From: Candidatus Zhuqueibacterota bacterium | GTDB lineage: Bacteria > Zhuqueibacterota > Zhuqueibacteria > Thermofontimicrobiales > Thermofontimicrobiaceae | Reading direction: 5' to 3' | Assembly: GCA_049322915.1 (NCBI GenBank) | Contig: JBMOPW010000010.1 | Coordinates: 1 to 64,000, forward strand | Length of the DNA stretch: 64,000 nt | Shown here: one piece after another, positions 1 through 64,000 of the stretch | Layout: each line of letters opens with the position of its first letter | Position numbering within the stretch: position 1 is the first letter of the stretch | Made by a program: the position numbers and the translations under genes | The notes under the pieces: generated by a model | Databases searched by the model: none | What the model was told of the DNA's origin: nothing | The model's input: only the letters and a program-made list of their open reading frames with translations

Positions 1-23
1 GGACGGTCGCGACCGTCCACTAC
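1..23. repeat. GTAG-type REP-like palindrome, truncated by the window edge
   Basis: Perfect palindrome GGACGGTC-GC-GACCGTCC (1-18) followed by ACTAC. CTAC is the reverse complement of the GTAG tetranucleotide that flanks REP elements. Confidence 0.5.
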
Positions 24-209
24 GCGTATGTTATGATCGCACTGAATATTTATCCAGCGCGGGGAATGGATTGGAACGTATGTTCCCGAATAAATGCGTC
101 GTTCGGCAAGTCTACATACTTAAATGACGAAGCGGTATGCTGAGTTGAAGTGAAGATTCCGTTATGTTTTCATATAGACATTTCATTTAAGCTGTCAAAG
201 GATTTTTGA

Positions 210-3200
210 ATGAACTCTGCCTCAGATTCAAATAAAAAGGAGCTCTCCCCTCTAAAGCGTGCGTTCATTGCGCTCGAAGAAATGCAAAAGAAAGTGAAAG
301 CGCTGGAAGGTCGGCAATCAGAGCCCATCGCTGTGATCGGCATGGGTTGCCGGTTCCCCGGCGCCAATGATCCGGATGCGTTCTGGGACTTGCTGCACAA
401 TGGCGTGGATGCGGTTCGCGAAGTGCCAAAAGACCGCTGGAATATCGATGATTATTATGATCCGATCCCCGGAACCCCTGGGAAAATGTACACGCGGGAC
501 GGTGGTTTCATTGACGCCGTGGATAAATTTGATCCCAACTTTTTCGGCATTTCACCGCGCGAGGCCATGCGCATGGATCCCCAGCAGCGCATTCTGCTGG
601 AGGTCGCCTGGCAGGCGCTGGAGCGCGCCGGGCTCGTGCCGGCCGAACTTGCCGGCAGCAAGACAGGCGTGTTCATCGGCATCAGCGCCAATGATTATTC
701 GTTTATTCAGTTCACGCACGAACAGCACATGGACGCCTATCACGGCACCGGCAATGCGTTCAGCATTGCTGCCAATCGGTTGTCCTATTATTTTGATTTC
801 AAAGGCCCAAGCGTGGCGCTGGATACGGCCTGCTCCTCGTCGCTGGTCGCCACGCACATGGCCGTTCAAAGCCTGCGAAATGGCGAATCCGACCTGGCCC
901 TGGCCGGCGGAGTGAATCTGATTCTCTCCCCGGAAGCGACGCTAATTTTCTCGCACGCGCGCATGATGGCCGTGAAAAATCGCTGCCGCACGTTTGATGC
1001 TGACGCTGACGGCTATGTCCGCGGCGAAGGCTGCGGGATCGTTGTGCTCAAACGGCTTTCCGATGCAAAACGGGACGGCGATACGATTCTGGCCGTGATC
1101 CGCGGCTCGGCTGTCAACCAGGATGGACGCAGCAATGGTATCACGGCGCCCAATGGACTGGCTCAGCAGGAAGTGATTCAGGCCGCGCTGCAAAACGCGA
1201 AGGTCAGGCCGGAGCAGATCGGCTACATCGAAGCGCACGGCACCGGGACCATTCTCGGCGATCCCATTGAAGTGCAGGCGCTGGCCGCTGTGATGAAAGA
1301 GCGTCCCGCGACGAATCCGCTGGTCATCGGCTCGGTGAAGACCAACATCGGACACCTGGAATCGGCCGCCGGAATTGCCGGACTGATGAAAACCGTTTTG
1401 ACACTACAGAATCAGGAAATTCCACCCCATCTTCATTTCAGGAAATTCAATCCGCACATTCTATTCGAAAATATGCCGCTGGAAATTCCGGTGAACGGAA
1501 AACCCTGGCGGCGCGGCGAGAACAAGCGCATTGCCGGGACACACTCGTTCGGCTTTGGCGGAACCAATGCCCACATTGTGCTGGAAGAAGCGCCGATACA
1601 TGAGAAAAAGTCGAGCAAAATCGAACGGCCGCTTCACGTTTTGAGTTTTGGAGCGAGGACCGATGCGGCGCGGGACGAACTGGTTCAGCGCTACCGAAAG
1701 TTATTGACTGACCAACCGGGAGAATCGCTCGCCGATATCTGCTTCACGGCAAACACAGGACGGAGCCATTTCGAGAGCCGGTTGTCGGTGGTCGCCTCTT
1801 CCGTCGGACAAATGCGCGAACGGCTGGCTGGCTACGAAGCCGGCGACCCGGTTTTGGAAATCACCACTGGTCTGAGCTTTGACAGAGCCAGAGCCAAAGT
1901 GGCCTTTTTATTCACCGGCCAGGGTTCGCAATACCCGGGCATGGGGCGCACGCTTTACGAGACGCAGCCGACATTCAAAAAAGCGATGGATACGTGCAAC
2001 GAATTGCTGCGTCCCCATCTTGAAAAACCATTGCTGTCCGTGATTTACCCGGAGGGCGACAATTCAGAACTGATTCACGAGACAGCCTACACCCAGCCGG
2101 CGCTGTTCGCCATCGAGTATGCGCTGGCGCAGCTCTGGCAATCGTGGGGCGTCACGCCGAATTTTCTCATCGGTCACAGCGTCGGCGAATACGTCGCGGC
2201 CTGCATCGCCGGCGTTTTCAGTCTGGAGCATGGCCTGAAATTCATCGCGGCGCGCGGCCGATTGATGGGCTCGCTTCCGCACGATGGCGGCATGGCTTCG
2301 ATTTTCACCAATGAAGCGGCTGTGGCGGCGGCAGTTAAGCCGTACAGCAAGACAATGGCCATCGCGGGGGTGCATTGCCCTGCCAACATCGTCATCTCGG
2401 GAAAGCGGGAGGATGTGCAGCGCGTGGTTGCCGGATTCGCGGCAAAAGGCGTGGAAACCCGTGAGCTGAAGGTGTCCCACGCGTTCCACTCGCCGCTGAT
2501 GGATCCGATTCTGGATGAGTTCGAGCGCGTTGCCTCAGAGTTGCATTATGCCGCACCTGCCATTCCCATTGTCTCCAATCTGACCGGGGAGTTGCTGGAT
2601 GAGCACACCATCCCGGATGCAGCCTACTGGCGCCGGCACATTCGCGAGGCAGTGCAATTCCATGCCGGCATGAAGGCGTTGGCGGATCACGGCTGCGAAG
2701 TCTTCATCGAACCGGGTCCCCATCCGGTGCTGATCGGAATGGGACGACGCTGCCTGCCTCAGACAGATGGGTTGTGGGCGCCGTCCTTGAAGCGCGACCA
2801 GGACGATTGGTCGGCCATGCTCAGCAGTTTGAGCGCGTTGTACGTCAATGGGGTGCAGATGGATTGGCGCGGTTTTGATAGCGATTACAAACGGAATCGC
2901 GTGACCGTCCCGACCTATCCATTTGCGCGGGAGCGTTATTGGGTCGAATTGACAAGCGAAGGTCGAACCGCGCGGCCAGTCGCTGCGCAGATTGAAGAGC
3001 TGCCGGAACAAGGGAGCGAGCCGGCGCCTGAAGCGAAAAAACCGAAAGAGTCAGCGAAACTATCGAAACAGGCTGTGCTGGCGGCGGAACCGAAAGATCG
3101 TCAGAAACTGGTGGAGTCGCAATTGCAGGCAGAACTGGCAAAGGTGCTGGGGCTCAGTCCCAATCGCGTGGATGGGAAGCAGCCGGTGAACAATCTCGGC

Positions 3201-6200
3201 CTCGATTCCATCATGGCCATCGAATTGAAGAATAAAATTGAGAACGTGCTGGACGTGGATTATCCCATCGCCAATTTGCTGGAAGGGCCGAATATCATTC
3301 AAATCGCCGAGCAGTTGGTGAAGTCGATCGAGCAGCCGGACACAACCGCTGTGAAGTTGCAGCCGGCCGGTGAAAAGGTGTCGGAATATGCCCTGTCCTA
3401 TGGTCAGCGCGCCATGTGGTTTCAGCATCAAATGGCGCCGGATAGCATTTTCAATCTGCTGTATGCCGTGCGAATTCGCGACGCGGTCCATGTGAGAATT
3501 TTGAAACTGGCGTTCCAGAAATTGATCGACCGCCATCCCACGCTGCGCAGCACATTCCACTCGGTCAAAGGAGAGCCGGTTCAGAAAATTCATGATGAAG
3601 CGGAAGTGTATTTCATCCATGAAGATGCGTCGTCCTGGAGCGACGAGGCGTTGTTCCAGCGGCTGGAAGAGGAGACCCATCGCCATTTCGATCTGGTGAA
3701 CGGGCCGGTGTTCCGCATTCATCTGTTCTCCCGCTCGGAAAAAGAGCATGTCCTGTTGCAGACCATCCATCACATCGTCGCGGATTTGTGGTCCCAGGCG
3801 ATCATTGCCAACGAAGTGAGTCTGCTCTACTCCGCGCTTTTGATGGAGGAACAAGTCGCGGATCTGCCGGCGCTGGCGATTCAATACAGCGATTATGTTC
3901 GCTGGCAGAGCGAAATGCTCGCCGGGGACGAAGGCGAGCGGCTGTGGAATTACTGGAAAGAAAAACTTGCCGGTCAATTGCCGGTACTCAATGTGCCGAC
4001 GGACAGACCGCGCCCGGTCGTGCAAACGTTCCATGGAAAATCCAAAACAATCTTTCTGGAATCCGGCCTGACCCAGAGATTGAAGCAGATCAGCGAGGAG
4101 ACCGGCAGCACGCTGTACATGACGCTGCTCGCCGCGTTCAACGTGCTGCTCCATCGCTACACCGGTCAGGACGACCTGATTGTGGGCACGCCCACGACAG
4201 GCCGAAGCCACAACGAACTGGCGCCCATGGTCGGCTATTTTGTGAATCCATTGCCCCTGCGATCCGATTTGAGCGGCAACCCACGGTTCACGGATTTCCT
4301 GGCGCAGGTTCGGAAGACCGTCGTGGACGCCATCGATCATCAAAGCTATCCCCTGGGACTCCTTGTCGAGAAATTACATCCGGAGCGCGATACCAGTCGC
4401 ACCCCGCTGTTCCAGGTGATGTTCGTGTTCCAGCGGGCGCATTTGCTGTACGAAGAAGGGCTGTCATCGTTCGCGGTCGGCGAAGAGGGCGCTCAGATGA
4501 ACCTGTCCGGCTTGCCCATGGAGGCAATGCCCATGGAAGAGTGGCTCTCCCCGTTCGACATGACGCTGATGATGGCTGAGTCCAACAAGCGATTGGGCGC
4601 GACGCTCACGTACAACACGGATCTTTTTGACGCGGAAACTATGGATCGTTTCCTGGGTCATTTTCAAAATATGCTGCTCGCCATTTCAACGAATCCTGCG
4701 GAACAGATTGGCCATCTGGCGCTGCTCCAGGCCAGCGAGACCGGGCGACTCATCGAGTCGCTCAATGCAAACGAGGGCGATTTTCCGGCCGACCGATGCG
4801 TTCATCAGGTCATTGGCGAAATAGCCAGCGCCCGGCCCGATGCGGACGCGGTTGTTTTCGAGGATAAAAAACTCACCTATCGGGAATTGAACAATCGCGC
4901 CAATCAACTGGCGCACTATCTGCAGAAGAAAGGAGTGAGGCCGGAGACGATCGTCGCCATCAGCATTGAACGGTCGCCTGACATGATCGTGGCCATGCTG
5001 GGAGTGCTCAAAGCCGGCGGCGCCTATCTGCCCATGGATCCGGACTATCCGACGGAGCGACTGGCGCTGATGCTGGAAGATTCCGGCGCGCCACTGCTGA
5101 TCACTCAAAAAAGCCTTGAACAAAAATATGCGCACATCCGCCCGGGCATCATTTTCATCGACAGCGACTGGGCGTTCATCGATGGCGAGAGCACCGAAGA
5201 CCCGGTCAATCGCGCGCTGCCGGAAAATTTGGCGTACGTGATTTACACATCCGGTTCCACCGGCAAACCCAAAGGCACGTTGTTGCAGCATCGCGGACTT
5301 GTCAATTTTGCCACGGTGCATGTGCGAACGCTGGGAATGAATGGGAACGACCGCATGCTCCAGTTCGCCTCGTTCAGTTTCGACGCTTCGGTGTCGGAGA
5401 TTTTCACCGCCCTGTTCGCCGGGGCGGCGCTGCATCTCGCAAAACGGGAGACGCTGCTCTCCAGTCCGAAGCTCATTGAATTGCTGAGGACTGCCCGAAT
5501 CACCGCGGCGATCATCCCGCCAGCCCTGTTGGCTGTGTTGCCGGCGGAAGTGCTGCCGGATCTGCGGATCATCATTTCCGCCGGAGAGAGCTGCGGCCGC
5601 GATGTGGTCGCCAAATGGGCGCCGGGACGGAATTTTTACAACGGCTATGGCCCTACCGAAGCGACGGTCGGCCCGACGATTTTCAAAGCCGATCCGGACA
5701 AACTGGATTCGGCCACCGTGCCCATCGGTCGTCCGCTTTCCAATGTGAAAGTGTATCTGCTCGACAAATATCTGAATCCGACGCCGCCGGGCATCCCCGG
5801 GGAAATTTACATCGGCGGCGTGTGTCTGGCGCGCGGCTACCATCATCGCGCTGAAATGACAGCGGAACGATTCGTCCCTGATCCGTTCGGACAGAACGCC
5901 GGCGGGCGATTGTACCGCACCGGGGATATGGGAAAATATCTGCCGGACGGGACAATTGAATTTTATGGCCGCGTCGATTTTCAGGTGAAAGTGCGCGGCT
6001 TCCGCATCGAACTGGCGGAGATCGAATCGGTGCTGACGGAGCATGAGGCCATCGAGGAAGTGGTTGTGCTGGCCAAAAAAGACAAAGCCGGGGAGAACCG
6101 GTTGGTGGCCTACATTGTGCCTGACCACAAGCCCCTGCCGGAAAAAAGTGAGATTCGTGAATTTCTGAAATCAAGAATGCCGGAGTACATGGTGCCCACG

Positions 6201-6638
6201 GCGTTTGTCATGCTGGACGCATTCCCGCTGACGCCCAATGGAAAAATTGATCGAAAAGCGCTGCCTGAACCGGACGAATTCAGAGCAAGTGCGGAAGCCA
6301 CCTACGTCAAGCCGCGCACTGAACTGGAGAACGTCGTTGCAACGATCTGGCAGGAAGTGCTCCTGATGGAAAAGGTGGGGATCAATGATAATTTCTTCGA
6401 TCTGGGCGGCCATTCGCTGACCATGGTCAAAGTGCACAGCGTCTTGTGCGAAAAATTAAATCGGGATATTTCCATCGTTGAGATGTTCAAATATCCCACG
6501 GTGCGAACCCTGGCGCGTTTTCTGAGCGAAGAGCAGGATAAAAAACCGGTGTTTGAGGAAAAAGAACAGCGCGCGAAAAGTCAGCGAGATGCGCTGAATG
6601 TGCAACGACAACGGATGATGAACAGGAGAAACAGATGA
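210..6638 (+). CDS. Hybrid type I PKS-NRPS: docking-KS-AT(malonyl)-ACP-C-A-PCP (PKS module 1, NRPS module 1)
   Basis: [28 protein letters not shown] and [53 protein letters not shown]. No KR. A code read by hand: DASIIAGVGK. Confidence 0.96.
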
Positions 6639-9600
6639 GCGACGTAGCGATTCCTGAAGGATATAATGAATTTGATGTGGCTGTGGTCGGTTTATCCGGC
6701 CGATTTCCCGGGGCAAAGGATATCGGGGAGTTCTGGGACAACCTGAAAAACGGCGTGTTCTCCATGAAGTTTTTCACGGATGAAGAATTGCTGGCTGCCG
6801 GCGATGACCCGGCGCTGTTCAGCGATCCGAATTATGTGAAGGCGCGGGGCGTTCTGCAGGACGTCGATAAATTCGACGCCCAGCTTTTCGGTTTCTTTCC
6901 CAAAGAAGCGGAGATACTCGATCCCCAGCATCGGCTGTTTCTGGAATGCGCCCGGGAGGCGCTGGAAAATGCCGGCTGCGACCCGGACCGCTACAAAGGG
7001 ATGATCGGCGTGTTCGGCGGGGTGAGCATGAACTCCTACATCATGAATTACATCGCTTCAAAAGGCGGCGTTGTGAGCACGGCCGAGGGCTATCAACTGA
7101 CGATTGGCAATGACAAAGATTTTCTCGCGACAAAGACGTCGTACAAGCTGAATCTGAAAGGCCCGAGCATCACCATTCAAACAGCGTGCTCGACTTCGTT
7201 GACTGCCATTTACATGGCGTACCAGAGTCTCCTGAGTTTCCAATGCGATATGGCCCTGGCCGGGGGCACATCCATCAGCATTCCCCAGGAGCGAGGGTAT
7301 CACTATCAGGAAGGGATGATTCTTTCTTCGGATGGCTACTGCCGCGCGTTCGACGCCAAAGCGACCGGCACGGTGAGCGGCAACGGCGTTGGCGTGGTCG
7401 TCTTAAAACGCCTGCCTGACGCCATCGCGGACGGCGATTTCATCTACGCCGTCATCAAAGGCGCGGCCTGCAATAATGACGGTTCCATGCGGGTGGGTTT
7501 CACAGCTCCCGGCGTGGAGGGCCAGGCCGACGTCATCGCCATGGCTCAGGCCGTGGCGAATGTGGAGCCGGAGACCATCGGTTACATCGAGACCCACGGG
7601 ACAGGCACGACGCTGGGGGACCCCATCGAAATTGCCGCGCTGACCCAGGTGTTCCGCGAAAAGACTGACGCGTCCGGTTTCTGCGCCATTGGCTCCGTGA
7701 AGACCAATATCGGCCATCTGGACGCTGCCGCAGGCGTTGCCGGCTTCATCAAAACGACGCTATCCCTGCATCATCGGCAGATTCCAGCCAGCCTTCATTT
7801 TGAATCGCCCAATCCAAAAATTGATTTTGCCAGCAGTCCTTTTTACGTCAACGCGAAACTTACGCCCTGGAAAACAAGTGGGCAGCCGCGCCTGGCTGGC
7901 GTCAGTTCGTTTGGCATTGGCGGAACCAATGTGCACGTGATTCTGGAACAGGCGCCGGAGCGGCAACCCTCCGACGTCTTCCGAAAATTGCACATGATCG
8001 CGTTGTCCGCAAAGACAGGCACAGCCCTGGAAACGGCGACGCGCAATCTGGCGGAACACCTGTCCCGCAATCCGCAGGTCAATATTGCGGACGTGGCCTA
8101 CACGCACCACATGGGCAGAAAGGTATTCAATCATCGTCGGGCAGTTCTGGTCGATTCTGCCGAGGACGCAGCATCGGTGCTGGCGAACATGAATCCGGAG
8201 CGAATCATGTCCAGCGCGTTGCCGGCAGACATTTCGGAACAGCCGGTGGTGTTCATGTTCAGCGGTCAGGGCGCACAGTACGCGCAGATGGGGAAGGAGC
8301 TTTACGAAAGCGAGCCCACGTTCCGCGCACACATCGATTATTGCTGCGATTTTCTCGAACCGCATCTTGGACTGGATTTGCGAGAACTTCTTTTCCCTGA
8401 AACCGACCCCGATCAGGCCGGACAAAAACTGAACGAGACGTCGCTCACCCAGCCGGCGCTATTCGTGATCGAATATGCCCTGGCAAATCTCTGGATGGAA
8501 TGGGGCGTGAAGCCCCAGGCCATGATCGGCCACAGCATTGGCGAATACGTGGCTGCCTGTCTCGCCGGCGTTTTTTCGCTGGACGATGCCCTGGTGCTGG
8601 TCGCGAAACGGGGGGCGTTGATGTCATCCATGCCGCCAGGCGCCATGCTGAGCGTGCCGCTGGAGGAAGAAAAAATTAAGCCGTATCTGAATGACCAACT
8701 GACGCTGGCGGCCATCAATGCGCAGGCGCTGTGCGTTGTGTCAGGGCCGTTCGAAGCCATCGACGCGCTGGCGAATCAACTCACCGCCGACGGTGTGGAG
8801 ACGCGCACATTGCACACCTCCCATGCCTTCCATTCCTGCATGATGGACCCGATTCTGGAGCCGTTCAGGCAGGTCGTGGCGCAGATGAAATTGAATCCAC
8901 CGCAGATGCCGTACATCTCCAATGTCAGCGGAACCTGGATCACCGTCGAAGAAGCGACCAGCCCGGATTACTGGGCCACGCATCTGCGCCGGGCCGTGCG
9001 GTTCGCCGATGGAATTGCTGAATTGCTGGACGATCCGGATCGGATTTTCCTCGAAGTGGGACCGGGCAAAACGCTGGCCACGCTGGTGCGACGCGCACCC
9101 GGCAAAACGCCGGGACGGGTCATTCTGTCATCCATGCGCCATCCCCAGGAAACGGAATCAGATCTGAAATTCGCGCTGAACACACTGAGCCGTTTGTGGC
9201 TCGCCGGCGCGAAAATCGACTGGGACGGTTTTTACTGCCATGAGAAACGCAATCGCCTGCCGCTGCCGACCTATCCGTTTGAGCGCCAGCGATTCTGGTT
9301 AGAGGCCGGCGCCGGCGCGCGACTGGCTGGCGCTGTGAAGAGAGACGCCAATAAAAAGCAGCCGATCGGCGACTGGTTTTATGTGCCTTCGTGGAGACGG
9401 GACGATGCGCATCTGGCGTTCCCGCAGTCCAATGGCGGCACGACCGGCAAACGGTGGCTGGTGTTTGGCAATGAAGAGGAACTGAGTTCGCACGTCGTGA
9501 ATGGGCTGGTTCAATCCGGCCACATCGTGACAACGGTGATTGCCGGGACCAAATTCGAACGGGTCAACAGCCAGATGTTCTCGCTGAATCCCACATCCGG

Positions 9601-11296
9601 AGATGATTACCACGCGCTGGTATCAACCCTGGTAGAATCGGAACGCATGCCGGAAACCATTGTCCATCTCTGGAGCGCCGCAAAGGACAACTGCGTCGGG
9701 ACAGAGCCTGCGCCATTCGAAGAACTGCAGCACCACGGATTTTACAGTTTGATTTTTCTGACTCAGGCATTGGGAAAACAGAATATCACCCAGGCCATTC
9801 AATTGAACGTGGTGACAAGCAACCTGTACGAAGTGACCGGCCAGGAGTCCCTGTGCCCGGCAAAAGCCACAGTCTCCGGATTGTGCAAAGTGATTCCCCA
9901 GGAATTTCCCAATATCACCTGCCGCAGCATCGACATCGATGGTTCGCGCCAGGAGGCGAAACGTACGGCCAGTCTGCTGGCTGAGTTTGTGACGCCCATG
10001 AATGATCTGGTGGTGGCCTATCGCGCCAATCACCGCTGGGTGCAAACCTATGAGTCGCGGCCGGCGTCGGCAACAGCGCCGGCTGAATTGAAGCTGCGCG
10101 AGGGAGGAGTCTATCTCATCACCGGCGGTCTGGGCCGAATCGGGATGGTCTTTGCCGACTATTTCGCCAGAACCGCGAAGGCCCGGCTGGCGCTTGTGGA
10201 CCGCATTGAACTGCCAGCGAAAAAGGATTGGAAAAATTTTCTTTCCGGGGCGCGGAAGGAAGAGGCGCTCAGTGGCCTCATCCAGCGTCTCCACGAACTG
10301 GAAAAAGCCGGCGCTGAGGTGCTCGTCGTGAAAGCCGAAATCTCCGATGAAGGAGAGATGAAATCGGCCGTGGATCAGGCGATCCATCAGTTTGGCGCAT
10401 TGAACGGCGTGATTCACGCGGCCGGCATTGTGGGTGAAAAATCCATGAAAGCGATTCAGGAACTGACCATCGCGGATTGCGAGAACCAGTTTCAGGCAAA
10501 AGTTCAGGGATTGCAGGCGTTAGCTTCAGCCCTGCAGCAGCGCGATCTGGATTTCTGTCTCCTGCAATCCTCGCTATCTGCCATTCTCGGCGGACTGGGC
10601 ATGGCTGCGTACGCTGCGGCCAATGCATTTATGGATGCATTTTCAGCGCAGGTGAATCAGGACAGCGGTTATCCCTGGATCAGCGTCAATTGGGATGGCT
10701 GGAATCTGGGCGATGATTTGCCGGAGCAGAATGCCATCGGCGCGTCCATGGTGGAGTTCACCATTCGCCCGGAAGAAGGCGTCAAAGCGTTGGAGCGAAT
10801 TCTGACCCAGGAAAAATTTCCACAGGTCATTGTGTCAACCGGCCATTTGCAGTCGCGAATTGACCAGTGGGTGAAACTGCAATCCCTGAAAGATGGAAAA
10901 ACGGAAGAGGCGCATCTGGCCAGCGCGTTGCATCCGCGACCCAATTTGCCCAACCCGTTTGTCGCGCCGCGCAATCCACTGGAATCCGAGATTGCCGTCA
11001 TGTGGCAGGAATTACTTGGCATTGACCAGATCGGGATTTACGACAACTTCTTCGAATTAGGCGGCCATTCACTCCTGGCGACGCAGTTGGTCTCCCGCAT
11101 GCGAGAGACTTTCAAAGTGGAATTGCCACTGCGCGAGCTTTTTGAATCGCCGACAATTGCCACGCTGTCTGGAACGATTGAAACGTCACGACAGGCGAAA
11201 CAGCAAGGCGCACAGGACGTCGCTGATCTGCTTAAATTGGTTGAACAGCTTTCTGACGAAGAAGCCCGGGCATTGCTGGACAAGAAAAAATCGTGA
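6635..11296 (+). CDS. Type I PKS: KS-AT(malonyl)-KR-ACP (PKS module 2, accepts an aminoacyl chain)
   Basis: Hybrid-type KS signature GNDKD...QTACSTSL. AT: GHSIG and HAFH. KR: GGLGRIG, HAAG, SS...YAAAN. Carrier domain has the PCP-like GGHSL motif. ATGA overlap with the upstream gene. Confidence 0.96.
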   Translation: MSDVAIPEGYNEFDVAVVGLSGRFPGAKDIGEFWDNLKNGVFSMKFFTDEELLAAGDDPALFSDPNYVKARGVLQDVDKFDAQLFGFFPKEAEILDPQHRLFLECAREALENAGCDPDRYKGMIGVFGGVSMNSYIMNYIASKGGVVSTAEGYQLTIGNDKDFLATKTSYKLNLKGPSITIQTACSTSLTAIYMAYQSLLSFQCDMALAGGTSISIPQERGYHYQEGMILSSDGYCRAFDAKATGTVSGNGVGVVVLKRLPDAIADGDFIYAVIKGAACNNDGSMRVGFTAPGVEGQADVIAMAQAVANVEPETIGYIETHGTGTTLGDPIEIAALTQVFREKTDASGFCAIGSVKTNIGHLDAAAGVAGFIKTTLSLHHRQIPASLHFESPNPKIDFASSPFYVNAKLTPWKTSGQPRLAGVSSFGIGGTNVHVILEQAPERQPSDVFRKLHMIALSAKTGTALETATRNLAEHLSRNPQVNIADVAYTHHMGRKVFNHRRAVLVDSAEDAASVLANMNPERIMSSALPADISEQPVVFMFSGQGAQYAQMGKELYESEPTFRAHIDYCCDFLEPHLGLDLRELLFPETDPDQAGQKLNETSLTQPALFVIEYALANLWMEWGVKPQAMIGHSIGEYVAACLAGVFSLDDALVLVAKRGALMSSMPPGAMLSVPLEEEKIKPYLNDQLTLAAINAQALCVVSGPFEAIDALANQLTADGVETRTLHTSHAFHSCMMDPILEPFRQVVAQMKLNPPQMPYISNVSGTWITVEEATSPDYWATHLRRAVRFADGIAELLDDPDRIFLEVGPGKTLATLVRRAPGKTPGRVILSSMRHPQETESDLKFALNTLSRLWLAGAKIDWDGFYCHEKRNRLPLPTYPFERQRFWLEAGAGARLAGAVKRDANKKQPIGDWFYVPSWRRDDAHLAFPQSNGGTTGKRWLVFGNEEELSSHVVNGLVQSGHIVTTVIAGTKFERVNSQMFSLNPTSGDDYHALVSTLVESERMPETIVHLWSAAKDNCVGTEPAPFEELQHHGFYSLIFLTQALGKQNITQAIQLNVVTSNLYEVTGQESLCPAKATVSGLCKVIPQEFPNITCRSIDIDGSRQEAKRTASLLAEFVTPMNDLVVAYRANHRWVQTYESRPASATAPAELKLREGGVYLITGGLGRIGMVFADYFARTAKARLALVDRIELPAKKDWKNFLSGARKEEALSGLIQRLHELEKAGAEVLVVKAEISDEGEMKSAVDQAIHQFGALNGVIHAAGIVGEKSMKAIQELTIADCENQFQAKVQGLQALASALQQRDLDFCLLQSSLSAILGGLGMAAYAAANAFMDAFSAQVNQDSGYPWISVNWDGWNLGDDLPEQNAIGASMVEFTIRPEEGVKALERILTQEKFPQVIVSTGHLQSRIDQWVKLQSLKDGKTEEAHLASALHPRPNLPNPFVAPRNPLESEIAVMWQELLGIDQIGIYDNFFELGGHSLLATQLVSRMRETFKVELPLRELFESPTIATLSGTIETSRQAKQQGAQDVADLLKLVEQLSDEEARALLDKKKS

Positions 11297-11360
11297 CAGC
11301 CAGCCAGCTCAGGGCATGTTCATCGGATAGTTTATTTTTGCACGTGAAAAAGGAAACGAC

Positions 11361-14300
11361 ATGAGCAGTATTCTCGAACAGTTAAAAAACTTATCACCGG
11401 AAAAACGCGAGCTTCTCGAACTGCTTCTCAGAGAGAAGGGCGTGGATTTAACCGAATCGCACATTGTCTCATTGGGTCGGGATACGGATGAATTTCCATT
11501 GTCCTTTGGACAGCAGCGGCTGTGGTTCCTGGATCAACTGGAGCCCGGTTCGCCTCTGTACAACAATCCGGCAGCCGTTTATCTGAAAGGCCCGCTCAAT
11601 ACCGACGCGCTCGAAAACGCGCTGAAGGAGATGGTCGATCGCCACGAAGTGCTGCGCACGGTTTTCAGCACCAGGGACGAAAAGCCGGTGCAGGTTATTT
11701 TGAACGAAATGCCGCTGGATTGGATGAAACTGGATCTACGACATCTGACCCGAAGCGGGCAGAACGAGGAACTGGTTCGCCTGGCCAAAGAGCAGGCGCA
11801 GCAACCGTTCGACCTGAGCACAGGACCGCTGTTCCGGGTCGGACTGCTTCAACTGGAAGACGCCAAACACCTGGTGCTGTTGACCATGCACCACGTGGTC
11901 TCGGACGCCTGGTCGCTGACAATTTTCATCCGGGAAATTGCCCTGTTGTACGAAGCCTTTTGCGATGGCAAGAAATCGCCGCTGCCGGCATTGAAAGTCC
12001 AGTATGCCGATTATGCCTCATGGCAGCACAAGTGGCTTCAGGGGAAGAAATTCGAAGAACACCTGGAATATTGGCGGCAAAAGCTGGCCGACATTCCGCC
12101 GCTGCTCAACCTGACCACGGATTATCCGCGGCCGTCTTTTCAGACATTCAATGGTAAAAAAATCCCATTCACATTGTCCCGGGGATTGACCGAATCGCTC
12201 GAAAAACTGGCCAAGCAGGAGGACGCCACGCTGTTCATGGTGCTTTTGGCCGGGCTGAATGTGCTGCTCAATCGATACACCCATCAGGACGACATCGCGG
12301 TGGGAACGCCCATCGCCAATCGGAATCGGGTGGAAACCGAGAGCATCATCGGATTTTTTATCAACACGCTGGTCATGCGAACCGACCTGTCCGGCAATCC
12401 CACGGTGCGGGAATTGATTCGCCGCATGAGGGACGTGGCCCTGGGAGCTTACGCCAATCAGGATATGCCCTTCGAACTGCTCGTGGAGAAACTTCAGCCG
12501 GAACGGGACATGAGCCGATCCCCGTTTTTCCAGGTGATGTTCAATTTGATGAACGCCCCGGCCCACGAGTTGAAGTTGCCGAATATTGTTTTCGAGCCGG
12601 CAGAAATGGACAGCGAAACTGCAAAGTTCGATCTCACCATTGATATGCTCGAAGATGAGAATGGAAAAAACGGCTGGTTCATTTACAACACCGACCTGTT
12701 CGCGGAAGAGACGATCAAACGGATGGCGTCCCATTACATGAATATTCTGGAGGACATGGTCCGGCAGCCTGATACGCGGATTCGGTCGTTGCGTCTGCTG
12801 ACCGACAATGAAAAGACGGTGTTGCTGGAACAATGGAATCGGCCGGGCATTGGCGTCGAGGAAAAGCAGGAGCGATTGCTGCCGCAACTGTTCGAAATGC
12901 AGACTGAAAAATCGCCCGATACAGTGGCGGTTGTGTTTGAAAATGAGCGACTCACCTACCGCGCGCTCAATCAGCGGGCGAATCAATTGACCTATTACCT
13001 GAAGCAATCCGGCGTTGGGCCGGAAACAATTGTGGGCGTGTATTTAGAGCGCCCATTGGATATGATTGTCTCGCTGCTGGCCATCTTCAAATCCGGCGGC
13101 GTGTATCTGCCACTGGATCCGGCCTATCCCAAAGAGCGATTGGATTATATGATCGCCGATTCCCGGGTGCCGGTCGTCATCACCCAGCAACGGTTGGCGG
13201 GCATGCTCCCGCAGCAGGGTCTGCAGTGCGTCAATCTGGATGCGGATTTCGAGAGGATCGCCAGCCAGCGAATCAACAATCCGGAAGCGCACGCGAATGG
13301 CGACAATACAGCGTACATGATTTACACTTCCGGTTCCACCGGCAATCCCAAGGGCGTGCAGATTTCATACATTGCACTGGCCAATCACTGTCTGAACATG
13401 AAAAAGTTTTACGATCTGACGCCGAACGACCATGTGCTGCAGTTCGCCTCGTTCAATTTTGACGCATCGCTGGAGCAGATTCTACCGACGCTGCTTGCCG
13501 GCGCTCAACTGGTCCTGCGCGGCGTTGAGGTCTGGAGCCCGGAGGAATTCCGAAAGAATATCAAAGAGTATGGTCTTACTGTGATAAATCCACCCACCGC
13601 GTATTGGCGGCAATTGGTTCAGGAATGGACTCAGTCCGCGGATACAGCGTTGGCCAAGCAATTGCGACTTGTTATCGTAGGGGGAGATTTGATGACAGCA
13701 GAAAACGTGACAACCTGGGGAGCGCTTTCCAGCGATGCTGTGAATTTGCTCAATGCTTACGGTCCTACAGAGGTAACAATTACATCGACAATTTTCAAAG
13801 TGCCTGATTCCGGCGCTGTGGGCAATTACTTATCCGGTGTGCCCATTGGCCGGCCGACCGCCTTGCGCACAGTTTACATTTTAGACAGCAATTTGAACCC
13901 TGTCCCGGTGGGAGTGCCGGGGGAGTTGTACATCGGCGGTTCCTGCCTGGCGCGGGGATATTTCAACCGGCCGGAAATGACAGCGGAGCGTTTCATCCCG
14001 GATCCGTACACCAGAGAATCCGGGGCGCGGCTGTATCGAACCGGGGATCTGGTTCGTTTCCTTCACGACGGAAATATCGACTTTTTGGGACGGGTCGATA
14101 ATCAGGTGAAAGTCCGCGGATTCCGAATTGAACTGGGCGAAATCGAAGCGGTGCTGAGCCAGAATCCGATGGTCGATGAGGCGGTTATCGTTGCGTTGCA
14201 GGAAAAGCTGGGCGGCAAGCAACTGGTCGCTTACATGACTCTAAAGACCGGGACAAATCCGGAGGAGGCGACCAGCCTATTCTTCCGGAATTATCTGCGG

Positions 14301-14765
14301 GAGAAACTGCCGGAATACATGATTCCCACGATTTTCATCATTCTGGATGAATTGCCCCGCACGCCCATCGGCAAAATTGACCGCCGGGCGCTGCCTGCCC
14401 CGGATGCGGATCGGGCGCAATTGCAGTCGTACTATGTTGCTCCGCGAACCGCGGTGGAAGAGAGGATTGCGGCGATCTGGGCCGAGGCTCTCACTGTCGA
14501 GAAAGTCGGGATCCACGATAACTTCTTCGACCTGGGCGGTCATTCGCTCATGGCGACTCAAATCATCTCCCGATTGAGACACGAATTCCAGGTTGATTTC
14601 CCGCTGCGCCGATTGTTCGAAACGCCCACGGTGGCGAATCTGGCCATGGCCATTGCCGAATGCCAGGCTGAACAGACCGATGACGCCGCGGTAACTCAGA
14701 TGCTTGATGAAATTGATGGCATGTCCGACGAAGAGGTCGAACTGCTGCTGAAGGAAGAAGCCTGA
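11361..14765 (+). CDS. NRPS: C-A-PCP (module 2; basic residue, Arg-like)
   Basis: C: HHVVSDAW. A core motifs present, hand-read code DAENIGAITK. PCP: GGHSL. LSPEKR N-terminal and SDEE C-terminal docking tails. Confidence 0.95.
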   Translation: MSSILEQLKNLSPEKRELLELLLREKGVDLTESHIVSLGRDTDEFPLSFGQQRLWFLDQLEPGSPLYNNPAAVYLKGPLNTDALENALKEMVDRHEVLRTVFSTRDEKPVQVILNEMPLDWMKLDLRHLTRSGQNEELVRLAKEQAQQPFDLSTGPLFRVGLLQLEDAKHLVLLTMHHVVSDAWSLTIFIREIALLYEAFCDGKKSPLPALKVQYADYASWQHKWLQGKKFEEHLEYWRQKLADIPPLLNLTTDYPRPSFQTFNGKKIPFTLSRGLTESLEKLAKQEDATLFMVLLAGLNVLLNRYTHQDDIAVGTPIANRNRVETESIIGFFINTLVMRTDLSGNPTVRELIRRMRDVALGAYANQDMPFELLVEKLQPERDMSRSPFFQVMFNLMNAPAHELKLPNIVFEPAEMDSETAKFDLTIDMLEDENGKNGWFIYNTDLFAEETIKRMASHYMNILEDMVRQPDTRIRSLRLLTDNEKTVLLEQWNRPGIGVEEKQERLLPQLFEMQTEKSPDTVAVVFENERLTYRALNQRANQLTYYLKQSGVGPETIVGVYLERPLDMIVSLLAIFKSGGVYLPLDPAYPKERLDYMIADSRVPVVITQQRLAGMLPQQGLQCVNLDADFERIASQRINNPEAHANGDNTAYMIYTSGSTGNPKGVQISYIALANHCLNMKKFYDLTPNDHVLQFASFNFDASLEQILPTLLAGAQLVLRGVEVWSPEEFRKNIKEYGLTVINPPTAYWRQLVQEWTQSADTALAKQLRLVIVGGDLMTAENVTTWGALSSDAVNLLNAYGPTEVTITSTIFKVPDSGAVGNYLSGVPIGRPTALRTVYILDSNLNPVPVGVPGELYIGGSCLARGYFNRPEMTAERFIPDPYTRESGARLYRTGDLVRFLHDGNIDFLGRVDNQVKVRGFRIELGEIEAVLSQNPMVDEAVIVALQEKLGGKQLVAYMTLKTGTNPEEATSLFFRNYLREKLPEYMIPTIFIILDELPRTPIGKIDRRALPAPDADRAQLQSYYVAPRTAVEERIAAIWAEALTVEKVGIHDNFFDLGGHSLMATQIISRLRHEFQVDFPLRRLFETPTVANLAMAIAECQAEQTDDAAVTQMLDEIDGMSDEEVELLLKEEA

Positions 14766-14864
14766 GCTGCCAGTGCGGGTCTGCTGAATCCTGCGACCGG
14801 GCTTTTCGGGTGAATTTGAAAAAAAGTACGAAACGATACAACCATCATTGACGGGTGAATTGAA

Positions 14865-17800
14865 ATGACCGATCCAAAAAAACGCATCTCTGACCTTTCT
14901 CCTGAAAAACGGGCGTTGCTCATGATGCGTTTGAAGAAAAAAATGAGCGAAGTTTCCAATAAACATCTCATCCCCCGGCGGGAAAACAGCAATGAATTTC
15001 CCATGTCCTATGCACAGGAGCGCATGTGGTTTCTCCATCAATGGGAGCCGGATAGTCCACTGTACAACATCCCGGCGGCCGTACGGCTCACCGGAAACGT
15101 GGATATGTTTCTGCTGAAACGGGCATTGCACGAAGTCGTGCGCCGGCATGATGTGCTGCGGGGAGTTTTTACAGAAAAAGACAATCACCCGGTCCAGGAA
15201 ATTGCGCCGGAACTGGAACTGCCGTTTAGTTACATCGATCTGCGCCAAAGTCCGCCAGAGAATAGGGAGGCAGAAGCGCTGCAATTGATATCCGGGGATG
15301 CGCGCAAGCCGTTCGACCTGAAACGCGGCCCCCTGTTTCGGGTGAGCCTCATTCAGACCTGCGACACGGATTATCTTTTCATGCTGAATATGCACCATAT
15401 CGTCTCCGATGGCTGGTCCATTGGCGTGCTGATTCGGGAAGTGACGCTGTTGTACGAGGCATTCCGACAAAACAGCCCTTCGCCGCTGCCGGAAATCGTC
15501 ATTCAATACGCCGACTTTGCAGACTGGCAGAAGAAATATCTCCGGGGCGACGTGCTGGAAAAGCAACTGGACTACTGGAAACGACAATTGGGCGATAATC
15601 CGCCGGTCCTGCAACTGCCGACCGATCGGCCCCGGCCGCTCTTTCCAAGTTTTCAGGGTGCCTACGCAACATTCACCCTTACGCCTGATTTGACAGATAC
15701 ATTGAGAAAATTGAGCAAGGCCAACGACAGCACGCTGTTCATGACGCTGTTTGCCGCATTCAACATATTGCTGCACCGCTATTCCGGCCAGGACGATATT
15801 TCTGTCGGCACACCCATCGCCAACCGGAACCGCTCGGAAATTGAGGGGCTCATCGGATTTTTTGTCAACACCCTGGTCATTCGCTCGAATTTTTCCGGGA
15901 ATCCCACATTCAAAGAATTTTTAGGGCGAGTACGCGATACTGCCACGCAGGCGTACAGCAATCAGGATGTCCCGTTCGAGATGCTGGTGGAAGCGGTTCA
16001 ACCGAATCGCGACTTGAGCCATACGCCGCTGTTCCAGGTGATGTTCGCGCTGCAGGAGAATCCGGTCGAGGCGATTCGATTGCCGGATTTTGAAATGAAG
16101 GGACTGGAAGCTGAAAGCGGCACAGCCAAGTTCGACATCACGCTCTTCATGGAGGAACGGGCCGGAGGATTGAAGGGCGCGTTCGAATACAGCACGGATC
16201 TGTTCGACGCGGCCACAATGGAAAATTTAATCGGTCATTTTGTGACGATGCTGCATGCCATTGCCCGGCATCCCGAAGAAAAAATATCAGCGCTGCCGTT
16301 GATGGCAGCCCCGGAACGGCGGAAGGTTGTGGATACCTGGAATGCAACCGAAACCGAGTATCCATCCGAGCAGAGCATTCAATTGTTGTTCGAAGATCAG
16401 GTTGAGAAAACGCCGGACGCCATTGCGCTCAACTTCAACGGGACAATGTTGACCTATCGGGAATTGAACGAACGCGCCAACAGGCTGGCCCACTATCTGA
16501 AAGAGATGAATGTCGCGCCTCGCGTGTTCGTCGCGATGATCATGGAACGCTCCATTGATCTGATCGTGGCGACGCTGGGCATTCTCAAGGCCGGCGGCGT
16601 GTATGTGCCGCTGGATACGGCGTATCCCAAGGACAGAATGGCGTTCATGCTGGAAGATATTCAGGCGCCGGTGCTATTGACCCAAAAAGACCTGCTACCC
16701 ATCATCCCGGAATCCACAGCAAAAATCCTGTGCGTGGATGCGAACTGGGATGACATTCGCACTTACGGTAGTGAAAATATTCCGTGCGCCACGGACGGCA
16801 GCAGTCTGGCGTACGTGATCTACACGTCCGGCTCGACCGGTAAACCCAAGGGCGTTGCAGTGCCGCACCAAGCGATCACCCGGCTGGTGCGAAATACTAA
16901 TTACGTGGACATCACCCCTGAAGACAAAATCGCTCAGGCAGCCAACGCCTCGTTCGATGCAGCCACGTATGAAATCTGGGGCGCGCTTCTCAACGGCGCC
17001 ACGCTGGTGGGAATGTCCAAAGATCTGGTGCTCAGCTCGCATCAGTTCGTCACCTACCTGCGCGAACAGGGCATCAGCATCATGTTCCTGACAACGGCGC
17101 TGTTCAATCAAATTGCCAACGAAATCCCGGATGCATTCGCGACGCTGAAGAACCTGTCGTTCGGGGGCGAGGCCGTCGACCCCAACGCTGTGCGTCAGGT
17201 CGTACAGGCCGGGCCGCCGAAGAATCTGCTGCATGTTTACGGCCCGACCGAAAATACCACATTCACCACATGGTTCCGCGTCGAACAGGTGCCGGCCAAC
17301 GTGAAGACGATTCCCATCGGCCGGAGCATTGCCAACACGACGAATTACGTGCTGGATAAGATGCTCAATCCTGTGCCGGTGGGCGTGCCTGGAGAATTGT
17401 TTTGCGGCGGCGACGGGCTGGCAGAGCAGTATTTAAATCGACCGGATCTGACAGCGGAGAAATTCATCCCCAATCCGTTCAGCAGGAAAGGCGGCCAGCG
17501 GCTCTATCGCACCGGGGATCTGGTGCGGTTGCTGCCGGATGGCGCCATCGAATTCATCGGGCGCATTGATCATCAGGTGAAAATACGCGGCTTCCGCATC
17601 GAGATCGGTGAAATTGAGTCCGTGCTGAAAAACCATCCATCGCTGAAAGACGTCATCATCCTCGCGCGCGAAGATAAACCAGGCGAGCGCAGGCTGGTGG
17701 CCTACGTTGTGCCTCATGAAAAGCAGGCGCCTACGACGACGGAACTGCGATCATTCCTGAAAGAAAAATTGCCGGATTACATGGTGCCTTCTTTCTTCAT

Positions 17801-20800
17801 GATCATGGAATCATTCCCGATCAATCCCAATGGCAAGGTGGACCGCAAGGCACTGCCGACCCCGGAAATGGATCGGCCGGATCTGGACAAAGAATTTGTC
17901 GCGCCGCGCGACAAACTGGAGTCGGCTTTGGCGGCCATGTGGCAGGATATTCTAGGCATCGAAAAGGTGGGCATTTACGACAACTTCTTCGAACTGGGGG
18001 GCAATTCGCTTCAGGCAGCGGTTTTTGTCAACCGTATCAAAAAGGAATTTGGCGAAGACGCGCATGTGCGCTCCATTTTTATGGCGCCGACCATTGCCCA
18101 GTTCTCCATGTACATCCACGAGTATTATGGCCATGTCATCAAAGAATTCTTCGGCGAAGAGACTGTCCGGACTGGCGATTCTCTGCGGCTGGGCGATCGG
18201 ACAGAGCAAATCGAGAAAATCGATGCAGCGAAAGTCCAACAGATACGACGCATCATCACGCCGCTTCAGCCATACCAGGAGTCAGCGGCCTCTCAGGCGA
18301 AAAATCCACCGGCTGTGTTTGTGCTGTCGCCGCCGCGCTCCGGCTCGACTCTGTTCCGCGTGATGCTGGCCGGCAATCCCAAATTGTTTGCGCCGCCGGA
18401 ACTAGATATTCTGTCATTCAATACGCTGGCAGAACGGAGACAGGCATTTGCCGATGATTTTAGCATCTGGCTCGAAGCCACCTGGCGCGCTATCATGGAG
18501 ATTAAAAACTGCGATCTGGAAACGGCCAGATCCATTATGGAGGAAAGTGAACGGCAGCAATTGTCCTCCAAAGAATTCTATCGCCAGTTGCAGGAATGGA
18601 TCGGCGATCGGTTGCTGGTCGATAAAACGCCGTCCTATCCGCTGGACATCGAGATTTTAAAACGGGCCGAAGCCAGTTTTGATAAGCCGTATTACATCCA
18701 TTTGACCCGTCATCCCTATGCGACGATTTATTCGTTCCTGGAAGCGAAGCTGGACAAGAATTTCTTCCGCTATGAACATCCATTCTCGCGACAGGAATTA
18801 TCCGAGATCATCTGGATCATCTGTCACCAGAATATCCTCGAATTTCTGAAAGACATTCCGGAGGAACGGCAGATTCGCATCAATTTTGAATCGCTGGTGA
18901 CCTATCCGGAGCCGATCCTTCAAGGCGTGTGCGAGTTTTTGAATATCGACTTTCATCCGGGCATGCTCAAACCGTATGAGGGCAAAAAAATGACGGATGG
19001 CGTCACAGCCAATTCGCAGATGGTCGGCGACTTCAAATTTTACCTGCACAAGGATATTGATAATCGCGCGGCCAATCGCTGGAAAGACGTGCACACGACC
19101 AACTTCCTGAGCGACATCGCCTGGGAAATCGCCGGGAAGATGAATTATAAAAAGACGCCGGATCTGGATGATTCTCCGGCTGCGGCAGCGCGAAAGCGGA
19201 GCGCGGTGCCGGCCATTCAGCCCATTCCGCGGGATGGCGAGCTGCCCCTGTCATTTCAACAGCAACGGCTGTGGTTCCTCGATCAGATGGAACCGGGCAG
19301 CCCGGCCTATAATATTCCGGTGACCATTCGGATCGATGGCGTATTTGATGTGGCGGCTGCGGAAAAGTGCATTCAGGAAATCGTCCGTCGCCACGAAGTG
19401 CTCAGGACGCATTTCACAAACGAGCAGGGCAAGGCAGCGCTGCGCATTGCGCCGGAACTGCGCGTGCCGTTTGTCACCCTGGATATTTCATCGCTGCCGG
19501 AACATCTGAAAGAGGCCGAAGCCCTGAACCTGGCCTTGACCGAGGCGAAGCGACCCTTCCTGCTGGACAAGGATCCGCTCATTCGCGGCCTGGCCATTCG
19601 GTTGTCGGAACAGTCCCATGTGCTGGTGATGACCATGCACCACATCATTTCGGACGGCTGGTCCACCGGGGTGATCATTCAGGAATTTGCAGCGCTGTAT
19701 CAATCAAAAACCACCGGCGCCGGATTGGTTCTGCCGGAACTGAAAATTCAATACGCCGATTATGCGAACTGGCAGCGGCAATGGCTGCGCGGCGAAGTCC
19801 TGGAGGAACAACTCGATTTCTGGCGGGAGCAGCTTCACGGCGCGCCGCCGATGCTTGAATTGCCAACCGACCATCCGCGACCGGCCGAAGTCACCTATTC
19901 AGGCGCCAGCGAACGATTCGCGTTTCCCGCCGCATTGACCGAGGCAGTGAAGTCATTCAGCAAGAAAGAAAATGCCACAGAATTCATGACGCTGCTCGCC
20001 GCATTTCAGGTGCTGCTCTATCGCTATTCCGGGGAACCGGATATCAATGTGGGAACGCCCATCGCCAATCGCGGCCAGGCTGAGTTGGAGGGGCTCATTG
20101 GATTTTTCGTCAACACGCTGGTGATACGCTCGCGGATGTTCGACAATCCCAGCTACCGGGCGCTGCTGCAACAGGTTCGCGAGGCGTCGCTGGGAGCATA
20201 CTCCCATCAGGAATTGCCTTTTGAGATGCTCGTGGACAAGCTTCAGCCGCAGCGCGATATGAGTCACACGCCGCTTTTTCAGGCCATGTTCGCGTTTCAG
20301 AATATGCCGGTGCAACATCTGGAATTGCCGAATTGCGTGATCAGCCCGTTCAACATTGGCAGCGTCACTTCAAAATTCGAACTGACCATGTCCATCCGCG
20401 AGTACCAGGGCGAATTCAGAGGGACGCTGGAATACAATACCGATATTTACGAGGCTGCCACCATCAAGCGCATGATTCAACACTTTCAGGTTCTGCTGGA
20501 ACATGCCGTTAAATTCCCGGATGTGACTGTGGCCGATCTGCCGCTTTTGCCTGTGTCGGAGCAGCGCCGGATTCTGGATGAGTGGAACGCCACGGTCAGC
20601 GATTATCCGAGCGAGACGACCATCCAGCAGCTTTTTGAGCGACAGGTTGAAAAGAACCCGGATGGCATTGCTGTCCGCTACGGCGAAGCGACGCTCACGT
20701 ACAGCGACCTGAACCGTCGCGCCAATCAATTGGGGCGTTACCTGCGCAAACAGGGCGTTGGCCCGGATGTGCTGGTCGGCGTGTGCATGGAGCGTTCCGT

Positions 20801-23800
20801 GGAACTGGTCGTCGGTCTCATGGGCGTTCTCAAGGCCGGCGGCGCGTATGTCGCGCTGGATCCGAGCTATCCGAAAGATCGGCTCGCCTACATTCTGCAG
20901 GACACCCGGGTGCCGGTGCAACTGACGCTGGCGCGAATGAATCTTGAACCGCTGGGCGTTCCTGTGGATGAGCTGCGTCTCGACGCCGACTGGGCAGAAA
21001 TTGAAAAAGAGAGCGGCGAGAATCCGGAGCATGTTGCAGCGCCGGAAAATCTGGCCTATTTAATCTACACGTCCGGTTCCACCGGCAGACCCAAAGGCGT
21101 GATGATGCAGCATCGTTCCGCCATCAATCTGTGGGCCGGATTGAATCGGTCGATTTATGTCAATCACCCGGCGCGATCGATGCGGGTGAGCCTCAATGCG
21201 CCGCTGCTTTTCGATGCATCGGTGCAGCAATTGGTCATGCTGATGAGCGGGCATACGCTGGATATTTTGCCGCAGGATGCGCGTCTCGACGGATTTGCGC
21301 TGCTGGACTATATCCGAAAATCCGAAATCGATGTGCTGGACTGCGTGCCATCGCAACTGAAAATGCTGATCATAGCCGGGCTGTTCGAAGAAAAAGGCTG
21401 GGTTCCTTCCATCTTGCTGCCCGGCGGCGAAGCCATTGACGACATCACCTGGAAGACGCTCCGCGATTCGGAAAAGACGGACGCCTACAACATGTACGGC
21501 CCCACAGAGTGCGCGGTGGATTCCACCATTTGCCGCGTGAAAGAGTCGGATGGGCGCCCGGTTATCGGCCGTCCCATCAATAACGCGCGACTGTACGTGC
21601 TGGATAAGAACCTGCGGCCGGCGCCCATTGGCGTGCCCGGCGAATTGTTCATCGCCGGCCATGGTTTAGCCCGTGGCTATCTCAATCGGGCGGATCTGAC
21701 GGCTGAGAAATTCATACCGGACCCATTCGGTGCAGCTCCCGGCGCGCGAATGTACCGCACTGGCGACCTGGTTCGCTACGTGGCCGATGGCAATGTCGAA
21801 TTTATCCGGCGAATCGATCATCAGGTCAAGGTTCGGGGATTCCGCATCGAGCTGGGTGAAATTGAAGCCAATCTGGATCAGCATCCGTCGCTGAAAGAAG
21901 CGGTGGTCATTGTCCGCGAGGATGAACCGGGCAATAAACGATTGGTCGCCTACCTCATTCCGAAGAACGGCGAACCACCCAACATCAGCGACCTGCGCTC
22001 TTATTTGAAGACGAAGCTGCCGGAATACATGGTGCCCTCGGCGTTCGTTTATCTGGACAAATTGCCGCTGACGCCCAATGGTAAAATCGACCGTAAAGCC
22101 CTGCCTGTGCCGGAAGTGGGACGGCCGGAACTGTCCGGCGAGTTCATGGAAGCGCGCAATGAGACCGAACAGAAACTGGCTGCGGTGTGGCAGGAAGTTC
22201 TGGGAATCGATCGCATCGGGGTGAATGACAATTTCTTTGAATTGGGCGGGGATTCCATTCTCACAATTCAGGTGATTGCCAAGTCGAAGCAGCGTGGTTT
22301 GCAATTGACGCCGAAACAGCTTTTCCAGTTTCCGACCATTGCCGGTCTGGCGGAAGTGGCTGGCGCGGCCGCTGTCATTCAGGCGGAGCAGGGCATTGTC
22401 ACCGGCGAAATTGCATTGACGCCCATACAGCGCAATTTCTTCGAACAACAATTTCCGGAGCCGCATCACTGGAACCAGTCCATCCTGCTGGAAATGCGGG
22501 AATCGCTGGACGTCGATCGGTTGAAGAGAGCAGTGAAATTGCTGATATCCCATCACGACGCGTTGCGGCTCAGATTTCAGTCGACGGAACAGGGCTGGAA
22601 ACAGGTGAACGACGAGGATGATCAGGACCTGCCGTTCCTGCAAATCGATTTGTCCAAACTGCCGCAGGAGGAGTACGGGAAGACCATCGAATCATTCTCA
22701 TCCAAATTGCAGGGCAGTTTGAATTTCACCGATGGCCCTGTCGCTAAATTTGCATTGTTCAACCTGGGCGATGAGACGCCCGCAAGGTTGTTGATCGCCA
22801 TCCATCACCTGGCCATCGATGGTATTTCGTGGCGGATTCTACTGGAAGATCTGTACAATGCCTACGTCCAACTGAGCGAGCACAAAGCGGTGCGGTTGCC
22901 GGCAAAGACCACCTCCTTCAGGCAGTGGAGCATGCGCCTCTCTGGGTATGCGAATTCAGAAAAACTGAAGAATGAATGGGAGTACTGGCGCACTGTTGTC
23001 GACCAGCAAACGACTCAACTGCCGCTGGATTTTGAGCACGGCAGCAATGTAGAAGGCGATACAGCGACGGAAAAGGTGACGCTTTCCGAAGAAGAGACGC
23101 GGGCGCTGCTTCAGGATGTCCCGGCTGTCTACGGCACTGAAATCAATGACGCGCTGCTGGCTGCGGTGTCGATGGCATTCCGGCGCTGGGCCGGCGTCAG
23201 TCGTCTGAGAATCGATCTGGAAGGTCATGGCCGTGAAGACCTGTTCGACGACGTGGATATTTCACGGACGGTGGGTTGGTTCACCAGTCTGTTCCCGGTC
23301 GTGCTGAACATTGAAAATGAGCACGATGTCGCACAGGTGCTGAAATCCACCAAGGAACAGGTACACGGAATTCCCAACAAAGGCATCGGATTCGGATTGC
23401 TGCGATTCCTGAGTGATGACGAGAGCGTCAGAAATAGTCTGCGCGCGAGCCAGACCGCAGATGTCAGCTTCAATTATCTCGGTCAATTCGACCATATCGT
23501 CAATGACGCCATGCCATTCGCGCCGGCAAAGGAGTCCAGCGGCGTCGAGCGAAGTCTGGTGAATCCGCGCAGCCATTCCATTTCCATCAACGGAAGCATC
23601 ATCGGCGGCGCGCTGCAAATTTCGTGGATGTTCAGCAAAGCCATGTACCGCAGCGAGACCATGCAGCAATTGGCCCGGGGCTTCATCGAAAGTTTGCGCG
23701 AAATAATTGCGCATTGCCAGTCCCCGGAAGCGGGCGGTTACACCCCATCTGATTTTGCGGATGTCGCATTGCAGCAAGATGAGCTGGATGAGCTGATGAC

Positions 23801-23816
23801 CGAATTGAATCAGTAG
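14865..23816 (+). CDS. NRPS: C-A-PCP-sulfotransferase-C-A-PCP-E (modules 3-4; Ile-like, D-Gln-like)
   Basis: Two HHxxSDG C domains. A codes DAYFSGVTFK and DAQDLGMVDK. PCPs: GGNSL and GGDSI. ST: PPRSGSTL...DKTP...HLTRHPY. E: HHLAIDGISW, EGHGRE, RTVGWFT, FNYLGQF. C-terminal COM tail YTPSDF. Confidence 0.95.
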   Translation: MTDPKKRISDLSPEKRALLMMRLKKKMSEVSNKHLIPRRENSNEFPMSYAQERMWFLHQWEPDSPLYNIPAAVRLTGNVDMFLLKRALHEVVRRHDVLRGVFTEKDNHPVQEIAPELELPFSYIDLRQSPPENREAEALQLISGDARKPFDLKRGPLFRVSLIQTCDTDYLFMLNMHHIVSDGWSIGVLIREVTLLYEAFRQNSPSPLPEIVIQYADFADWQKKYLRGDVLEKQLDYWKRQLGDNPPVLQLPTDRPRPLFPSFQGAYATFTLTPDLTDTLRKLSKANDSTLFMTLFAAFNILLHRYSGQDDISVGTPIANRNRSEIEGLIGFFVNTLVIRSNFSGNPTFKEFLGRVRDTATQAYSNQDVPFEMLVEAVQPNRDLSHTPLFQVMFALQENPVEAIRLPDFEMKGLEAESGTAKFDITLFMEERAGGLKGAFEYSTDLFDAATMENLIGHFVTMLHAIARHPEEKISALPLMAAPERRKVVDTWNATETEYPSEQSIQLLFEDQVEKTPDAIALNFNGTMLTYRELNERANRLAHYLKEMNVAPRVFVAMIMERSIDLIVATLGILKAGGVYVPLDTAYPKDRMAFMLEDIQAPVLLTQKDLLPIIPESTAKILCVDANWDDIRTYGSENIPCATDGSSLAYVIYTSGSTGKPKGVAVPHQAITRLVRNTNYVDITPEDKIAQAANASFDAATYEIWGALLNGATLVGMSKDLVLSSHQFVTYLREQGISIMFLTTALFNQIANEIPDAFATLKNLSFGGEAVDPNAVRQVVQAGPPKNLLHVYGPTENTTFTTWFRVEQVPANVKTIPIGRSIANTTNYVLDKMLNPVPVGVPGELFCGGDGLAEQYLNRPDLTAEKFIPNPFSRKGGQRLYRTGDLVRLLPDGAIEFIGRIDHQVKIRGFRIEIGEIESVLKNHPSLKDVIILAREDKPGERRLVAYVVPHEKQAPTTTELRSFLKEKLPDYMVPSFFMIMESFPINPNGKVDRKALPTPEMDRPDLDKEFVAPRDKLESALAAMWQDILGIEKVGIYDNFFELGGNSLQAAVFVNRIKKEFGEDAHVRSIFMAPTIAQFSMYIHEYYGHVIKEFFGEETVRTGDSLRLGDRTEQIEKIDAAKVQQIRRIITPLQPYQESAASQAKNPPAVFVLSPPRSGSTLFRVMLAGNPKLFAPPELDILSFNTLAERRQAFADDFSIWLEATWRAIMEIKNCDLETARSIMEESERQQLSSKEFYRQLQEWIGDRLLVDKTPSYPLDIEILKRAEASFDKPYYIHLTRHPYATIYSFLEAKLDKNFFRYEHPFSRQELSEIIWIICHQNILEFLKDIPEERQIRINFESLVTYPEPILQGVCEFLNIDFHPGMLKPYEGKKMTDGVTANSQMVGDFKFYLHKDIDNRAANRWKDVHTTNFLSDIAWEIAGKMNYKKTPDLDDSPAAAARKRSAVPAIQPIPRDGELPLSFQQQRLWFLDQMEPGSPAYNIPVTIRIDGVFDVAAAEKCIQEIVRRHEVLRTHFTNEQGKAALRIAPELRVPFVTLDISSLPEHLKEAEALNLALTEAKRPFLLDKDPLIRGLAIRLSEQSHVLVMTMHHIISDGWSTGVIIQEFAALYQSKTTGAGLVLPELKIQYADYANWQRQWLRGEVLEEQLDFWREQLHGAPPMLELPTDHPRPAEVTYSGASERFAFPAALTEAVKSFSKKENATEFMTLLAAFQVLLYRYSGEPDINVGTPIANRGQAELEGLIGFFVNTLVIRSRMFDNPSYRALLQQVREASLGAYSHQELPFEMLVDKLQPQRDMSHTPLFQAMFAFQNMPVQHLELPNCVISPFNIGSVTSKFELTMSIREYQGEFRGTLEYNTDIYEAATIKRMIQHFQVLLEHAVKFPDVTVADLPLLPVSEQRRILDEWNATVSDYPSETTIQQLFERQVEKNPDGIAVRYGEATLTYSDLNRRANQLGRYLRKQGVGPDVLVGVCMERSVELVVGLMGVLKAGGAYVALDPSYPKDRLAYILQDTRVPVQLTLARMNLEPLGVPVDELRLDADWAEIEKESGENPEHVAAPENLAYLIYTSGSTGRPKGVMMQHRSAINLWAGLNRSIYVNHPARSMRVSLNAPLLFDASVQQLVMLMSGHTLDILPQDARLDGFALLDYIRKSEIDVLDCVPSQLKMLIIAGLFEEKGWVPSILLPGGEAIDDITWKTLRDSEKTDAYNMYGPTECAVDSTICRVKESDGRPVIGRPINNARLYVLDKNLRPAPIGVPGELFIAGHGLARGYLNRADLTAEKFIPDPFGAAPGARMYRTGDLVRYVADGNVEFIRRIDHQVKVRGFRIELGEIEANLDQHPSLKEAVVIVREDEPGNKRLVAYLIPKNGEPPNISDLRSYLKTKLPEYMVPSAFVYLDKLPLTPNGKIDRKALPVPEVGRPELSGEFMEARNETEQKLAAVWQEVLGIDRIGVNDNFFELGGDSILTIQVIAKSKQRGLQLTPKQLFQFPTIAGLAEVAGAAAVIQAEQGIVTGEIALTPIQRNFFEQQFPEPHHWNQSILLEMRESLDVDRLKRAVKLLISHHDALRLRFQSTEQGWKQVNDEDDQDLPFLQIDLSKLPQEEYGKTIESFSSKLQGSLNFTDGPVAKFALFNLGDETPARLLIAIHHLAIDGISWRILLEDLYNAYVQLSEHKAVRLPAKTTSFRQWSMRLSGYANSEKLKNEWEYWRTVVDQQTTQLPLDFEHGSNVEGDTATEKVTLSEEETRALLQDVPAVYGTEINDALLAAVSMAFRRWAGVSRLRIDLEGHGREDLFDDVDISRTVGWFTSLFPVVLNIENEHDVAQVLKSTKEQVHGIPNKGIGFGLLRFLSDDESVRNSLRASQTADVSFNYLGQFDHIVNDAMPFAPAKESSGVERSLVNPRSHSISINGSIIGGALQISWMFSKAMYRSETMQQLARGFIESLREIIAHCQSPEAGGYTPSDFADVALQQDELDELMTELNQ
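18303..19149 (+). other. Embedded PAPS-dependent sulfotransferase domain (CurM/olefin-synthase ST-like)
   Basis: FVLSPPRSGSTLFRVMLAG..LFAPPEL (5'-PSB loop), LLVDKTPSY, YIHLTRHPY..IYS (3'-PB), VGD.KF..H..ID. Located between PCP3 and C4. Boundaries approximate. Confidence 0.88.
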
Positions 23817-24743
23817 TGAAAATTTAAGGGAGAACGGGAAATGGGTTGGTTCATACAAGCGATTGCCCAACTCACTGCGGTGAAACGGGCAGGGCGACCC
23901 GGCGAACGGATACAAAAAAAAGACATGCAGCATGAACCGGGCGACGTGTCGCGCCGAGCCAATCCCTTTTCTGTTACTCCGGAAGGCGCGTGGCGCCTGG
24001 ATCAACTCTCGCCGGGAGGCTGATGGAACCATTGCTTGTAGTTTGTATCCAGCGATCACTGGATATTTCTGCTTTTAAAACACGCTCAATTACTTTTCTT
24101 AACGCCACGAAGTGGTGCGCGCTCGATTTTTCATCGAGAAAAGGACGCCAAAACAACTCTAACTTGCATCATTGTCAATTGTCCAATCATTGATCTGAGT
24201 AGCAGCGCATCGGAAGAGCTTGAGACGAAATCGTCGAACCAGGGGGGTGAGCGGAATCGCACGCGCCATTGATCCTGGAATAGCTCCTGAGCCGAGTTCA
24301 ACCTGATTTTCTGTCAGGTTGTCATCATTCCGACGGGAAAAACCCTCGTCTCAATCGGCTGGTACATAGCAGGGCAGCATCATTGGGCGACGCTGCTTTC
24401 AAATCGACTCCCCGGCGGAGCGCGGGTATTCAGGGATGCGATGGTCGAAATGCGGCTCAGCCGGCGCGGTGATCGTTAATCCTTTGCAGAATTTTTTCGA
24501 TTTCACATCGTCAGACTGAGATTGCATGAGGTAGATGATGGGGTCAAATTGAAGGCTGAACTTAATAGAAATTAAATAAATAAAAAGTGTTAATCTGGCC
24601 GAAAAATTTTACGCATTTCTTACTAAATGTGGTATTTAAATATGGCCTACTCAACAATTCATAGAAATGAATCCGCATCGACCAGAAAAAAGTACGAATG
24701 CCGGCACTGGAAAAATTAATGAAGAGCAGAGGTTTTCTCGAAT

Positions 24744-27700
24744 ATGAATAAGCGAAATATTGAATCGATTTATCCACTGTCACCCATGCAACAGGGAATG
24801 CTTTTTCACAGCATTTACGAACCGGAGTCCGGTGTTTATTTTGAACAGCTCACGACGACGTTGGAAGGGGATTTGAATATCGGCGCGTTCAAAAAAGCAT
24901 GGCAGCAGGTGATCGATCGGCATTCCGTGCTGCGCACGGCGTTCGTGTGGAAGCGGCTGGACAAGACATTGCAGGTCGTACACAAAGAGGTCCCGCTCCC
25001 GTTTGAAGAACTGGACTGGTCGAATGTGGCGGAGGCGGATTTTGAGACGCAGTTGAATACCTATCTGGTGGAGAACAAGGCCGCCGGATTTAAACTTACC
25101 GACCCCCCGCTGATGCGTCTGGCGGTGATCCGGCGCGCGGATGGCCACCACCAGTTCGTCTGGAGCCATCACCATCTGCTCATGGATGGCTGGTCTCTGC
25201 CCATCGTCATCAGGGACGTGTTCACATTTTACGAAGCCAATCGGACGGGTCAATCGATAGCGTTGCCGCCGGTGAAACCGTATCGTGATTATATCAATTG
25301 GCTGCAAAATCAGAGTGAGGAAGACGCGCAGACATTCTGGAAAAAGTCGCTGAGCGGCTTCACAGCGCCCACACCGCTGGGCATCGATGTTAGCCCCAAC
25401 GGAAAATTGCAAACCACGGAGGCGCGATTCGGCGATATCAAGGTGTTGCTGTCCGGGGAGACAACTGCCGCGTTGCAGGCATTGGCCAGGCAGCATCAGT
25501 TAACGCTGAATACGCTGGTGCAGGGCGCCTGGGCCATTCTGCTCAGCCGCTACAGCCGCGAAGAAGACATTCTGTTCGGAGCCACGGTCTCCGGACGACC
25601 GGCAGAATTGGATAATGTCGAATTCATGGTTGGGTTGTTCATCAACACCCTGCCGGTGCGGGTGAACGTTCAGCCGAATCAGAAGCTGGCAGCCTGGCTG
25701 AAGCAGTTGCAGTCCCAGCAAGTGGACATGCGCCAGTTCGAGTACAGCGCGCTGGTTCAAATTCAGAGCTGGAGCGATGTGCCCCGCGATTTGCCGTTGT
25801 TCGAGAGCATTCTCGTTTTTGAAAATTATCCGGTGGACACCACGTTGCGCGAACAAAGTACCAGTCTCAAGGCCAGAAATATTCGCTCCATGGAACAGAC
25901 GAATTATCCGATTACGCTGGTTGCATCGCCGGGCAAAGAACTTTTTTTACAGATCGCATACGACCGCAGTCGCATCGACGACCAGGCGGCGAAACGGCTG
26001 ATTGATCATCTCGCCGTGCTGTTGCAGCAATTCCCAGAGAGACAGGATCAGACGCTGGGAATGCTCTCCATTTTGACGGAGCCGGAAAAACAGCAGTTGT
26101 TGCTCCATTGGAATGAGACAGAGGCCATGTACCCGGACAGCACATGCATCCACGAATTATTCGAACAGCGCGTCGCGGAGACGCCAAATGCGCCGGCGCT
26201 GGTGTTTGAATCCAGGGTACTCAGTTACGCGGAACTGAACGGCAAGGCCAATCAGTTGGCCCGCTACCTGCAGAAATGCGGCGTTGGCCGGGAAGTGATC
26301 GTCGGAATTTGCATGGAGCGCTCAGCGGACATGATTATCGCCATGCTGGCCAGCTTGAAAGCCGGCGGCGCCTATGTGCCCATTGATCCCAATTATCCGC
26401 AGGACCGCATCGAGTACATGATTAACGATTCTCAACTGTCCGTGCTTTTGACCCAGGAGCAATTGCAGGCATCGTTGCCGGCGACCCGGGCGATGGTGAG
26501 TTTGATCGACGCCGAATGGGATGCCATTGCCGGCGAATCGTCTGTGAATCTCGACCTGACCCTTTCCGAAGATAATCTGGCCTATGTCATTTACACCTCC
26601 GGTTCGACCGGCCGACCCAAGGGCACGCTGCTCAGTCACAAAGGATTCAGCAATTTCATCACCGCGTTCATCCGGGAAATGGGCGTCAGTCAGGATAGCC
26701 GCGTATTGCAGTTCGCATCGATCAGCTTCGATGCATCTGTTGCGGAAATTTACCTCGCGCTTTTGAGTGGAGCGGCGCTGTACGTTGCCCGGCAGGAGAC
26801 GTTGTTGTCTGTGGTTGACTTATCCAGGTATTTGCAGGAGCAGGGCATTACCGCAGTTTCGCTGCCCCCGTCCATGCTCACGTTGCTATCCGAACAGGGA
26901 CTGCCGGCGCTGGAAGCGGTGATCTCTGCCGGAGAAGCCTGCACCAGAGATATCGCGGACCGATGGGCGCAGAACAGACGGTTCCTCAACGGCTACGGCC
27001 CAACCGAGGGAACGGTTGGCGCTACGTGGAATGTCATCCGTGAAATTCCTGAGGGAGTGACCAACATTTCCATCGGCAAGGCCATTCAGAACAAGAAGAT
27101 TTACATATTGGATCAAAACCTGAATCCCGCGCCCGTCGGCATTGCCGGCGAATTGCACATCGGCGGCGTGGGACTTGCGCGGGGCTACCTCAATCGGCCG
27201 GATTTGACCGCTGAAAAATTTATTCCCAATCCATTCATCAACAAGGTCGGGGAGCGGATGTACCGCTCCGGCGATCTGGCCCGGTATTTGCCCGACGGCA
27301 ACATCGAATTTCTTGGACGCATTGACCATCAGGTCAAAATACGCGGCTTCCGCATCGAGCTGGGAGAGATCGAAGAGGTGCTGATGACGCACCCGGTCAT
27401 TCGGACGGCTGTGGTCATTGCGCGGGAGGATAAACCGGGGGACAAACGGCTGGTCGCCTATGTCGTCCCGGATGCGACCGCCGGATCTGAGCCAACGACG
27501 AGCGAGCTCTATTCCTTCCTCAAAGAGCGGCTGCCGGATTACATGGTGCCCTCGTTTTTCATGAAAATGGAATCGCTGCCGCTGACGCCCAATGGGAAAA
27601 TCAATCGCAAAGCATTGCCGGCGCCGGAACAGGATCGGCCAGAACTGGGTCGCGCCTACATTGCGCCGCGCACACCAGCGGAGCAGCTTGTCGCAGATAT

Positions 27701-30700
27701 TATGGGGCAGGTACTGGGTCTGGAGCGAGTCGGCGTGAACGACGATTTCTTCGAATTGGGCGGCCATTCATTGCTCGGCGTGAAAATGCAGAGTCGAATC
27801 CGCAGCGTGTTCGAGGTCGAATTGCCGCTGAGAGACTTGTTCGAAAATCCGACCGTGGCGCAGTTGGCCAATGTCATTGAAAAATTGAAATTGACGGATC
27901 AGGCGTTCGAAGCGCCGGCCATTGCGCCGGTTCCCCGCGATGGGGAATTACCCCTTTCGTTCTCGCAGCAGCGCCTCTGGTTCCTGGATCAATTGGAACC
28001 GAACAGTCCGTTTTACAATATTCCAACAGCGCTGCGATTGAAGGGCAATGTCAATATGGATGCGCTGCAGAAAAGTTTGAATGAAATTTGTCGTCGCCAC
28101 GAATCGCTCCGCACGACATTCAGAGCGGTTCGGGGCAAGCCCTTTCAGGTCATTGCCGATGCGTTCGAATTGAACATTGAGTCCAAGGACATGAGCGCCG
28201 TTGCAGCGGCGGAGCTGGACGCTGAAATTTTGCAGATCGCCCGGGCCGATGCACAGAAGGCGTTCGATCTGGCCAATGGCCCACTCTTGCGGGCCCTGCT
28301 CATCCGCGTGGCCGAAGACGATCATGTGTTCCTTTTCACCATGCACCACATCATTTCCGATGGCTGGTCCGTCGGCGTTCTCATCAAGGAAGTTGCGGCA
28401 TTGTACCGCGCGTATTCGGAGAACAGCCCGTCGCCATTGCCGGCATTGCCGGTTCAGTACGCTGATTTCGCGCATTGGCAGCGCAATTGGCTGCAGGGCG
28501 ACATGCTCGCGGCGCAGTTGGACTATTGGCGAAAGCAACTGGATAGCCGCGCCTTTGTGTTGGATCTGCCAACCGATCGACCCCGTCCGGCTGTGCAATC
28601 GTTTCGCGGAGCTGTCGTGTCCCGTAAATTGCCGAACGAATTGCTCGCCTCGCTGAAAGCGCTGAGCCAGAAAGAAGGCGTATCGTTGTTCATGACGCTG
28701 CTGGCGGCGTTCAAAACGCTGCTCTATCGTTATTCCGGCCAGGAGCACATCAATGTGGGAACCCCGCATGCCAATCGCAATCGACTGGAAACGGAGAATT
28801 TGATCGGGTTCTTTGTCAATACCCTGGTGCTGCACACGGATTTGTCGAACACGCCCACGTTCAAAGACCTGATGCAACGGGTGAAAGAAGTCGCCTTTGG
28901 CGCGTATCGTTACCAGGACATGCCGTTCGAGACGCTGGTCGAAGAGCTTCAGCCGCAACGGGACCTGAGTCACACGCCAATTTTTCAGGTCATGTTTGTC
29001 TTTCAAAATGCGCCGATGCAATCGCTCGAATTGCCGGGGCTGACATTCGAACCGATTGAAGCATCCAGCGGAACCGCTAAATTTGATCTGTCGCTGATCA
29101 TCGGCGAAGGCGGAGGATTTTCTGCCTCCATCGAATACAACACGGATCTGTTCTACGAAGCGACCATCGAGCGCATGCTCGGCCATTTGCAAACGCTGCT
29201 GGAATCGGTGAGCGATATCCCGGAACAGCGCATCGACTCCATCCGGTTCATGAAGGAGAGCGAAATGAATACCCTCCTGAATGAATGGAACAAGACGAAG
29301 GCGGAATTTCCTAAAGATTTTTGCATGCATCAATGGTTCGAAGCGCTGGCGGAAAAACAGCCGAACGCTGTGGCTGTGACGTACGAGGGCAGTCAATTGA
29401 CCTATTCCGAATTGAACGCGCGCGCCAATCAGCTTTCATTCTATCTGAGGAAACAGGGCGTGAAATCCGAAAATCTGGTCGGCATTTGCATGGAGCGCTC
29501 GCTGGATATGATGGTCGCCATTCTCGGCACGCTCAAGGCCGGCGGGGCGTTCATTCCGCTGGATCCGGTGTACCCGGAAGAGCGGTTGGCTTACATGATC
29601 GAGGATTCCGCGCTGTCCGTTCTGCTGACCCAGAAAGGACTGGCCGAACGGTTAAAAACGTATCATGCCATTGTCATTGCGCTGGACGAGCAGTGGGAGT
29701 CCATTGCCGGAGAGGAATCGACCAATCTGGCGCTGGAACTGGACCCGGATAATCTGGCATACGTCATCTACACCTCCGGTTCAACGGGCAGACCAAAGGG
29801 CACCATGCTGCGCCATCGCGGTTGGTGCAATTTAGGAGCCGCGCAGAAACGCGCATTTGGCGCCGGCCCTGGCAGCAGAATTTTACAATTTTCGTCCCTG
29901 AGTTTCGACGCCTCGGTCTGGGAAATGGTGATGGCGCTGTTGAGCGGAGCGACGCTCTGCCTCACCACCCGCGACATGCTGACCAGCGGTCAGGGTTTGC
30001 TGGAAGTGTTGCAGCGCGATGCGATCACGACAGTCACATTGCCGCCCTCAGTGCTGTCGGTTGTGCCACAGGCGGAGTTGCCAAATTTGTCAACGATTAT
30101 CACTGCCGGGGAAGCGTGCACGCCGGACCTGGTGTCTCGCTGGGCCAAAGGACGGCGTTTCTTCAATGCCTACGGCCCCACTGAAACCACAGTGTGCGCC
30201 TCCATGCTGGATGTATCGGATAACCGTTACACCAATCCGCCCATTGGCCGGCCGATCGATAATTTCCAGCTCTACGTGCTGGATAGCAACATGCAACCGG
30301 TCTCCGTTGGTGTGCCGGGAGAATTGCACATCGGTGGAATGGGGTTGGCGCGAGGCTATTTGAAGCGGCCCGATCTCACGGCGGACAGATTTGTGCCCAA
30401 TCCCTTTGGAACAGAAGAGGGAGCGCGTCTGTATAAAAGCGGCGACCTGGTCCGTTTCCTGGCCGATGGCGCCATTGAATTCCTGGGCCGAATCGATCAT
30501 CAGGTGAAAGTGCGGGGATTCCGCATCGAATTGGGCGAAATAGAATCTGTGCTGGGCGATCATCCCGACATTCGGGATGCGGTGGTTCTTGTTCGCGAAG
30601 ACCAGCCCGGCGACAAGCGTCTGGTGGCCTATGTCATCCCTGAAAACGGTCGTGAATTCACCGTCGCGGAGCTGCGAGCCTATCTCCGAAACCGGGTGCC

Positions 30701-31211
30701 GGATTACATGGTGCCTTCCGCGTTCATGGCGTTGACTGAATTTCCATTGACTCCTAACGGGAAAATCGATAAAAAAAGTTTGCCGGCGCCGGATCAGTCG
30801 CGCCCGGAACTGGAAAGCGCCTACGTGGCGCCGCGCAATGAAATCGAAGAAAAACTGGCGGCCCTGTGCGGCGAGTTGTTGCATGTCGAAAAAGTGGGAG
30901 TGCATGATAATTTCTTCGAATTGGGCGGGCATTCCCTGTTGGCCACTCAATTCATTTCTCACATCCGTGAGGCATTCGATGTGGAATTGCCGTTGCGCAC
31001 GTTATTCGAATCGCCGACAGTGGCCGGATTAGCTGAAAAAATACTCATCAGCCCGAAGATAGCCGAGGGTGAACACGCTCCCAAAATTGAAAAAGAAAGC
31101 CGTGGTGCGGAGAGCATTGATGCGCTGTTGATGGAAATGGAAAATCTCTCTGATGAGGAAGTTAAGCGATTGTTGGAGCAAGAGATGAATACATCAGAAA
31201 GCGCTCAATAG
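24744..31211 (+). CDS. NRPS: C(DCL)-A-PCP-C-A-PCP (modules 5-6; aromatic?, Phe)
   Basis: N-terminal IYPLSPMQQGMLFH and HHLLMDGWS, typical of a C domain that follows an E domain. A codes DAASIAGVGK and DAWTIAAVCK (GrsA/TycA-like Phe). Two GGHSL PCPs. Confidence 0.95.
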   Translation: MNKRNIESIYPLSPMQQGMLFHSIYEPESGVYFEQLTTTLEGDLNIGAFKKAWQQVIDRHSVLRTAFVWKRLDKTLQVVHKEVPLPFEELDWSNVAEADFETQLNTYLVENKAAGFKLTDPPLMRLAVIRRADGHHQFVWSHHHLLMDGWSLPIVIRDVFTFYEANRTGQSIALPPVKPYRDYINWLQNQSEEDAQTFWKKSLSGFTAPTPLGIDVSPNGKLQTTEARFGDIKVLLSGETTAALQALARQHQLTLNTLVQGAWAILLSRYSREEDILFGATVSGRPAELDNVEFMVGLFINTLPVRVNVQPNQKLAAWLKQLQSQQVDMRQFEYSALVQIQSWSDVPRDLPLFESILVFENYPVDTTLREQSTSLKARNIRSMEQTNYPITLVASPGKELFLQIAYDRSRIDDQAAKRLIDHLAVLLQQFPERQDQTLGMLSILTEPEKQQLLLHWNETEAMYPDSTCIHELFEQRVAETPNAPALVFESRVLSYAELNGKANQLARYLQKCGVGREVIVGICMERSADMIIAMLASLKAGGAYVPIDPNYPQDRIEYMINDSQLSVLLTQEQLQASLPATRAMVSLIDAEWDAIAGESSVNLDLTLSEDNLAYVIYTSGSTGRPKGTLLSHKGFSNFITAFIREMGVSQDSRVLQFASISFDASVAEIYLALLSGAALYVARQETLLSVVDLSRYLQEQGITAVSLPPSMLTLLSEQGLPALEAVISAGEACTRDIADRWAQNRRFLNGYGPTEGTVGATWNVIREIPEGVTNISIGKAIQNKKIYILDQNLNPAPVGIAGELHIGGVGLARGYLNRPDLTAEKFIPNPFINKVGERMYRSGDLARYLPDGNIEFLGRIDHQVKIRGFRIELGEIEEVLMTHPVIRTAVVIAREDKPGDKRLVAYVVPDATAGSEPTTSELYSFLKERLPDYMVPSFFMKMESLPLTPNGKINRKALPAPEQDRPELGRAYIAPRTPAEQLVADIMGQVLGLERVGVNDDFFELGGHSLLGVKMQSRIRSVFEVELPLRDLFENPTVAQLANVIEKLKLTDQAFEAPAIAPVPRDGELPLSFSQQRLWFLDQLEPNSPFYNIPTALRLKGNVNMDALQKSLNEICRRHESLRTTFRAVRGKPFQVIADAFELNIESKDMSAVAAAELDAEILQIARADAQKAFDLANGPLLRALLIRVAEDDHVFLFTMHHIISDGWSVGVLIKEVAALYRAYSENSPSPLPALPVQYADFAHWQRNWLQGDMLAAQLDYWRKQLDSRAFVLDLPTDRPRPAVQSFRGAVVSRKLPNELLASLKALSQKEGVSLFMTLLAAFKTLLYRYSGQEHINVGTPHANRNRLETENLIGFFVNTLVLHTDLSNTPTFKDLMQRVKEVAFGAYRYQDMPFETLVEELQPQRDLSHTPIFQVMFVFQNAPMQSLELPGLTFEPIEASSGTAKFDLSLIIGEGGGFSASIEYNTDLFYEATIERMLGHLQTLLESVSDIPEQRIDSIRFMKESEMNTLLNEWNKTKAEFPKDFCMHQWFEALAEKQPNAVAVTYEGSQLTYSELNARANQLSFYLRKQGVKSENLVGICMERSLDMMVAILGTLKAGGAFIPLDPVYPEERLAYMIEDSALSVLLTQKGLAERLKTYHAIVIALDEQWESIAGEESTNLALELDPDNLAYVIYTSGSTGRPKGTMLRHRGWCNLGAAQKRAFGAGPGSRILQFSSLSFDASVWEMVMALLSGATLCLTTRDMLTSGQGLLEVLQRDAITTVTLPPSVLSVVPQAELPNLSTIITAGEACTPDLVSRWAKGRRFFNAYGPTETTVCASMLDVSDNRYTNPPIGRPIDNFQLYVLDSNMQPVSVGVPGELHIGGMGLARGYLKRPDLTADRFVPNPFGTEEGARLYKSGDLVRFLADGAIEFLGRIDHQVKVRGFRIELGEIESVLGDHPDIRDAVVLVREDQPGDKRLVAYVIPENGREFTVAELRAYLRNRVPDYMVPSAFMALTEFPLTPNGKIDKKSLPAPDQSRPELESAYVAPRNEIEEKLAALCGELLHVEKVGVHDNFFELGGHSLLATQFISHIREAFDVELPLRTLFESPTVAGLAEKILISPKIAEGEHAPKIEKESRGAESIDALLMEMENLSDEEVKRLLEQEMNTSESAQ

Positions 31212-31284
31212 TCCAGATGTTTGTTGGGGGAATTTAAATTCATAGTTATAAACTCGGTTGTTGATTCTAAAGGAGGAATCGAAT

Positions 31285-33054
31285 ATGGACTCGGACAGGC
31301 GATCGACGGATGTCTATGAACAGATCGATGGGTATACCAAACCGCCGATCGTACCACTTCCGGCTACGGATGATATTGATTCCCTGAAGTATCTGGGCCT
31401 CACCATCAATGACACGTCGAGACGCATTGTCAACGCGGTGAAGGTGCTGACTGGCTTTCGTTCTTTTGAAACGAATTTGCCCAACACCATTGAGCATCAT
31501 CTCAGGAAAAATAATATGCGGCTGCCGGGATTGTTCGCGCCGGCGATTTCAGCGACGCTGGTTTTAGCCGATGATGCACGAATCGCTAACCCATTGGAAC
31601 GAGCTGCCACATTGATTTTTTCCGTTCGGAATCTGTGCGACGATATTTTTAGCGGGAAATTTTCCCAGGATCAATTTCGCGACCAGGGATTGGAAATGGG
31701 GCAATATCCAAATCTCTTTTCGACAAGTGTGGTGGTCTCAGGGAAAGATGTGCAGGTCTATAAAAGCACACAGAAAAATACGATCGCTGTGATCGTGGCT
31801 GGAAAATTCTACGGCCTGAATCTCGGCAATTTGACGAGCATCGGGCAAGTGAGCAAAACATTGTCCGAAATCGTGCAGAGCGCTCATGCGAACAAAGCCA
31901 GGGCAGACTATGTCTCCCCGGGCCCACTGACAGCGGCGACAAATATCACCCAGCAAAATATTTTCGGACGGCTGAGCAGGAATGAAGTCAATGCAGCATC
32001 ATTGGCAATGCTGCGCAACAGCCTGTTCACGCTGTGCCTTGAAATTGAAAGTACGCCATCGACCTACTCGGACGTGGCGATTCGCGCGCAGAGCAATAAT
32101 TACCAGAATCGCTGGTTTCATTCCGCCCTGCAAATTGTCGTTTTTGGCAATGCCAAAGCCGCCGCGATCTGTAATTTCACGGTCTATGTGGATGGCAATA
32201 CCATGATGCGGTCCGCCGCAGAGATTCAAAAACGAGCCGCGCAGGTTTCGTTGCACAGCACCATTGAGACCAGCGAGCCATCGCCGATCTCCGTGAAACA
32301 GATGGACTGGCAGGTCAATCGCGAAGCGGTGCGCCGCGCGTATCGCGATATCAGGATGATTCTGGATAATCAGCAGGCGACCTTTGAAATTCCCAATATC
32401 GGCCGGAAATATTTTGATGAACACCAGACCGACGCCGTGCCGGCGTTCATTCTGGCGCTTCAGTTGGCCATGCATCGGATGACCGGGAAATGGGTGAAGA
32501 TCGAGCAATTCCTGGCCATGTCGAAATACCGCTGCATGGATTTGACCACGACGACGGTGACGACGCCGGAAGTGGTTCAGTTCGGCGAACTGATGGAAAA
32601 CGGACGAATGGATGTTCAGGAATCCCTGAGCGCCCTGAATGCCGCGATTGTCTCTCAAAACGACCAGGCGCGTGCAGCCCGAAGTCAATTGAGATTGGGC
32701 ATCATCTTCACATTGTACCAGCGTTCTTTGAGCGCATCAAAAAAGGCTTATGTCAGAATCATCGTTCTCGTGGCTGCTGTCCTGTTGCGGATTCTTGGTC
32801 TGATTAAAATGCCGCCCGGGAATGATGTGATTGTATCCCATCCGGAAATTTATCCGGAAATCCCGGTGGTCGGTCGACCCGGCATTCGGTTACCGTATGT
32901 GAAATATCTGGGGTTGCATTACCAGATTTTCGATGAAAAGACAATTATCACGCTCATGCCGGGTGTGAGCTGGCACATCCCCAACACAGAATTCATTTAC
33001 ACATTGCGCAAGAGCCTTGAGAGCGTGCAATGGGTTCTGCGCCACAAAGAATAG
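31285..33054 (+). CDS. Choline/carnitine O-acyltransferase-family-like protein, catalytic His apparently absent
   Basis: Family-like motifs MGQY.NLFST, GKFY, LFTLCLE, NRWF..LQIVV, GRKYF, ALQLA.HR.TG. Strong RBS AAGGAGG precedes ATG 31285 (the ORF track starts at TTG 31258). Confidence 0.75.
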   Translation: MDSDRRSTDVYEQIDGYTKPPIVPLPATDDIDSLKYLGLTINDTSRRIVNAVKVLTGFRSFETNLPNTIEHHLRKNNMRLPGLFAPAISATLVLADDARIANPLERAATLIFSVRNLCDDIFSGKFSQDQFRDQGLEMGQYPNLFSTSVVVSGKDVQVYKSTQKNTIAVIVAGKFYGLNLGNLTSIGQVSKTLSEIVQSAHANKARADYVSPGPLTAATNITQQNIFGRLSRNEVNAASLAMLRNSLFTLCLEIESTPSTYSDVAIRAQSNNYQNRWFHSALQIVVFGNAKAAAICNFTVYVDGNTMMRSAAEIQKRAAQVSLHSTIETSEPSPISVKQMDWQVNREAVRRAYRDIRMILDNQQATFEIPNIGRKYFDEHQTDAVPAFILALQLAMHRMTGKWVKIEQFLAMSKYRCMDLTTTTVTTPEVVQFGELMENGRMDVQESLSALNAAIVSQNDQARAARSQLRLGIIFTLYQRSLSASKKAYVRIIVLVAAVLLRILGLIKMPPGNDVIVSHPEIYPEIPVVGRPGIRLPYVKYLGLHYQIFDEKTIITLMPGVSWHIPNTEFIYTLRKSLESVQWVLRHKE

Positions 33055-33119
33055 CGTAGCGTCACCCTTGATAAACCTGATCTCGAACGAACATTATTTT
33101 CAAATTTCAGAAAGTGACT

Positions 33120-36100
33120 ATGAGCGATTACTCAAAAATGATAGCATCGCTATCCCCGGAAAAACGAGCATTATTTGAAGCGCGGTTGAAGAAAAAGGGA
33201 AGCATGTACAACTCGTTCCCGGTTTCATTTTCCCAACAACGATTATGGTTCCTGGATCAGTTGGAGCCGGGAAATTCAATTTATAATATCCCGTCCGCAG
33301 TGCGATTATCCGGTGAATTGGATGTCGCCGCGTTGAAGCGGAGCGTTCACGAGTTGGTACGTCGTCATGAAATTTTGCGCACCACGTTCATGAGTGTGAA
33401 TGGCGAGCCCATGCAGATGGTGGCGCCTTCACGGCAACAGGACATGCCCATCATCGATCTGTCGCAGATGGACGAACCGCACCGCGACGCGATGATTCAG
33501 CGGCTGGCAGTGGAAGAGGCGGAGCGACCCTTCGATTTAGGCCGCGGCCCACTCCTGCGGACGTCCCTGATTCGGCTGAGCGATACCGAACACATCGCGC
33601 TGTACACTATGCACCACATCATCTCGGACGGCTGGTCCATGGGCGTGCTCATCCGCGAGATTGCTATTTTGTACGATGCCTATTCCAATAATCGGCCATC
33701 GCCGTTGCCTGATTTGCCCCTTCAGTACGCCGATTTCGCCAAATGGCAGCGACAGTGGCAGCAGGGCGAGGTGATCGAAAAGCAGCTCGACTACTGGAAG
33801 CAGCAACTCGGCGATACACCGCCGGTCCTGGAATTGCCGACTGACAGAACGCGCCCGGCAGAACAGACTTCTTCCGGCGCTGATGTGTCATTCAAATTTT
33901 CCCGCGAATTGAGCGAGCGACTGAACGACGTGAGCCGCAGAAACAGCGTGACGCTGTTCATGACGCTGCTGGCCGGATTCCAGACCCTGTTGCATCGCTA
34001 CACCCAGCAGGACGATATCGCAGTCGGCTCCCCCATTGCCAATCGAACCCGCGCCGAAACCGAAGCGCTGATCGGCTTTTTTGTCAATACATTGGTCCTG
34101 CGCAGCGATTTGTCCGGCAATCCCACGTTCAAACAGTTATTGGCGCGAGTCAGAGAAACCACGCTGGGCGCTTACGCCAATCAGGATGTGCCCTTTGAAA
34201 AACTGGTGGAAGTATTGCAGCCGGATCGCGATTTGAGCCATACACCGCTGTTTCAGGTGATGTTCATTCTTCAAAATACGCCCGTGGGCGCCTCGGAATT
34301 GCCGACCCTGTCCATGCACCCGTTGAAAATTGAAAGCCGGTCTTCCGAGTTCGACATCACGCTGTCCATGAACGAAGATCCGGAGGGACTGAGCGGCGCG
34401 TTGCAGTACAACAGCGATTTATTCAACGCCGAAACCATGTCGCGGATGCTCGTGCATTTTCAGATGCTGCTGGAACATGTCGCCATCAATCCGGATGCGA
34501 AGTTGTCGGACATTTCACTGGTTCCGGCGGCCGAGCGCCATCAACTTCTGCACGAGTGGAATGATACGAAACAGCCGTTGCCGGAGATGGCGTGCATTCA
34601 TCGCCTGTTTGAACAGACCGTAGAATCCGCGCCGGGCGCTGTGGCCGTGATGCGCGGGGACGACGTGATGACCTACCGGGAATTGAACGCGCGAGCCAAC
34701 CAATGCGCGCGCTATCTGCGCCGCCTCGGCGTTGGCGCTGATTCACTGGTGGGCATCAATCTGGATCGCTCGTTCGAGATGATCGTCGGCTTGATGGGCA
34801 TTTTGAAGGCCGGCGCCGGCTACGTGCCGCTCGATCCCAATTACCCGGCCGATCGATTGGAGTTCATGATCCGCGACGCCAGACTCTCGGTGATTCTCAC
34901 CAGACAGGCGCTCGCCGAATCGTTGCCATCCAATCAGGCGACCATTGTCCGGCTGGATTCCGACTGGAATGCGATTGCGGCGGAAAGCATGGAGAATGCG
35001 CAGGTATCGGTCGATCCGAAAAACATTGCCTACGTGATCTATACGTCCGGCTCCACCGGCAAACCCAAAGGCGTGGTCATCACGCATCAGTCCGTGGTCA
35101 ATCACAATCTGGCAGTGACCCGGTTATTCGAATTGACGCCGGCCGATCGCGTCCTGCAATTTGCTTCCATCAATTTTGATGCAGCAGTGGAAGAGATATT
35201 CCCGACGTTGCTGCGCGGCGCTGCCGTGGTCATACGGGATGGAAATGGCGTATTGCCCTCCGGAGCGGAATTGCAGAGCATGGTTCGAAAATACAACATC
35301 ACCGTTCTGGATTTGCCTACGGCCTACTGGCACGAATGGGTGTACGAACAGTCCCTGCTGAATGAGACTGCGCCGGACTCCCTGCGGCTGGTCATTGTCG
35401 GCGGCGATAAAGCCTCTGCCGAGAAGTTAATCGCTTGGCGTCGCAGCACATCTGGCCGGGTTGCCTGGATCAATACCTATGGCCCGACCGAAGCCACGGT
35501 CATTGCCACGGCGTTTGAACTGAAAAAAGATGCCGGCGATTGGGACAGCCAGGTCGAATTGCCCATCGGTTCTCCCATTCAGAATACAACGACCTACATT
35601 TTGGATTCGCATCTTCAGCCAGCGCCGGTGGGAATTCCCGGCGAGCTGTACATTGGCGGTCTGTGTCTGGCGCGCGGCTACCTGGATCGCCCCGAATTGA
35701 CTGCCGAGAAATTCATCCCGGATCCGTTCGGCGAAATTCCCGGCGCGCGGATGTACCGAACCGGGGATCTGGTTCGCTACCGGCCGGATGGCCAAATTGA
35801 GTTCATCGGTCGCGCTGATTTTCAGGTGAAAATACGCGGCTTCCGCGTGGAACTGGGCGAAGTGGAATCCGCGTTGCTGCGGCATCCGTCGGTTCGGGAA
35901 ACCATTGTCATCGTCCGCGAGGAGGCGCCGGGCGATAAACGCATGGTGGCATATTGCGCCCTGACGCCGGATGCGGCGTTGTCCGCGACGGATGTGCGCA
36001 ATTATCTGGCTGGCATATTACCGGAGTACATGGTGCCGACCGCTGTGGTGCTGCTGGAATCATTGCCCAAAACGCCAAACGGGAAAATCGACCGGCGGGC

Positions 36101-39100
36101 ATTGCCTTCGCCGGAATTTGGCCGCCCGGAATTGGAGTCCGTCTTCGTGGCGCCGAGAACGCCAGCCGAGGAATTGATCGCCGATATCTGGTCCCAGGTG
36201 CTCCATGTCCGGAAAGTGGGCGCCTTCGATAGCTTTTTCGAACTCGGCGGCCATTCGCTTCTGGCCACGCAGGTTGTGTCGCGGGTGCGCGATGTGTTCC
36301 AGGTAGAACTGCCATTGCGCAGTCTGTTCGAAAGCCCGACCGTGGCGGCGTTTGCGCAGCACATCGAACAGGCGAAAATGGCCGAAAAGGGCATTCAGGC
36401 GCCGCCCATCAGGAAAACCTCGCGGCAGCAGCCATCGCCACTCTCCTTTGCCCAGCAGCGATTGTGGTTCATGGATCAACTGGAGCCCGGCAGCGCCATG
36501 TACAACATCCCGGATGCAGTTCGACTGACCGGCGCGCTGAATGTGGATGCGCTTCAGCAGAGCCTCCGTGAAATTGTCCGTCGACATGAAATTTTGCGGA
36601 CCTCGTTTCAGACCGTGGACGGAAAAGCCACTCAGGTGATTGCTGATTCGCTGGAACTGGATTTCCCGATGATCGACCTCAGCGATCTGCCGGAGACCAT
36701 GCGCGAAGAAGAAGCCCTGAGATTGATTTTGGCCGAAGCGAAAAAGCCGTTCGATCTGGGCAAAGCGCCCATGCTGCGTACACTGCTGATCCGCCTGAGC
36801 GCCGGGGAGCATATCATTCTGCTCACCATGCATCACGTCGCGTCGGACGGCTGGTCCACCGGCGTTCTGATTCGCGAGGTGGCTGCGTTGTACGATGCGT
36901 TCTCCCACGGTCAGTCAAGCCCATTGCCGGAACTGGCGATTCATTACGCCGACTACGCTTCCTGGCAGCGCAATTGGCTCAAAGATGATGTGCTGGAAGT
37001 AGAATTGGATTACTGGAAAAAGCTGCTCAGCGATCGTCCGACGATATTGGAATTGCCCACGGATTTTTCCCGTCCGGCAGTTCAAACCTCCAATGGAGAT
37101 CACATCACCTTCACGCTGACCAAAGAATTGTCCAATCGGTTGAATGACATCAGCCGCAAGCAGGGCGCCACGCCATTCATGACGCTGTTGGCGGCGTTTC
37201 AGACGCTGCTCCATCGGTACACCGGCCAGCAGCATATCAACGTGGGAACGCCGATTGCCAATCGCACCCGCAGCGAAGCAGAGTCGCTGATCGGATTTTT
37301 TGTCAATACGCTGGTGCTGCATGCTGATTTTTCGCAGGGCATCAGTTTCAATAAATTGTTGCGGCAAGTGCGGGAAACGACTCTGGGCGCGTATGCGCAT
37401 CAGGATGTGCCCTTCGAAAAAATCGTGGATGCCATTCAGCCGGAGCGGGACATGAGCCGAACGCCGTTGTTCCAGGCCATGTTCATTTTACAAAACACGC
37501 CCAAACAATCGCTCGTGCTGGAAGGTCTGCGATTGGAAGCGATTGAACTGGACACTAAGCTTTCGACCTTTGACATCACCCTGTCGCTGGGGGAGACCGA
37601 GGCTGGGTACGCCGGCGCCATGGAATTCAACACGGATTTGTTCCGGCCGTCCACGATTCATCGGATGATTGCCCATTTCAAAAATCTCCTGCAGAGCCTG
37701 AGCGTCCAGCCGGACCTGTCTGTTTTGCGCCTGCCAATTCTCGATGAAATTGAACAGCAGCGAATACTAGTTGAATGGAATAAAACGGACGCAGCATTTC
37801 CGGATGGCGCCTGTTACCATGAATTGTTCCAAAAGCAAGTTGAGAAGACGCCGTCAGCCATTGCGCTCATTTCCGGGAATGGCGAATTGACCTACAGCGA
37901 GCTGAACGAACGCGCCAACCAATTGGCGCATCATCTGCGGAAGATCGGCGTGGGGCCGGAGAAGCTGGTCGGCATGTGCATCGAACGATCCCCGGAAATG
38001 ATCATCGGATTGCTGGCCATTCTCAAAGCAGGTGGCGGATACGTGCCGCTGGATCCTGATTATCCGGAAGAGCGGTTGACCTACATGATGACAGATTCGA
38101 AGCTATCGCATCTGCTCACCAAAAGCCATCTGGCCGCCTCATTGCCCACGCGCAACATGCACGTCATTCGTCTGGACACCGACTGGGAGCTGATTTCCCG
38201 CGAAGTGTCCACGTCAGTGATGAGCGGAGTTGCGCCGGACAATGTCGCGTACGTCATTTACACATCCGGTTCCACCGGCAAACCCAAGGGCGTGATGATC
38301 TCTCACCGGTCAGTCGTCAACCACAATTTTGCTGTGATGAACGAATTTCAGCTCACGAACCAGGATCGTGTGCTGCAATTTGCATCGATCAATTTCGATG
38401 CGGCTGTGGAAGAAATATTCCCGACTTTGTTGTGCGGCGCCACGCTGGTGCTGCGCAACAGCGATGGGGGACTCACTTCCGGCGCAGAATTACTTGAGTT
38501 GATTCGTTCGAAAAATCTGACCATGCTCGATCTGCCGACAGCGTACTGGCATGAGTGGGTCTATGAAATGACATTGCTGGAAGAGAAAATGCCATCTTCG
38601 CTGCGCCTTGTGATTGTGGGCGGAGATAAAGCCTCGCCGGAGCGACTGGCCGCCTGGCAACGCGTGGCCGGAAAGCAAGTGCGACTGCTCAATACCTACG
38701 GCCCCACTGAGGGAACAATCATTGCAACATCATTCGACCCCAATAACGAGCGCAATCCCTGGCAGCCCGGAACCGATCTGCCCATCGGCGCGCCAATCGC
38801 CAATCTCAAGACCTATGTGTTGGATGCGGCGTTACAGCCTGTGCCGGTCGGCGTCGCCGGTGAGTTGCACATCGGCGGTGCCGGCGTGGCACGCGGATAC
38901 CTTAACCGGCCGGACTTAACTGCCGATAAATTTATACCGGATCCGCACAGCAATGCGCCGGGCGCCCGTCTGTACAAAACAGGCGACCTGGTTCGTTATC
39001 GGGAAAATGGGGATATTGAATTCGTTGGGCGCGTGGATCACCAGGTCAAAATACGCGGCTTCCGCGTTGAACTCAGTGAAATCGAGTCGGTGCTGGAACG

Positions 39101-41390
39101 GCATCCGTCCCTGCGGGAAGTGGTCGTTGTAGCCCGCGAAGACGCCCAGGGTGCGAAAAAATTAGTGGCCTATTGTGTTGCCGGAAACAAGAATGAAGCT
39201 GATTCCAAAGAACAGCGCCGGCACGAGCGAGTGCCGTTCCTCAGTGAAGTCACCATCAAATTGAATGGCGATGAAAAGGCGCTCTTCAAAACCGAAGATA
39301 TTTCACCGGGCGGAGCGCGATTGCTGACCATCTCGCCCATTCCAAACTGGCAGGCGATTCAGCAGGCGCGCATGGCCATGAAGCTGCCCATTGCGCCGCA
39401 GCAAATTCATTTCAACAGCGACCTGATCTGGCAGGAAAATGGCCGCATCGGCATTGCCTTCCGCGATATGAGTCTGGACAATAAGACGCTGATCGATGAA
39501 ACGATTATTCGGCTCAAAGAGAATCAATTCGTGCTGATGAACGAGCTGCGCAATTTCCTCAAAGACAATTTGCCGGAATACATGGTGCCGTCCGCGTTCG
39601 TTATTCTGGAACGCTTGCCCCGAACTCCCAGCGGGAAAATCGACCGGAAAGCGCTGCCGGAACCGAATCAGGAGCGGGTTGAGTCCAGCAGCGCCTATGT
39701 TGAAGCGCGCGATGAAGTGGAAGAAAGCCTGACAAAAATCTGGAGCCAGGTTCTCGGCATCGGGAAAATCGGCGTCAACGATAACTTCTTTGAATTGGGC
39801 GGCGATTCCATTCTGAGCATTCAGGTCATTGCCCAGGCCAACAAAGCCGGCATTCGCCTGACGCCCAAGCAACTTTTTGAGCAGCCGACCATCGCCGGGC
39901 TGGCTTCTGTGGCTGGAAAGGGACAGGCTGTGTTTGCCGAGCAGGGCGAAGTGACTGGCGAGGTCCCGTTGACTCCAATCCAAAAATGGTTCTTCGATTT
40001 GAAACTGCCGGAATCGCATCACTGGAATCAGTCGGTGCTCTTTGAGATAGAACAGCATCTCAAACCGAACGCGCTCAGGATGGTCATTAAGAGCGTGATC
40101 GAACATCACGATGCGCTGCGATTCCGTTACGCCGGGCTGAATGATGCGATCAGGCAGCATATCGCGGCGAACGAAGAATCTGTGCCGTTCTCTATTGTCG
40201 ACTTGTCCGCGCTGCCGGAGACTGAATTGCAACGCGCTATTGAATCCGTTGCCGCGTCGGTTCAGCAGAGCCTGAATCTGGAATTCGGGCCAATCATTCG
40301 CGCGGCGCTGTTCCATCTGGGTGACAGCAAACCGCAACGGCTGCTCATTGTGGCGCATCACCTGGCCATCGACGGGGTGAGTTGGAGAATCCTGCTCGAA
40401 GACGTGATGACGTCGTATCAGCAATTTGAACGACTCGGCAGAATTCAGTTGCCGCAGAAAACAACCTCGTTCAAGTACTGGGCGGAGCAACTGTCGCGCC
40501 ATGCCCGGACGCCGGAATTGGAAAAGGAACTGGAGTACTGGCTGGAAATTGGCAAGCAACCCATTGCACCGCTGAAGACCGATTTCACTGCCGGAAAGAA
40601 CACCGAAGCCTCTGCCGGCAACATCGCTGTATCGCTGACCGAAGCGGAGACAAAGAAGCTATTGAAGGACGTGCCGGCTGTCTATCGGACGCAGATCAAT
40701 GATATTCTGTTGACGGCGCTGGCGCAGACATTCGGCGGCTGGATGAACTCCCGCAGTGTGCTGGTGGAGATGGAGGGACATGGCCGCGAGGACCTGTTCG
40801 GAAACGTGGATATCTCCCGAACCCTCGGCTGGTTCACCACGGTCTACCCTGTGCTGCTGAATCTGGGCGTGAGCCGGTCCATTGGCGACGAGATAAAAAA
40901 CATCAAAGAACAATTGCGAAAACTGCCGAATCACGGAATTGGATTCGGGCTGTTGAAATACATGGCTGAGAAGAGCGAAGTGACCAGCGCGCTTCGGACG
41001 TTGCCGGAGCCGCAGATCAGCTTCAACTATTTGGGACAATTCGATCAGGCCGGGACGAATGCCGGCGCTTTCAAAGGGGCGAAAGAATCCAGCGGGCCGG
41101 ATCATAGCCCAATGGGGGAGCGGAGCCATTTCATCGAGATCAATGGCAGTGTGGCCGGTTCCCGGTTGCAACTGGACTGGACCTACAGCGAAAATATTCA
41201 TGCGCGCGCCACGATCGAGCGGCTGGCGTATGATTTCATCGCCAGGTTGAAGGCCATCATCGCGCACTGCGAGAATCCCAATGCGGGCGGCGTGACGCCT
41301 TCGGATTTTCCATTGGCCAATCTCAAGCAGAAAGATCTCAATAAGGTGCTGAACAAGCTTAACAAAACCAAGGAAAAACGTGCATTATGA
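33120..41390 (+). CDS. NRPS: C-A-PCP-C-A[PilZ insert]-PCP-E (modules 7-8; Lys, D-Lys)
   Basis: C: HHIISDG and HHVASDG. A codes DAEDIGTVIK and DAEDIGTIIK. PCPs: GGHSL and GGDSI. E: HHLAIDGVSW, EGHGRE. About 110 extra aa between A8 and A9 of the second A domain. Alternative start GTG 33114. Confidence 0.95.
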   Translation: MSDYSKMIASLSPEKRALFEARLKKKGSMYNSFPVSFSQQRLWFLDQLEPGNSIYNIPSAVRLSGELDVAALKRSVHELVRRHEILRTTFMSVNGEPMQMVAPSRQQDMPIIDLSQMDEPHRDAMIQRLAVEEAERPFDLGRGPLLRTSLIRLSDTEHIALYTMHHIISDGWSMGVLIREIAILYDAYSNNRPSPLPDLPLQYADFAKWQRQWQQGEVIEKQLDYWKQQLGDTPPVLELPTDRTRPAEQTSSGADVSFKFSRELSERLNDVSRRNSVTLFMTLLAGFQTLLHRYTQQDDIAVGSPIANRTRAETEALIGFFVNTLVLRSDLSGNPTFKQLLARVRETTLGAYANQDVPFEKLVEVLQPDRDLSHTPLFQVMFILQNTPVGASELPTLSMHPLKIESRSSEFDITLSMNEDPEGLSGALQYNSDLFNAETMSRMLVHFQMLLEHVAINPDAKLSDISLVPAAERHQLLHEWNDTKQPLPEMACIHRLFEQTVESAPGAVAVMRGDDVMTYRELNARANQCARYLRRLGVGADSLVGINLDRSFEMIVGLMGILKAGAGYVPLDPNYPADRLEFMIRDARLSVILTRQALAESLPSNQATIVRLDSDWNAIAAESMENAQVSVDPKNIAYVIYTSGSTGKPKGVVITHQSVVNHNLAVTRLFELTPADRVLQFASINFDAAVEEIFPTLLRGAAVVIRDGNGVLPSGAELQSMVRKYNITVLDLPTAYWHEWVYEQSLLNETAPDSLRLVIVGGDKASAEKLIAWRRSTSGRVAWINTYGPTEATVIATAFELKKDAGDWDSQVELPIGSPIQNTTTYILDSHLQPAPVGIPGELYIGGLCLARGYLDRPELTAEKFIPDPFGEIPGARMYRTGDLVRYRPDGQIEFIGRADFQVKIRGFRVELGEVESALLRHPSVRETIVIVREEAPGDKRMVAYCALTPDAALSATDVRNYLAGILPEYMVPTAVVLLESLPKTPNGKIDRRALPSPEFGRPELESVFVAPRTPAEELIADIWSQVLHVRKVGAFDSFFELGGHSLLATQVVSRVRDVFQVELPLRSLFESPTVAAFAQHIEQAKMAEKGIQAPPIRKTSRQQPSPLSFAQQRLWFMDQLEPGSAMYNIPDAVRLTGALNVDALQQSLREIVRRHEILRTSFQTVDGKATQVIADSLELDFPMIDLSDLPETMREEEALRLILAEAKKPFDLGKAPMLRTLLIRLSAGEHIILLTMHHVASDGWSTGVLIREVAALYDAFSHGQSSPLPELAIHYADYASWQRNWLKDDVLEVELDYWKKLLSDRPTILELPTDFSRPAVQTSNGDHITFTLTKELSNRLNDISRKQGATPFMTLLAAFQTLLHRYTGQQHINVGTPIANRTRSEAESLIGFFVNTLVLHADFSQGISFNKLLRQVRETTLGAYAHQDVPFEKIVDAIQPERDMSRTPLFQAMFILQNTPKQSLVLEGLRLEAIELDTKLSTFDITLSLGETEAGYAGAMEFNTDLFRPSTIHRMIAHFKNLLQSLSVQPDLSVLRLPILDEIEQQRILVEWNKTDAAFPDGACYHELFQKQVEKTPSAIALISGNGELTYSELNERANQLAHHLRKIGVGPEKLVGMCIERSPEMIIGLLAILKAGGGYVPLDPDYPEERLTYMMTDSKLSHLLTKSHLAASLPTRNMHVIRLDTDWELISREVSTSVMSGVAPDNVAYVIYTSGSTGKPKGVMISHRSVVNHNFAVMNEFQLTNQDRVLQFASINFDAAVEEIFPTLLCGATLVLRNSDGGLTSGAELLELIRSKNLTMLDLPTAYWHEWVYEMTLLEEKMPSSLRLVIVGGDKASPERLAAWQRVAGKQVRLLNTYGPTEGTIIATSFDPNNERNPWQPGTDLPIGAPIANLKTYVLDAALQPVPVGVAGELHIGGAGVARGYLNRPDLTADKFIPDPHSNAPGARLYKTGDLVRYRENGDIEFVGRVDHQVKIRGFRVELSEIESVLERHPSLREVVVVAREDAQGAKKLVAYCVAGNKNEADSKEQRRHERVPFLSEVTIKLNGDEKALFKTEDISPGGARLLTISPIPNWQAIQQARMAMKLPIAPQQIHFNSDLIWQENGRIGIAFRDMSLDNKTLIDETIIRLKENQFVLMNELRNFLKDNLPEYMVPSAFVILERLPRTPSGKIDRKALPEPNQERVESSSAYVEARDEVEESLTKIWSQVLGIGKIGVNDNFFELGGDSILSIQVIAQANKAGIRLTPKQLFEQPTIAGLASVAGKGQAVFAEQGEVTGEVPLTPIQKWFFDLKLPESHHWNQSVLFEIEQHLKPNALRMVIKSVIEHHDALRFRYAGLNDAIRQHIAANEESVPFSIVDLSALPETELQRAIESVAASVQQSLNLEFGPIIRAALFHLGDSKPQRLLIVAHHLAIDGVSWRILLEDVMTSYQQFERLGRIQLPQKTTSFKYWAEQLSRHARTPELEKELEYWLEIGKQPIAPLKTDFTAGKNTEASAGNIAVSLTEAETKKLLKDVPAVYRTQINDILLTALAQTFGGWMNSRSVLVEMEGHGREDLFGNVDISRTLGWFTTVYPVLLNLGVSRSIGDEIKNIKEQLRKLPNHGIGFGLLKYMAEKSEVTSALRTLPEPQISFNYLGQFDQAGTNAGAFKGAKESSGPDHSPMGERSHFIEINGSVAGSRLQLDWTYSENIHARATIERLAYDFIARLKAIIAHCENPNAGGVTPSDFPLANLKQKDLNKVLNKLNKTKEKRAL
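39210..39515 (+). other. PilZ (c-di-GMP-binding) domain inserted in the adenylation domain
   Basis: EQRRHERVP (RxxxR, 39216-39230), EDISPGGARL (DxSxxG, 39297-39314), W....IGIAF strand and a terminal helix. Length about 100 aa. Confidence 0.88.
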
Positions 41391-44300
41391 GTATGGAGAA
41401 CATTGAGGATATCTATCCGCTTTCACCCATGCAGCAGGGAATGCTATTTCATAGTATTTATGCGCCAGAATCCGGTGAATACATTGAACAGATGAGTTGC
41501 AAAATAGACGGACAGTTAGATGTCACGGCATTTGAACGGGCATGGCAGGAGGTATTGAACCGACATACAATTTTACGAACGGCTTTTGTGTGGGAAGACC
41601 TGGATGAACCTTTGCAGGTGGTTCAGTCCGGACTGGAACTGAAAGTGAATCAATTGGGTTGGCGCACAATGGCCGAGGCTGAAATTGCCGAACGCCTGCA
41701 CCAGTTCCTCGAAACCGACCGCAAACAAGGCTTTGATCTGTCAGAAGCGCCGTTGATGCGCGTGACGCTGATTCAACGGTCGGATGATGTTTTTCAATTT
41801 GTGTGGACGCATCATCATCTGTTATTGGATGGATGGTCGGTGCCTCTGTTGCTTGGGGAAGTCTTCGCGTTCTACGATGGATTTCATACCGGTCAGCCGG
41901 TGAATCGCGCAACCAGCCGACCGTATCGCGATTACATCGCCTGGTTGCAGCAGCAGGATCTGTCCCGGGCAGAGGCCTACTGGCGCGAACGACTGAGCGG
42001 ATTCGTCGCTCCCACCAGTCCGGCGCTGGACGTTCGCTCCGATGGCCCGGAATCCGATGAAGACTATTGTCTGGAGCAGGACAGGCTCTCCGAGACGGTG
42101 ACAGATGCGCTTCAGAATTTATCGCGGACGCACCAGATCACGCTGAATACGTTCATGCAGGGCGCCTGGGCGCTGCTGCTGAGCCATTACAGCGGGGAAG
42201 ATGACGTGGTGTTCGGGATGACCGTCTCCGGCCGACCGCCGGAACTGCTGGACTCGGTCAGCATGCTGGGTATCTTCATCAACACGCTGCCAATTCGCGC
42301 ACTGGTGACGCCGGAGTCGAAGCTGCTGCCGTGGTTGAATGAGTTGCAGAAACAGCAGAGCGAGCTGCGCCAGTTCGAATACAGCGCCCTGACACAGATT
42401 CAGGGGTGGAGCCAGGTGCCGCGCGAACTGCCTCTGTTCGAAAGCATTTTCGTCTTTGAAAATTATCCGGTGGAAGAAGCGATGAAGGAGGACAACTCCA
42501 GCGTCCATATCACGGACGTGGAATCGTTCACCCGGACCAATTTGCCAATCACGGTCTCGGTTTCGCCCGGGAAACGGGTGGGCATTGAAATTTTATACGA
42601 CCACACGCGATTCAGCACCGCGGCCATCAAACGGCTGATGGGTCACATGAAGCATCTGCTGGGCGAAATGGCAGCCAATCCCAATCGCGCGCTATCCAGC
42701 CTGTCCGTTTTGACGGACGCTGAGAAAAAGCAGCTTCTGGTGGACTGGAATAATACAGATACAAAGCTGCCTGACGTGCAGTGCGTTCACCAATGGATCG
42801 AGCAGCAGGTGGAAAAAACTCCCAACGCCATCGCGGTGACCTGTTCCGGGGAGCATCTGACCTATCAGGAATTGAATGAAAGAGCCAATCAATTGGCGCA
42901 CTACCTGATCGGTCTGGGCGTTGGCCCGGAGGTGATGGTCGGAGTGATGATGGAACATTCGCTCGGCATGATGGTCGGGCTCCTGGGAATCCTCAAAGCC
43001 AGCGGCGCGTACGTGCCCATGGATCCGTATTATCCCAAAGATCGCATTGAATATATTTTGACTGATTCGCGAATCCCTGTGCTATTGACCCAGCGGAAAC
43101 TGCTGGAACTATTGCCGGAAACAGGCGTGCGAATTTTGCAACTGGACGAAGAGTGGGACTCCGTGAGCCGGGAAGCACGAACATCACCAGCCGTTTCCGT
43201 GAACCGCGAAAACCTGGTCTATATGATTTACACGTCCGGCTCGACTGGCAAACCCAAGGGAACGTTGATCACTCACCGCGGTCTGATCAATTATTTGCAC
43301 TGGTGCCTGGCCAATTACCCCATCGAGGCCGGAAGCGGCTCTCTGGTTCATTCATCCCTGGCATTCGACGCAACGGTGACCGGGCTGTTTGCGCCGCTTC
43401 TCACCGGCCGCACTGTCACCCTGGTGTCCGAGACAAAGGACGTCGAGATTTTGAGCAGCATGTTGCAGTCGACGGACAATTACAGTCTCATCAAAATTAC
43501 GCCGGCGCATCTGGAATTATTGGGCCAGCAACTGGAAGCGGACGCAGCAAAGGACAAAACCCGGGCATTCATCATTGGCGGTGAAAATCTCACCTCTGAG
43601 CATATCGAGTTCTGGAAAAAGCATGCCCCGGAGACCCGGTTGATCAACGAATACGGCCCCACGGAGACCGTTGTCGGGTGTATGAATTACGTCGCTGATC
43701 CGCGGAACGGGCGCCGCGGTTCCATTCCCATTGGATACCCGATCTGCAACACGAAAATCTACCTGCTGGACTCGCAGTTACAGCCGGTCCCGATCGGCGT
43801 TCCTGGCGAGCTGTATATTGGCGGTGAAGGCGTGGCGCGCGGTTATCACAATCGCCCGGACCTCACAGCAGCGCGGTTCATCCCTTCTCCGTTCAGCAAC
43901 AAGCCCGGCGCGCGGTTGTACCGGAGCGGCGATCTGGCGCGTTATCTGGGAAATGGGAATATCGAGTTTCTAGGTCGAATCGACCATCAGGTGAAGATTC
44001 GCGGCTTCCGCATCGAATTGGGTGAAATCGAGGAAAATCTGAACCAGCATCCGGCCGTTCAGAATGCTGTGGCGCTGGTGCGGGAAGACAAACCCGGGGA
44101 CAAGCGACTGGTCGCGTATTTTGTGCCCAATCGGAGCGCCGAAGCATCGCCGTCGACGAACGAATTGCGCGACTTCCTCGCCGCGAGATTGCCGCATTAC
44201 ATGATTCCTAATTTCTTCGTGATGCTGGAAAACATGCCGCTCACTTCCAATGGAAAAGTGAACCGCAAAGCGCTGCCGGCGCCGGAGCTGGATCGTTCCG

Positions 44301-47300
44301 GCGGTATGGAATTTATCGCGCCGCGCACACCGACCGAAGAACTGATGGCGCAAATCTGGGCCGAAGTTCTGGGAATCGAACAGGTCGGCATTTACGATAA
44401 CTTTTTCGAATTGGGCGGTCATTCGCTCATCGGTATGAAATTGCAAAGCCGCGTCCAGGATGCCTTCCAGATGAAGTTGCCGTTGAGCAGCATTTTCCAG
44501 GCGCCGACGGTGGCTGAATTGGCGCAGCGCATTGACAGCGAAAAGACAACCGCGGCGCGCACCGATGCGCCGCCCATCGTCCCGGTCAGCAGAGACCAGC
44601 AGTTGCCGTTGTCCTTTGCCCAGCATCGGCTGTGGTTCCTCGATCAATTGGAGCCGAACAGCGCGTTTTACAATATCCCCACAGCGTTGCGCTTCAAAGG
44701 AAAATTGAATGTCCCGGCGCTGGAAAAAAGTTTCGCCGGGATCATCACCCGGCACGAGTCGCTGCGCACGACGTTTCAGGCATTCGATGGAAAACCATTC
44801 CAGGTGATTGCAGCGGAACTGCCGCCTCCTGTCGAGCACATCGATTTTCGTCATCATCCGGAATCCGAGAAAGAGGATCTCCTTCACAAGTTGGTGTACA
44901 AAGAAGCGCAGACGCCGTTCGATCTGAGCGCCGGTCCGCTGGTGCGCATGAAAATCGCTCAGTTGAGCGAGGATGAATTTGCCATCCTGGTCACCATGCA
45001 TCACATCATTTCGGATGGCTGGTCCATCACTGTCTTCATTCAGGAAATGGCCGCGCTCTACGAGGCGTTCAGCGCCGGGGGCGAATCGCCGCTGCCGTCG
45101 CTTACTATCCAATATCCTGATTTCGCACACTGGCAGCGACAATGGCTGCAAGGGGCTGTGCTGGATGCGCAGATTTCCTTCTGGAAAGAACAACTGGCCG
45201 GGTGCCCGCCGATTCTGGAATTGCCAACGGATCGTCCGCGGCCGGCCGTGCAAAGCTTCAATGGCGCCACGCTCAGTCAATTCCTGTCCGGCGCAACTCT
45301 CGATGCATTGAAAAAACTGAGCAGGGAACAAGGCTGCACCCTGTTCATCACGCTGCTGGCAGCGTTCAAAACATTGCTGCACCGCTACAGCGGCCAGACC
45401 GATATTTGCGTGGGAACGCCCATTGCCAGTCGCAACAATGTGGAAACTGAAAAGCTGATTGGCTTCTTCGTCAACACGCTGGTGATGCGATCCGACCTGT
45501 CAGACGATCCTACATTCCTGGAATTCATGCGCCACGTGCGCGAGACTGCGCTGGACGCCTACGCCCATCAGGATGTGCCATTCGAGACTGTTGTGGAAGC
45601 AGTTCAGCCGGAGCGCAACATGAGCCATTCGCCGTTATTCCAGGTGATGTTCGTGCTCCAGGAAGCGCGAAAGGCCAGCATGGAACTGTCTGATGTAACC
45701 ATCACTGCGCTGCAAACCGACAGCGGCAATGCGAAATTCGATTTGACCCTGGAAGTGCTGGAAGGCGCTGATCAGATGGAATTGTCGTTCGAATACAATA
45801 CCGATTTATTCAATGCCGAGACCATTGAACGTATGGCCGCGCATTTTGCTCATCTGGTGGAATCCATCGTCGCCGATCCGGAGCAGCGGCTCTCAGCGCT
45901 GCCGATTTTATCCGAAGCTGAGAAACACCGCATGTTGATCGAGTGGAACCAAACAGCCGCAGCGTATCCGGATCAGAGCTGCGTTCACGAGGTATTCCAG
46001 CAACTGGCCGGGACCAATCCCGATGCCGTTGCAGCAACCTACGAAGCCGCGTCGCTGACCTACGGGGAACTGAATAAGAAAGCCAATCAATTGGCGCGCA
46101 ATCTGCTGGCCAGCGGACTGAAGCCCGAACAGTTCGTGGGCATTTGCATGGAACGGTCGCTAGATATGGTGGTCGGCATTCTGGCCACGTTGAAAGCCGG
46201 CGGTGCGTTTGTGCCGCTCGATCCGGCCTATCCCTCGGAACGGCTGGCGTACATGATTTCGGATTCCCGGTTGACCATTTTACTGAGCCAGGAAAGGCTC
46301 AAACCTGCGCTGCCAGAGAATAGCGCCCGCACAATTTTTCTGGACAGCCAAGGCGCGGAGGTCTTTCAGGGCGACGATTCGAATGTGAACCTCCCCATTG
46401 TCCCGGAAAATCTGGCCTACATGATTTATACATCCGGTTCCACCGGCAAACCCAAAGGAACCATGTTGCAGCACCGCGGTATGTGCAATCTGGCCCAAGC
46501 CCAGCAACGGGCATTCGATGTCACGATTGGCAGCCGCATCTTACAATTCTCGTCGCTGAGTTTCGATGCATCCGTCTGGGAAACCGTGATGGCGTTGCTG
46601 AACGGCAGCACGCTCTGCCTCACCCAGCGCGAACATCTGGCTTCAGGCCAGGCGTTGTGGCAGGTGCTGCGCGAAGAGAAAATCAACACTGTGACGCTGC
46701 CGCCGTCCGTCGCTGTCATTATCCCGGACGAGCCCCTGCCGGATTTGAAAGTCATCATTACGGCAGGCGAAAAATGCACGGCGGAGCTGGTTTCAAAATG
46801 GTCGAATAATGGCAGAAAATTTTTCAACGCCTATGGCCCAACGGAAACAACCGTGTGCGCTTCCATGCTGCACGTTGCCAGGCATTATCGCCAGGGCCCG
46901 CCCATTGGACGGCCGATTCACAATTTCCAGCTCTACATTCTCGATCCGAAATTGAATCCGACGCCGGTCGGCGTGGCCGGGGAATTGCACATCGGCGGTG
47001 TGGGATTGGCGCGCGGTTATTTCAATCGGCCGGATTTGACAGCCGAAAAATTTATCGCGGATCCTTTCAACAGGACTCCCGGTGCGCGGATGTACAAGAG
47101 CGGCGATCTGGCGCGCTTCCTGCCTGATGGCAATATCGAATTCCTGGGTCGAATCGATCACCAGGTGAAAGTCCGCGGCTTCCGCATTGAATTGGGTGAA
47201 ATAGAAGCGGTCCTCGCCGCCCATCCGGACATCACCGATGTGGTTGTGCTGGTGCGGGAAGATATGCCCGGGGACAAGCGGCTGGTGGCCTATCTCGTCG

Positions 47301-47800
47301 TTGGCCAGGGCAAAGACCTGACCGTCGGCGATTTGCGAGGCTACCTGCGCGAGCGGCTGCCGGATTATATGATTCCTTCAGCATTCATGATTTTGAATGA
47401 ATTCCCATTGACGCCCAATGGCAAAGTCGACCGCAAAGCGCTGCCGGCTCCGGACCAGTCCCGTCCGGAATTAGGCAGCGAATATGTCGCGCCGGGCACG
47501 GAGCACGAGATAAAGCTAGCGGCTATTGTCGCGGAATTGCTCAAAGTGGAAAAAGTGGGCATACATGATAATTTCTTTGATCTGGGCGGGCATTCGCTTC
47601 TGGCCACGCAATTCATCTCCCGAACGCGGGATGCGTTCCAGGTGGAATTGCCTCTGCGAAGCCTGTTCGAAAAACCGACCGTCGCCGGTCTGGTCGAAGA
47701 AATTGAGAAGGTCAAATTAGCCGGGCCGGTGCAGGCTGGACCATCGATTAAGCGGGTGGCTCGGGACGCGCATCGCGTGAAACTATCGGAATTGAACTGA
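41387..47800 (+). CDS. NRPS: C(DCL)-A-PCP-C-A-PCP (modules 9-10; Asn, Phe)
   Basis: IEDIYPLSPMQQGML and HHLLLDGWS. A codes DATKIGEVGK (Asn-type) and DAWTIAAVCK (Phe). ATGA overlap with the upstream gene. Confidence 0.95.
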   Translation: MSMENIEDIYPLSPMQQGMLFHSIYAPESGEYIEQMSCKIDGQLDVTAFERAWQEVLNRHTILRTAFVWEDLDEPLQVVQSGLELKVNQLGWRTMAEAEIAERLHQFLETDRKQGFDLSEAPLMRVTLIQRSDDVFQFVWTHHHLLLDGWSVPLLLGEVFAFYDGFHTGQPVNRATSRPYRDYIAWLQQQDLSRAEAYWRERLSGFVAPTSPALDVRSDGPESDEDYCLEQDRLSETVTDALQNLSRTHQITLNTFMQGAWALLLSHYSGEDDVVFGMTVSGRPPELLDSVSMLGIFINTLPIRALVTPESKLLPWLNELQKQQSELRQFEYSALTQIQGWSQVPRELPLFESIFVFENYPVEEAMKEDNSSVHITDVESFTRTNLPITVSVSPGKRVGIEILYDHTRFSTAAIKRLMGHMKHLLGEMAANPNRALSSLSVLTDAEKKQLLVDWNNTDTKLPDVQCVHQWIEQQVEKTPNAIAVTCSGEHLTYQELNERANQLAHYLIGLGVGPEVMVGVMMEHSLGMMVGLLGILKASGAYVPMDPYYPKDRIEYILTDSRIPVLLTQRKLLELLPETGVRILQLDEEWDSVSREARTSPAVSVNRENLVYMIYTSGSTGKPKGTLITHRGLINYLHWCLANYPIEAGSGSLVHSSLAFDATVTGLFAPLLTGRTVTLVSETKDVEILSSMLQSTDNYSLIKITPAHLELLGQQLEADAAKDKTRAFIIGGENLTSEHIEFWKKHAPETRLINEYGPTETVVGCMNYVADPRNGRRGSIPIGYPICNTKIYLLDSQLQPVPIGVPGELYIGGEGVARGYHNRPDLTAARFIPSPFSNKPGARLYRSGDLARYLGNGNIEFLGRIDHQVKIRGFRIELGEIEENLNQHPAVQNAVALVREDKPGDKRLVAYFVPNRSAEASPSTNELRDFLAARLPHYMIPNFFVMLENMPLTSNGKVNRKALPAPELDRSGGMEFIAPRTPTEELMAQIWAEVLGIEQVGIYDNFFELGGHSLIGMKLQSRVQDAFQMKLPLSSIFQAPTVAELAQRIDSEKTTAARTDAPPIVPVSRDQQLPLSFAQHRLWFLDQLEPNSAFYNIPTALRFKGKLNVPALEKSFAGIITRHESLRTTFQAFDGKPFQVIAAELPPPVEHIDFRHHPESEKEDLLHKLVYKEAQTPFDLSAGPLVRMKIAQLSEDEFAILVTMHHIISDGWSITVFIQEMAALYEAFSAGGESPLPSLTIQYPDFAHWQRQWLQGAVLDAQISFWKEQLAGCPPILELPTDRPRPAVQSFNGATLSQFLSGATLDALKKLSREQGCTLFITLLAAFKTLLHRYSGQTDICVGTPIASRNNVETEKLIGFFVNTLVMRSDLSDDPTFLEFMRHVRETALDAYAHQDVPFETVVEAVQPERNMSHSPLFQVMFVLQEARKASMELSDVTITALQTDSGNAKFDLTLEVLEGADQMELSFEYNTDLFNAETIERMAAHFAHLVESIVADPEQRLSALPILSEAEKHRMLIEWNQTAAAYPDQSCVHEVFQQLAGTNPDAVAATYEAASLTYGELNKKANQLARNLLASGLKPEQFVGICMERSLDMVVGILATLKAGGAFVPLDPAYPSERLAYMISDSRLTILLSQERLKPALPENSARTIFLDSQGAEVFQGDDSNVNLPIVPENLAYMIYTSGSTGKPKGTMLQHRGMCNLAQAQQRAFDVTIGSRILQFSSLSFDASVWETVMALLNGSTLCLTQREHLASGQALWQVLREEKINTVTLPPSVAVIIPDEPLPDLKVIITAGEKCTAELVSKWSNNGRKFFNAYGPTETTVCASMLHVARHYRQGPPIGRPIHNFQLYILDPKLNPTPVGVAGELHIGGVGLARGYFNRPDLTAEKFIADPFNRTPGARMYKSGDLARFLPDGNIEFLGRIDHQVKVRGFRIELGEIEAVLAAHPDITDVVVLVREDMPGDKRLVAYLVVGQGKDLTVGDLRGYLRERLPDYMIPSAFMILNEFPLTPNGKVDRKALPAPDQSRPELGSEYVAPGTEHEIKLAAIVAELLKVEKVGIHDNFFDLGGHSLLATQFISRTRDAFQVELPLRSLFEKPTVAGLVEEIEKVKLAGPVQAGPSIKRVARDAHRVKLSELN

Positions 47801-47953
47801 TCGACGCATGGGACTTCTGATTTGGCGATTTGCGCGATGACTATGATGAAAATAGAAATGAAGTCCTCATCGGATAAAAGATGGATCAGCGGCAAGAGCC
47901 AGGGCTGCTGAATTTCGTAGCACGCATACTCCAAAAGGTGACTGGAAAATACG

Positions 47954-50900
47954 ATGACAGAGCAGATGTACCAGAAATATGAAGAGGATGTGTTTGTATT
48001 TCCTGCTTCGTACGCGCAGCAGCGATTATGGTTTTTGGATCAATTTGAGCCGAACAGCCCTTTTTACAACATTCCTTCAGCCATTCGGTTCAAGGGCGAA
48101 TTGAATAGTGAGGCGCTGGAAAAGGGCATTCAGGAGATCGTTGCCCGACACGAGACATTGCGAACAACCTTTGCCGCCGTGGGTGGAAAACCGATGCAGG
48201 TCATCCACCCGACGCTGACGCTGCCGGTGACGCGCATCGATTTGCGCCGCAATGCCGAGGCTGAACGACTGGACAGAGCCGCGCAGTTGGCGCGGGAAGA
48301 GGCGAGACGGCCGTTCAATCTCTCAACCGGGCCCCTTGTTCGCGTGACGCTGCTGGAGTTGGATGACAATGACCATGTCGTACTGTTGACCATGCATCAT
48401 ATCATTTCCGACGGTTGGTCCATGGGCGTGCTGATTCGGGAAATGGCCATTCTGTACAATGCGTTTTCTCACGACCGACCTTCGCCATTGCCGGAACTGG
48501 AGATACAATACGCCGACTACGCTGAATGGCAGCAGCAATATCTCACCGGCGACGTGCTGGAAAATCAATTGAATTATTGGAAACAGCAGTTGGGCGATGG
48601 GCTGTCCGTGCTGGAACTTCCGACCGATCGGCCCCGTCCTCTGGTTCAATCATCCCGCGGCTCGGTCGAGACGCTGCTGATTCCGAAATCCGTGAATGAC
48701 CGGTTGAATGAATTGGCCAAAAAGCACGGCGCCACGCTGTTCATGTCGCTGCTGGCCGGCTTTCAGGTCCTGCTCTATCGCTATAGCGGGCAGCAGGACT
48801 TCTGCATCGGATCCCCCATTGCCAATCGCAATCGCTCGGAGATCGAAGGGCTCATCGGATTTTTCGTGAACACCATTGTCCTGCGGTCTCGCGTGAGCGC
48901 GGAGATGAGTTACACTGAATTGCTGAAATTGGCCAAAGAAACAACGCTGGGCGCCTATGCGCATCAGGATGTGCCGTTCGAAAAACTTGTGGAAGCCTTG
49001 CAGCCGGAACGGGATACCAGTCACACCCCGCTGTTTCAGGTGATGTTTTCGCTCCAGAACACATCCACCGATGTGAACGTGGCAATGCCACAGGTGCATC
49101 TGAGCACGCTGGACGTTGACGCCGGCACAGCCACGTTCGATATTTCCCTGCTGATGGCCGAAGAAGCTGCCGGCCTGAGCGCCTCCATTGAGTACAATAC
49201 CGACCTGTTCGACGCGGCGACTATTCAGCGCATGCTCAATCATTTTCACATCATCCTGCAGACAGCAGTGGATCAGCCTGAATTGTCCCTGTCCAAAATA
49301 AATCTGCTCACTTCGGAAGAACAGCGGCAGATACTCAAAACGTGGAATCAAACCGAGGAAACATTCACCGGACCCTTCACCCTGCACGAGCGGTTAGAAC
49401 ACCAGGCAGCGCGAACTCCGGAATCGGTTGCGGTGATTTACGAATCAGAACACCTGACGTACAAAGAATTGAATGAAAGAGCTAACAGGTTCGCGCGTTA
49501 TTTGCAGACCCTGGGCGCTGCGCCGGAGACTGTTGTCGGCGTCAGCGTGGAACGGTCGCTGAATATGGTTGTGGCCCTGTTCGGGATACTTAAAACCGGG
49601 GCGGCCTATTTGCCGCTGGATCCCAACTATCCCCGAGAACGTCTGGCCCTGATGCTGGAAGACTCCGGCGCGCCCATCCTTGTGACGCAGAAGCATTTGT
49701 ACGAGCAATTCGCGGACGTCACCTGTCAGGTTGTGTGCATTGATGCGGCATTGAATAAATTCGCCGATCTGGATGCGTCGGATCTGAATATCCCGGTCGA
49801 TCCGAAGAACATGGCCTATTGCATTTATACGTCCGGCTCAACCGGCAAGCCCAAAGGCGTCATGCTCACTCACAGTTCGGCGGTGAATCATAATTTTTCC
49901 ATCAGCCAGCTTTTCAGACTCAGTCCGGATGACCATGTCCTGCAATTCGCCACGATTAATTTTGATGCGGCGGTAGAGGAAATTTTCCCGACACTGGCCA
50001 TCGGCGCCACGCTTGTAGTGCGTAACAATGACATCCTGATTTCCGGAGCGGATCTGCTCCGACTCATCGATAAAGAGCGACTGACTGTGCTGGATCTGCC
50101 CACCGCCTACTGGCACGAGTGGGTGACGGAACTCGCTCGTTCCAAAATAACGCTGCCGGAATCGCTGCGACTGGTCATCCTGGGCGGGGACAAAGCGTCG
50201 CCGGAGCGATTTCTCACCTGGAAAAAATTGGGCGGAAATCGAGTCAGCCTGGTGAACACCTACGGCCCTACGGAGACCACGGTGGTGTCCACAATGTACG
50301 AACCGTGCGCTGCGGAAAATAACACAACTGATCTGATTGAATTGCCGATTGGCCGTCCCATTGCCAATACAAAAATTTACATTCTGGATGCCTCGATGCA
50401 GCCCGTCCCGGTGGGTGTCCCCGGTGAACTGTACATTGGCGGTCACGGTCTGGCGCGCGGTTATTTGCAACGCCCGGAACTGACGGCTGAAAAGTTTGTC
50501 CCTGATCCATTCAGCAACAATGTCGGCGCGCGTCTCTACCGAACCGGCGATCTGGTGAGGTACCGTCCCGATGGCATGATCGAGTTTTCGGGCCGCGTCG
50601 ATTTTCAATTGAAAATTCGCGGTTTCCGCGTTGAGATCGGAGAGGTGGAATCCGCGCTCCGAAAGAACACCCGCATTCAGGACGTTGCCGTCATCGCCAC
50701 AGCCGGAGAGACAGCATCCAGCGAGAAACGGCTGGTGGCCTATTGCGCATGCCTGCCGGAAGATGAAGTGACGCCGTCTGAACTACGCGATTTTCTCAAA
50801 GCGCATTTGCCTGAATACATGATCCCGTCGCTGTTCGTCATGATGGAAGAATTGCCAAAGACGCCGAACGGAAAACTGGATCGCAAGGCCCTGCCGGATC

Positions 50901-53900
50901 CAACCGGGGAGCGGCAGAATTTAGTCCAGGAATTTATTGCCCCGCGCAACGAGACCGAAGCGAAACTGGCAGCAATCTGGAGAGAAATTCTCGGCATTGA
51001 AAAAGTCGGGGTGCTGGATAATTTCTTCGAAATCGGGGGGCATTCGCTGCTGGCGACCCAGGTGATGTCGCGCATTCGGGAGACATTCCAAAAAGAGTTG
51101 CCGTTGCGTTCGATTTTCGAAGATGCCACAATCGCCGGCCTGGCCAGGTTAATTGCCCTGGTGAAAACGGACGAACCTGGTTTCACAGCTCCGCCGATTG
51201 TCCCTGTGTCGCGGGATAGCGACCTGCTGCTTTCATTTTCCCAGCAACGCCTGTGGTTCCTGGATCAATTGGAGCCGGGCAGCGCTGCCTACAACATCCC
51301 GACCGCCGTGAAAGTCCATGGCGCCCTGGATAAAACTGTGTTCCACAAATGTCTGAAGTATCTGGTTCAGCGACATGAGGGATTGCGCACGAATTTCAGA
51401 GAAGTCGCCGGACGTCCGGTGCAGGTGATTGCGGAGTCGCTGGATATCCAGATGCCGGAGATCGATATCCGCCATATTCCGGCGGAGGAAAGGGAAACGG
51501 AAATTCTGCGACTGGCCGATGAAGATGCCCGAAAGCCATTCAACCTCAGCGCAGATCCGCTGGTGCGGGTGACGCTCATTCGCGCTGACGAGGAAGAATA
51601 CGTCGTCTCCGTGACCATGCACCACATTATTTCCGATGAATGGTCCACCAATATTCTCATCCAGGAAATCGCTCAGTTGTATGATGCGTTCGCGCTGGAT
51701 CGCCCGTCGCCGTTGCCTGAATTAACCATTCAGTACGCGGATTATGCGCACTGGCAGCAAAATTGGCTGAGGGGAGAAGTGCTCCAGACGCAATTGGATT
51801 ATTGGAAAAATCAATTGGCCGGGAGTCCGCCGGTCCTGGAATTACCAATGGATCATCCGCGGCCTGCTGTTCAGACGTTCAATGGTTCCTTTATTTCGTT
51901 TGAACTGGAACAGGAGTTGAGCGCGGGGATCATTGAATTGAGCGAACGTTCCGGCGCGACCCTGTTCATGACGCTGTTGGCTGCGTTCCAGACATTTCTA
52001 TTTCGCTACAGCGGCCAGAAGGATATCGTCGTTGGTACGCCCATCGCCAATCGCACCCGTGTTGAAACGGAGAGCATCATCGGTTTCTTCATCAACACCC
52101 TGGTGCTGCGGACCGATTTATCCGGGGACCCGACGTTCCGCGATGTGTTGCAGCGCGTTCGCGAAGTGGCGTTAGGTTCCTATGCGCATCAGGATGTACC
52201 GTTCGAAAAGCTGGTGGATGTGCTCAAACCCGAGCGCGAACTCAGCCATTCCCCGCTCTTCCAGGTGATGTTTGTCCTGCAAAATACGCCGTCGCGGAGT
52301 CATGAGACAAATACCGGTCTGCTGCTGAGTCCGATTGAATCGCACAGCGGCACAGCCAAATTCGACCTGACCCTGTTCATGGTGGAGCAGGACAACAGGC
52401 TGTTCGGCACGCTGGAGTTCAACACCGACCTGTTCGAAGAATCCACGATCCTGAGGATGTCGAGACATTTTGAAAATTTGTTGCGCAGCATTGCTTTCAA
52501 TCCGGATCTGGCTATTTCCACTCTGCCGCTGCTCTCTGAGTCTGAAATCCAACGGGCAGTTATTGAATGGAATGCGACAAAGCAGGATTACCCCGGGGAT
52601 AAATTTTTGGTTCAGGCGTTCGAAACCCAGGTGAAGAAAATCCCGACAGAGATCGCCGTCCGGTATCAGGGACAGGAACTCAGCTACGCGGCGCTGAATG
52701 AGCAGGCCAATCAATTGGCGTATTACCTGATGAAGCAGGGCATCGGGCCAGAAGTCATGGTGGGCGTCGAGATTGAGCGCTCCCTGGAGATGATGGTCGC
52801 TCTGCTGGGCATTCTGAAAGCCGGCGGCGCTTATGTGCCCATCGATCCGTCCTATCCCAAAGAGCGTGTCGATTACATCCTGTCCGATTCCGGCATCCCG
52901 ATAATATTGACCCAGAGTAAACTGATGCCTTCTCTGCCGCAGACGCAGGTGCATCTTGTGCAAATGGACGTTGATTGGGATCTGATTCGAAATGAAAAAC
53001 GGACGAATCCTTGCGTCACGATCGGCGGCGAAAATCTGGCCTACATGATTTACACATCCGGCTCCACCGGCAAACCCAAAGGCACGTTGATTACTCACCG
53101 CGGTTTGACCAATTATTTGAATTGGTGTCTGAGCGAATATCCCATTCGTGACGGCGTCGGATCCCTGGTGCATTCATCGCTGGCCTTCGATGCCACTGTG
53201 ACCGGATTGTTCGCGCCGCTATTGGTCGGCCGCACAGTGACGCTGGTGCCGGAGACAAAGGACGTTGAAATTGTCGGCTCGATTCTGAAGGAAAGCGAAA
53301 ATTACAGCATCATCAAAATAACGCCGGCGCATCTGGAATTGCTGGGTCAGCAACTAACGCCCGAAGAAGCGCAGGGAAAGACCAGAGCGTTCATCATTGG
53401 CGGTGAAAATCTCACTTCCGAGCATATTGAATTCTGGCGAAAAAATGCGCCGAAGACGAAGCTGATCAATGAATATGGTCCCACAGAGACTGTTGTGGGC
53501 TGCATGAATTATCTGGCGGATCCCCGGTCGAAGCGTCGCGGCTCCATTCCCATCGGTTTTCCCATCGGGAACATGCAGATTTACCTGCTGGATTCCCGAC
53601 TGGCGCCAGTACCGATTGGCGTGCCCGGGGAAATTTATATCGGTGGAGAAGGAGTGGCGCGCGGCTACCACAATCGCCCTGACCTCACAGCGGAGCGGTT
53701 CATCCCGACGCCGTTCAGCGATAAGCCCGGCGCGCGGCTTTACAAGAGTGGCGACCTGGCGCGTTACCTGCCGGACGGCAATATTGAGTTCCTGGGCCGA
53801 ATCGATCATCAGGTGAAAATCCGCGGATACCGGATTGAACTGGGCGAGATCGAAGCGGTGTTGGGCCAATTTGCCGGCGTGAAAGAAATCGTGGTTGTGG

Positions 53901-56900
53901 CCAGGCCGGATGGCTCGCAGAACAATCGGCTGGTTGCCTATTATGTGCCTGAAGAAGGTGCCACAGTCGGCGTCACTGAATTAAGAACGTACCTCAAGGA
54001 ACGGGTGCCTGATTACATGGCGCCGGCGGCATTCATTAAACTGGATTCTCTGCCGCTGACAACCAATGGCAAAGTGGATACCCGCGCGTTGCCTGAGCCT
54101 GAGATGGATCGTTCCGAGATGGAGAGCGTCTACGTTGCGCCGCGCAACTCGACCGAACAGCAGATTGCTGTTTTGTGGGCGGAAATTCTTCACCTCGAGA
54201 AAATTGGGGTGCTGGATAACTTCTTTGATCTGGGCGGGCATTCGCTGCTGGCGACTCAGATTATGAGCCGCATTCGTCAGACATTCGAAATTGATCTGCC
54301 GCTGCGATTGTTATTCGAATCGCCGACAATAGCCGGGCTGGCGGAGCATGTTCAGTCCGCTCCCAGGATTTCCGGCAGCGAACAGGAACCCCCGCTGGTA
54401 CCCATGCCGAGGGACGAGCGGATTCAGTTATCATTTGCCCAACAGCGCCTCTGGTTCCTGGATCAGCTTGAGCCGGATAATCCATTTTACAATATCCCAT
54501 CGGCCATTCGCCTGCAGGGACGTCTCGATATCAATGCGTTCCAGCAGGCCATCGCTCTGGTCGTGAAGCGGCATGAAACCTTGCGCACGACATTCAAAGT
54601 GTTTGAGGGCGAACCCTATCAGGTCATTGCACCGGAGCTGGCCATCAATATTTTGAAATTGGACCTGACCGATTATTCCGAGGATGACCGGGAAGATAAA
54701 GCGCGCGAGTTGGCGCGCGAGGAAGCACAGAAGTCGTTCAGCCTGAGCAAGGGACCGCTGTTCCGCGTCACGTTGATCAAGTTGAGCAGCAACGAAACCG
54801 TCGTCCTGTTCACCATGCACCACATCATCTCTGACGGTTGGTCCATCAGCGTGCTCATTCGGGAAGTGATCACGTTGTACCAGGGATTTGTTTCGAACAG
54901 CGCAGTGCAATTGCCGGCGCTGCCGATTCAGTACCCCGATTTCGCCAAATGGCAGCGCACCTGGTTACAGGGCAAAGTGCTGGAAATGCAATTGACCTAC
55001 TGGGAGAAACAGCTCCGGAGCATTCCTTCCATCTTAGAACTGCCCACGGATTACCCGCGCCCTGCTGTGCAAAGTTTCAATGGCGCGACGCATACAAAGG
55101 ACATTCCGCGGCATGTGCAGGAAGCGCTGGAGCAGCTCTGCCGGCATTACGACGTCACCATGTTCATGATGCTATTGGCGGCGTTTCAATCGCTGCTGTA
55201 CCGTTACACGGCGCAGAACGATATTGTCGTCGGAACGCCAATCGCCAATCGCAATCGCGCGGAGACTGAGGGCTTGATCGGATTTTTCGCCAACACGCTG
55301 GTCATGCGCACGGATTTTTCCGGGGATCCAACATTGCCTGAATTGTTGAAGCAGGTGAGGGAAATGTCGCTCAATGCGTACGCCCATCAGGATGTCCCGT
55401 TTGAAATGCTGGTGGAGCGATTGCAGCCGCAACGGGATCTCAGCCATACGCCCCTGTTCCAGGTGATGTTTGTCCTGCAAAACTTGCCGGCGCAGACCCA
55501 GCGGCTGGAGCAACTGACCCTGAGCACTGTGGATACGGAAAGCGGCACAGCGAATTTTGATTTGACTATGGGCATTGTGGAGCGCAAGGACGGGCTGAAC
55601 GTCACCCTGGAATTCAACACTGACCTGTTCAAAGCGTCGACCATCAACCGAATGCTGGATCATTTCCAGACGCTGATGGAAGGGATGGTGGCCGAACCGG
55701 AGAAACGGATTTCCAATTTGCCGCTGCTGGTGAAGGCCGAAGAGCAGCAGTTGTGGATCGAATGGAATGCCACGCATAAAGATTATCCGCGCAGCAAGTG
55801 CATCCACGAATTGTTCGAATCCCAGGTCGAAACCACGCCCAATGCTATCGCTCTGATTTTCCAGGATCAGCAGTTGACCTTCCAGGAACTGAATGAGCGC
55901 GCCAATCAACTCGCGCGGTTCCTGCGGAAAAAAGGAGTGGGACCGGAGCATTTTGTCGGCGTTTGTGTCGACAGGTCCATCGAGATGGTCGTCGGCATGC
56001 TGGGCATTCTGAAAGCCGGCGGCGCCTATCTGCCCATGGATCCGGCCTATCCCAAAGATCGAATCCGCTACATGATGGAGGATTCCGGCGTCAAAGTGCT
56101 GCTCACCCAGCAGGCGCTGCTAGGCCATCTGCCTGAAAATCATGCGGAAAAAATCTGTCTGGATACGGACTGGCCGATGATTGCTGCAGAAGTATCGGGC
56201 AATTTGAAATTGTACTCGTCATCCTCGAATCTGGCGTACATCATTTATACATCCGGTTCGACCGGTCGGCCCAAAGGCGTCATGTTGCAGCATCGCGGTC
56301 TGTGCAATTTGACGCTGTCGCAAATAAAGATTTTCAGATTGAAGCCGAACAGCCGCGTCCTGCAGTTTGCCTCGTTCAGTTTCGATGCGTCTGTATCGGA
56401 AGTTTTCGTGGCCTTGCTGGGCGGCGCCAGCTTGCATCTGGTGACCAAAGAAACACTGATGCCCGGACCGTCCTTGATCGAGTACATGCAGGATAACAGA
56501 ATATCGATCATCACCCTGCCGCCGTCGGTATTGGCGATTCTGCCCGAGAACAAATTCCCGCATCTGAAGACAGTCGTTTCCGCCGGGGAAGCGGTCTCCT
56601 GGGAGATTGCCAATCGATGGGCAAAAGGCCGGCGGTTTGTCAATGGTTACGGCCCCACTGAAAATACGGTGTGCGCGTCCATGTACTGCGTCGATGAAAT
56701 GGAAGAGGGCTCAACGCCTCCGATTGGCCGGCCCATTGACAACGTTCAAATTTACGTGCTGGATAGGTTCCTGAATCTGGTGCCGCCTGGTGTTCCGGGC
56801 GAATTGCACATTGGCGGTGTGGGCCTGGCCCGCGGTTACCTCAATCGGCCGGAATTAACTGCTGAGAAATTCATCCCCAATCCCTATTCCGAAGATCCAG

Positions 56901-58366
56901 GCGGTCGCTTGTACAAGAGCGGCGACCTGGTTCGTTATCTGCCCAATGGCAATATTGAGTTTATCAGCCGCATCGATCATCAGATCAAAATACGCGGATT
57001 CAGAATTGAACTGGAAGAGATCGAATCTGTGCTGGCGCAACATCCCAAAGTGAAGGATGTGATCGTCGTGGTGCGCGAACACGTAGCGAATGATAAGCGC
57101 ATCGTGGCCTATTACATTCCGGAGGAAGGCGTAGAACTCACTACGTCTGAATTGCAGGCAGTGGTGCGAGCGCAATTGCCGGAGTATATGATCCCGTCGG
57201 CGTTCGTGTTGATGGATAGTTTACCACTGACTCCCAATGGCAAAGTGGATAAAAAAGCGCTGCCTTCTCCGGATTATTCCAGCACCGACTCGAAGAGGGA
57301 GTATGTGGCGCCCAGGGACACGCTGGAATTAAAACTCTGCAAGATCTGGGAAGAAATGCTGGGCGTCGAGAAAATTGGTGTGCTTGATAATTTCTTCGAA
57401 GTGGGCGGACATTCCTTGCTGGCCGTACGCCTGCTTTCCAAAATTGAACAGCAATTTGAGCGGAGTATTCCGCTGGTCACACTGTTTCAGAATCCGACTA
57501 TTCAGAATCTGGCGGAGTTGCTGCGGGTCGATGAAACCCATGAGACGTGGTCGCCGATAGTGGAATTGCACAATAACTCATCTGAAAAGACGTTGTTCCT
57601 GGTGCATCCATCCGGCGGGAGCGTTCATTGGTATACCAATCTGGCCCAGCAACTGGATCCGGAAATGTCGACCTACGGCATACAGTCCCGCGGACTGGAT
57701 GGCAAGCAAGAACTGCATTCGGAGATAGGCGACATGGCGTCTTATTACGTGGATGCCTTGCTGCGCGTGCAACCGGACGGGCCATTTTATATCGGCGGAT
57801 GGTCGCTGGGCGTGGTCATCGCCTATGAAATGGCGCAGCAACTGAAGGCCATGGGCCACGATGTCGGCCTGTTGGCAATATTCGACCAGGGCCCGTTCGT
57901 TCCGGACGAAGCGCCTGAAGACGATTCTGAAATGCTGGTCCAGATGTTCTCCCGATATTTCCCGTTGGACGTGCTGCAATTGCGGGAGATGGATGCCGAG
58001 GAACGGCTGAAATTCGTTTTCAAAAAAGCGAAGAAAGCGGGTATCATTCCCCTGTTCATAACGCTGAAACATTTCCGCCATTACATCGATGTGATCAATA
58101 TCCAAACTCAAGCGTGGCGGAAATATGATATCAAACCGTATGTCGGGAAAATCACCATCTTCAGGTCAGAACAGAATAGCGATAATATCGAAGCAACGCC
58201 GGATCTGGGATGGGGCGAACTGGCAGAAGGCGGTGTTGAAGTATTCAACGTTGGCGGAGATCACCTTTCCATGTTAGAGGATCCAAATGTGCAGCGTCTC
58301 GCCGAGCAACTGAAAAGGAGCATAAAAAAGGCGAACGTTGAAATGAAAGAGATTATTTATAAATAA
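47954..58366 (+). CDS. Terminal NRPS: (C-A-PCP)x3-TE (modules 11-13; Lys, Asn, Tyr)
   Basis: A codes DAEDIGTVVK, DATKIGEVGK and DASTVAGVCK. Three GGHSL PCPs. TE: HPSGG, GWSLG, GDHLSM. Confidence 0.96.
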   Translation: MTEQMYQKYEEDVFVFPASYAQQRLWFLDQFEPNSPFYNIPSAIRFKGELNSEALEKGIQEIVARHETLRTTFAAVGGKPMQVIHPTLTLPVTRIDLRRNAEAERLDRAAQLAREEARRPFNLSTGPLVRVTLLELDDNDHVVLLTMHHIISDGWSMGVLIREMAILYNAFSHDRPSPLPELEIQYADYAEWQQQYLTGDVLENQLNYWKQQLGDGLSVLELPTDRPRPLVQSSRGSVETLLIPKSVNDRLNELAKKHGATLFMSLLAGFQVLLYRYSGQQDFCIGSPIANRNRSEIEGLIGFFVNTIVLRSRVSAEMSYTELLKLAKETTLGAYAHQDVPFEKLVEALQPERDTSHTPLFQVMFSLQNTSTDVNVAMPQVHLSTLDVDAGTATFDISLLMAEEAAGLSASIEYNTDLFDAATIQRMLNHFHIILQTAVDQPELSLSKINLLTSEEQRQILKTWNQTEETFTGPFTLHERLEHQAARTPESVAVIYESEHLTYKELNERANRFARYLQTLGAAPETVVGVSVERSLNMVVALFGILKTGAAYLPLDPNYPRERLALMLEDSGAPILVTQKHLYEQFADVTCQVVCIDAALNKFADLDASDLNIPVDPKNMAYCIYTSGSTGKPKGVMLTHSSAVNHNFSISQLFRLSPDDHVLQFATINFDAAVEEIFPTLAIGATLVVRNNDILISGADLLRLIDKERLTVLDLPTAYWHEWVTELARSKITLPESLRLVILGGDKASPERFLTWKKLGGNRVSLVNTYGPTETTVVSTMYEPCAAENNTTDLIELPIGRPIANTKIYILDASMQPVPVGVPGELYIGGHGLARGYLQRPELTAEKFVPDPFSNNVGARLYRTGDLVRYRPDGMIEFSGRVDFQLKIRGFRVEIGEVESALRKNTRIQDVAVIATAGETASSEKRLVAYCACLPEDEVTPSELRDFLKAHLPEYMIPSLFVMMEELPKTPNGKLDRKALPDPTGERQNLVQEFIAPRNETEAKLAAIWREILGIEKVGVLDNFFEIGGHSLLATQVMSRIRETFQKELPLRSIFEDATIAGLARLIALVKTDEPGFTAPPIVPVSRDSDLLLSFSQQRLWFLDQLEPGSAAYNIPTAVKVHGALDKTVFHKCLKYLVQRHEGLRTNFREVAGRPVQVIAESLDIQMPEIDIRHIPAEERETEILRLADEDARKPFNLSADPLVRVTLIRADEEEYVVSVTMHHIISDEWSTNILIQEIAQLYDAFALDRPSPLPELTIQYADYAHWQQNWLRGEVLQTQLDYWKNQLAGSPPVLELPMDHPRPAVQTFNGSFISFELEQELSAGIIELSERSGATLFMTLLAAFQTFLFRYSGQKDIVVGTPIANRTRVETESIIGFFINTLVLRTDLSGDPTFRDVLQRVREVALGSYAHQDVPFEKLVDVLKPERELSHSPLFQVMFVLQNTPSRSHETNTGLLLSPIESHSGTAKFDLTLFMVEQDNRLFGTLEFNTDLFEESTILRMSRHFENLLRSIAFNPDLAISTLPLLSESEIQRAVIEWNATKQDYPGDKFLVQAFETQVKKIPTEIAVRYQGQELSYAALNEQANQLAYYLMKQGIGPEVMVGVEIERSLEMMVALLGILKAGGAYVPIDPSYPKERVDYILSDSGIPIILTQSKLMPSLPQTQVHLVQMDVDWDLIRNEKRTNPCVTIGGENLAYMIYTSGSTGKPKGTLITHRGLTNYLNWCLSEYPIRDGVGSLVHSSLAFDATVTGLFAPLLVGRTVTLVPETKDVEIVGSILKESENYSIIKITPAHLELLGQQLTPEEAQGKTRAFIIGGENLTSEHIEFWRKNAPKTKLINEYGPTETVVGCMNYLADPRSKRRGSIPIGFPIGNMQIYLLDSRLAPVPIGVPGEIYIGGEGVARGYHNRPDLTAERFIPTPFSDKPGARLYKSGDLARYLPDGNIEFLGRIDHQVKIRGYRIELGEIEAVLGQFAGVKEIVVVARPDGSQNNRLVAYYVPEEGATVGVTELRTYLKERVPDYMAPAAFIKLDSLPLTTNGKVDTRALPEPEMDRSEMESVYVAPRNSTEQQIAVLWAEILHLEKIGVLDNFFDLGGHSLLATQIMSRIRQTFEIDLPLRLLFESPTIAGLAEHVQSAPRISGSEQEPPLVPMPRDERIQLSFAQQRLWFLDQLEPDNPFYNIPSAIRLQGRLDINAFQQAIALVVKRHETLRTTFKVFEGEPYQVIAPELAINILKLDLTDYSEDDREDKARELAREEAQKSFSLSKGPLFRVTLIKLSSNETVVLFTMHHIISDGWSISVLIREVITLYQGFVSNSAVQLPALPIQYPDFAKWQRTWLQGKVLEMQLTYWEKQLRSIPSILELPTDYPRPAVQSFNGATHTKDIPRHVQEALEQLCRHYDVTMFMMLLAAFQSLLYRYTAQNDIVVGTPIANRNRAETEGLIGFFANTLVMRTDFSGDPTLPELLKQVREMSLNAYAHQDVPFEMLVERLQPQRDLSHTPLFQVMFVLQNLPAQTQRLEQLTLSTVDTESGTANFDLTMGIVERKDGLNVTLEFNTDLFKASTINRMLDHFQTLMEGMVAEPEKRISNLPLLVKAEEQQLWIEWNATHKDYPRSKCIHELFESQVETTPNAIALIFQDQQLTFQELNERANQLARFLRKKGVGPEHFVGVCVDRSIEMVVGMLGILKAGGAYLPMDPAYPKDRIRYMMEDSGVKVLLTQQALLGHLPENHAEKICLDTDWPMIAAEVSGNLKLYSSSSNLAYIIYTSGSTGRPKGVMLQHRGLCNLTLSQIKIFRLKPNSRVLQFASFSFDASVSEVFVALLGGASLHLVTKETLMPGPSLIEYMQDNRISIITLPPSVLAILPENKFPHLKTVVSAGEAVSWEIANRWAKGRRFVNGYGPTENTVCASMYCVDEMEEGSTPPIGRPIDNVQIYVLDRFLNLVPPGVPGELHIGGVGLARGYLNRPELTAEKFIPNPYSEDPGGRLYKSGDLVRYLPNGNIEFISRIDHQIKIRGFRIELEEIESVLAQHPKVKDVIVVVREHVANDKRIVAYYIPEEGVELTTSELQAVVRAQLPEYMIPSAFVLMDSLPLTPNGKVDKKALPSPDYSSTDSKREYVAPRDTLELKLCKIWEEMLGVEKIGVLDNFFEVGGHSLLAVRLLSKIEQQFERSIPLVTLFQNPTIQNLAELLRVDETHETWSPIVELHNNSSEKTLFLVHPSGGSVHWYTNLAQQLDPEMSTYGIQSRGLDGKQELHSEIGDMASYYVDALLRVQPDGPFYIGGWSLGVVIAYEMAQQLKAMGHDVGLLAIFDQGPFVPDEAPEDDSEMLVQMFSRYFPLDVLQLREMDAEERLKFVFKKAKKAGIIPLFITLKHFRHYIDVINIQTQAWRKYDIKPYVGKITIFRSEQNSDNIEATPDLGWGELAEGGVEVFNVGGDHLSMLEDPNVQRLAEQLKRSIKKANVEMKEIIYK

Positions 58367-58443
58367 CAGGTGCATCAATGCCTTTTTGAAACAAAGCGTG
58401 ATTCACTTAAATTCTCAAGGGGGAAAAAAGGGAGAAATAAATT

Positions 58444-59730
58444 TTGAACGAAGAGAAGTCTAAACCAACAAAACTGTGGAACCGGAATTACTTGCTGCTC
58501 TGGCAGGGCCAGGCAGTGAGCAAAATCGGTTCACAACTTTATCTGATTGCTATTGTGCTATGGCTCAAGCATGCGACCGAGTCAGGCACTCTGATGGGTC
58601 TGATGCCGGCCTTAAGCGGCGTCATCCTGGTGCTGTTGGGCCCGATTGCCGGCACATTTGCTGATCGCTATTCGCGCAGAAAGATCATTATTCTCACTGA
58701 TCTGTTGAGTGGGATTGCGGTGATCGCCCTCGCAGTGCTGGTGTTCTTGCATGGGGGGAATACTGAATTAGTTGTTCTGGGAATCTTTATTATTTCAATC
58801 ATCATGGCGATTCTTTCATCATTTTTCAGCCCGGCAATCGAAGCGTCCATCCCGGACATCGTCCCAAAAGCTCAACTCCGCGGTGCAAACACACTCAGTC
58901 AGTTATCCAATCAAATTGCTATGCTCATCGGTCAGGGATTGGGCGGGACATTTTTCATAATTCTCGGGGGACCACTAATATTCCTCATCAATGGTATGTC
59001 CTTTCTGTTTTCAGGCGTGAGCACGATGTTCGTCTCCATTCCGCAGTCCCTGCCTGAGAGCACGACAGGTGGTTGGAAAAAGCAGTTCCGGGAATTCAAG
59101 GCAAATACAATGGAGGGCTTCCACTATATCTGGCAGAAGTCCGGCTTGCGGGAACTGTTCAGCGTTTCGGCAGTTTTAAACTTCTTCACCATGCCGGTGA
59201 TTATCCTTCTGCCGTTTTTGGTGGAGGACCACCTCAAAGTGAATGTCGCCTGGTACGGAACACTGATGGCTGTGTACGCTGTGGGATCGTTGTTAGGCTA
59301 CACATTCGGCAGCATTCGAAAATCGAACGGGAGAGAGCGAAGGACGTTCATTATCACGTTCCTCATTCTCGAAGCAACGGCTTACGCGGTCATGGGTGTC
59401 GTTTCCTCGCTTGTCATGGCGATGATCTTAGCGACCTTCGCCGGATTCGCAGGAGGATTCATCACGCTCAATATCACCACGCTGTTGCAGATCACCACGC
59501 CGGGCAACATCCGAGGTCGTGTATTTGGCGCGCTGGGGACGTTGGTCGCCAGTATCGCTCCACTGGGCATGGCGCTGGGCGGCTTTGCTTTTGATTTGCT
59601 CGATAAAAATGTGACAGCCATATACGTGACCTGTGGTTCCGTAATGGCGGCTTTATCGATCATGATTTCGTTCAATAAAAAATTCCGCGAATATATTTCG
59701 TTCGAACTGGCTGAGGAAAAAGCTGTGTAG
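58444..59730 (+). CDS. MFS transporter, probable product exporter
   Basis: About 12 hydrophobic segments, MFS motif A GTFADRYSRRK, C-terminal RGRVFG. TTG start with GGGAG RBS. Confidence 0.9.
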   Translation: MNEEKSKPTKLWNRNYLLLWQGQAVSKIGSQLYLIAIVLWLKHATESGTLMGLMPALSGVILVLLGPIAGTFADRYSRRKIIILTDLLSGIAVIALAVLVFLHGGNTELVVLGIFIISIIMAILSSFFSPAIEASIPDIVPKAQLRGANTLSQLSNQIAMLIGQGLGGTFFIILGGPLIFLINGMSFLFSGVSTMFVSIPQSLPESTTGGWKKQFREFKANTMEGFHYIWQKSGLRELFSVSAVLNFFTMPVIILLPFLVEDHLKVNVAWYGTLMAVYAVGSLLGYTFGSIRKSNGRERRTFIITFLILEATAYAVMGVVSSLVMAMILATFAGFAGGFITLNITTLLQITTPGNIRGRVFGALGTLVASIAPLGMALGGFAFDLLDKNVTAIYVTCGSVMAALSIMISFNKKFREYISFELAEEKAV

Positions 59731-59852
59731 CGTAGATTCGTCGGGTATCCGAAGTAGAAATGACGAAATGAAATTACGCAATCAGGTCGGTTCGGTTGTA
59801 ATATACTGTGGCTTCCGCGTCGGGGGGATGAATTTTTCTGGAGGAAAAACCA

Positions 59853-60167
59853 GTGTCAGCGTATTGTAAAGCATATCAACTATCGGCATTGCGTCAATTC
59901 CCCGGCTGGATGGAGCAAAGAACATCGGGCGAACCCGTCGCACAGGATGGCAGCGGGAAGAATTCGATATCGGACCAACTGCGGGAAACAGATTATCTGT
60001 TTTTGCACGATAGCTATGTGGTGACGAACGGAATTTTCGAGGATAAAAATATCGTATTCGATCGGGTGACGCCGGAATGGAAAAAGTTCTGTCAGATAGA
60101 GCTGCAGTTCAATATTCCCGGCGACGATGCCGATAGACCCGGAGACAATCATCGGGTGAAAATTTAA
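59853..60167 (+). CDS. Small hypothetical protein (104 aa), YCKAY...FPGW...EW..FC type
   Basis: GTG start with GAGGA RBS. Protein-like composition. Co-directional, between the MFS and mbtH genes. Confidence 0.7.
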   Translation: MSAYCKAYQLSALRQFPGWMEQRTSGEPVAQDGSGKNSISDQLRETDYLFLHDSYVVTNGIFEDKNIVFDRVTPEWKKFCQIELQFNIPGDDADRPGDNHRVKI

Positions 60168-60480
60168 TAATACAACCTGTAATTCTAAATTAATTTGTTC
60201 AGCGCCGGTCTTCAAATACCAAATAGCGATTAGATACCAATAATCAAAGAGATAAATACAGAACTCAAGCAAAACATGATAGCATGGTTTAAGTGAGCAG
60301 CGGTTTGAAAATTGAAATTTTGGTATTGTTATTTATTTGTGGTTTAGAAATTGTTTTTTGGAATTTTCAGAATTCCAATTTAGAAATTCAGATACAATTT
60401 TAAGTAATGGGGCGCGGGTGAAGGTGTTGCTATGGACATACACCTGAAAAAATTGGGAACACTAAAATAGAGGTGACAAA
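60168..60480 (+). promoter_or_regulatory. AT-rich intergenic region, probable promoter for mbtH-TEII-PPTase-sulfotransferase
   Basis: Visibly AT-rich 313-bp gap. Inverted repeat TTGGAATT-N5-AATTCCAA at 60358-60378. No promoter boxes confidently assigned. Confidence 0.35.
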
Positions 60481-60699
60481 ATGAACAGAGAAGAAAGAGA
60501 AGATACCACGATTTACAAAGTTGTTATCAATCATGAAGAGCAATATTCGATCTGGCCAGCGGACAGGGATAATCCACTTGGCTGGAAAGATGCTGGCAAG
60601 ACCGGCTTGAAGGCGGAGTGTCTCGAATACATTAAAGAAGTCTGGACTGATATGCGTCCGCTCAGCCTGCGAAAAAAAATGGAGGCAATGGGTAATTAG
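60481..60699 (+). CDS. mbtH: MbtH-like protein
   Basis: [13 protein letters not shown]...P.GW...CLEYI...WTDMRPLSL consensus. RBS GAGGTG. Confidence 0.97.
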
Positions 60700-60732
60700 C
60701 CAGCCGTTTCTCCTGCAATGTTTAACTTTTTC

Positions 60733-60762
60733 CAAGGGGACTATCATTCGATAGTCCCCTTG
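60733..60762 (+). promoter_or_regulatory. Perfect 13-bp stem-loop downstream of mbtH, with no U-tract
   Basis: CAAGGGGACTATC-ATTC-GATAGTCCCCTTG. Confidence 0.55.
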
Positions 60763-60833
60763 TCGCATTCACCGAAAACGTGCGGATGAATTGTCGTTGA
60801 TTTGTACGTAATTAATAAACTTATTAAAATAGA

Positions 60834-61619
60834 ATGATTCCATCAACTAATGCTACAGCCTGGTTTGGGTATTACAAGCCTAAATCAGAGGCCACAATGC
60901 GATTGTTCTGTTTTCCCTTTGCTGGCGGAAATGCGTTGACATATCGGACCTGGGGCGATCTGCTGCCCCGCTGGCTGGATGTGTGTCCGGTGGAGTTGCC
61001 CGGCCGCGGCAGCCGGCTGCGCGAAGCCCCGTTCACCGATATTGCGACGCTCGTACCTTCACTGGGGCGCGCGCTGGTTTCGTTGCTGGATAAACCATAC
61101 GCGCTGTTCGGCCACAGTCTGGGCACGCTCATCGGTTTTGAACTGATTCGCTATTTCAGAAAAAATTCCCTGCCGCAGCCAGTGCACTTTTTTGTGTCCG
61201 GGCATACGTCGCCGAGTTGGCCCGGGACGCATCCGCCCATTCATAATCTGCCGGAATTCCAATTCATTCTGGAACTCAGAAAGCTGAATGGCACGCCCGA
61301 GGCAGTGCTGGCGAACGATGAACTGATGCAACTTCTTTTACCAGTGTTGCGCGCTGATTTTGCCATGAATGAAACCTATACGTATCGCGAGTCGCTTCCA
61401 ATTGACTGTCCCATCACTGCGTTCGGTGGAACGGAGGACAAGGATGTCACGCGGGAGAGTCTGGAGGCGTGGGCAAAGGAGACGCGGGGCAATTACTCAT
61501 TGACGATGCTCGCCGGTGACCATTTTTTCATCCAGTCGTCACAGCAGGTCATTCTGGCTTCGGTAGAAAACGAGCTGTCCCGGCATGCGCAACATACTGT
61601 TGCGAGGAGAGTTGGGTGA
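60834..61619 (+). CDS. Type II (editing) thioesterase
   Basis: RLFCFPFAGG, VELPGRG.R, GHSLG nucleophile motif, LRADF, GDHFF. Confidence 0.95.
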   Translation: MIPSTNATAWFGYYKPKSEATMRLFCFPFAGGNALTYRTWGDLLPRWLDVCPVELPGRGSRLREAPFTDIATLVPSLGRALVSLLDKPYALFGHSLGTLIGFELIRYFRKNSLPQPVHFFVSGHTSPSWPGTHPPIHNLPEFQFILELRKLNGTPEAVLANDELMQLLLPVLRADFAMNETYTYRESLPIDCPITAFGGTEDKDVTRESLEAWAKETRGNYSLTMLAGDHFFIQSSQQVILASVENELSRHAQHTVARRVG

Positions 61620-62362
61620 GCCTTGCTCAAAATGTCTGGAAGACGCCTCCTGAAAATTTGATCCTTGAAAATTCGGAGGCGCATGTCTGGAAAGTGCTGC
61701 TCAACAGATCAGACTCGCAGATTGACCGGTTGAAGACTGTCCTTTTGCCGGACGAACATACCCGGGCCGGGCGTTTTTATTTTCAAAAAGACAGGGATGC
61801 ATTCACCATCGCCAGAGGGATGCTGAGGATTATCTTGAGCCGCTATGTGCGCTTTGAACCCAATGAATTGGCGTTTGATTATTCATCATACGGCAAACCC
61901 TCTCTTCAGGCGCGGTTCAATGCAAACATGCTGCAATTCAACCTGTCCCATTCTCATCACATTGCCCTGATCGCAGTGTGCTGGCAGCACGAAATCGGCG
62001 TGGATGTGGAATGGATGCGCGATACCCTGTCTGACATGCAGATTGCAGAGAGATTTTTTTCGCCGGCGGAAGTGGCGGCGCTTCTAACCGTACCGCCGGC
62101 CGAGCAGAAGGGGGCTTTTTTTAATTGCTGGACCAGAAAGGAAGCGTTCATCAAGGCCAAAGGCATGGGCCTCTCCATTCCGCTGGATCAATTTGATGTG
62201 TCGCTGAAACCGGGTGAACCGGCCGTCCTGCAGCAAACCGGTTTCGAGCCGGACGAAGCCTGTAAATGGGCAATGATCGATGTCCCGCTGGAGAGCGACT
62301 ATCGCGCGGCGCTGGCGATTTCGAGAACGATAACACGAATTACATATTGGCAAGCAGCCTGA
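61616..62362 (+). CDS. Sfp-type 4'-phosphopantetheinyl transferase
   Basis: GKP, FNLSHS, IGVDVE, WTRKEAFIKAKG. GTGA overlap with TEII. Confidence 0.95.
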   Translation: MSLAQNVWKTPPENLILENSEAHVWKVLLNRSDSQIDRLKTVLLPDEHTRAGRFYFQKDRDAFTIARGMLRIILSRYVRFEPNELAFDYSSYGKPSLQARFNANMLQFNLSHSHHIALIAVCWQHEIGVDVEWMRDTLSDMQIAERFFSPAEVAALLTVPPAEQKGAFFNCWTRKEAFIKAKGMGLSIPLDQFDVSLKPGEPAVLQQTGFEPDEACKWAMIDVPLESDYRAALAISRTITRITYWQAA

Positions 62363-62415
62363 GATTGCGACAATTGAAGTCGAGTTTTTCACAGAAACGG
62401 AAAAGGGAACCTGTC

Positions 62416-63495
62416 ATGGACAGCCTGATTGGACTCACAGCGAGTGATTGGTGGAAACTTTTAAGAGATAATCGTTTTGCCGTGGAACCGTCGCACTGGT
62501 TCAAAGCATTTTTATTGACAATTTTTTCAGCCAACAATTCGTTTTTCAAACGACGGGAAGATCGCATCTACCTGCCCGAGGTGGAGAAGCAGGAGATAAC
62601 AAAACCGCCTGTCTTCATTTTGGGGCATTGGCGCAGCGGCACCACCCATCTCCACAACTTGTTCGTGCTGGATAAACAATTTGCCTATCCCAATCTGTTT
62701 CAAGTCAATAATCCGCATACATTCCTGTACAAGGAACCGAAATATGCCAAGCTCTTTGCCAGAATGCAGGCGGAAGAGCGTCCCATGGATAATGTCAAAA
62801 TCGATCTGAAAAGTCCCGGCGAAGAAGAATTCGCTCTGGGCGCGCTCAGCCTCATCACCCCATTGCTGGGGTGGCCATTCCCGCAGAGAGAAGAATATTA
62901 TGACCGCTATCTCACTTTCCAGGATGTTTCCAAAGAGACTATCGACAAGTGGAAGTCGTCATTCATCCTGTTTGTGAAAAAGCTCACCTGGCGATACGAG
63001 AAACAGTTGGTCCTGAAATCCCCGGCCAATACTGGACGGATAAAATTGCTGCTGGAAATTTTCCCGCAGGCAAAAATTGTCCACATTCATCGGAATCCCT
63101 ATGCCGTTTTCAAATCGACTGTGGGACTGTACAAAAAAGCCGTGGCCTCGGCGTATCTGCACCATCCCAAAAATAGCGACACCACGGAAGGAATTTTGAA
63201 ACGGTACAAAGAGATGTACGACTGCTTCTTCGACCAGCGCCATTTAATTCCTGATGGCAATTACATAGAGGTGAGTTTCGAGGAACTGGAGGCGGATACG
63301 ATGGGTCAAATGGAGCGAATCTACTCGAATTTGAGGCTGCACGGTTTCGGCCAGCTGCAACCCAGGTTGCACGAATACATCGAAGCCAATAAAAAATATG
63401 AGAAGAATCAGTATAAGTCGCTGGAACCAGCCCTCAAAGAGCGCGTTGCCGGTAGCTGGCGCCGGAGTTTTGAAGAGTGGGGGTATGAAATTTAA
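62416..63495 (+). CDS. Stand-alone PAPS-dependent sulfotransferase (Stf3/Sulfotransfer_3-like)
   Basis: PVFILGHWRSGTTHLH, P.EEE, LVLKSP.NTGRI, HIHRNPY.VFKS. ATG 62416 preferred because the longer ORF overlaps the PPTase. Confidence 0.9.
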   Translation: MDSLIGLTASDWWKLLRDNRFAVEPSHWFKAFLLTIFSANNSFFKRREDRIYLPEVEKQEITKPPVFILGHWRSGTTHLHNLFVLDKQFAYPNLFQVNNPHTFLYKEPKYAKLFARMQAEERPMDNVKIDLKSPGEEEFALGALSLITPLLGWPFPQREEYYDRYLTFQDVSKETIDKWKSSFILFVKKLTWRYEKQLVLKSPANTGRIKLLLEIFPQAKIVHIHRNPYAVFKSTVGLYKKAVASAYLHHPKNSDTTEGILKRYKEMYDCFFDQRHLIPDGNYIEVSFEELEADTMGQMERIYSNLRLHGFGQLQPRLHEYIEANKKYEKNQYKSLEPALKERVAGSWRRSFEEWGYEI

Positions 63496-63732
63496 TCGGG
63501 TGACCGATGATCCAGGCAGTCCGCACCAGTGAAAGCAGCTTGTCTCTGTCACTCGTTGAATCGCGCATTGCTGTAAAGTACCCGGGGCCGATGATACGTC
63601 CAATTTCAGCGCCTAAAAATCTGGCAGTGCGCTCAATGCCGCGTCCAGGGGCATTCATTGCAGCGATTCCTACACACACAATCAGGTCTCTTTCCCTGAA
63701 GAGAAAAATTAATTTCGTTGCGTAATTCCGGA

Positions 63733-64000
63733 TCAACGAATGAACCGCACCAATTCCGTGGTCTGTTTGCGATGCGGCGCGGCGGGAATATCCGCCGGGT
63801 AGCCCAGCGGCGTCACCGTCGCAATGTAATGGGATTGCGGAATCCCCAATGCTTGTTTCACATCTTCCCTGTCCATGGCTGCGATCCAGCATGTGCCCAA
63901 CCCAAAATTCCACGCTGACAGCATGAAATGGTAAGCTGCAATACAGGCGTCCTGTTCCGGGCGCAGCGTCTTTTCGTTGTCCGTGCAAATCGCCACGGCC
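63733..64000 (-). CDS. Nitroreductase-family protein, C-terminal part (truncated by the window edge)
   Basis: QDACIAAYHFMLSAWNFGLGTCWI...LGIP......LGYP...RK, the typical nitroreductase C-terminus. Confidence 0.85.
   Translation of the reverse strand, partial: AVAICTDNEKTLRPEQDACIAAYHFMLSAWNFGLGTCWIAAMDREDVKQALGIPQSHYIATVTPLGYPADIPAAPHRKQTTELVRFIR

Follow-up and report, generated by a model that had tools for sequence, protein, structure and literature searches.

The 64,000-nt stretch of DNA analysed here (the window) raises the question of whether it encodes a working peptide assembly line, what that line would make and how its output might be controlled. The first-pass annotation had described an apparently orphan 15-module pathway to a sulfated, cationic and aromatic hybrid lipopeptide. 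The locus is an intact hybrid PKS/NRPS gene cluster, and its host is an uncultured FCB-group (KSB1-type) biofilm bacterium. It is probable that the window holds most of a functional, previously uncharacterised cluster, with the pathway, the two sulfations and the PilZ gating step proposed below. The domain order, the intact catalytic motifs and the synteny with a sister species are shown, whereas the pathway steps are inferred.

Architecture of the cluster and its contig boundary

Pfam searches and a domain map drawn from the window's own exemplar domains identified 2 PKS and 13 NRPS modules (15 in total), collinear and all on the plus strand (Table 1), with no frameshift across the 64 kb. Cys-His-His is present in every KS and HAFH in every AT; HHxxxD is kept in all C and E domains, the Ser in all carriers and GxSxG in both the terminal thioesterase (TE) and the type II enzyme. 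The PKS part of O1 has no reductive domains. Divergent, DCL-type C domains come directly after E domains, and the first C domain of O5 scores 142 bits against an LCL exemplar, compared with 435-498 bits for the other elongation C domains. A release domain closes the line (TE, residues 3213-3455 of O9). The accessory parts listed in the first pass (MFS exporter, MbtH, type II thioesterase, phosphopantetheinyl transferase and two sulfotransferases, one in-line and one free) were all found with Pfam, and the domain order supports the collinear hybrid lipopeptide pathway with two sulfotransferases that had been claimed. The transporter probably serves in export or self-resistance.

Table 1. Features of the window, with the matches and motifs that identify them.
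Feature	Coordinates	Strand	Evidence
Dispersed repeats at contig start: 31-nt palindrome-bearing unit and ~75-nt unit	1..106		genome matches
O1, KS-AT-ACP fused to C-A-T (module 2)	210..6638	+	Pfam, domain map; KS Cys-His-His, AT HAFH, C HHIVADL
O2, KS-AT-KR-ACP	6635..11296	+	Pfam, domain map; KS/AT motifs; KR YAAAN, NADPH motif GGLGRIG
O3, C-A-T (module 4)	11361..14765	+	Pfam, domain map
O4, C-A-T-ST-C-A-T-E (modules 5, 6)	14865..23816	+	Pfam, domain map; E HHLAIDG, preceding carrier GGDSI
In-line, CurM-type ST domain of O4, between T of module 5 and C of module 6	18309..18956	+	Sulfotransfer_3 1.6e-23
ORF-free spacer, 928 bp, between O4 and O5	23817..24743	+	no ORF with a family
O5, C-A-T-C-A-T (modules 7, 8), docking-like tail	24744..31211	+	Pfam, domain map
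O6, free-standing choline/carnitine-acyltransferase-fold protein	31258..33054	+	PF00755 2.5e-40
O7, C-A-T (module 9) and C-A(PilZ)-T-E (module 10)	33114..41390	+	Pfam, domain map
PilZ insert in module-10 A domain	39210..39500	+	Pfam PilZ (PF07238) 3.7e-10
O8, C-A-T-C-A-T (modules 11, 12), first C DCL-type	41387..47800	+	Pfam, domain map
O9, C-A-T-C-A-T-C-A-T-TE (modules 13, 14, 15)	47954..58366	+	Pfam, domain map; TE ~57590-58318, GWSLG
O10, MFS transporter	58444..59730	+	PF07690 9.9e-34, PF05977 2.5e-26
O11, MbtH-like protein	60481..60699	+	PF03621 5.4e-23
O12, type II thioesterase (GHSLG)	60834..61619	+	PF00975 3.2e-39
O13, Sfp-type phosphopantetheinyl transferase	61616..62362	+	PF01648 4.4e-18, PF22624 9.9e-12
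O14, free-standing sulfotransferase	62266..63495	+	PF13469 1.8e-34

Although the count of 15 collinear modules stands for the window, the pathway does not start at base 210 as had been assumed, because the window opens at base 1 of its contig (C10) inside dispersed repeats. A search of the genome with bases 1-1500 gave 44 matches, of which almost all fell in bases 1-31 or 33-106. The ~75-nt unit also ends a second contig, C45, just past a FAAL-PKS gene, and the contigs of a second assembler end within the same repeat. These repeats suggest that the assembly was broken between the first gene of the cluster, left on the other contig, and O1. Apart from the window, the 6.25-Mb genome has PKS/NRPS DNA only in the gene at the end of C45 (O0, FAAL-ACP-KS-AT). 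In a sister species of the same genus (G124), genes for a GNAT, the FAAL-PKS and the counterparts of O1, O2, O3 and O4 are contiguous in that order, and the GNATs of the two genomes are 82% identical. From this synteny we infer that C45 adjoins C10 and that the cluster starts with the GNAT gene and O0. A search with O3 for related loci across genome contigs returned the sister-species contig only.

The cluster is high in GC (0.55 against 0.485). Contamination as the source of this DNA was rejected, since repeats dispersed through the genome itself occur at the contig start and T9SS-type genes accompany the FAAL gene on its 180-kb contig. A search of sequencing runs found no RNA run carrying the stretch; one DNA run carries it and may be the one from which the assembly was made.

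The first pass had recognised no known compound in the predicted chain, and our searches agree. Homologues bear generic names only, and a literature search found neither a paper on the cluster or a characterised relative nor a characterised nonribosomal peptide from KSB1; by these two measures the cluster appears to be a genuine orphan. FAAL-primed hybrid PKS/NRPS lipopeptide synthetases include the iturin/mycosubtilin type and the cyanobacterial puwainaphycin type. Compared by general architecture, these share with the present cluster FAAL-ACP loading, PKS extension of the fatty acid, a collinear NRPS, E/DCL pairs, a TE, MbtH, a type II thioesterase and a phosphopantetheinyl transferase. The present cluster differs from them in having no aminotransferase domain and in its second PKS module placed mid-peptide, its in-line sulfotransferase (ST), its PilZ-interrupted A domain and its cAT-like gene. 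Among the ST-bearing relatives, some are labelled "iturin family lipopeptide synthetase A" at source.

Several features had been overlooked in the first pass: O6, the PilZ insert, the ORF-free gap, the window start inside repeats, the pathway start on another contig, the losses relative to the sister species, the statine-type unit and the CurM-type ST. Among them, O6 has the fold of choline/carnitine O-acyltransferases (PF00755, 139 bits against a cut-off of 22.3; Atlas structure TM 0.86; ChAT and CrAT matches in the PDB). It differs from these enzymes in the loss of the catalytic His. The ChAT stretch CEHSPFDG aligns to CNFTVYVDG, so that the His of the E-H-S...D-G motif is replaced by Phe, and a His-less C[NS]F motif is found in 9/9 copies of O6 homologues. 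A related-locus search with O6 across genome contigs returned no relative. cAT release domains occur in fungal polyketide synthases; O6 resembles these in being encoded inside a PKS/NRPS cluster but is free-standing.

A PilZ domain inside the module-10 adenylation domain

Alignment of the 13 A domains places an insert of ~110-116 aa in the A domain of module 10, where it separates core motif A8 from A9 and is flanked by GRVDHQVKIRGFRVE and LPEYMVP, with A3, A7 and the A10 Lys present. The c-di-GMP motifs of PilZ domains are defined as RxxxR and (D/N)xSxxG, and the insert contains both, as RRHER and DISPGG. An AF2 model of the insert (mean pLDDT 78.9) gave Foldseek matches to 4i86, 4rt0, 4xrn, 5xly and 5y6g (TM by target 0.63-0.78), in agreement with a PilZ fold. 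The only match of the 116-aa insert in a sequence search of the PDB, Axin (E 0.062), was judged to be due to chance. In its modelled beta-barrel and its two motifs the insert resembles the PilZ c-di-GMP receptors YcgR, Alg44, the BcsA PilZ domain and MapZ. Unlike these, it is embedded in a biosynthetic megasynthase and is known here from sequence and model. Interrupted A domains of the a8-a9 type carry methyltransferase, ketoreductase or oxidase inserts (Lundy, Mori and Garneau-Tsodikova 2020, PMC8341866). They share with module 10 a foreign domain between A8 and A9 in an otherwise intact A domain; however, their inserts are tailoring enzymes, whereas that of module 10 has a PilZ receptor fold. 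A term search of the main text of that 2020 categorisation found neither "PilZ" nor "c-di-GMP".

Within the module-10 A domain, the PilZ domain occupies the C-terminal lobe, which is mobile. We propose that this insert most probably binds c-di-GMP, and that binding would gate module 10 and tie peptide output to the biofilm second messenger. Taken to its full extent, the proposal is that c-di-GMP acts directly on the NRPS, binding the barrel and switching module 10 on or off, that production of the lipopeptide is restricted to a particular biofilm or motility state, and that these genomes keep the PilZ class essentially for that purpose. We put this forward tentatively, at somewhat less than even chances.

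The main competing explanation, itself less likely than not, is that the insert has a structural or protein-docking role and has lost its response to c-di-GMP; it might then serve in subunit contacts or localisation. PilZ-fold proteins that bind no ligand are known. Moreover, NRPS of cyanobacteria and acidobacteria with a PilZ domain in this position mostly retain DxSxxG alongside an RxxxR reduced to one Arg, a degeneracy suggesting that ligand binding is not general to the class of PilZ-interrupted A domains. The family to which the module-10 insert belongs does not follow this pattern. Its eight inserts, from six genomes and four genera, are only 29-54% identical, yet RxxxR is present in 8/8 and D-x-S-x-x-G in 7/8, with Glu for Asp in the eighth. 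The insert is as constrained as the remainder of its domain, with 80% identity compared with 77% overall and a dN/dS of ~0.1. The genome, furthermore, is predicted to make c-di-GMP (six GGDEF matches, five of them above cut-off), yet the module-10 insert is the sole PilZ found in it, as it is the sole member of the PilZ class found in the sister species and in genomes G130 and G132. Seven of the nine PilZ matches in five relatives fall in NRPS-sized ORFs. With its c-di-GMP motifs fully intact, the cluster is one of the better candidates for testing post-translational second-messenger control of an assembly line.

Predicted product and its proposed sulfation

After MAFFT alignment, ten-residue pocket codes were read from all 13 A domains, at positions that we take to follow GrsA numbering (Table 2). 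As an internal check on the reading, two A domains both return DAWTIAAVCK. The Phe, Gln, Asn and Tyr assignments follow the standard code tables. The codes reproduce the residue classes read by hand in the first pass, and firm predictions are confined to Phe, Gln, Asn and Tyr-like, the Arg, Lys and Ile readings of the first pass being tentative. For seven of the 13 codes (modules 2, 4, 5, 7, 9, 10 and 13), a literature search with exact and partial codes found no printed counterpart. Four pockets have Glu at position 239, combined with Asp at 278 in three of them and with Asn in module 4; the aromatic-type pockets consist of two Phe codes, one Tyr-like and two Tyr/Phe-related. Such pockets make the cationic and aromatic composition claimed earlier plausible. 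The absence of a Ser or Thr module is likewise borne out, none of the 13 codes being Ser- or Thr-like.

Table 2. Pocket codes of the 13 A domains and the residues they predict.
Module (gene)	Code	Predicted residue or pocket type
2 (O1)	DASIIAGVGK	aromatic-type pocket
4 (O3)	DAENIGAITK	acidic pocket, basic residue suspected
5 (O4)	DAYFSGVTFK	Val/Ile-like
6 (O4)	DAQDLGMVDK	Gln; with E domain, D-Gln
7 (O5)	DAASIAGVGK	aromatic-like; DCL-type C
8 (O5)	DAWTIAAVCK	Phe
9 (O7)	DAEDIGTVIK	basic-like
10 (O7)	DAEDIGTIIK	basic-like; with E domain, D-residue
11 (O8)	DATKIGEVGK	Asn
12 (O8)		Phe code
13 (O9)	DAEDIGTVVK	basic-like
14 (O9)		Asn code
15 (O9)	DASTVAGVCK	Tyr-like

Assembly would begin with loading of a fatty acid by the FAAL-ACP encoded on C45. 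The next KS-AT, which has lost its DH-ER-KR-ACP (see below), would be skipped or would borrow a neighbouring carrier. O1 would then add one unreduced malonate, giving a 3-oxoacyl group, and join it to residue 2, selected by an aromatic-type pocket. Collinearity of module 2 with the KS-AT-KR-ACP gene O2 suggests that O2 adds malonate to the aminoacyl thioester of module 2 and reduces the resulting ketone, yielding a statine-type gamma-amino-beta-hydroxy acid; the X-[CHOH-CH2-CO] of the first pass, written as separate units, is better taken as this single one. Neither an LDD motif nor a diagnostic Trp, the markers of stereochemical type, was found in the KR of O2. The residues to follow would be basic-like, Val/Ile-like, D-Gln, aromatic-like, Phe, basic-like, D-basic-like, Asn, Phe, basic-like, Asn and Tyr-like. 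The TE would release the chain by hydrolysis or by ring closure, with the ketide OH or an amine as nucleophile. The product should be a fatty-acid-capped, positively charged, sulfated 13-residue peptide. For an uncultured FCB-group (KSB1-type) lineage, such an acylated, statine-bearing, cationic/aromatic and sulfated peptide is a concrete structural prediction.

The genome has two Sulfotransfer_3 matches only, the O4 domain and O14, both in the cluster, and an APS kinase. Against the PDB, the O4 domain matches the CurM ST of curacin A (4gbm, E 9.9e-68, 298/341 residues aligned) and the olefin-synthase ST (4gox, E 1.1e-58) over its whole length, including the PAPS 5'-phosphosulfate-binding (PSB) loop SPPRSGST, and is classified on these alignments as CurM-type. 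O14, with 2z6v as its sole match (E 1.7e-6) and CurM absent, is assigned by the same comparison to a different subfamily. The domain map shows a T-ST-C order within an elongation module, unlike the ACP-ST-TE order. In CurM and the olefin synthase the ST precedes a TE, whereas that of O4 has an NRPS T domain before it and a normal C domain after it, so that decarboxylative off-loading chemistry cannot apply. The T-ST-C layout has 896 long database relatives, and a literature search found no study of this mid-line arrangement in NRPS. In 38/53 O4-like relatives an aliphatic residue precedes the ST, and the pocket codes predict no hydroxylated residue adjacent to the in-line ST. We propose that PAPS-dependent sulfation takes place twice: the CurM-type ST would act on a carrier-bound intermediate (at the ketide OH or at a residue close to module 5) and the free ST elsewhere, most plausibly on a phenol. 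No evidence was found for the earlier suggestion that sulfation could mask charge.

Both the CurM ST and the olefin-synthase ST create a leaving group. These being the nearest solved relatives, the O4 domain could be activating as well: a beta-hydroxyl would be sulfated, the sulfate would leave to give an alkene or dehydro residue, and the final product would carry at most one sulfate. The predicted chain offers a single beta-hydroxyl for this, the ketide OH from O2, which has no DH. We consider the idea unlikely. The CurM ST is followed by a dedicated TE and that of O4 by an ordinary C domain; and 139 pre-ST A domains include 21 Tyr-like and 10 acidic pockets, for side chains that cannot eliminate. 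Furthermore, OciA (cyanopeptolin/oscillapeptin) and DysB (dysinosin), whose STs are built into the NRPS protein as in O4, give sulfated peptides in the form of stable sulfate esters (PMC2533009, PMC6520454). The OciA and DysB STs belong to loading modules making sulfated glyceric acid, whereas the O4 ST belongs to an elongation module and follows an A domain of aliphatic type. The cluster unites two widespread, unstudied NRPS features: a mid-line CurM-type ST and a PilZ-interrupted A domain, here with fully intact c-di-GMP motifs.

Losses relative to the sister species

Comparison with the sister species revealed three losses. O0 has undergone a clean in-frame deletion of 1,264 residues that correspond to the DH-ER-KR-ACP of the first PKS module, and the contig of the second assembler confirms it. 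This module is left without a carrier of its own, and initiation may therefore be impaired. A second sulfotransferase dimodule gene (C-A-T-ST-C-A-T-E), present in the sister species, is lost, leaving a decayed remnant at ~23862-24362 in the O4-O5 spacer. In blastx the remnant matches aa 8-184 of the extra gene with 27% identity (E 0.003) and gives a further match of 58% over 26 aa (E 1.4e-4), and in blastn the spacer matches the region upstream of the O5 counterpart with 75% over 240 nt. The last ~180 bases of the spacer are a conserved O5 leader (alignment window 24565-24800, extending into O5). Finally, O9 has three modules here against at least four in the sister species, at least one terminal module having been lost.

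Between the two genomes, dN is 0.11-0.23 and dN/dS ~0.05-0.14 for every gene with computable dS, values that are rough as dS is saturated. KS0-AT0, the ST and the PilZ insert belong to this set; O0 as a whole and its FAAL-ACP half are outside it. That the cluster is a decaying relic, its assembly line broken by the deletions and its mature product gone, is improbable: the truncated O0, the pseudogene remnant and the shortened O9 would fit such a fate, but every remaining ORF is intact with its catalytic motifs, the deletions preserve both the reading frame and the logic of the modules (docking tail kept; E followed by DCL-type C), and the decay of the remnant, while the genes held their low dN/dS, points to a long period of selection on the cluster since the deletions. 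The comparison catches module-level evolution in progress, three in-frame deletions having spared docking tails and E/DCL logic, and such deletion patterns should be useful in deriving rules for assembly-line engineering.

Gene content and 5′ end of the cluster

An ORF scan of the window identified a head-to-tail set of nine large and five small ORFs, all on the forward strand. Their domain order, established from Pfam matches and from a domain map using exemplar domains taken from the window itself, is given in the table below. The count of two PKS and 13 NRPS modules bears out the 15 modules claimed in the first-pass annotation, and the accessory functions listed there (export, MbtH, TEII, PPTase and two sulfotransferases) are all present.

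Features of the cluster, with the ten-residue pocket codes of the adenylation domains (M, modules in line order)
Feature	Position	Strand	Domains or description	Pocket codes
O0	G000 C45:174972-180062 (L004:14770-19860)		FAAL-ACP-KS-AT	
O1	210-6638	+	KS-AT-ACP-C-A-T	M2 DASIIAGVGK
O2	6635-11296	+	KS-AT-KR-ACP	
O3	11361-14765	+	C-A-T	M4 DAENIGAITK
O4	14865-23816	+	C-A-T-ST-C-A-T-E	M5 DAYFSGVTFK; M6 DAQDLGMVDK
In-line ST	18309-18956	+	full-length homologue of CurM ST and olefin-synthase ST	
Spacer	23817-24743		928 bp, no ORF with a family	
O5	24744-31211	+	C-A-T-C-A-T	M7 DAASIAGVGK; M8 DAWTIAAVCK
O6	31258-33054	+	carnitine-acyltransferase-like	
O7	33114-41390	+	C-A-T-C-A(PilZ)-T-E	M9 DAEDIGTVIK; M10 DAEDIGTIIK
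O8	41387-47800	+	C-A-T-C-A-T	M11 DATKIGEVGK; M12 DAWTIAAVCK
O9	47954-58366	+	C-A-T-C-A-T-C-A-T-TE	M13 DAEDIGTVVK; M14 DATKIGEVGK; M15 DASTVAGVCK
O10-O14	58444-63495	+	MFS, MbtH, TEII, PPTase, free sulfotransferase	

Catalytic motifs are in place along the line: Cys-His-His in all KS, GHSxG and HAFH in all AT, HHxxxD in all C and E domains (HHIVADL in the C domain of O1 and in its sister-species counterpart), the Ser in all carriers, GGDSI in both carriers preceding E domains, and GxSxG in TE and TEII. Against an LCL exemplar, the two C domains placed directly after E domains reach just 142 and 135 bits, compared to 435-498 bits for the other elongation C domains. These low scores fit DCL-type domains and hence predicted D-residues at modules 6 and 10. 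The gap between the MFS and MbtH genes (59731-60480, approximately 750 bp) holds only a 104-aa ORF (59853-60167, +) and a 130-aa ORF (59880-60272, -), both lacking Pfam matches.

The window spans contig C10 from base 1 to base 64000, and its first 106 bases consist of dispersed repeats. Genome-wide tblastn with domain exemplars located a single further PKS/NRPS stretch outside the window, at the extreme end of contig C45. It encodes O0, a protein of 1,696 aa ending in a docking-like acidic tail; downstream of the gene lies the same repeat as at the window's start, followed by the contig end. In the sister species (genome G124, same genus) a single contig carries, in order, a GNAT gene, a FAAL-ACP-KS-AT-DH-ER-KR-ACP gene (2,936 aa), the orthologue of O1 (77% identity) and those of O2, O3 and O4. 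The GNAT encoded 5′ of O0 is 82% identical to that of G124. This gene order and identity indicate that C45 almost certainly abuts the window's contig and that the GNAT and FAAL-PKS genes are probable members of the cluster. The first-pass observation is borne out and its interpretation holds in part; at the 5′ end the cluster is larger than that reading had it. We regard it as a genuine orphan hybrid lipopeptide cluster, "orphan" being judged by proxy searches only.

The repeats (window 1-106, C45:180106-180181 and some 40 further genomic sites) comprise a 31-nt unit opening with an 18-nt palindrome and a unit of about 75 nt, single or in tandem arrays (e.g., three copies around C14:817159-817475), and several contig ends carry them. 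They resemble REP-type elements breaking up the assembly. Beyond the cluster, a T9SS-tailed protein is encoded 5′ of the GNAT on C45, and O14 is followed by nitroreductase, amine oxidase and housekeeping genes; the nitroreductase-family gene (279 aa; window 63434-64000 and C10:63733-64572, minus strand) converges on the cluster end. G+C content is about 0.54-0.57 in the synthetase genes, 0.49-0.51 in the small genes at the 3′ end and about 0.485 in the genome. Homologues sharing 60-67% identity with O4 carry the label KSB1. The one sequencing run that contains the window DNA is a biofilm metagenome.

Deletions relative to the sister species

The alignment of O0 with the G124 protein covers residues 1-1628 of the latter at 79% identity and resumes at residues 2893-2936. 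Relative to G124, 1,264 residues corresponding to DH-ER-KR-ACP are gone in frame, while the C-terminal docking tail is kept. The junction is spanned gap-free by a separate Logan contig, probably built from the same reads. O0 represents a naturally occurring case in which a module has lost its carrier. A second loss lies between O4 and O5, where G124 carries an extra gene for a 3,003-aa C-A-T-ST-C-A-T-E protein (G124 C4:34622-43633). The spacer retains a decayed N-terminal remnant of this gene, matching it at 27% identity for about 180 codons (E 0.003) and at 58% for 26 aa (E 1.4e-4), together with the conserved O5 leader. Furthermore, O9 comprises three modules plus TE, the G124 counterpart having four modules and continuing; O6 is absent from G124. 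All surviving genes show dN of 0.11-0.23 and, where dS is computable, dN/dS of about 0.05-0.14; dS between the two genomes is saturated and, for full-length O0, could not be computed. On these values we read the pathway as shortened by deletions but maintained, rather than as a wreck. The main doubt over this reading is the carrier-less KS-AT of O0.

Residues, sulfotransferases and predicted product

The 13 A domains were aligned and ten pocket positions taken by the GrsA numbering, the return of DAWTIAAVCK by two domains serving as a check. By established code tables, we take M8 and M12 to be Phe, M6 Gln, M11 and M14 Asn, and M15 Tyr-like. The remaining seven codes (M2, M4, M5, M7, M9, M10 and M13) found no match in searchable paper text. 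The acidic pockets of M4, M9, M10 and M13 suggest basic residues; at the M13 position the sister species has DVGEIGSIDK, an Orn code. The M5 code is Val/Ile-like, and those of M2 and M7 are related to Tyr/Phe codes, two or three of the ten positions holding smaller residues. These codes reproduce the residue classes of the first-pass annotation, including the absence of any Ser- or Thr-like code among the 13; its particular choices of Arg, Lys and Ile are guesses.

Collinearity predicts a chain starting with a fatty acyl group followed by a 3-oxoacyl unit, since O1 has no reductive domains, amide-coupled to residue 2. Fatty acyl-ACP may pass straight to the KS of O1; alternatively, the KS-AT of O0 may borrow a neighboring carrier. 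O2 (KS-AT-KR-ACP) would lengthen residue 2 into a gamma-amino-beta-hydroxy acid, a statine-type unit that the first-pass structure had drawn without naming. Eleven more residues would follow before release by the TE.

The notable features of the cluster are a CurM-type sulfotransferase domain (ST) in mid-line and an A domain interrupted by a PilZ insert whose ligand motifs are intact. In a PDB search the in-line ST matched the CurM ST at E 9.9e-68 (4gbm) and the olefin-synthase ST at E 1.1e-58 (4gox). O14 belongs to a different branch, with 2z6v as its sole PDB match (E 1.7e-6). The genome has no Sulfotransfer_3 match besides these two, and an APS kinase (238 bits) should make PAPS available. 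Such an ST is common among NRPS, with 896 long proteins at E <= 1e-5. Among the 120 matches listed, 51 have the order C-A-T-ST-C-A-T-E. KSB1, Calditrichota, Ignavibacteriae, Acidobacteriota and Chloroflexota are among the source names. The A domains preceding the ST (139, from 116 proteins) were classed as Val/Ile/Leu-like (53), Tyr-like (21), Ser-like (21), Thr-like (17), acidic-pocket (10) and other (17). In O4-sized proteins 38 of 53 are aliphatic; the following A domain carries the Gln code DAQDLGMVDK in 34 of these. An aliphatic-ST-D-Gln cassette is therefore conserved, and the neighboring residue is probably not the substrate of the ST. The ketide hydroxyl is a candidate target, though it cannot be the sole kind, because G124 combines two in-line STs with a single such hydroxyl.

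The characterized NRPS-embedded STs of OciA and DysB lie in loading modules and make sulfated glyceric acid (PMC2533009, PMC6520454), whereas that of O4 is in mid-line. A literature search on sulfotransferase domains in nonribosomal peptide synthetases found no study of the mid-line layout. T-ST-TE endings, the peptide counterpart of the CurM ACP-ST-TE tridomain, are frequent among the 120 matches listed (P0024-P0143), mostly in Acidobacteriota-labelled MAGs; some proteins listed have two or three ST domains.

The PilZ insert of module 10 and the acyltransferase-like O6

Alignment of the A domains revealed an insert of about 110 residues in module 10, between A8 (GRVDHQVKIRGFRVE) and A9 (LPEYMVP), which matches Pfam PilZ at 3.7e-10. 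An AF2 model of residues 1960-2199 (19-row alignment, mean pLDDT 78.9) matches A-domain C-terminal lobes (1amu) as well as PilZ structures, with TM by target of 0.78 for 4i86, 0.71 for Alg44 (4rt0) and 4xrn, 0.65 for MapZ (5xly) and 0.63 for YcgR (5y6g). Both c-di-GMP motifs, RRHER and DISPGG, are present and are retained in orthologues at 95% and 80% identity, with zero gaps over 2,756 residues. The insert is the sole PilZ match in the genome, which has six GGDEF matches, five above cut-off.

PilZ inserts occur in six of 167 phylum-set genomes, all in the window's own family (this genome and five of 13 other members), always within ORFs of 1,260-2,893 aa. RxxxR is found in all eight family inserts and D-x-S-x-x-G in seven, Glu replacing Asp in the eighth. 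In five relatives, seven of nine PilZ matches lie inside NRPS-sized ORFs. Both A domains of an O7-like protein are interrupted in G131 (C135:3459-7310) and G132 (C30:47521-51372), RxxxR being intact in each; the second G132 insert has Glu for the Asp of DxSxxG. With the insert as query, a profile-free search against 1.84 billion representatives gave 19 matches, of which 12 were scanned with Pfam (all nine above 1,000 aa and three of the ten shorter). Eight of the nine long proteins are NRPS or PKS-NRPS in which PilZ occupies this site as well, often in tandem; those named are from Microcoleus and an Acidobacteriota MAG. In six of the eight, recovered by A8/A9 motif scan, RxxxR is mostly down to one Arg. 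The terms "PilZ" and "c-di-GMP" are absent from the main text of a 2020 categorization of interrupted A domains (PMC8341866), and a literature search on PilZ-interrupted A domains found nothing.

The fold of O6 is that of choline/carnitine acyltransferases (PF00755, 2.5e-40; Atlas TM 0.86), with a Phe (CNFTVYVDG) aligned to the catalytic His of ChAT (CEHSPFDG). All nine homologue copies examined have C[NS]F...DG and the His of NRW(F/Y/Q)H, delineating a bacterial branch that has lost the catalytic His (C-N-F for C-E-H) and gained a conserved one. O6 may transfer acyl groups by means of a relocated base, or serve as a partner without catalytic activity. Of the 166 other phylum genomes, 11 have homologues, which in at least four (G070, G071, G130 and G132) lie beside PKS or PilZ-NRPS genes; in G130 and G132 they share a contig with a PilZ-NRPS. 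O6-type genes are sometimes tandem or fused pairs (G130 C6:155077-158635; one 1,211-aa frame on G126 C414).

Follow-up and report, generated by a model that had tools for sequence, protein, structure and literature searches.

Control of NRPS products is generally placed chiefly at the level of transcription. PilZ domains are joined to polymer-making enzymes in BcsA and Alg44, where an autoinhibited state is released on c-di-GMP binding, and MapZ, when bound to c-di-GMP, binds CheR1, a model for partner recruitment. In solved PilZ proteins, the RxxxR segment is disordered without ligand and wraps round c-di-GMP once this is bound.

The known adenylation (A) domains interrupted between a8 and a9 (A-M-A; for example KtzH, McyA, and PchF) belong to the families of Lundy, Mori and Garneau-Tsodikova 2020 (PMC8341866). 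According to PMC8341866 and PMC11355689, whose main texts lack the word "PilZ", the embedded domains known so far are catalytic, namely, methyltransferase, ketoreductase, oxidase, and monooxygenase, and the a8-a9 loop accepts large foreign domains with adenylation retained (PMC11355689).

The locus described here lies in the window, the whole 64,000-nucleotide stretch of DNA that was analyzed. It resembles the a8-a9 interrupted A domains in having a foreign domain between a8 and a9 of Asub with all A motifs retained, and differs from them in the kind of domain inserted, PilZ being a small barrel that binds a ligand and has no catalytic role. With MapZ/PA4608 (5xly, 5y4r, and 2l74), which ranks first both in the profile search (1.8e-11) and in the fold comparison (TM 0.74) at an identity of just 19%, it shares the barrel, the C-terminal helix and alignable RxxxR and DxSxxG motifs, RRHER aligning with RRFHR of PA4608. 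MapZ is a free 125-aa protein acting in trans on CheR1, whereas the PilZ of the window is covalently nested in its presumed target. As in BcsA and Alg44, both among the top fold and profile matches, PilZ is joined to a polymer-making enzyme; there it is terminal and part of a membrane glycosyltransferase complex, whereas here it is internal to a soluble adenylate-forming enzyme. Literature searches found no paper on PilZ within an NRPS, and the author of the first-pass annotation of this DNA had likewise known of no characterized PilZ-interrupted A domain.

The NRPS gene and its interrupted adenylation domain

Pfam assigned three Condensation, two AMP-binding, two PP-binding, and one PilZ match to the ORF at 33114-41390 (Table 1), the AMP-binding match of the interrupted A domain covering residues 1572 to 1930. 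The translation of 39000-39800 runs ...KKLVAYC VAGNKNEADSKEQRRHERVPF...TEDISPGGARL...LIWQENGRIGIAFRDMS...TLIDETIIRLKENQFVLMN ELRNFLKDNLPEYMVP...SGKIDRK. From A8, at nucleotide 39027, A10 is 201 aa further on. The A8-to-A9 distance is 181 aa in this domain versus 70 to 73 aa in the seven other A domains of the window that match the A9 pattern; in three further ones, which differ in the first A9 residue, the spacing is normal as judged by eye or from an A8-A10 distance of 90. This comparison listed 11 A domains of the window, two more being missed by the A8 pattern. The extra sequence relative to the other domains amounts to about 112 aa. The first-pass annotation had correctly placed an insert between VAYC and ELRNFL and 11 aa at the same position in modules 7 and 11 (A domains at 35808 and 50591); its length of 122 aa for the insert is corrected to 123.

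Table 1 Features of the NRPS gene with the PilZ-interrupted adenylation domain (window coordinates)
Feature	Position	Strand	Basis or remark
NRPS gene, C-A-T-C-A(PilZ)-T-E (E presumed), 2758 aa	33114..41390	+	ORF list, Pfam, motif map
Interrupted adenylation domain, eighth A of the cluster, AMP-binding start to A10	37827..39647	+	Pfam and motifs
Core motif A8, GRVDHQVKIRG	39027..39059	+	Translation, motif search
Insert, 123 aa, from LVAYC strand to ELRNFL helix of Asub	39177..39545	+	Translation, motif spacing, alignment with uninterrupted paralogues
Variable linker VAGNKNEADSKEQ	39177..39215	+	Family alignment; pLDDT <50 in full A-domain model, together with RRH
PilZ domain, PF07238 profile positions 1-98 of 102	39210..39500	+	Pfam match
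RxxxR motif, RRHER	39216..39230	+	Both Arg invariant in 8/8 family inserts
DxSxxG motif, DISPGG	39297..39314	+	S and G invariant in 8/8; D in 7/8, E in 1/8
C-terminal helix of PilZ, leading with hardly a break into the Asub helix before A9	39474..39539	+	Helix 91-112 in insert model; helices 567-582 and 584-598 in full model
Core motif A9, LPEYMVP	39570..39590	+	Translation, motif search
Core motif A10, SGKIDR, including the catalytic Lys	39630..39647	+	Translation, motif search, alignment
PCP serine motif, same module as the interrupted A	39786..39812	+	Pattern, residue 2236 of stop-to-stop frame; Pfam PP-binding x2
Presumed epimerization-type condensation-family domain, 3' of PCP	39975..41387	+	PIQxWF-type motif at 2299, HHxxxDG at 2426; third Condensation stretch

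In an alignment of 18 A domains, every invariant column was retained in the interrupted one, including A3, A4, A5, A7, A8, A9, and A10, in line with the earlier description of A8, A9, and A10 as intact, and judged by its motifs the host A domain looks catalytically intact. The domain after the PCP, presumed from its motifs to be E rather than C, fits the D configuration of the D-Lys that had been suggested for this module.

Identity of the insert

Searched alone, the insert matched PF07238 with 46.7 bits (E = 4.2e-12; cut-off 22.5); the whole ORF scored 40.5 bits and the genome scan gave 47 bits. Since the E value on the insert is so low and Pfam finds no PilZ in the other ORFs of the window, a chance match is excluded. 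PilZ was the sole Pfam family on the insert, with no catalytic tailoring domain (M, KR, Ox, or MOx), and NCBIfam returned just the PilZ-paralogue model TIGR02266 below threshold (15.9 bits versus a cut-off of 68.7). The RRHER and DISPGG motifs, which had been recognized at first reading as having PilZ order and spacing, lie 27 residues apart, start to start.

The AlphaFold2 model of the insert (pLDDT 88.8) has six strands and a C-terminal helix at residues 91 to 112. In a Foldseek search of this model against PDB, the listed ranks 1 to 45 were PilZ structures throughout, mostly c-di-GMP complexes, headed by MapZ 5xly (E 2.4e-6, TM 0.74) and including BcsA, Alg44, MotI, YcgR, and PlzA; the best structural match is MapZ complexed with its partner CheR1 (5xly and 5y4r). 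When the insert was combined with stand-alone PilZ proteins in one profile, PA4608/MapZ was matched at 1.8e-11; a profile built from just the eight family inserts reached no solved structure at E ≤ 0.01, PA4608 being the top match with E 0.25. The full A-domain model has a pLDDT of 82.4, with residues 473-483 (NEADSKEQRRH) below 50, a helix at 567-582 followed directly by a helix at 584-598, and modest confidence within the PilZ part (block means 56 to 82). The insert is a true PilZ domain by HMM, fold, and both c-di-GMP motifs. The PF07238 search and the AlphaFold model had been proposed as checks in the first-pass annotation, whose central observation, a PilZ domain inside an NRPS A domain, is confirmed by them and by the motifs and sister genomes.

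Conservation in the sister family

Five of the 13 genomes of the sister family have the same insert at the identical junction, as against 0 of 47 relatives further away; one genus carries it in each of the two A domains encoded by the orthologous gene. A locus search with the six closer alignment rows gave eight loci, four of them close relatives and four weak partial matches (L013-L016). The family inserts are 27 to 80% identical to each other, and R14, R18, S43, and G46 are invariant in all eight, whereas family member L008 has E in place of D/N in DxSxxG.

Between one pair of genomes (G000 and G001), dN/dS had the same value, 0.075, in the PilZ core and in the part of the A domain upstream of it, and was 0.121 in the part downstream; these values are approximate, dS being near saturation (1.3 to 2.0). 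The pN of the linker was 0.31 versus 0.094 for the core. On this approximate, single-pair estimate, the PilZ core is under purifying selection as strong as that on the catalytic domain.

PilZ-interrupted A domains in other lineages

PilZ occurs at the same junction in 38 of the best 150 database representatives, with one, two, or three copies, and the combination of AMP-binding, PilZ, and PP-binding was found in 20 of the 25 representatives scanned with Pfam. Cyanobacterial single and tandem forms are exemplified by P0002 Microcoleus, a tandem form, P0015 Laspinema, and P0067 Pantanalinema, a single form without the first Arg. In database protein P0018, a methyltransferase of 426 aa and two PilZ domains are inserted at the same junction, as defined by two A-domain HMMs built here, which agrees with the earlier statement that the A8-A9 loop is the usual site of interruption.

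Canonically spaced RxxxR is present in 1 of 17 single-PilZ inserts of other lineages, the rest resembling NLIPE-R-VP. The first Arg is absent from most single inserts elsewhere and retained in the window lineage, which differs from them in its full RxxxR and an N-terminal linker about 11 aa longer. The full signature is found in 19 of 23 multi-PilZ inserts, with tandem forms keeping it mostly in the second PilZ, and in 31 of 33 stand-alone PilZ matches. Because only one of the singles from other lineages keeps canonical RxxxR, the general role of such inserts may be independent of ligand.

In a quick tree, 62 other embedded PilZ domains formed a clade with 97% support that left out the window family. 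The tree was restricted to the 8 family inserts, embedded PilZ matches of at least 70 profile positions and stand-alone proteins that have a single PilZ and do not exceed 180 aa. A separate gain of the insert in the window lineage was considered but is not claimed, because the AU test fails to reject all 71 embedded rows as one clade (p 0.867), the tree under this constraint even gaining 25 lnL units.

c-di-GMP machinery and genomic surroundings

The genome encodes four GGDEF domains, all of which have both GGEEF and the RxxD I-site; it also gave five HD_5 (HD-GYP-type) profile matches, and no EAL domain was found in it. Judged by these domains, the genome can make c-di-GMP, with degradation capacity suggested by the HD_5 matches. 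Besides the insert, no PilZ was found in the genome with either PF07238 or our own HMM (E ≤ 10, 40,178 six-frame ORFs). No GGDEF, EAL, or HD_5 gene occurs in the 64-kb window or on its contig (C10), and thus there is no linkage to a cyclase or phosphodiesterase. The Pfam families in the 12 large ORFs of the window are limited to biosynthetic, transporter, thioesterase, PPTase, and sulfotransferase functions, and the seven small ORFs in the cluster gaps have no Pfam family. The impression at first reading that no regulator is present in the window therefore agrees with Pfam, which finds no regulator family in either set. No RNA is among the sequencing runs listed for the stretch.

Proposed mode of action and alternatives

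A complete PilZ domain in the moving lid of an A domain suggests, without proving it, a direct effect of c-di-GMP on the enzyme. We give close to an even chance to the reading that the insert is a functional PilZ of the c-di-GMP-binding type in the mobile Asub of an otherwise intact A domain, where the ligand would alter the motion of Asub or the PCP. The RxxxR motif would be borne on the flexible linker between the Asub strand (LVAYC) and the barrel, and at the opposite end the PilZ C-terminal helix is predicted to be nearly continuous with the Asub helix before A9. Given this linker and continuous helix, ligand binding could then pull taut one of the two attachments of a barrel that is otherwise held rigidly, and change the movement of Asub, or of the docking PCP, between the adenylation and thiolation states. 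Flux through the module, and hence through the whole lipopeptide line, might be raised or lowered; either direction is conceivable.

Observations that run against this reading are the single canonical RxxxR among 17 singles of other lineages, the lack of cyclase or phosphodiesterase linkage, the E in DxSxxG of L008, the family-only profile that reaches no solved structure at E ≤ 0.01, and the modest PilZ confidence in the full A-domain model. The interpretation given in the first-pass annotation is upheld in part: PilZ identity, the a8-a9 site, intact A motifs, and the GGEEF cyclases speak for it, and the 16 of 17 other singles without canonical RxxxR call for caution. Its c-di-GMP-driven switch of Asub rotation and of Lys loading, and its tie to a sessile or biofilm state, are conjectural.

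A rather unlikely alternative is that PilZ binds c-di-GMP without gating catalysis and acts as a ligand-dependent handle for docking, oligomerization, or localization. An intercalated c-di-GMP dimer might bridge two synthetase subunits, or a trans-acting partner might be recruited. The c-di-GMP motifs and PilZ fold would serve such a role equally, the top structural match is MapZ with its partner CheR1 (5xly and 5y4r), and tandem and triple PilZ inserts exist in other lineages; the main text of PMC11355689 also describes large foreign domains accepted in the a8-a9 loop without loss of adenylation. No partner candidate, however, was found by Pfam either in the 12 large ORFs of the window or in the 7 small ones of the gaps. 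We consider it unlikely that the insert is blind to the ligand, in which case a mobile A-domain cassette would have brought it along as a spacer or contact surface with the PilZ fold, its motifs being conserved for folding or for another ligand. The 16 of 17 singles from other lineages that lack canonical RxxxR and are yet kept would fit such a module, as would a common origin of the 71 embedded rows, which the AU test does not reject (p 0.867) and by which the window insert may be one branch among them. Against it are both Arg, the Ser, and the Gly, invariant in the window lineage across 27 to 80% identity, the signature in 19/23 multi-PilZ inserts and 31/33 stand-alone PilZ, and purifying selection that matches the catalytic domain in the one approximate pair.

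It is hardly conceivable that the insert is a chimera made in assembly or junk acquired recently. Nothing was found in support beyond the setting, a 45-contig assembly with the window beginning at a contig end, whereas the insert is in frame in six genomes with open frames of 1260 to 2893 aa. A 17,784-nt contig from another pipeline, whose run is possibly the source of the DNA itself, covers 38600-40100 with no differences, and a 266-nt contig from a different study crosses the 3' junction (39426-39691) with six. Sequencing runs X2-X4 cover the stretch in part, and the parts not covered are uninformative. The GC content of the insert is 52.0% versus 54.4% for the window, and its dN/dS is 0.075. 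An artefact or junk insertion is refuted by the sister genomes, the second contigs, GC, and dN/dS; a chimeric assembly had been named at first reading as a way in which the observation could fail.

Implications of a possible direct control by c-di-GMP

Returning to gating, a broader proposal, tentative and somewhat doubtful, is that c-di-GMP would be a direct post-translational switch of an NRPS assembly line, the embedded PilZ reading the messenger and altering how Asub and the PCP move in one module. With no second PilZ found in the genome, a principal PilZ-type output of c-di-GMP signaling in this uncultured lineage would then be the sulfated lipopeptide line, and PilZ-interrupted A domains would form a new, widespread class of c-di-GMP effectors and the first regulatory (non-catalytic) interrupted A domains. 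If true, NRPS would have a further level of control, exerted by a ligand sensor within the mobile portion of an A domain, c-di-GMP signaling would gain a class of effectors, and engineers would gain a natural template for small-molecule-switchable assembly lines. The window offers a clean case for testing, with a single PilZ, a full binding signature and insert-free close paralogous A domains in the same cluster, such as that at 34560-36128, and natural relatives without the first Arg exist elsewhere for comparison.

PilZ identity and site of the insert

The insert in the eighth adenylation (A) domain of the cluster is confirmed as a PilZ domain. Pfam reported PilZ (PF07238) as its sole family (46.7 bits, E = 4.2e-12; cut-off, 22.5 bits), with a match spanning profile positions 1 to 98 of 102; the same model scored 40.5 bits on the whole host open reading frame (ORF), and NCBIfam gave a subthreshold match to a PilZ paralogue model and nothing else. 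For an AlphaFold2 model, the insert was aligned with seven relatives and 31 stand-alone PilZ proteins; the model showed six strands followed by a long helix at the C terminus, at a mean pLDDT of 88.8. Ranks 1 to 45 among the Foldseek matches listed from the PDB were all PilZ structures, mostly solved with c-di-GMP, namely, MapZ/PA4608 (E = 2.4e-6, TM 0.74) and others including BcsA, Alg44, MotI, YcgR, PlzA, and MrkH. The profile of the eight aligned inserts (window family) reached PA4608 at E = 0.25 only and a broadened profile at 1.8e-11; in the eight-insert alignment to PA4608, RRHxR lies over RRFHR and DlSegG over DVSLHG. Both profile and fold bear out the first-pass annotation, which had recognized the domain from its motifs.

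Translation reproduced the reported insert sequence, and the A8-to-A9 distance was 181 aa, versus 70 to 73 aa in the seven other A domains with an A9 pattern match; in three further A domains the spacing was normal by eye or A8-A10 was 90. The insertion therefore stands, with a counted length of 123 aa instead of the 122 aa first given, and both paralogous A domains, of modules 7 and 11, do have 11 aa at this position. In the representative protein P0018, a 426-aa methyltransferase insert and two PilZ inserts occupy one junction in three A domains, so the PilZ site is the classical a8-a9 interruption site.

Wider distribution and relation to known interrupted A domains

The eight-insert profile gave 705 matches at E ≤ 0.001 against 1.84 billion representative proteins. 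Alignment A5 was divided at the insert, and an HMM was built from each of the two flanking parts; by these two HMMs, A-domain sequence flanked PilZ on both sides or one side in 38 of the best 150 matches. The A-domain parts were separated by about 109 to 115 aa with one PilZ domain and 209 to 241 aa with two; in P0003, a single a8-a9 loop accommodates three PilZ domains and the separation is 307 aa. The architecture AMP-binding, PilZ, and PP-binding, suggested earlier as a search target, was confirmed by Pfam in 20 of the 25 representatives scanned from the best 150, and the named examples were cyanobacterial (Microcoleus, Laspinema, and Pantanalinema).

Inserts described in A domains are methyltransferases, ketoreductases, and oxidases. 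Neither "PilZ" nor "c-di-GMP" occurs in the main text of the 2020 census by Lundy et al. (PMC8341866), "PilZ" is absent from the accessible text of a 2024 review (PMC11355689), and the accessible text of a PilZ survey preprint (10.1101/814665) lacks nonribosomal, adenylation, AMP-binding, synthetase, and polyketide. Full-text literature searching of main articles found no PilZ-interrupted NRPS A domain described; in the retrieved papers that were checked, "Pilz" was an author's surname only. The window's A domain shares the a8-a9 site with known interrupted A domains, whereas their inserts are catalytic; it is an interrupted A domain in which a sensor, as predicted from sequence, replaces the catalytic insert.

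Conservation and signature motifs

Of 13 other genomes in the family, 5 carry the insert (in the same genus and four further genera), as does none of 47 genomes sampled from the wider order and class. The insert-bearing frames were open throughout (1,260 to 2,893 aa) and the gene was orthologous across carriers, with C-A-T-C-A(PilZ)-T-E in the window's genome, its congener G001, and the relative G009, and C-A(PilZ)-T-C-A(PilZ)-T-E in G008 and G013; the copy in G007 is interrupted by a contig end. In the sister genus with an insert in both A domains (L018, 585-9194 in G008; L019, 4650-13328 in G013), the first-module PilZ is nearer to the window's insert (49% versus 32%), a hint that paralogous A domains may have undergone exchange. 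Identity to the window's insert ranged from 27 to 80% among the eight; R14, H16, R18, P20, F21, S43, G46, A47, R48, W85, G92, and F95 were among the invariant residues, and the DxSxxG Asp was kept in seven. The dN/dS between the two congeners, a single pair with dS of 1.3 to 2.0, near saturation, was 0.075 in the PilZ core, 0.075 in the upstream A domain, and 0.121 downstream.

The canonically spaced motif RxxxR-(20-25)-[D/N/E]xSxxG was present in 8/8 of the window family, 31/33 stand-alone PilZ matches, 19/23 multi-PilZ inserts (mostly within the second PilZ), and 1/17 single inserts of other lineages (P0019). The remaining single inserts read NLIPE-R-VP, in which the second Arg alone is kept. 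Among single inserts, those of the window lineage are thus unusual in their complete signature, on a linker about 11 aa longer. A tree built from 104 PilZ rows grouped 62 other embedded domains in a clade with 97% support that excludes the window family; a single clade of all 71 embedded rows was not rejected by the AU test (p = 0.867), and a separate origin is not claimed.

c-di-GMP context of the genome

The genome (6.25 Mb, 45 contigs, 96% complete) encodes four GGDEF domains with GGEEF and the RxxD I-site, and five HD_5 (HD-GYP-type) matches; no EAL domain was found in it. Two more GGDEF-like matches lack the GGDEF motif (C14:101970-102284 and C39:33923-34300) and could be degenerate receptors. 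Neither the window nor the rest of its contig, C10, holds a cyclase or phosphodiesterase gene. The PF07238 scan found exactly one PilZ domain in the genome, this insert, which was also the sole match at E ≤ 10 when our HMM (alignment A4) was run on 40,178 six-frame ORFs. A single frame with a stand-alone PilZ domain, 217 to 241 aa long, occurred in 6 of 12 other family genomes, with one more below threshold, and none in the two genomes of the window's genus.

Proposed mechanism and alternatives

Confidence in the model of the full A domain (pLDDT 82.4) drops over a long stretch only at residues 473 to 483 (NEADSKEQRRH), the linker and first half of RxxxR, and the PilZ helix (567-582) directly precedes the helix holding ELRNFL of Asub (584-598). 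The arm of PilZ proteins that bears RxxxR is disordered until c-di-GMP binds, whereupon it closes over the ligand. The Asub subdomain of A domains swings by 140 degrees. The arm would be one of two tethers of the insert to Asub, the near-continuous helix being the other; since the arm closes on ligand, binding would re-set the barrel on Asub, and a shifted barrel could change the swing or PCP docking. Gating of the A domain by c-di-GMP, as first proposed, is plausible: the insert probably binds c-di-GMP, and direct control of the module through it has somewhat below an even chance.

A ligand-dependent role in docking or oligomerization is unlikely, and a ligand-blind structural module slightly more so. 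Chimeric assembly, raised as a concern by the first-pass annotation, has a negligible probability; an artefact is excluded by the relatives' in-frame copies together with two contigs: one of 17,784 nt, assembled by another pipeline, that spans 38600-40100 with 0 differences (its run is possibly the DNA's own source), and one of 266 nt, from a different study, that crosses the 3' junction and differs at 6 positions.

Organization of the cluster

The ORF list, Pfam, and motif map delineate a hybrid PKS-NRPS cluster on the + strand, in which the gene matching PF00755 is unusual for its position amid NRPS genes. Downstream of the last synthetase ORF lie an MFS transporter, a type II thioesterase, a PPTase, and then the free sulfotransferase.

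Features of the hybrid PKS-NRPS cluster
Feature	Position	Strand	Detail
KS-AT-ACP-C-A-T	210-6638	+
KS-AT-KR-ACP	6635-11296	+
C-A-T	11361-14765	+
C-A-T-sulfotransferase-C-A-T-E	14865-23816	+	in-line sulfotransferase, residues 1149-1364 (PF13469, E 1.6e-23), between first PCP and next C domain
Intergenic gap	23816-24744		about 930 bases
Two C-A-T modules	24744-31211	+
Choline/carnitine O-acyltransferase family gene	31258-33054	+	PF00755, E 2.5e-40
C-A-T-C-A-T-E	33114-41390	+	PilZ insert at 39177-39545
Cluster ORF	41387-47800	+
Cluster ORF	47954-58366	+	thioesterase at end
Free sulfotransferase gene	62266-63495

The gap between two NRPS genes contains short ORFs only, and no Pfam family was found in the three scanned; an internal promoter or a small RNA could be located there. 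Because position 1 of the window is also an end of contig C10, a loading or acyl-activating gene of the cluster may lie beyond it. The in-line and free sulfotransferases suggest a sulfated lipopeptide as the predicted product.
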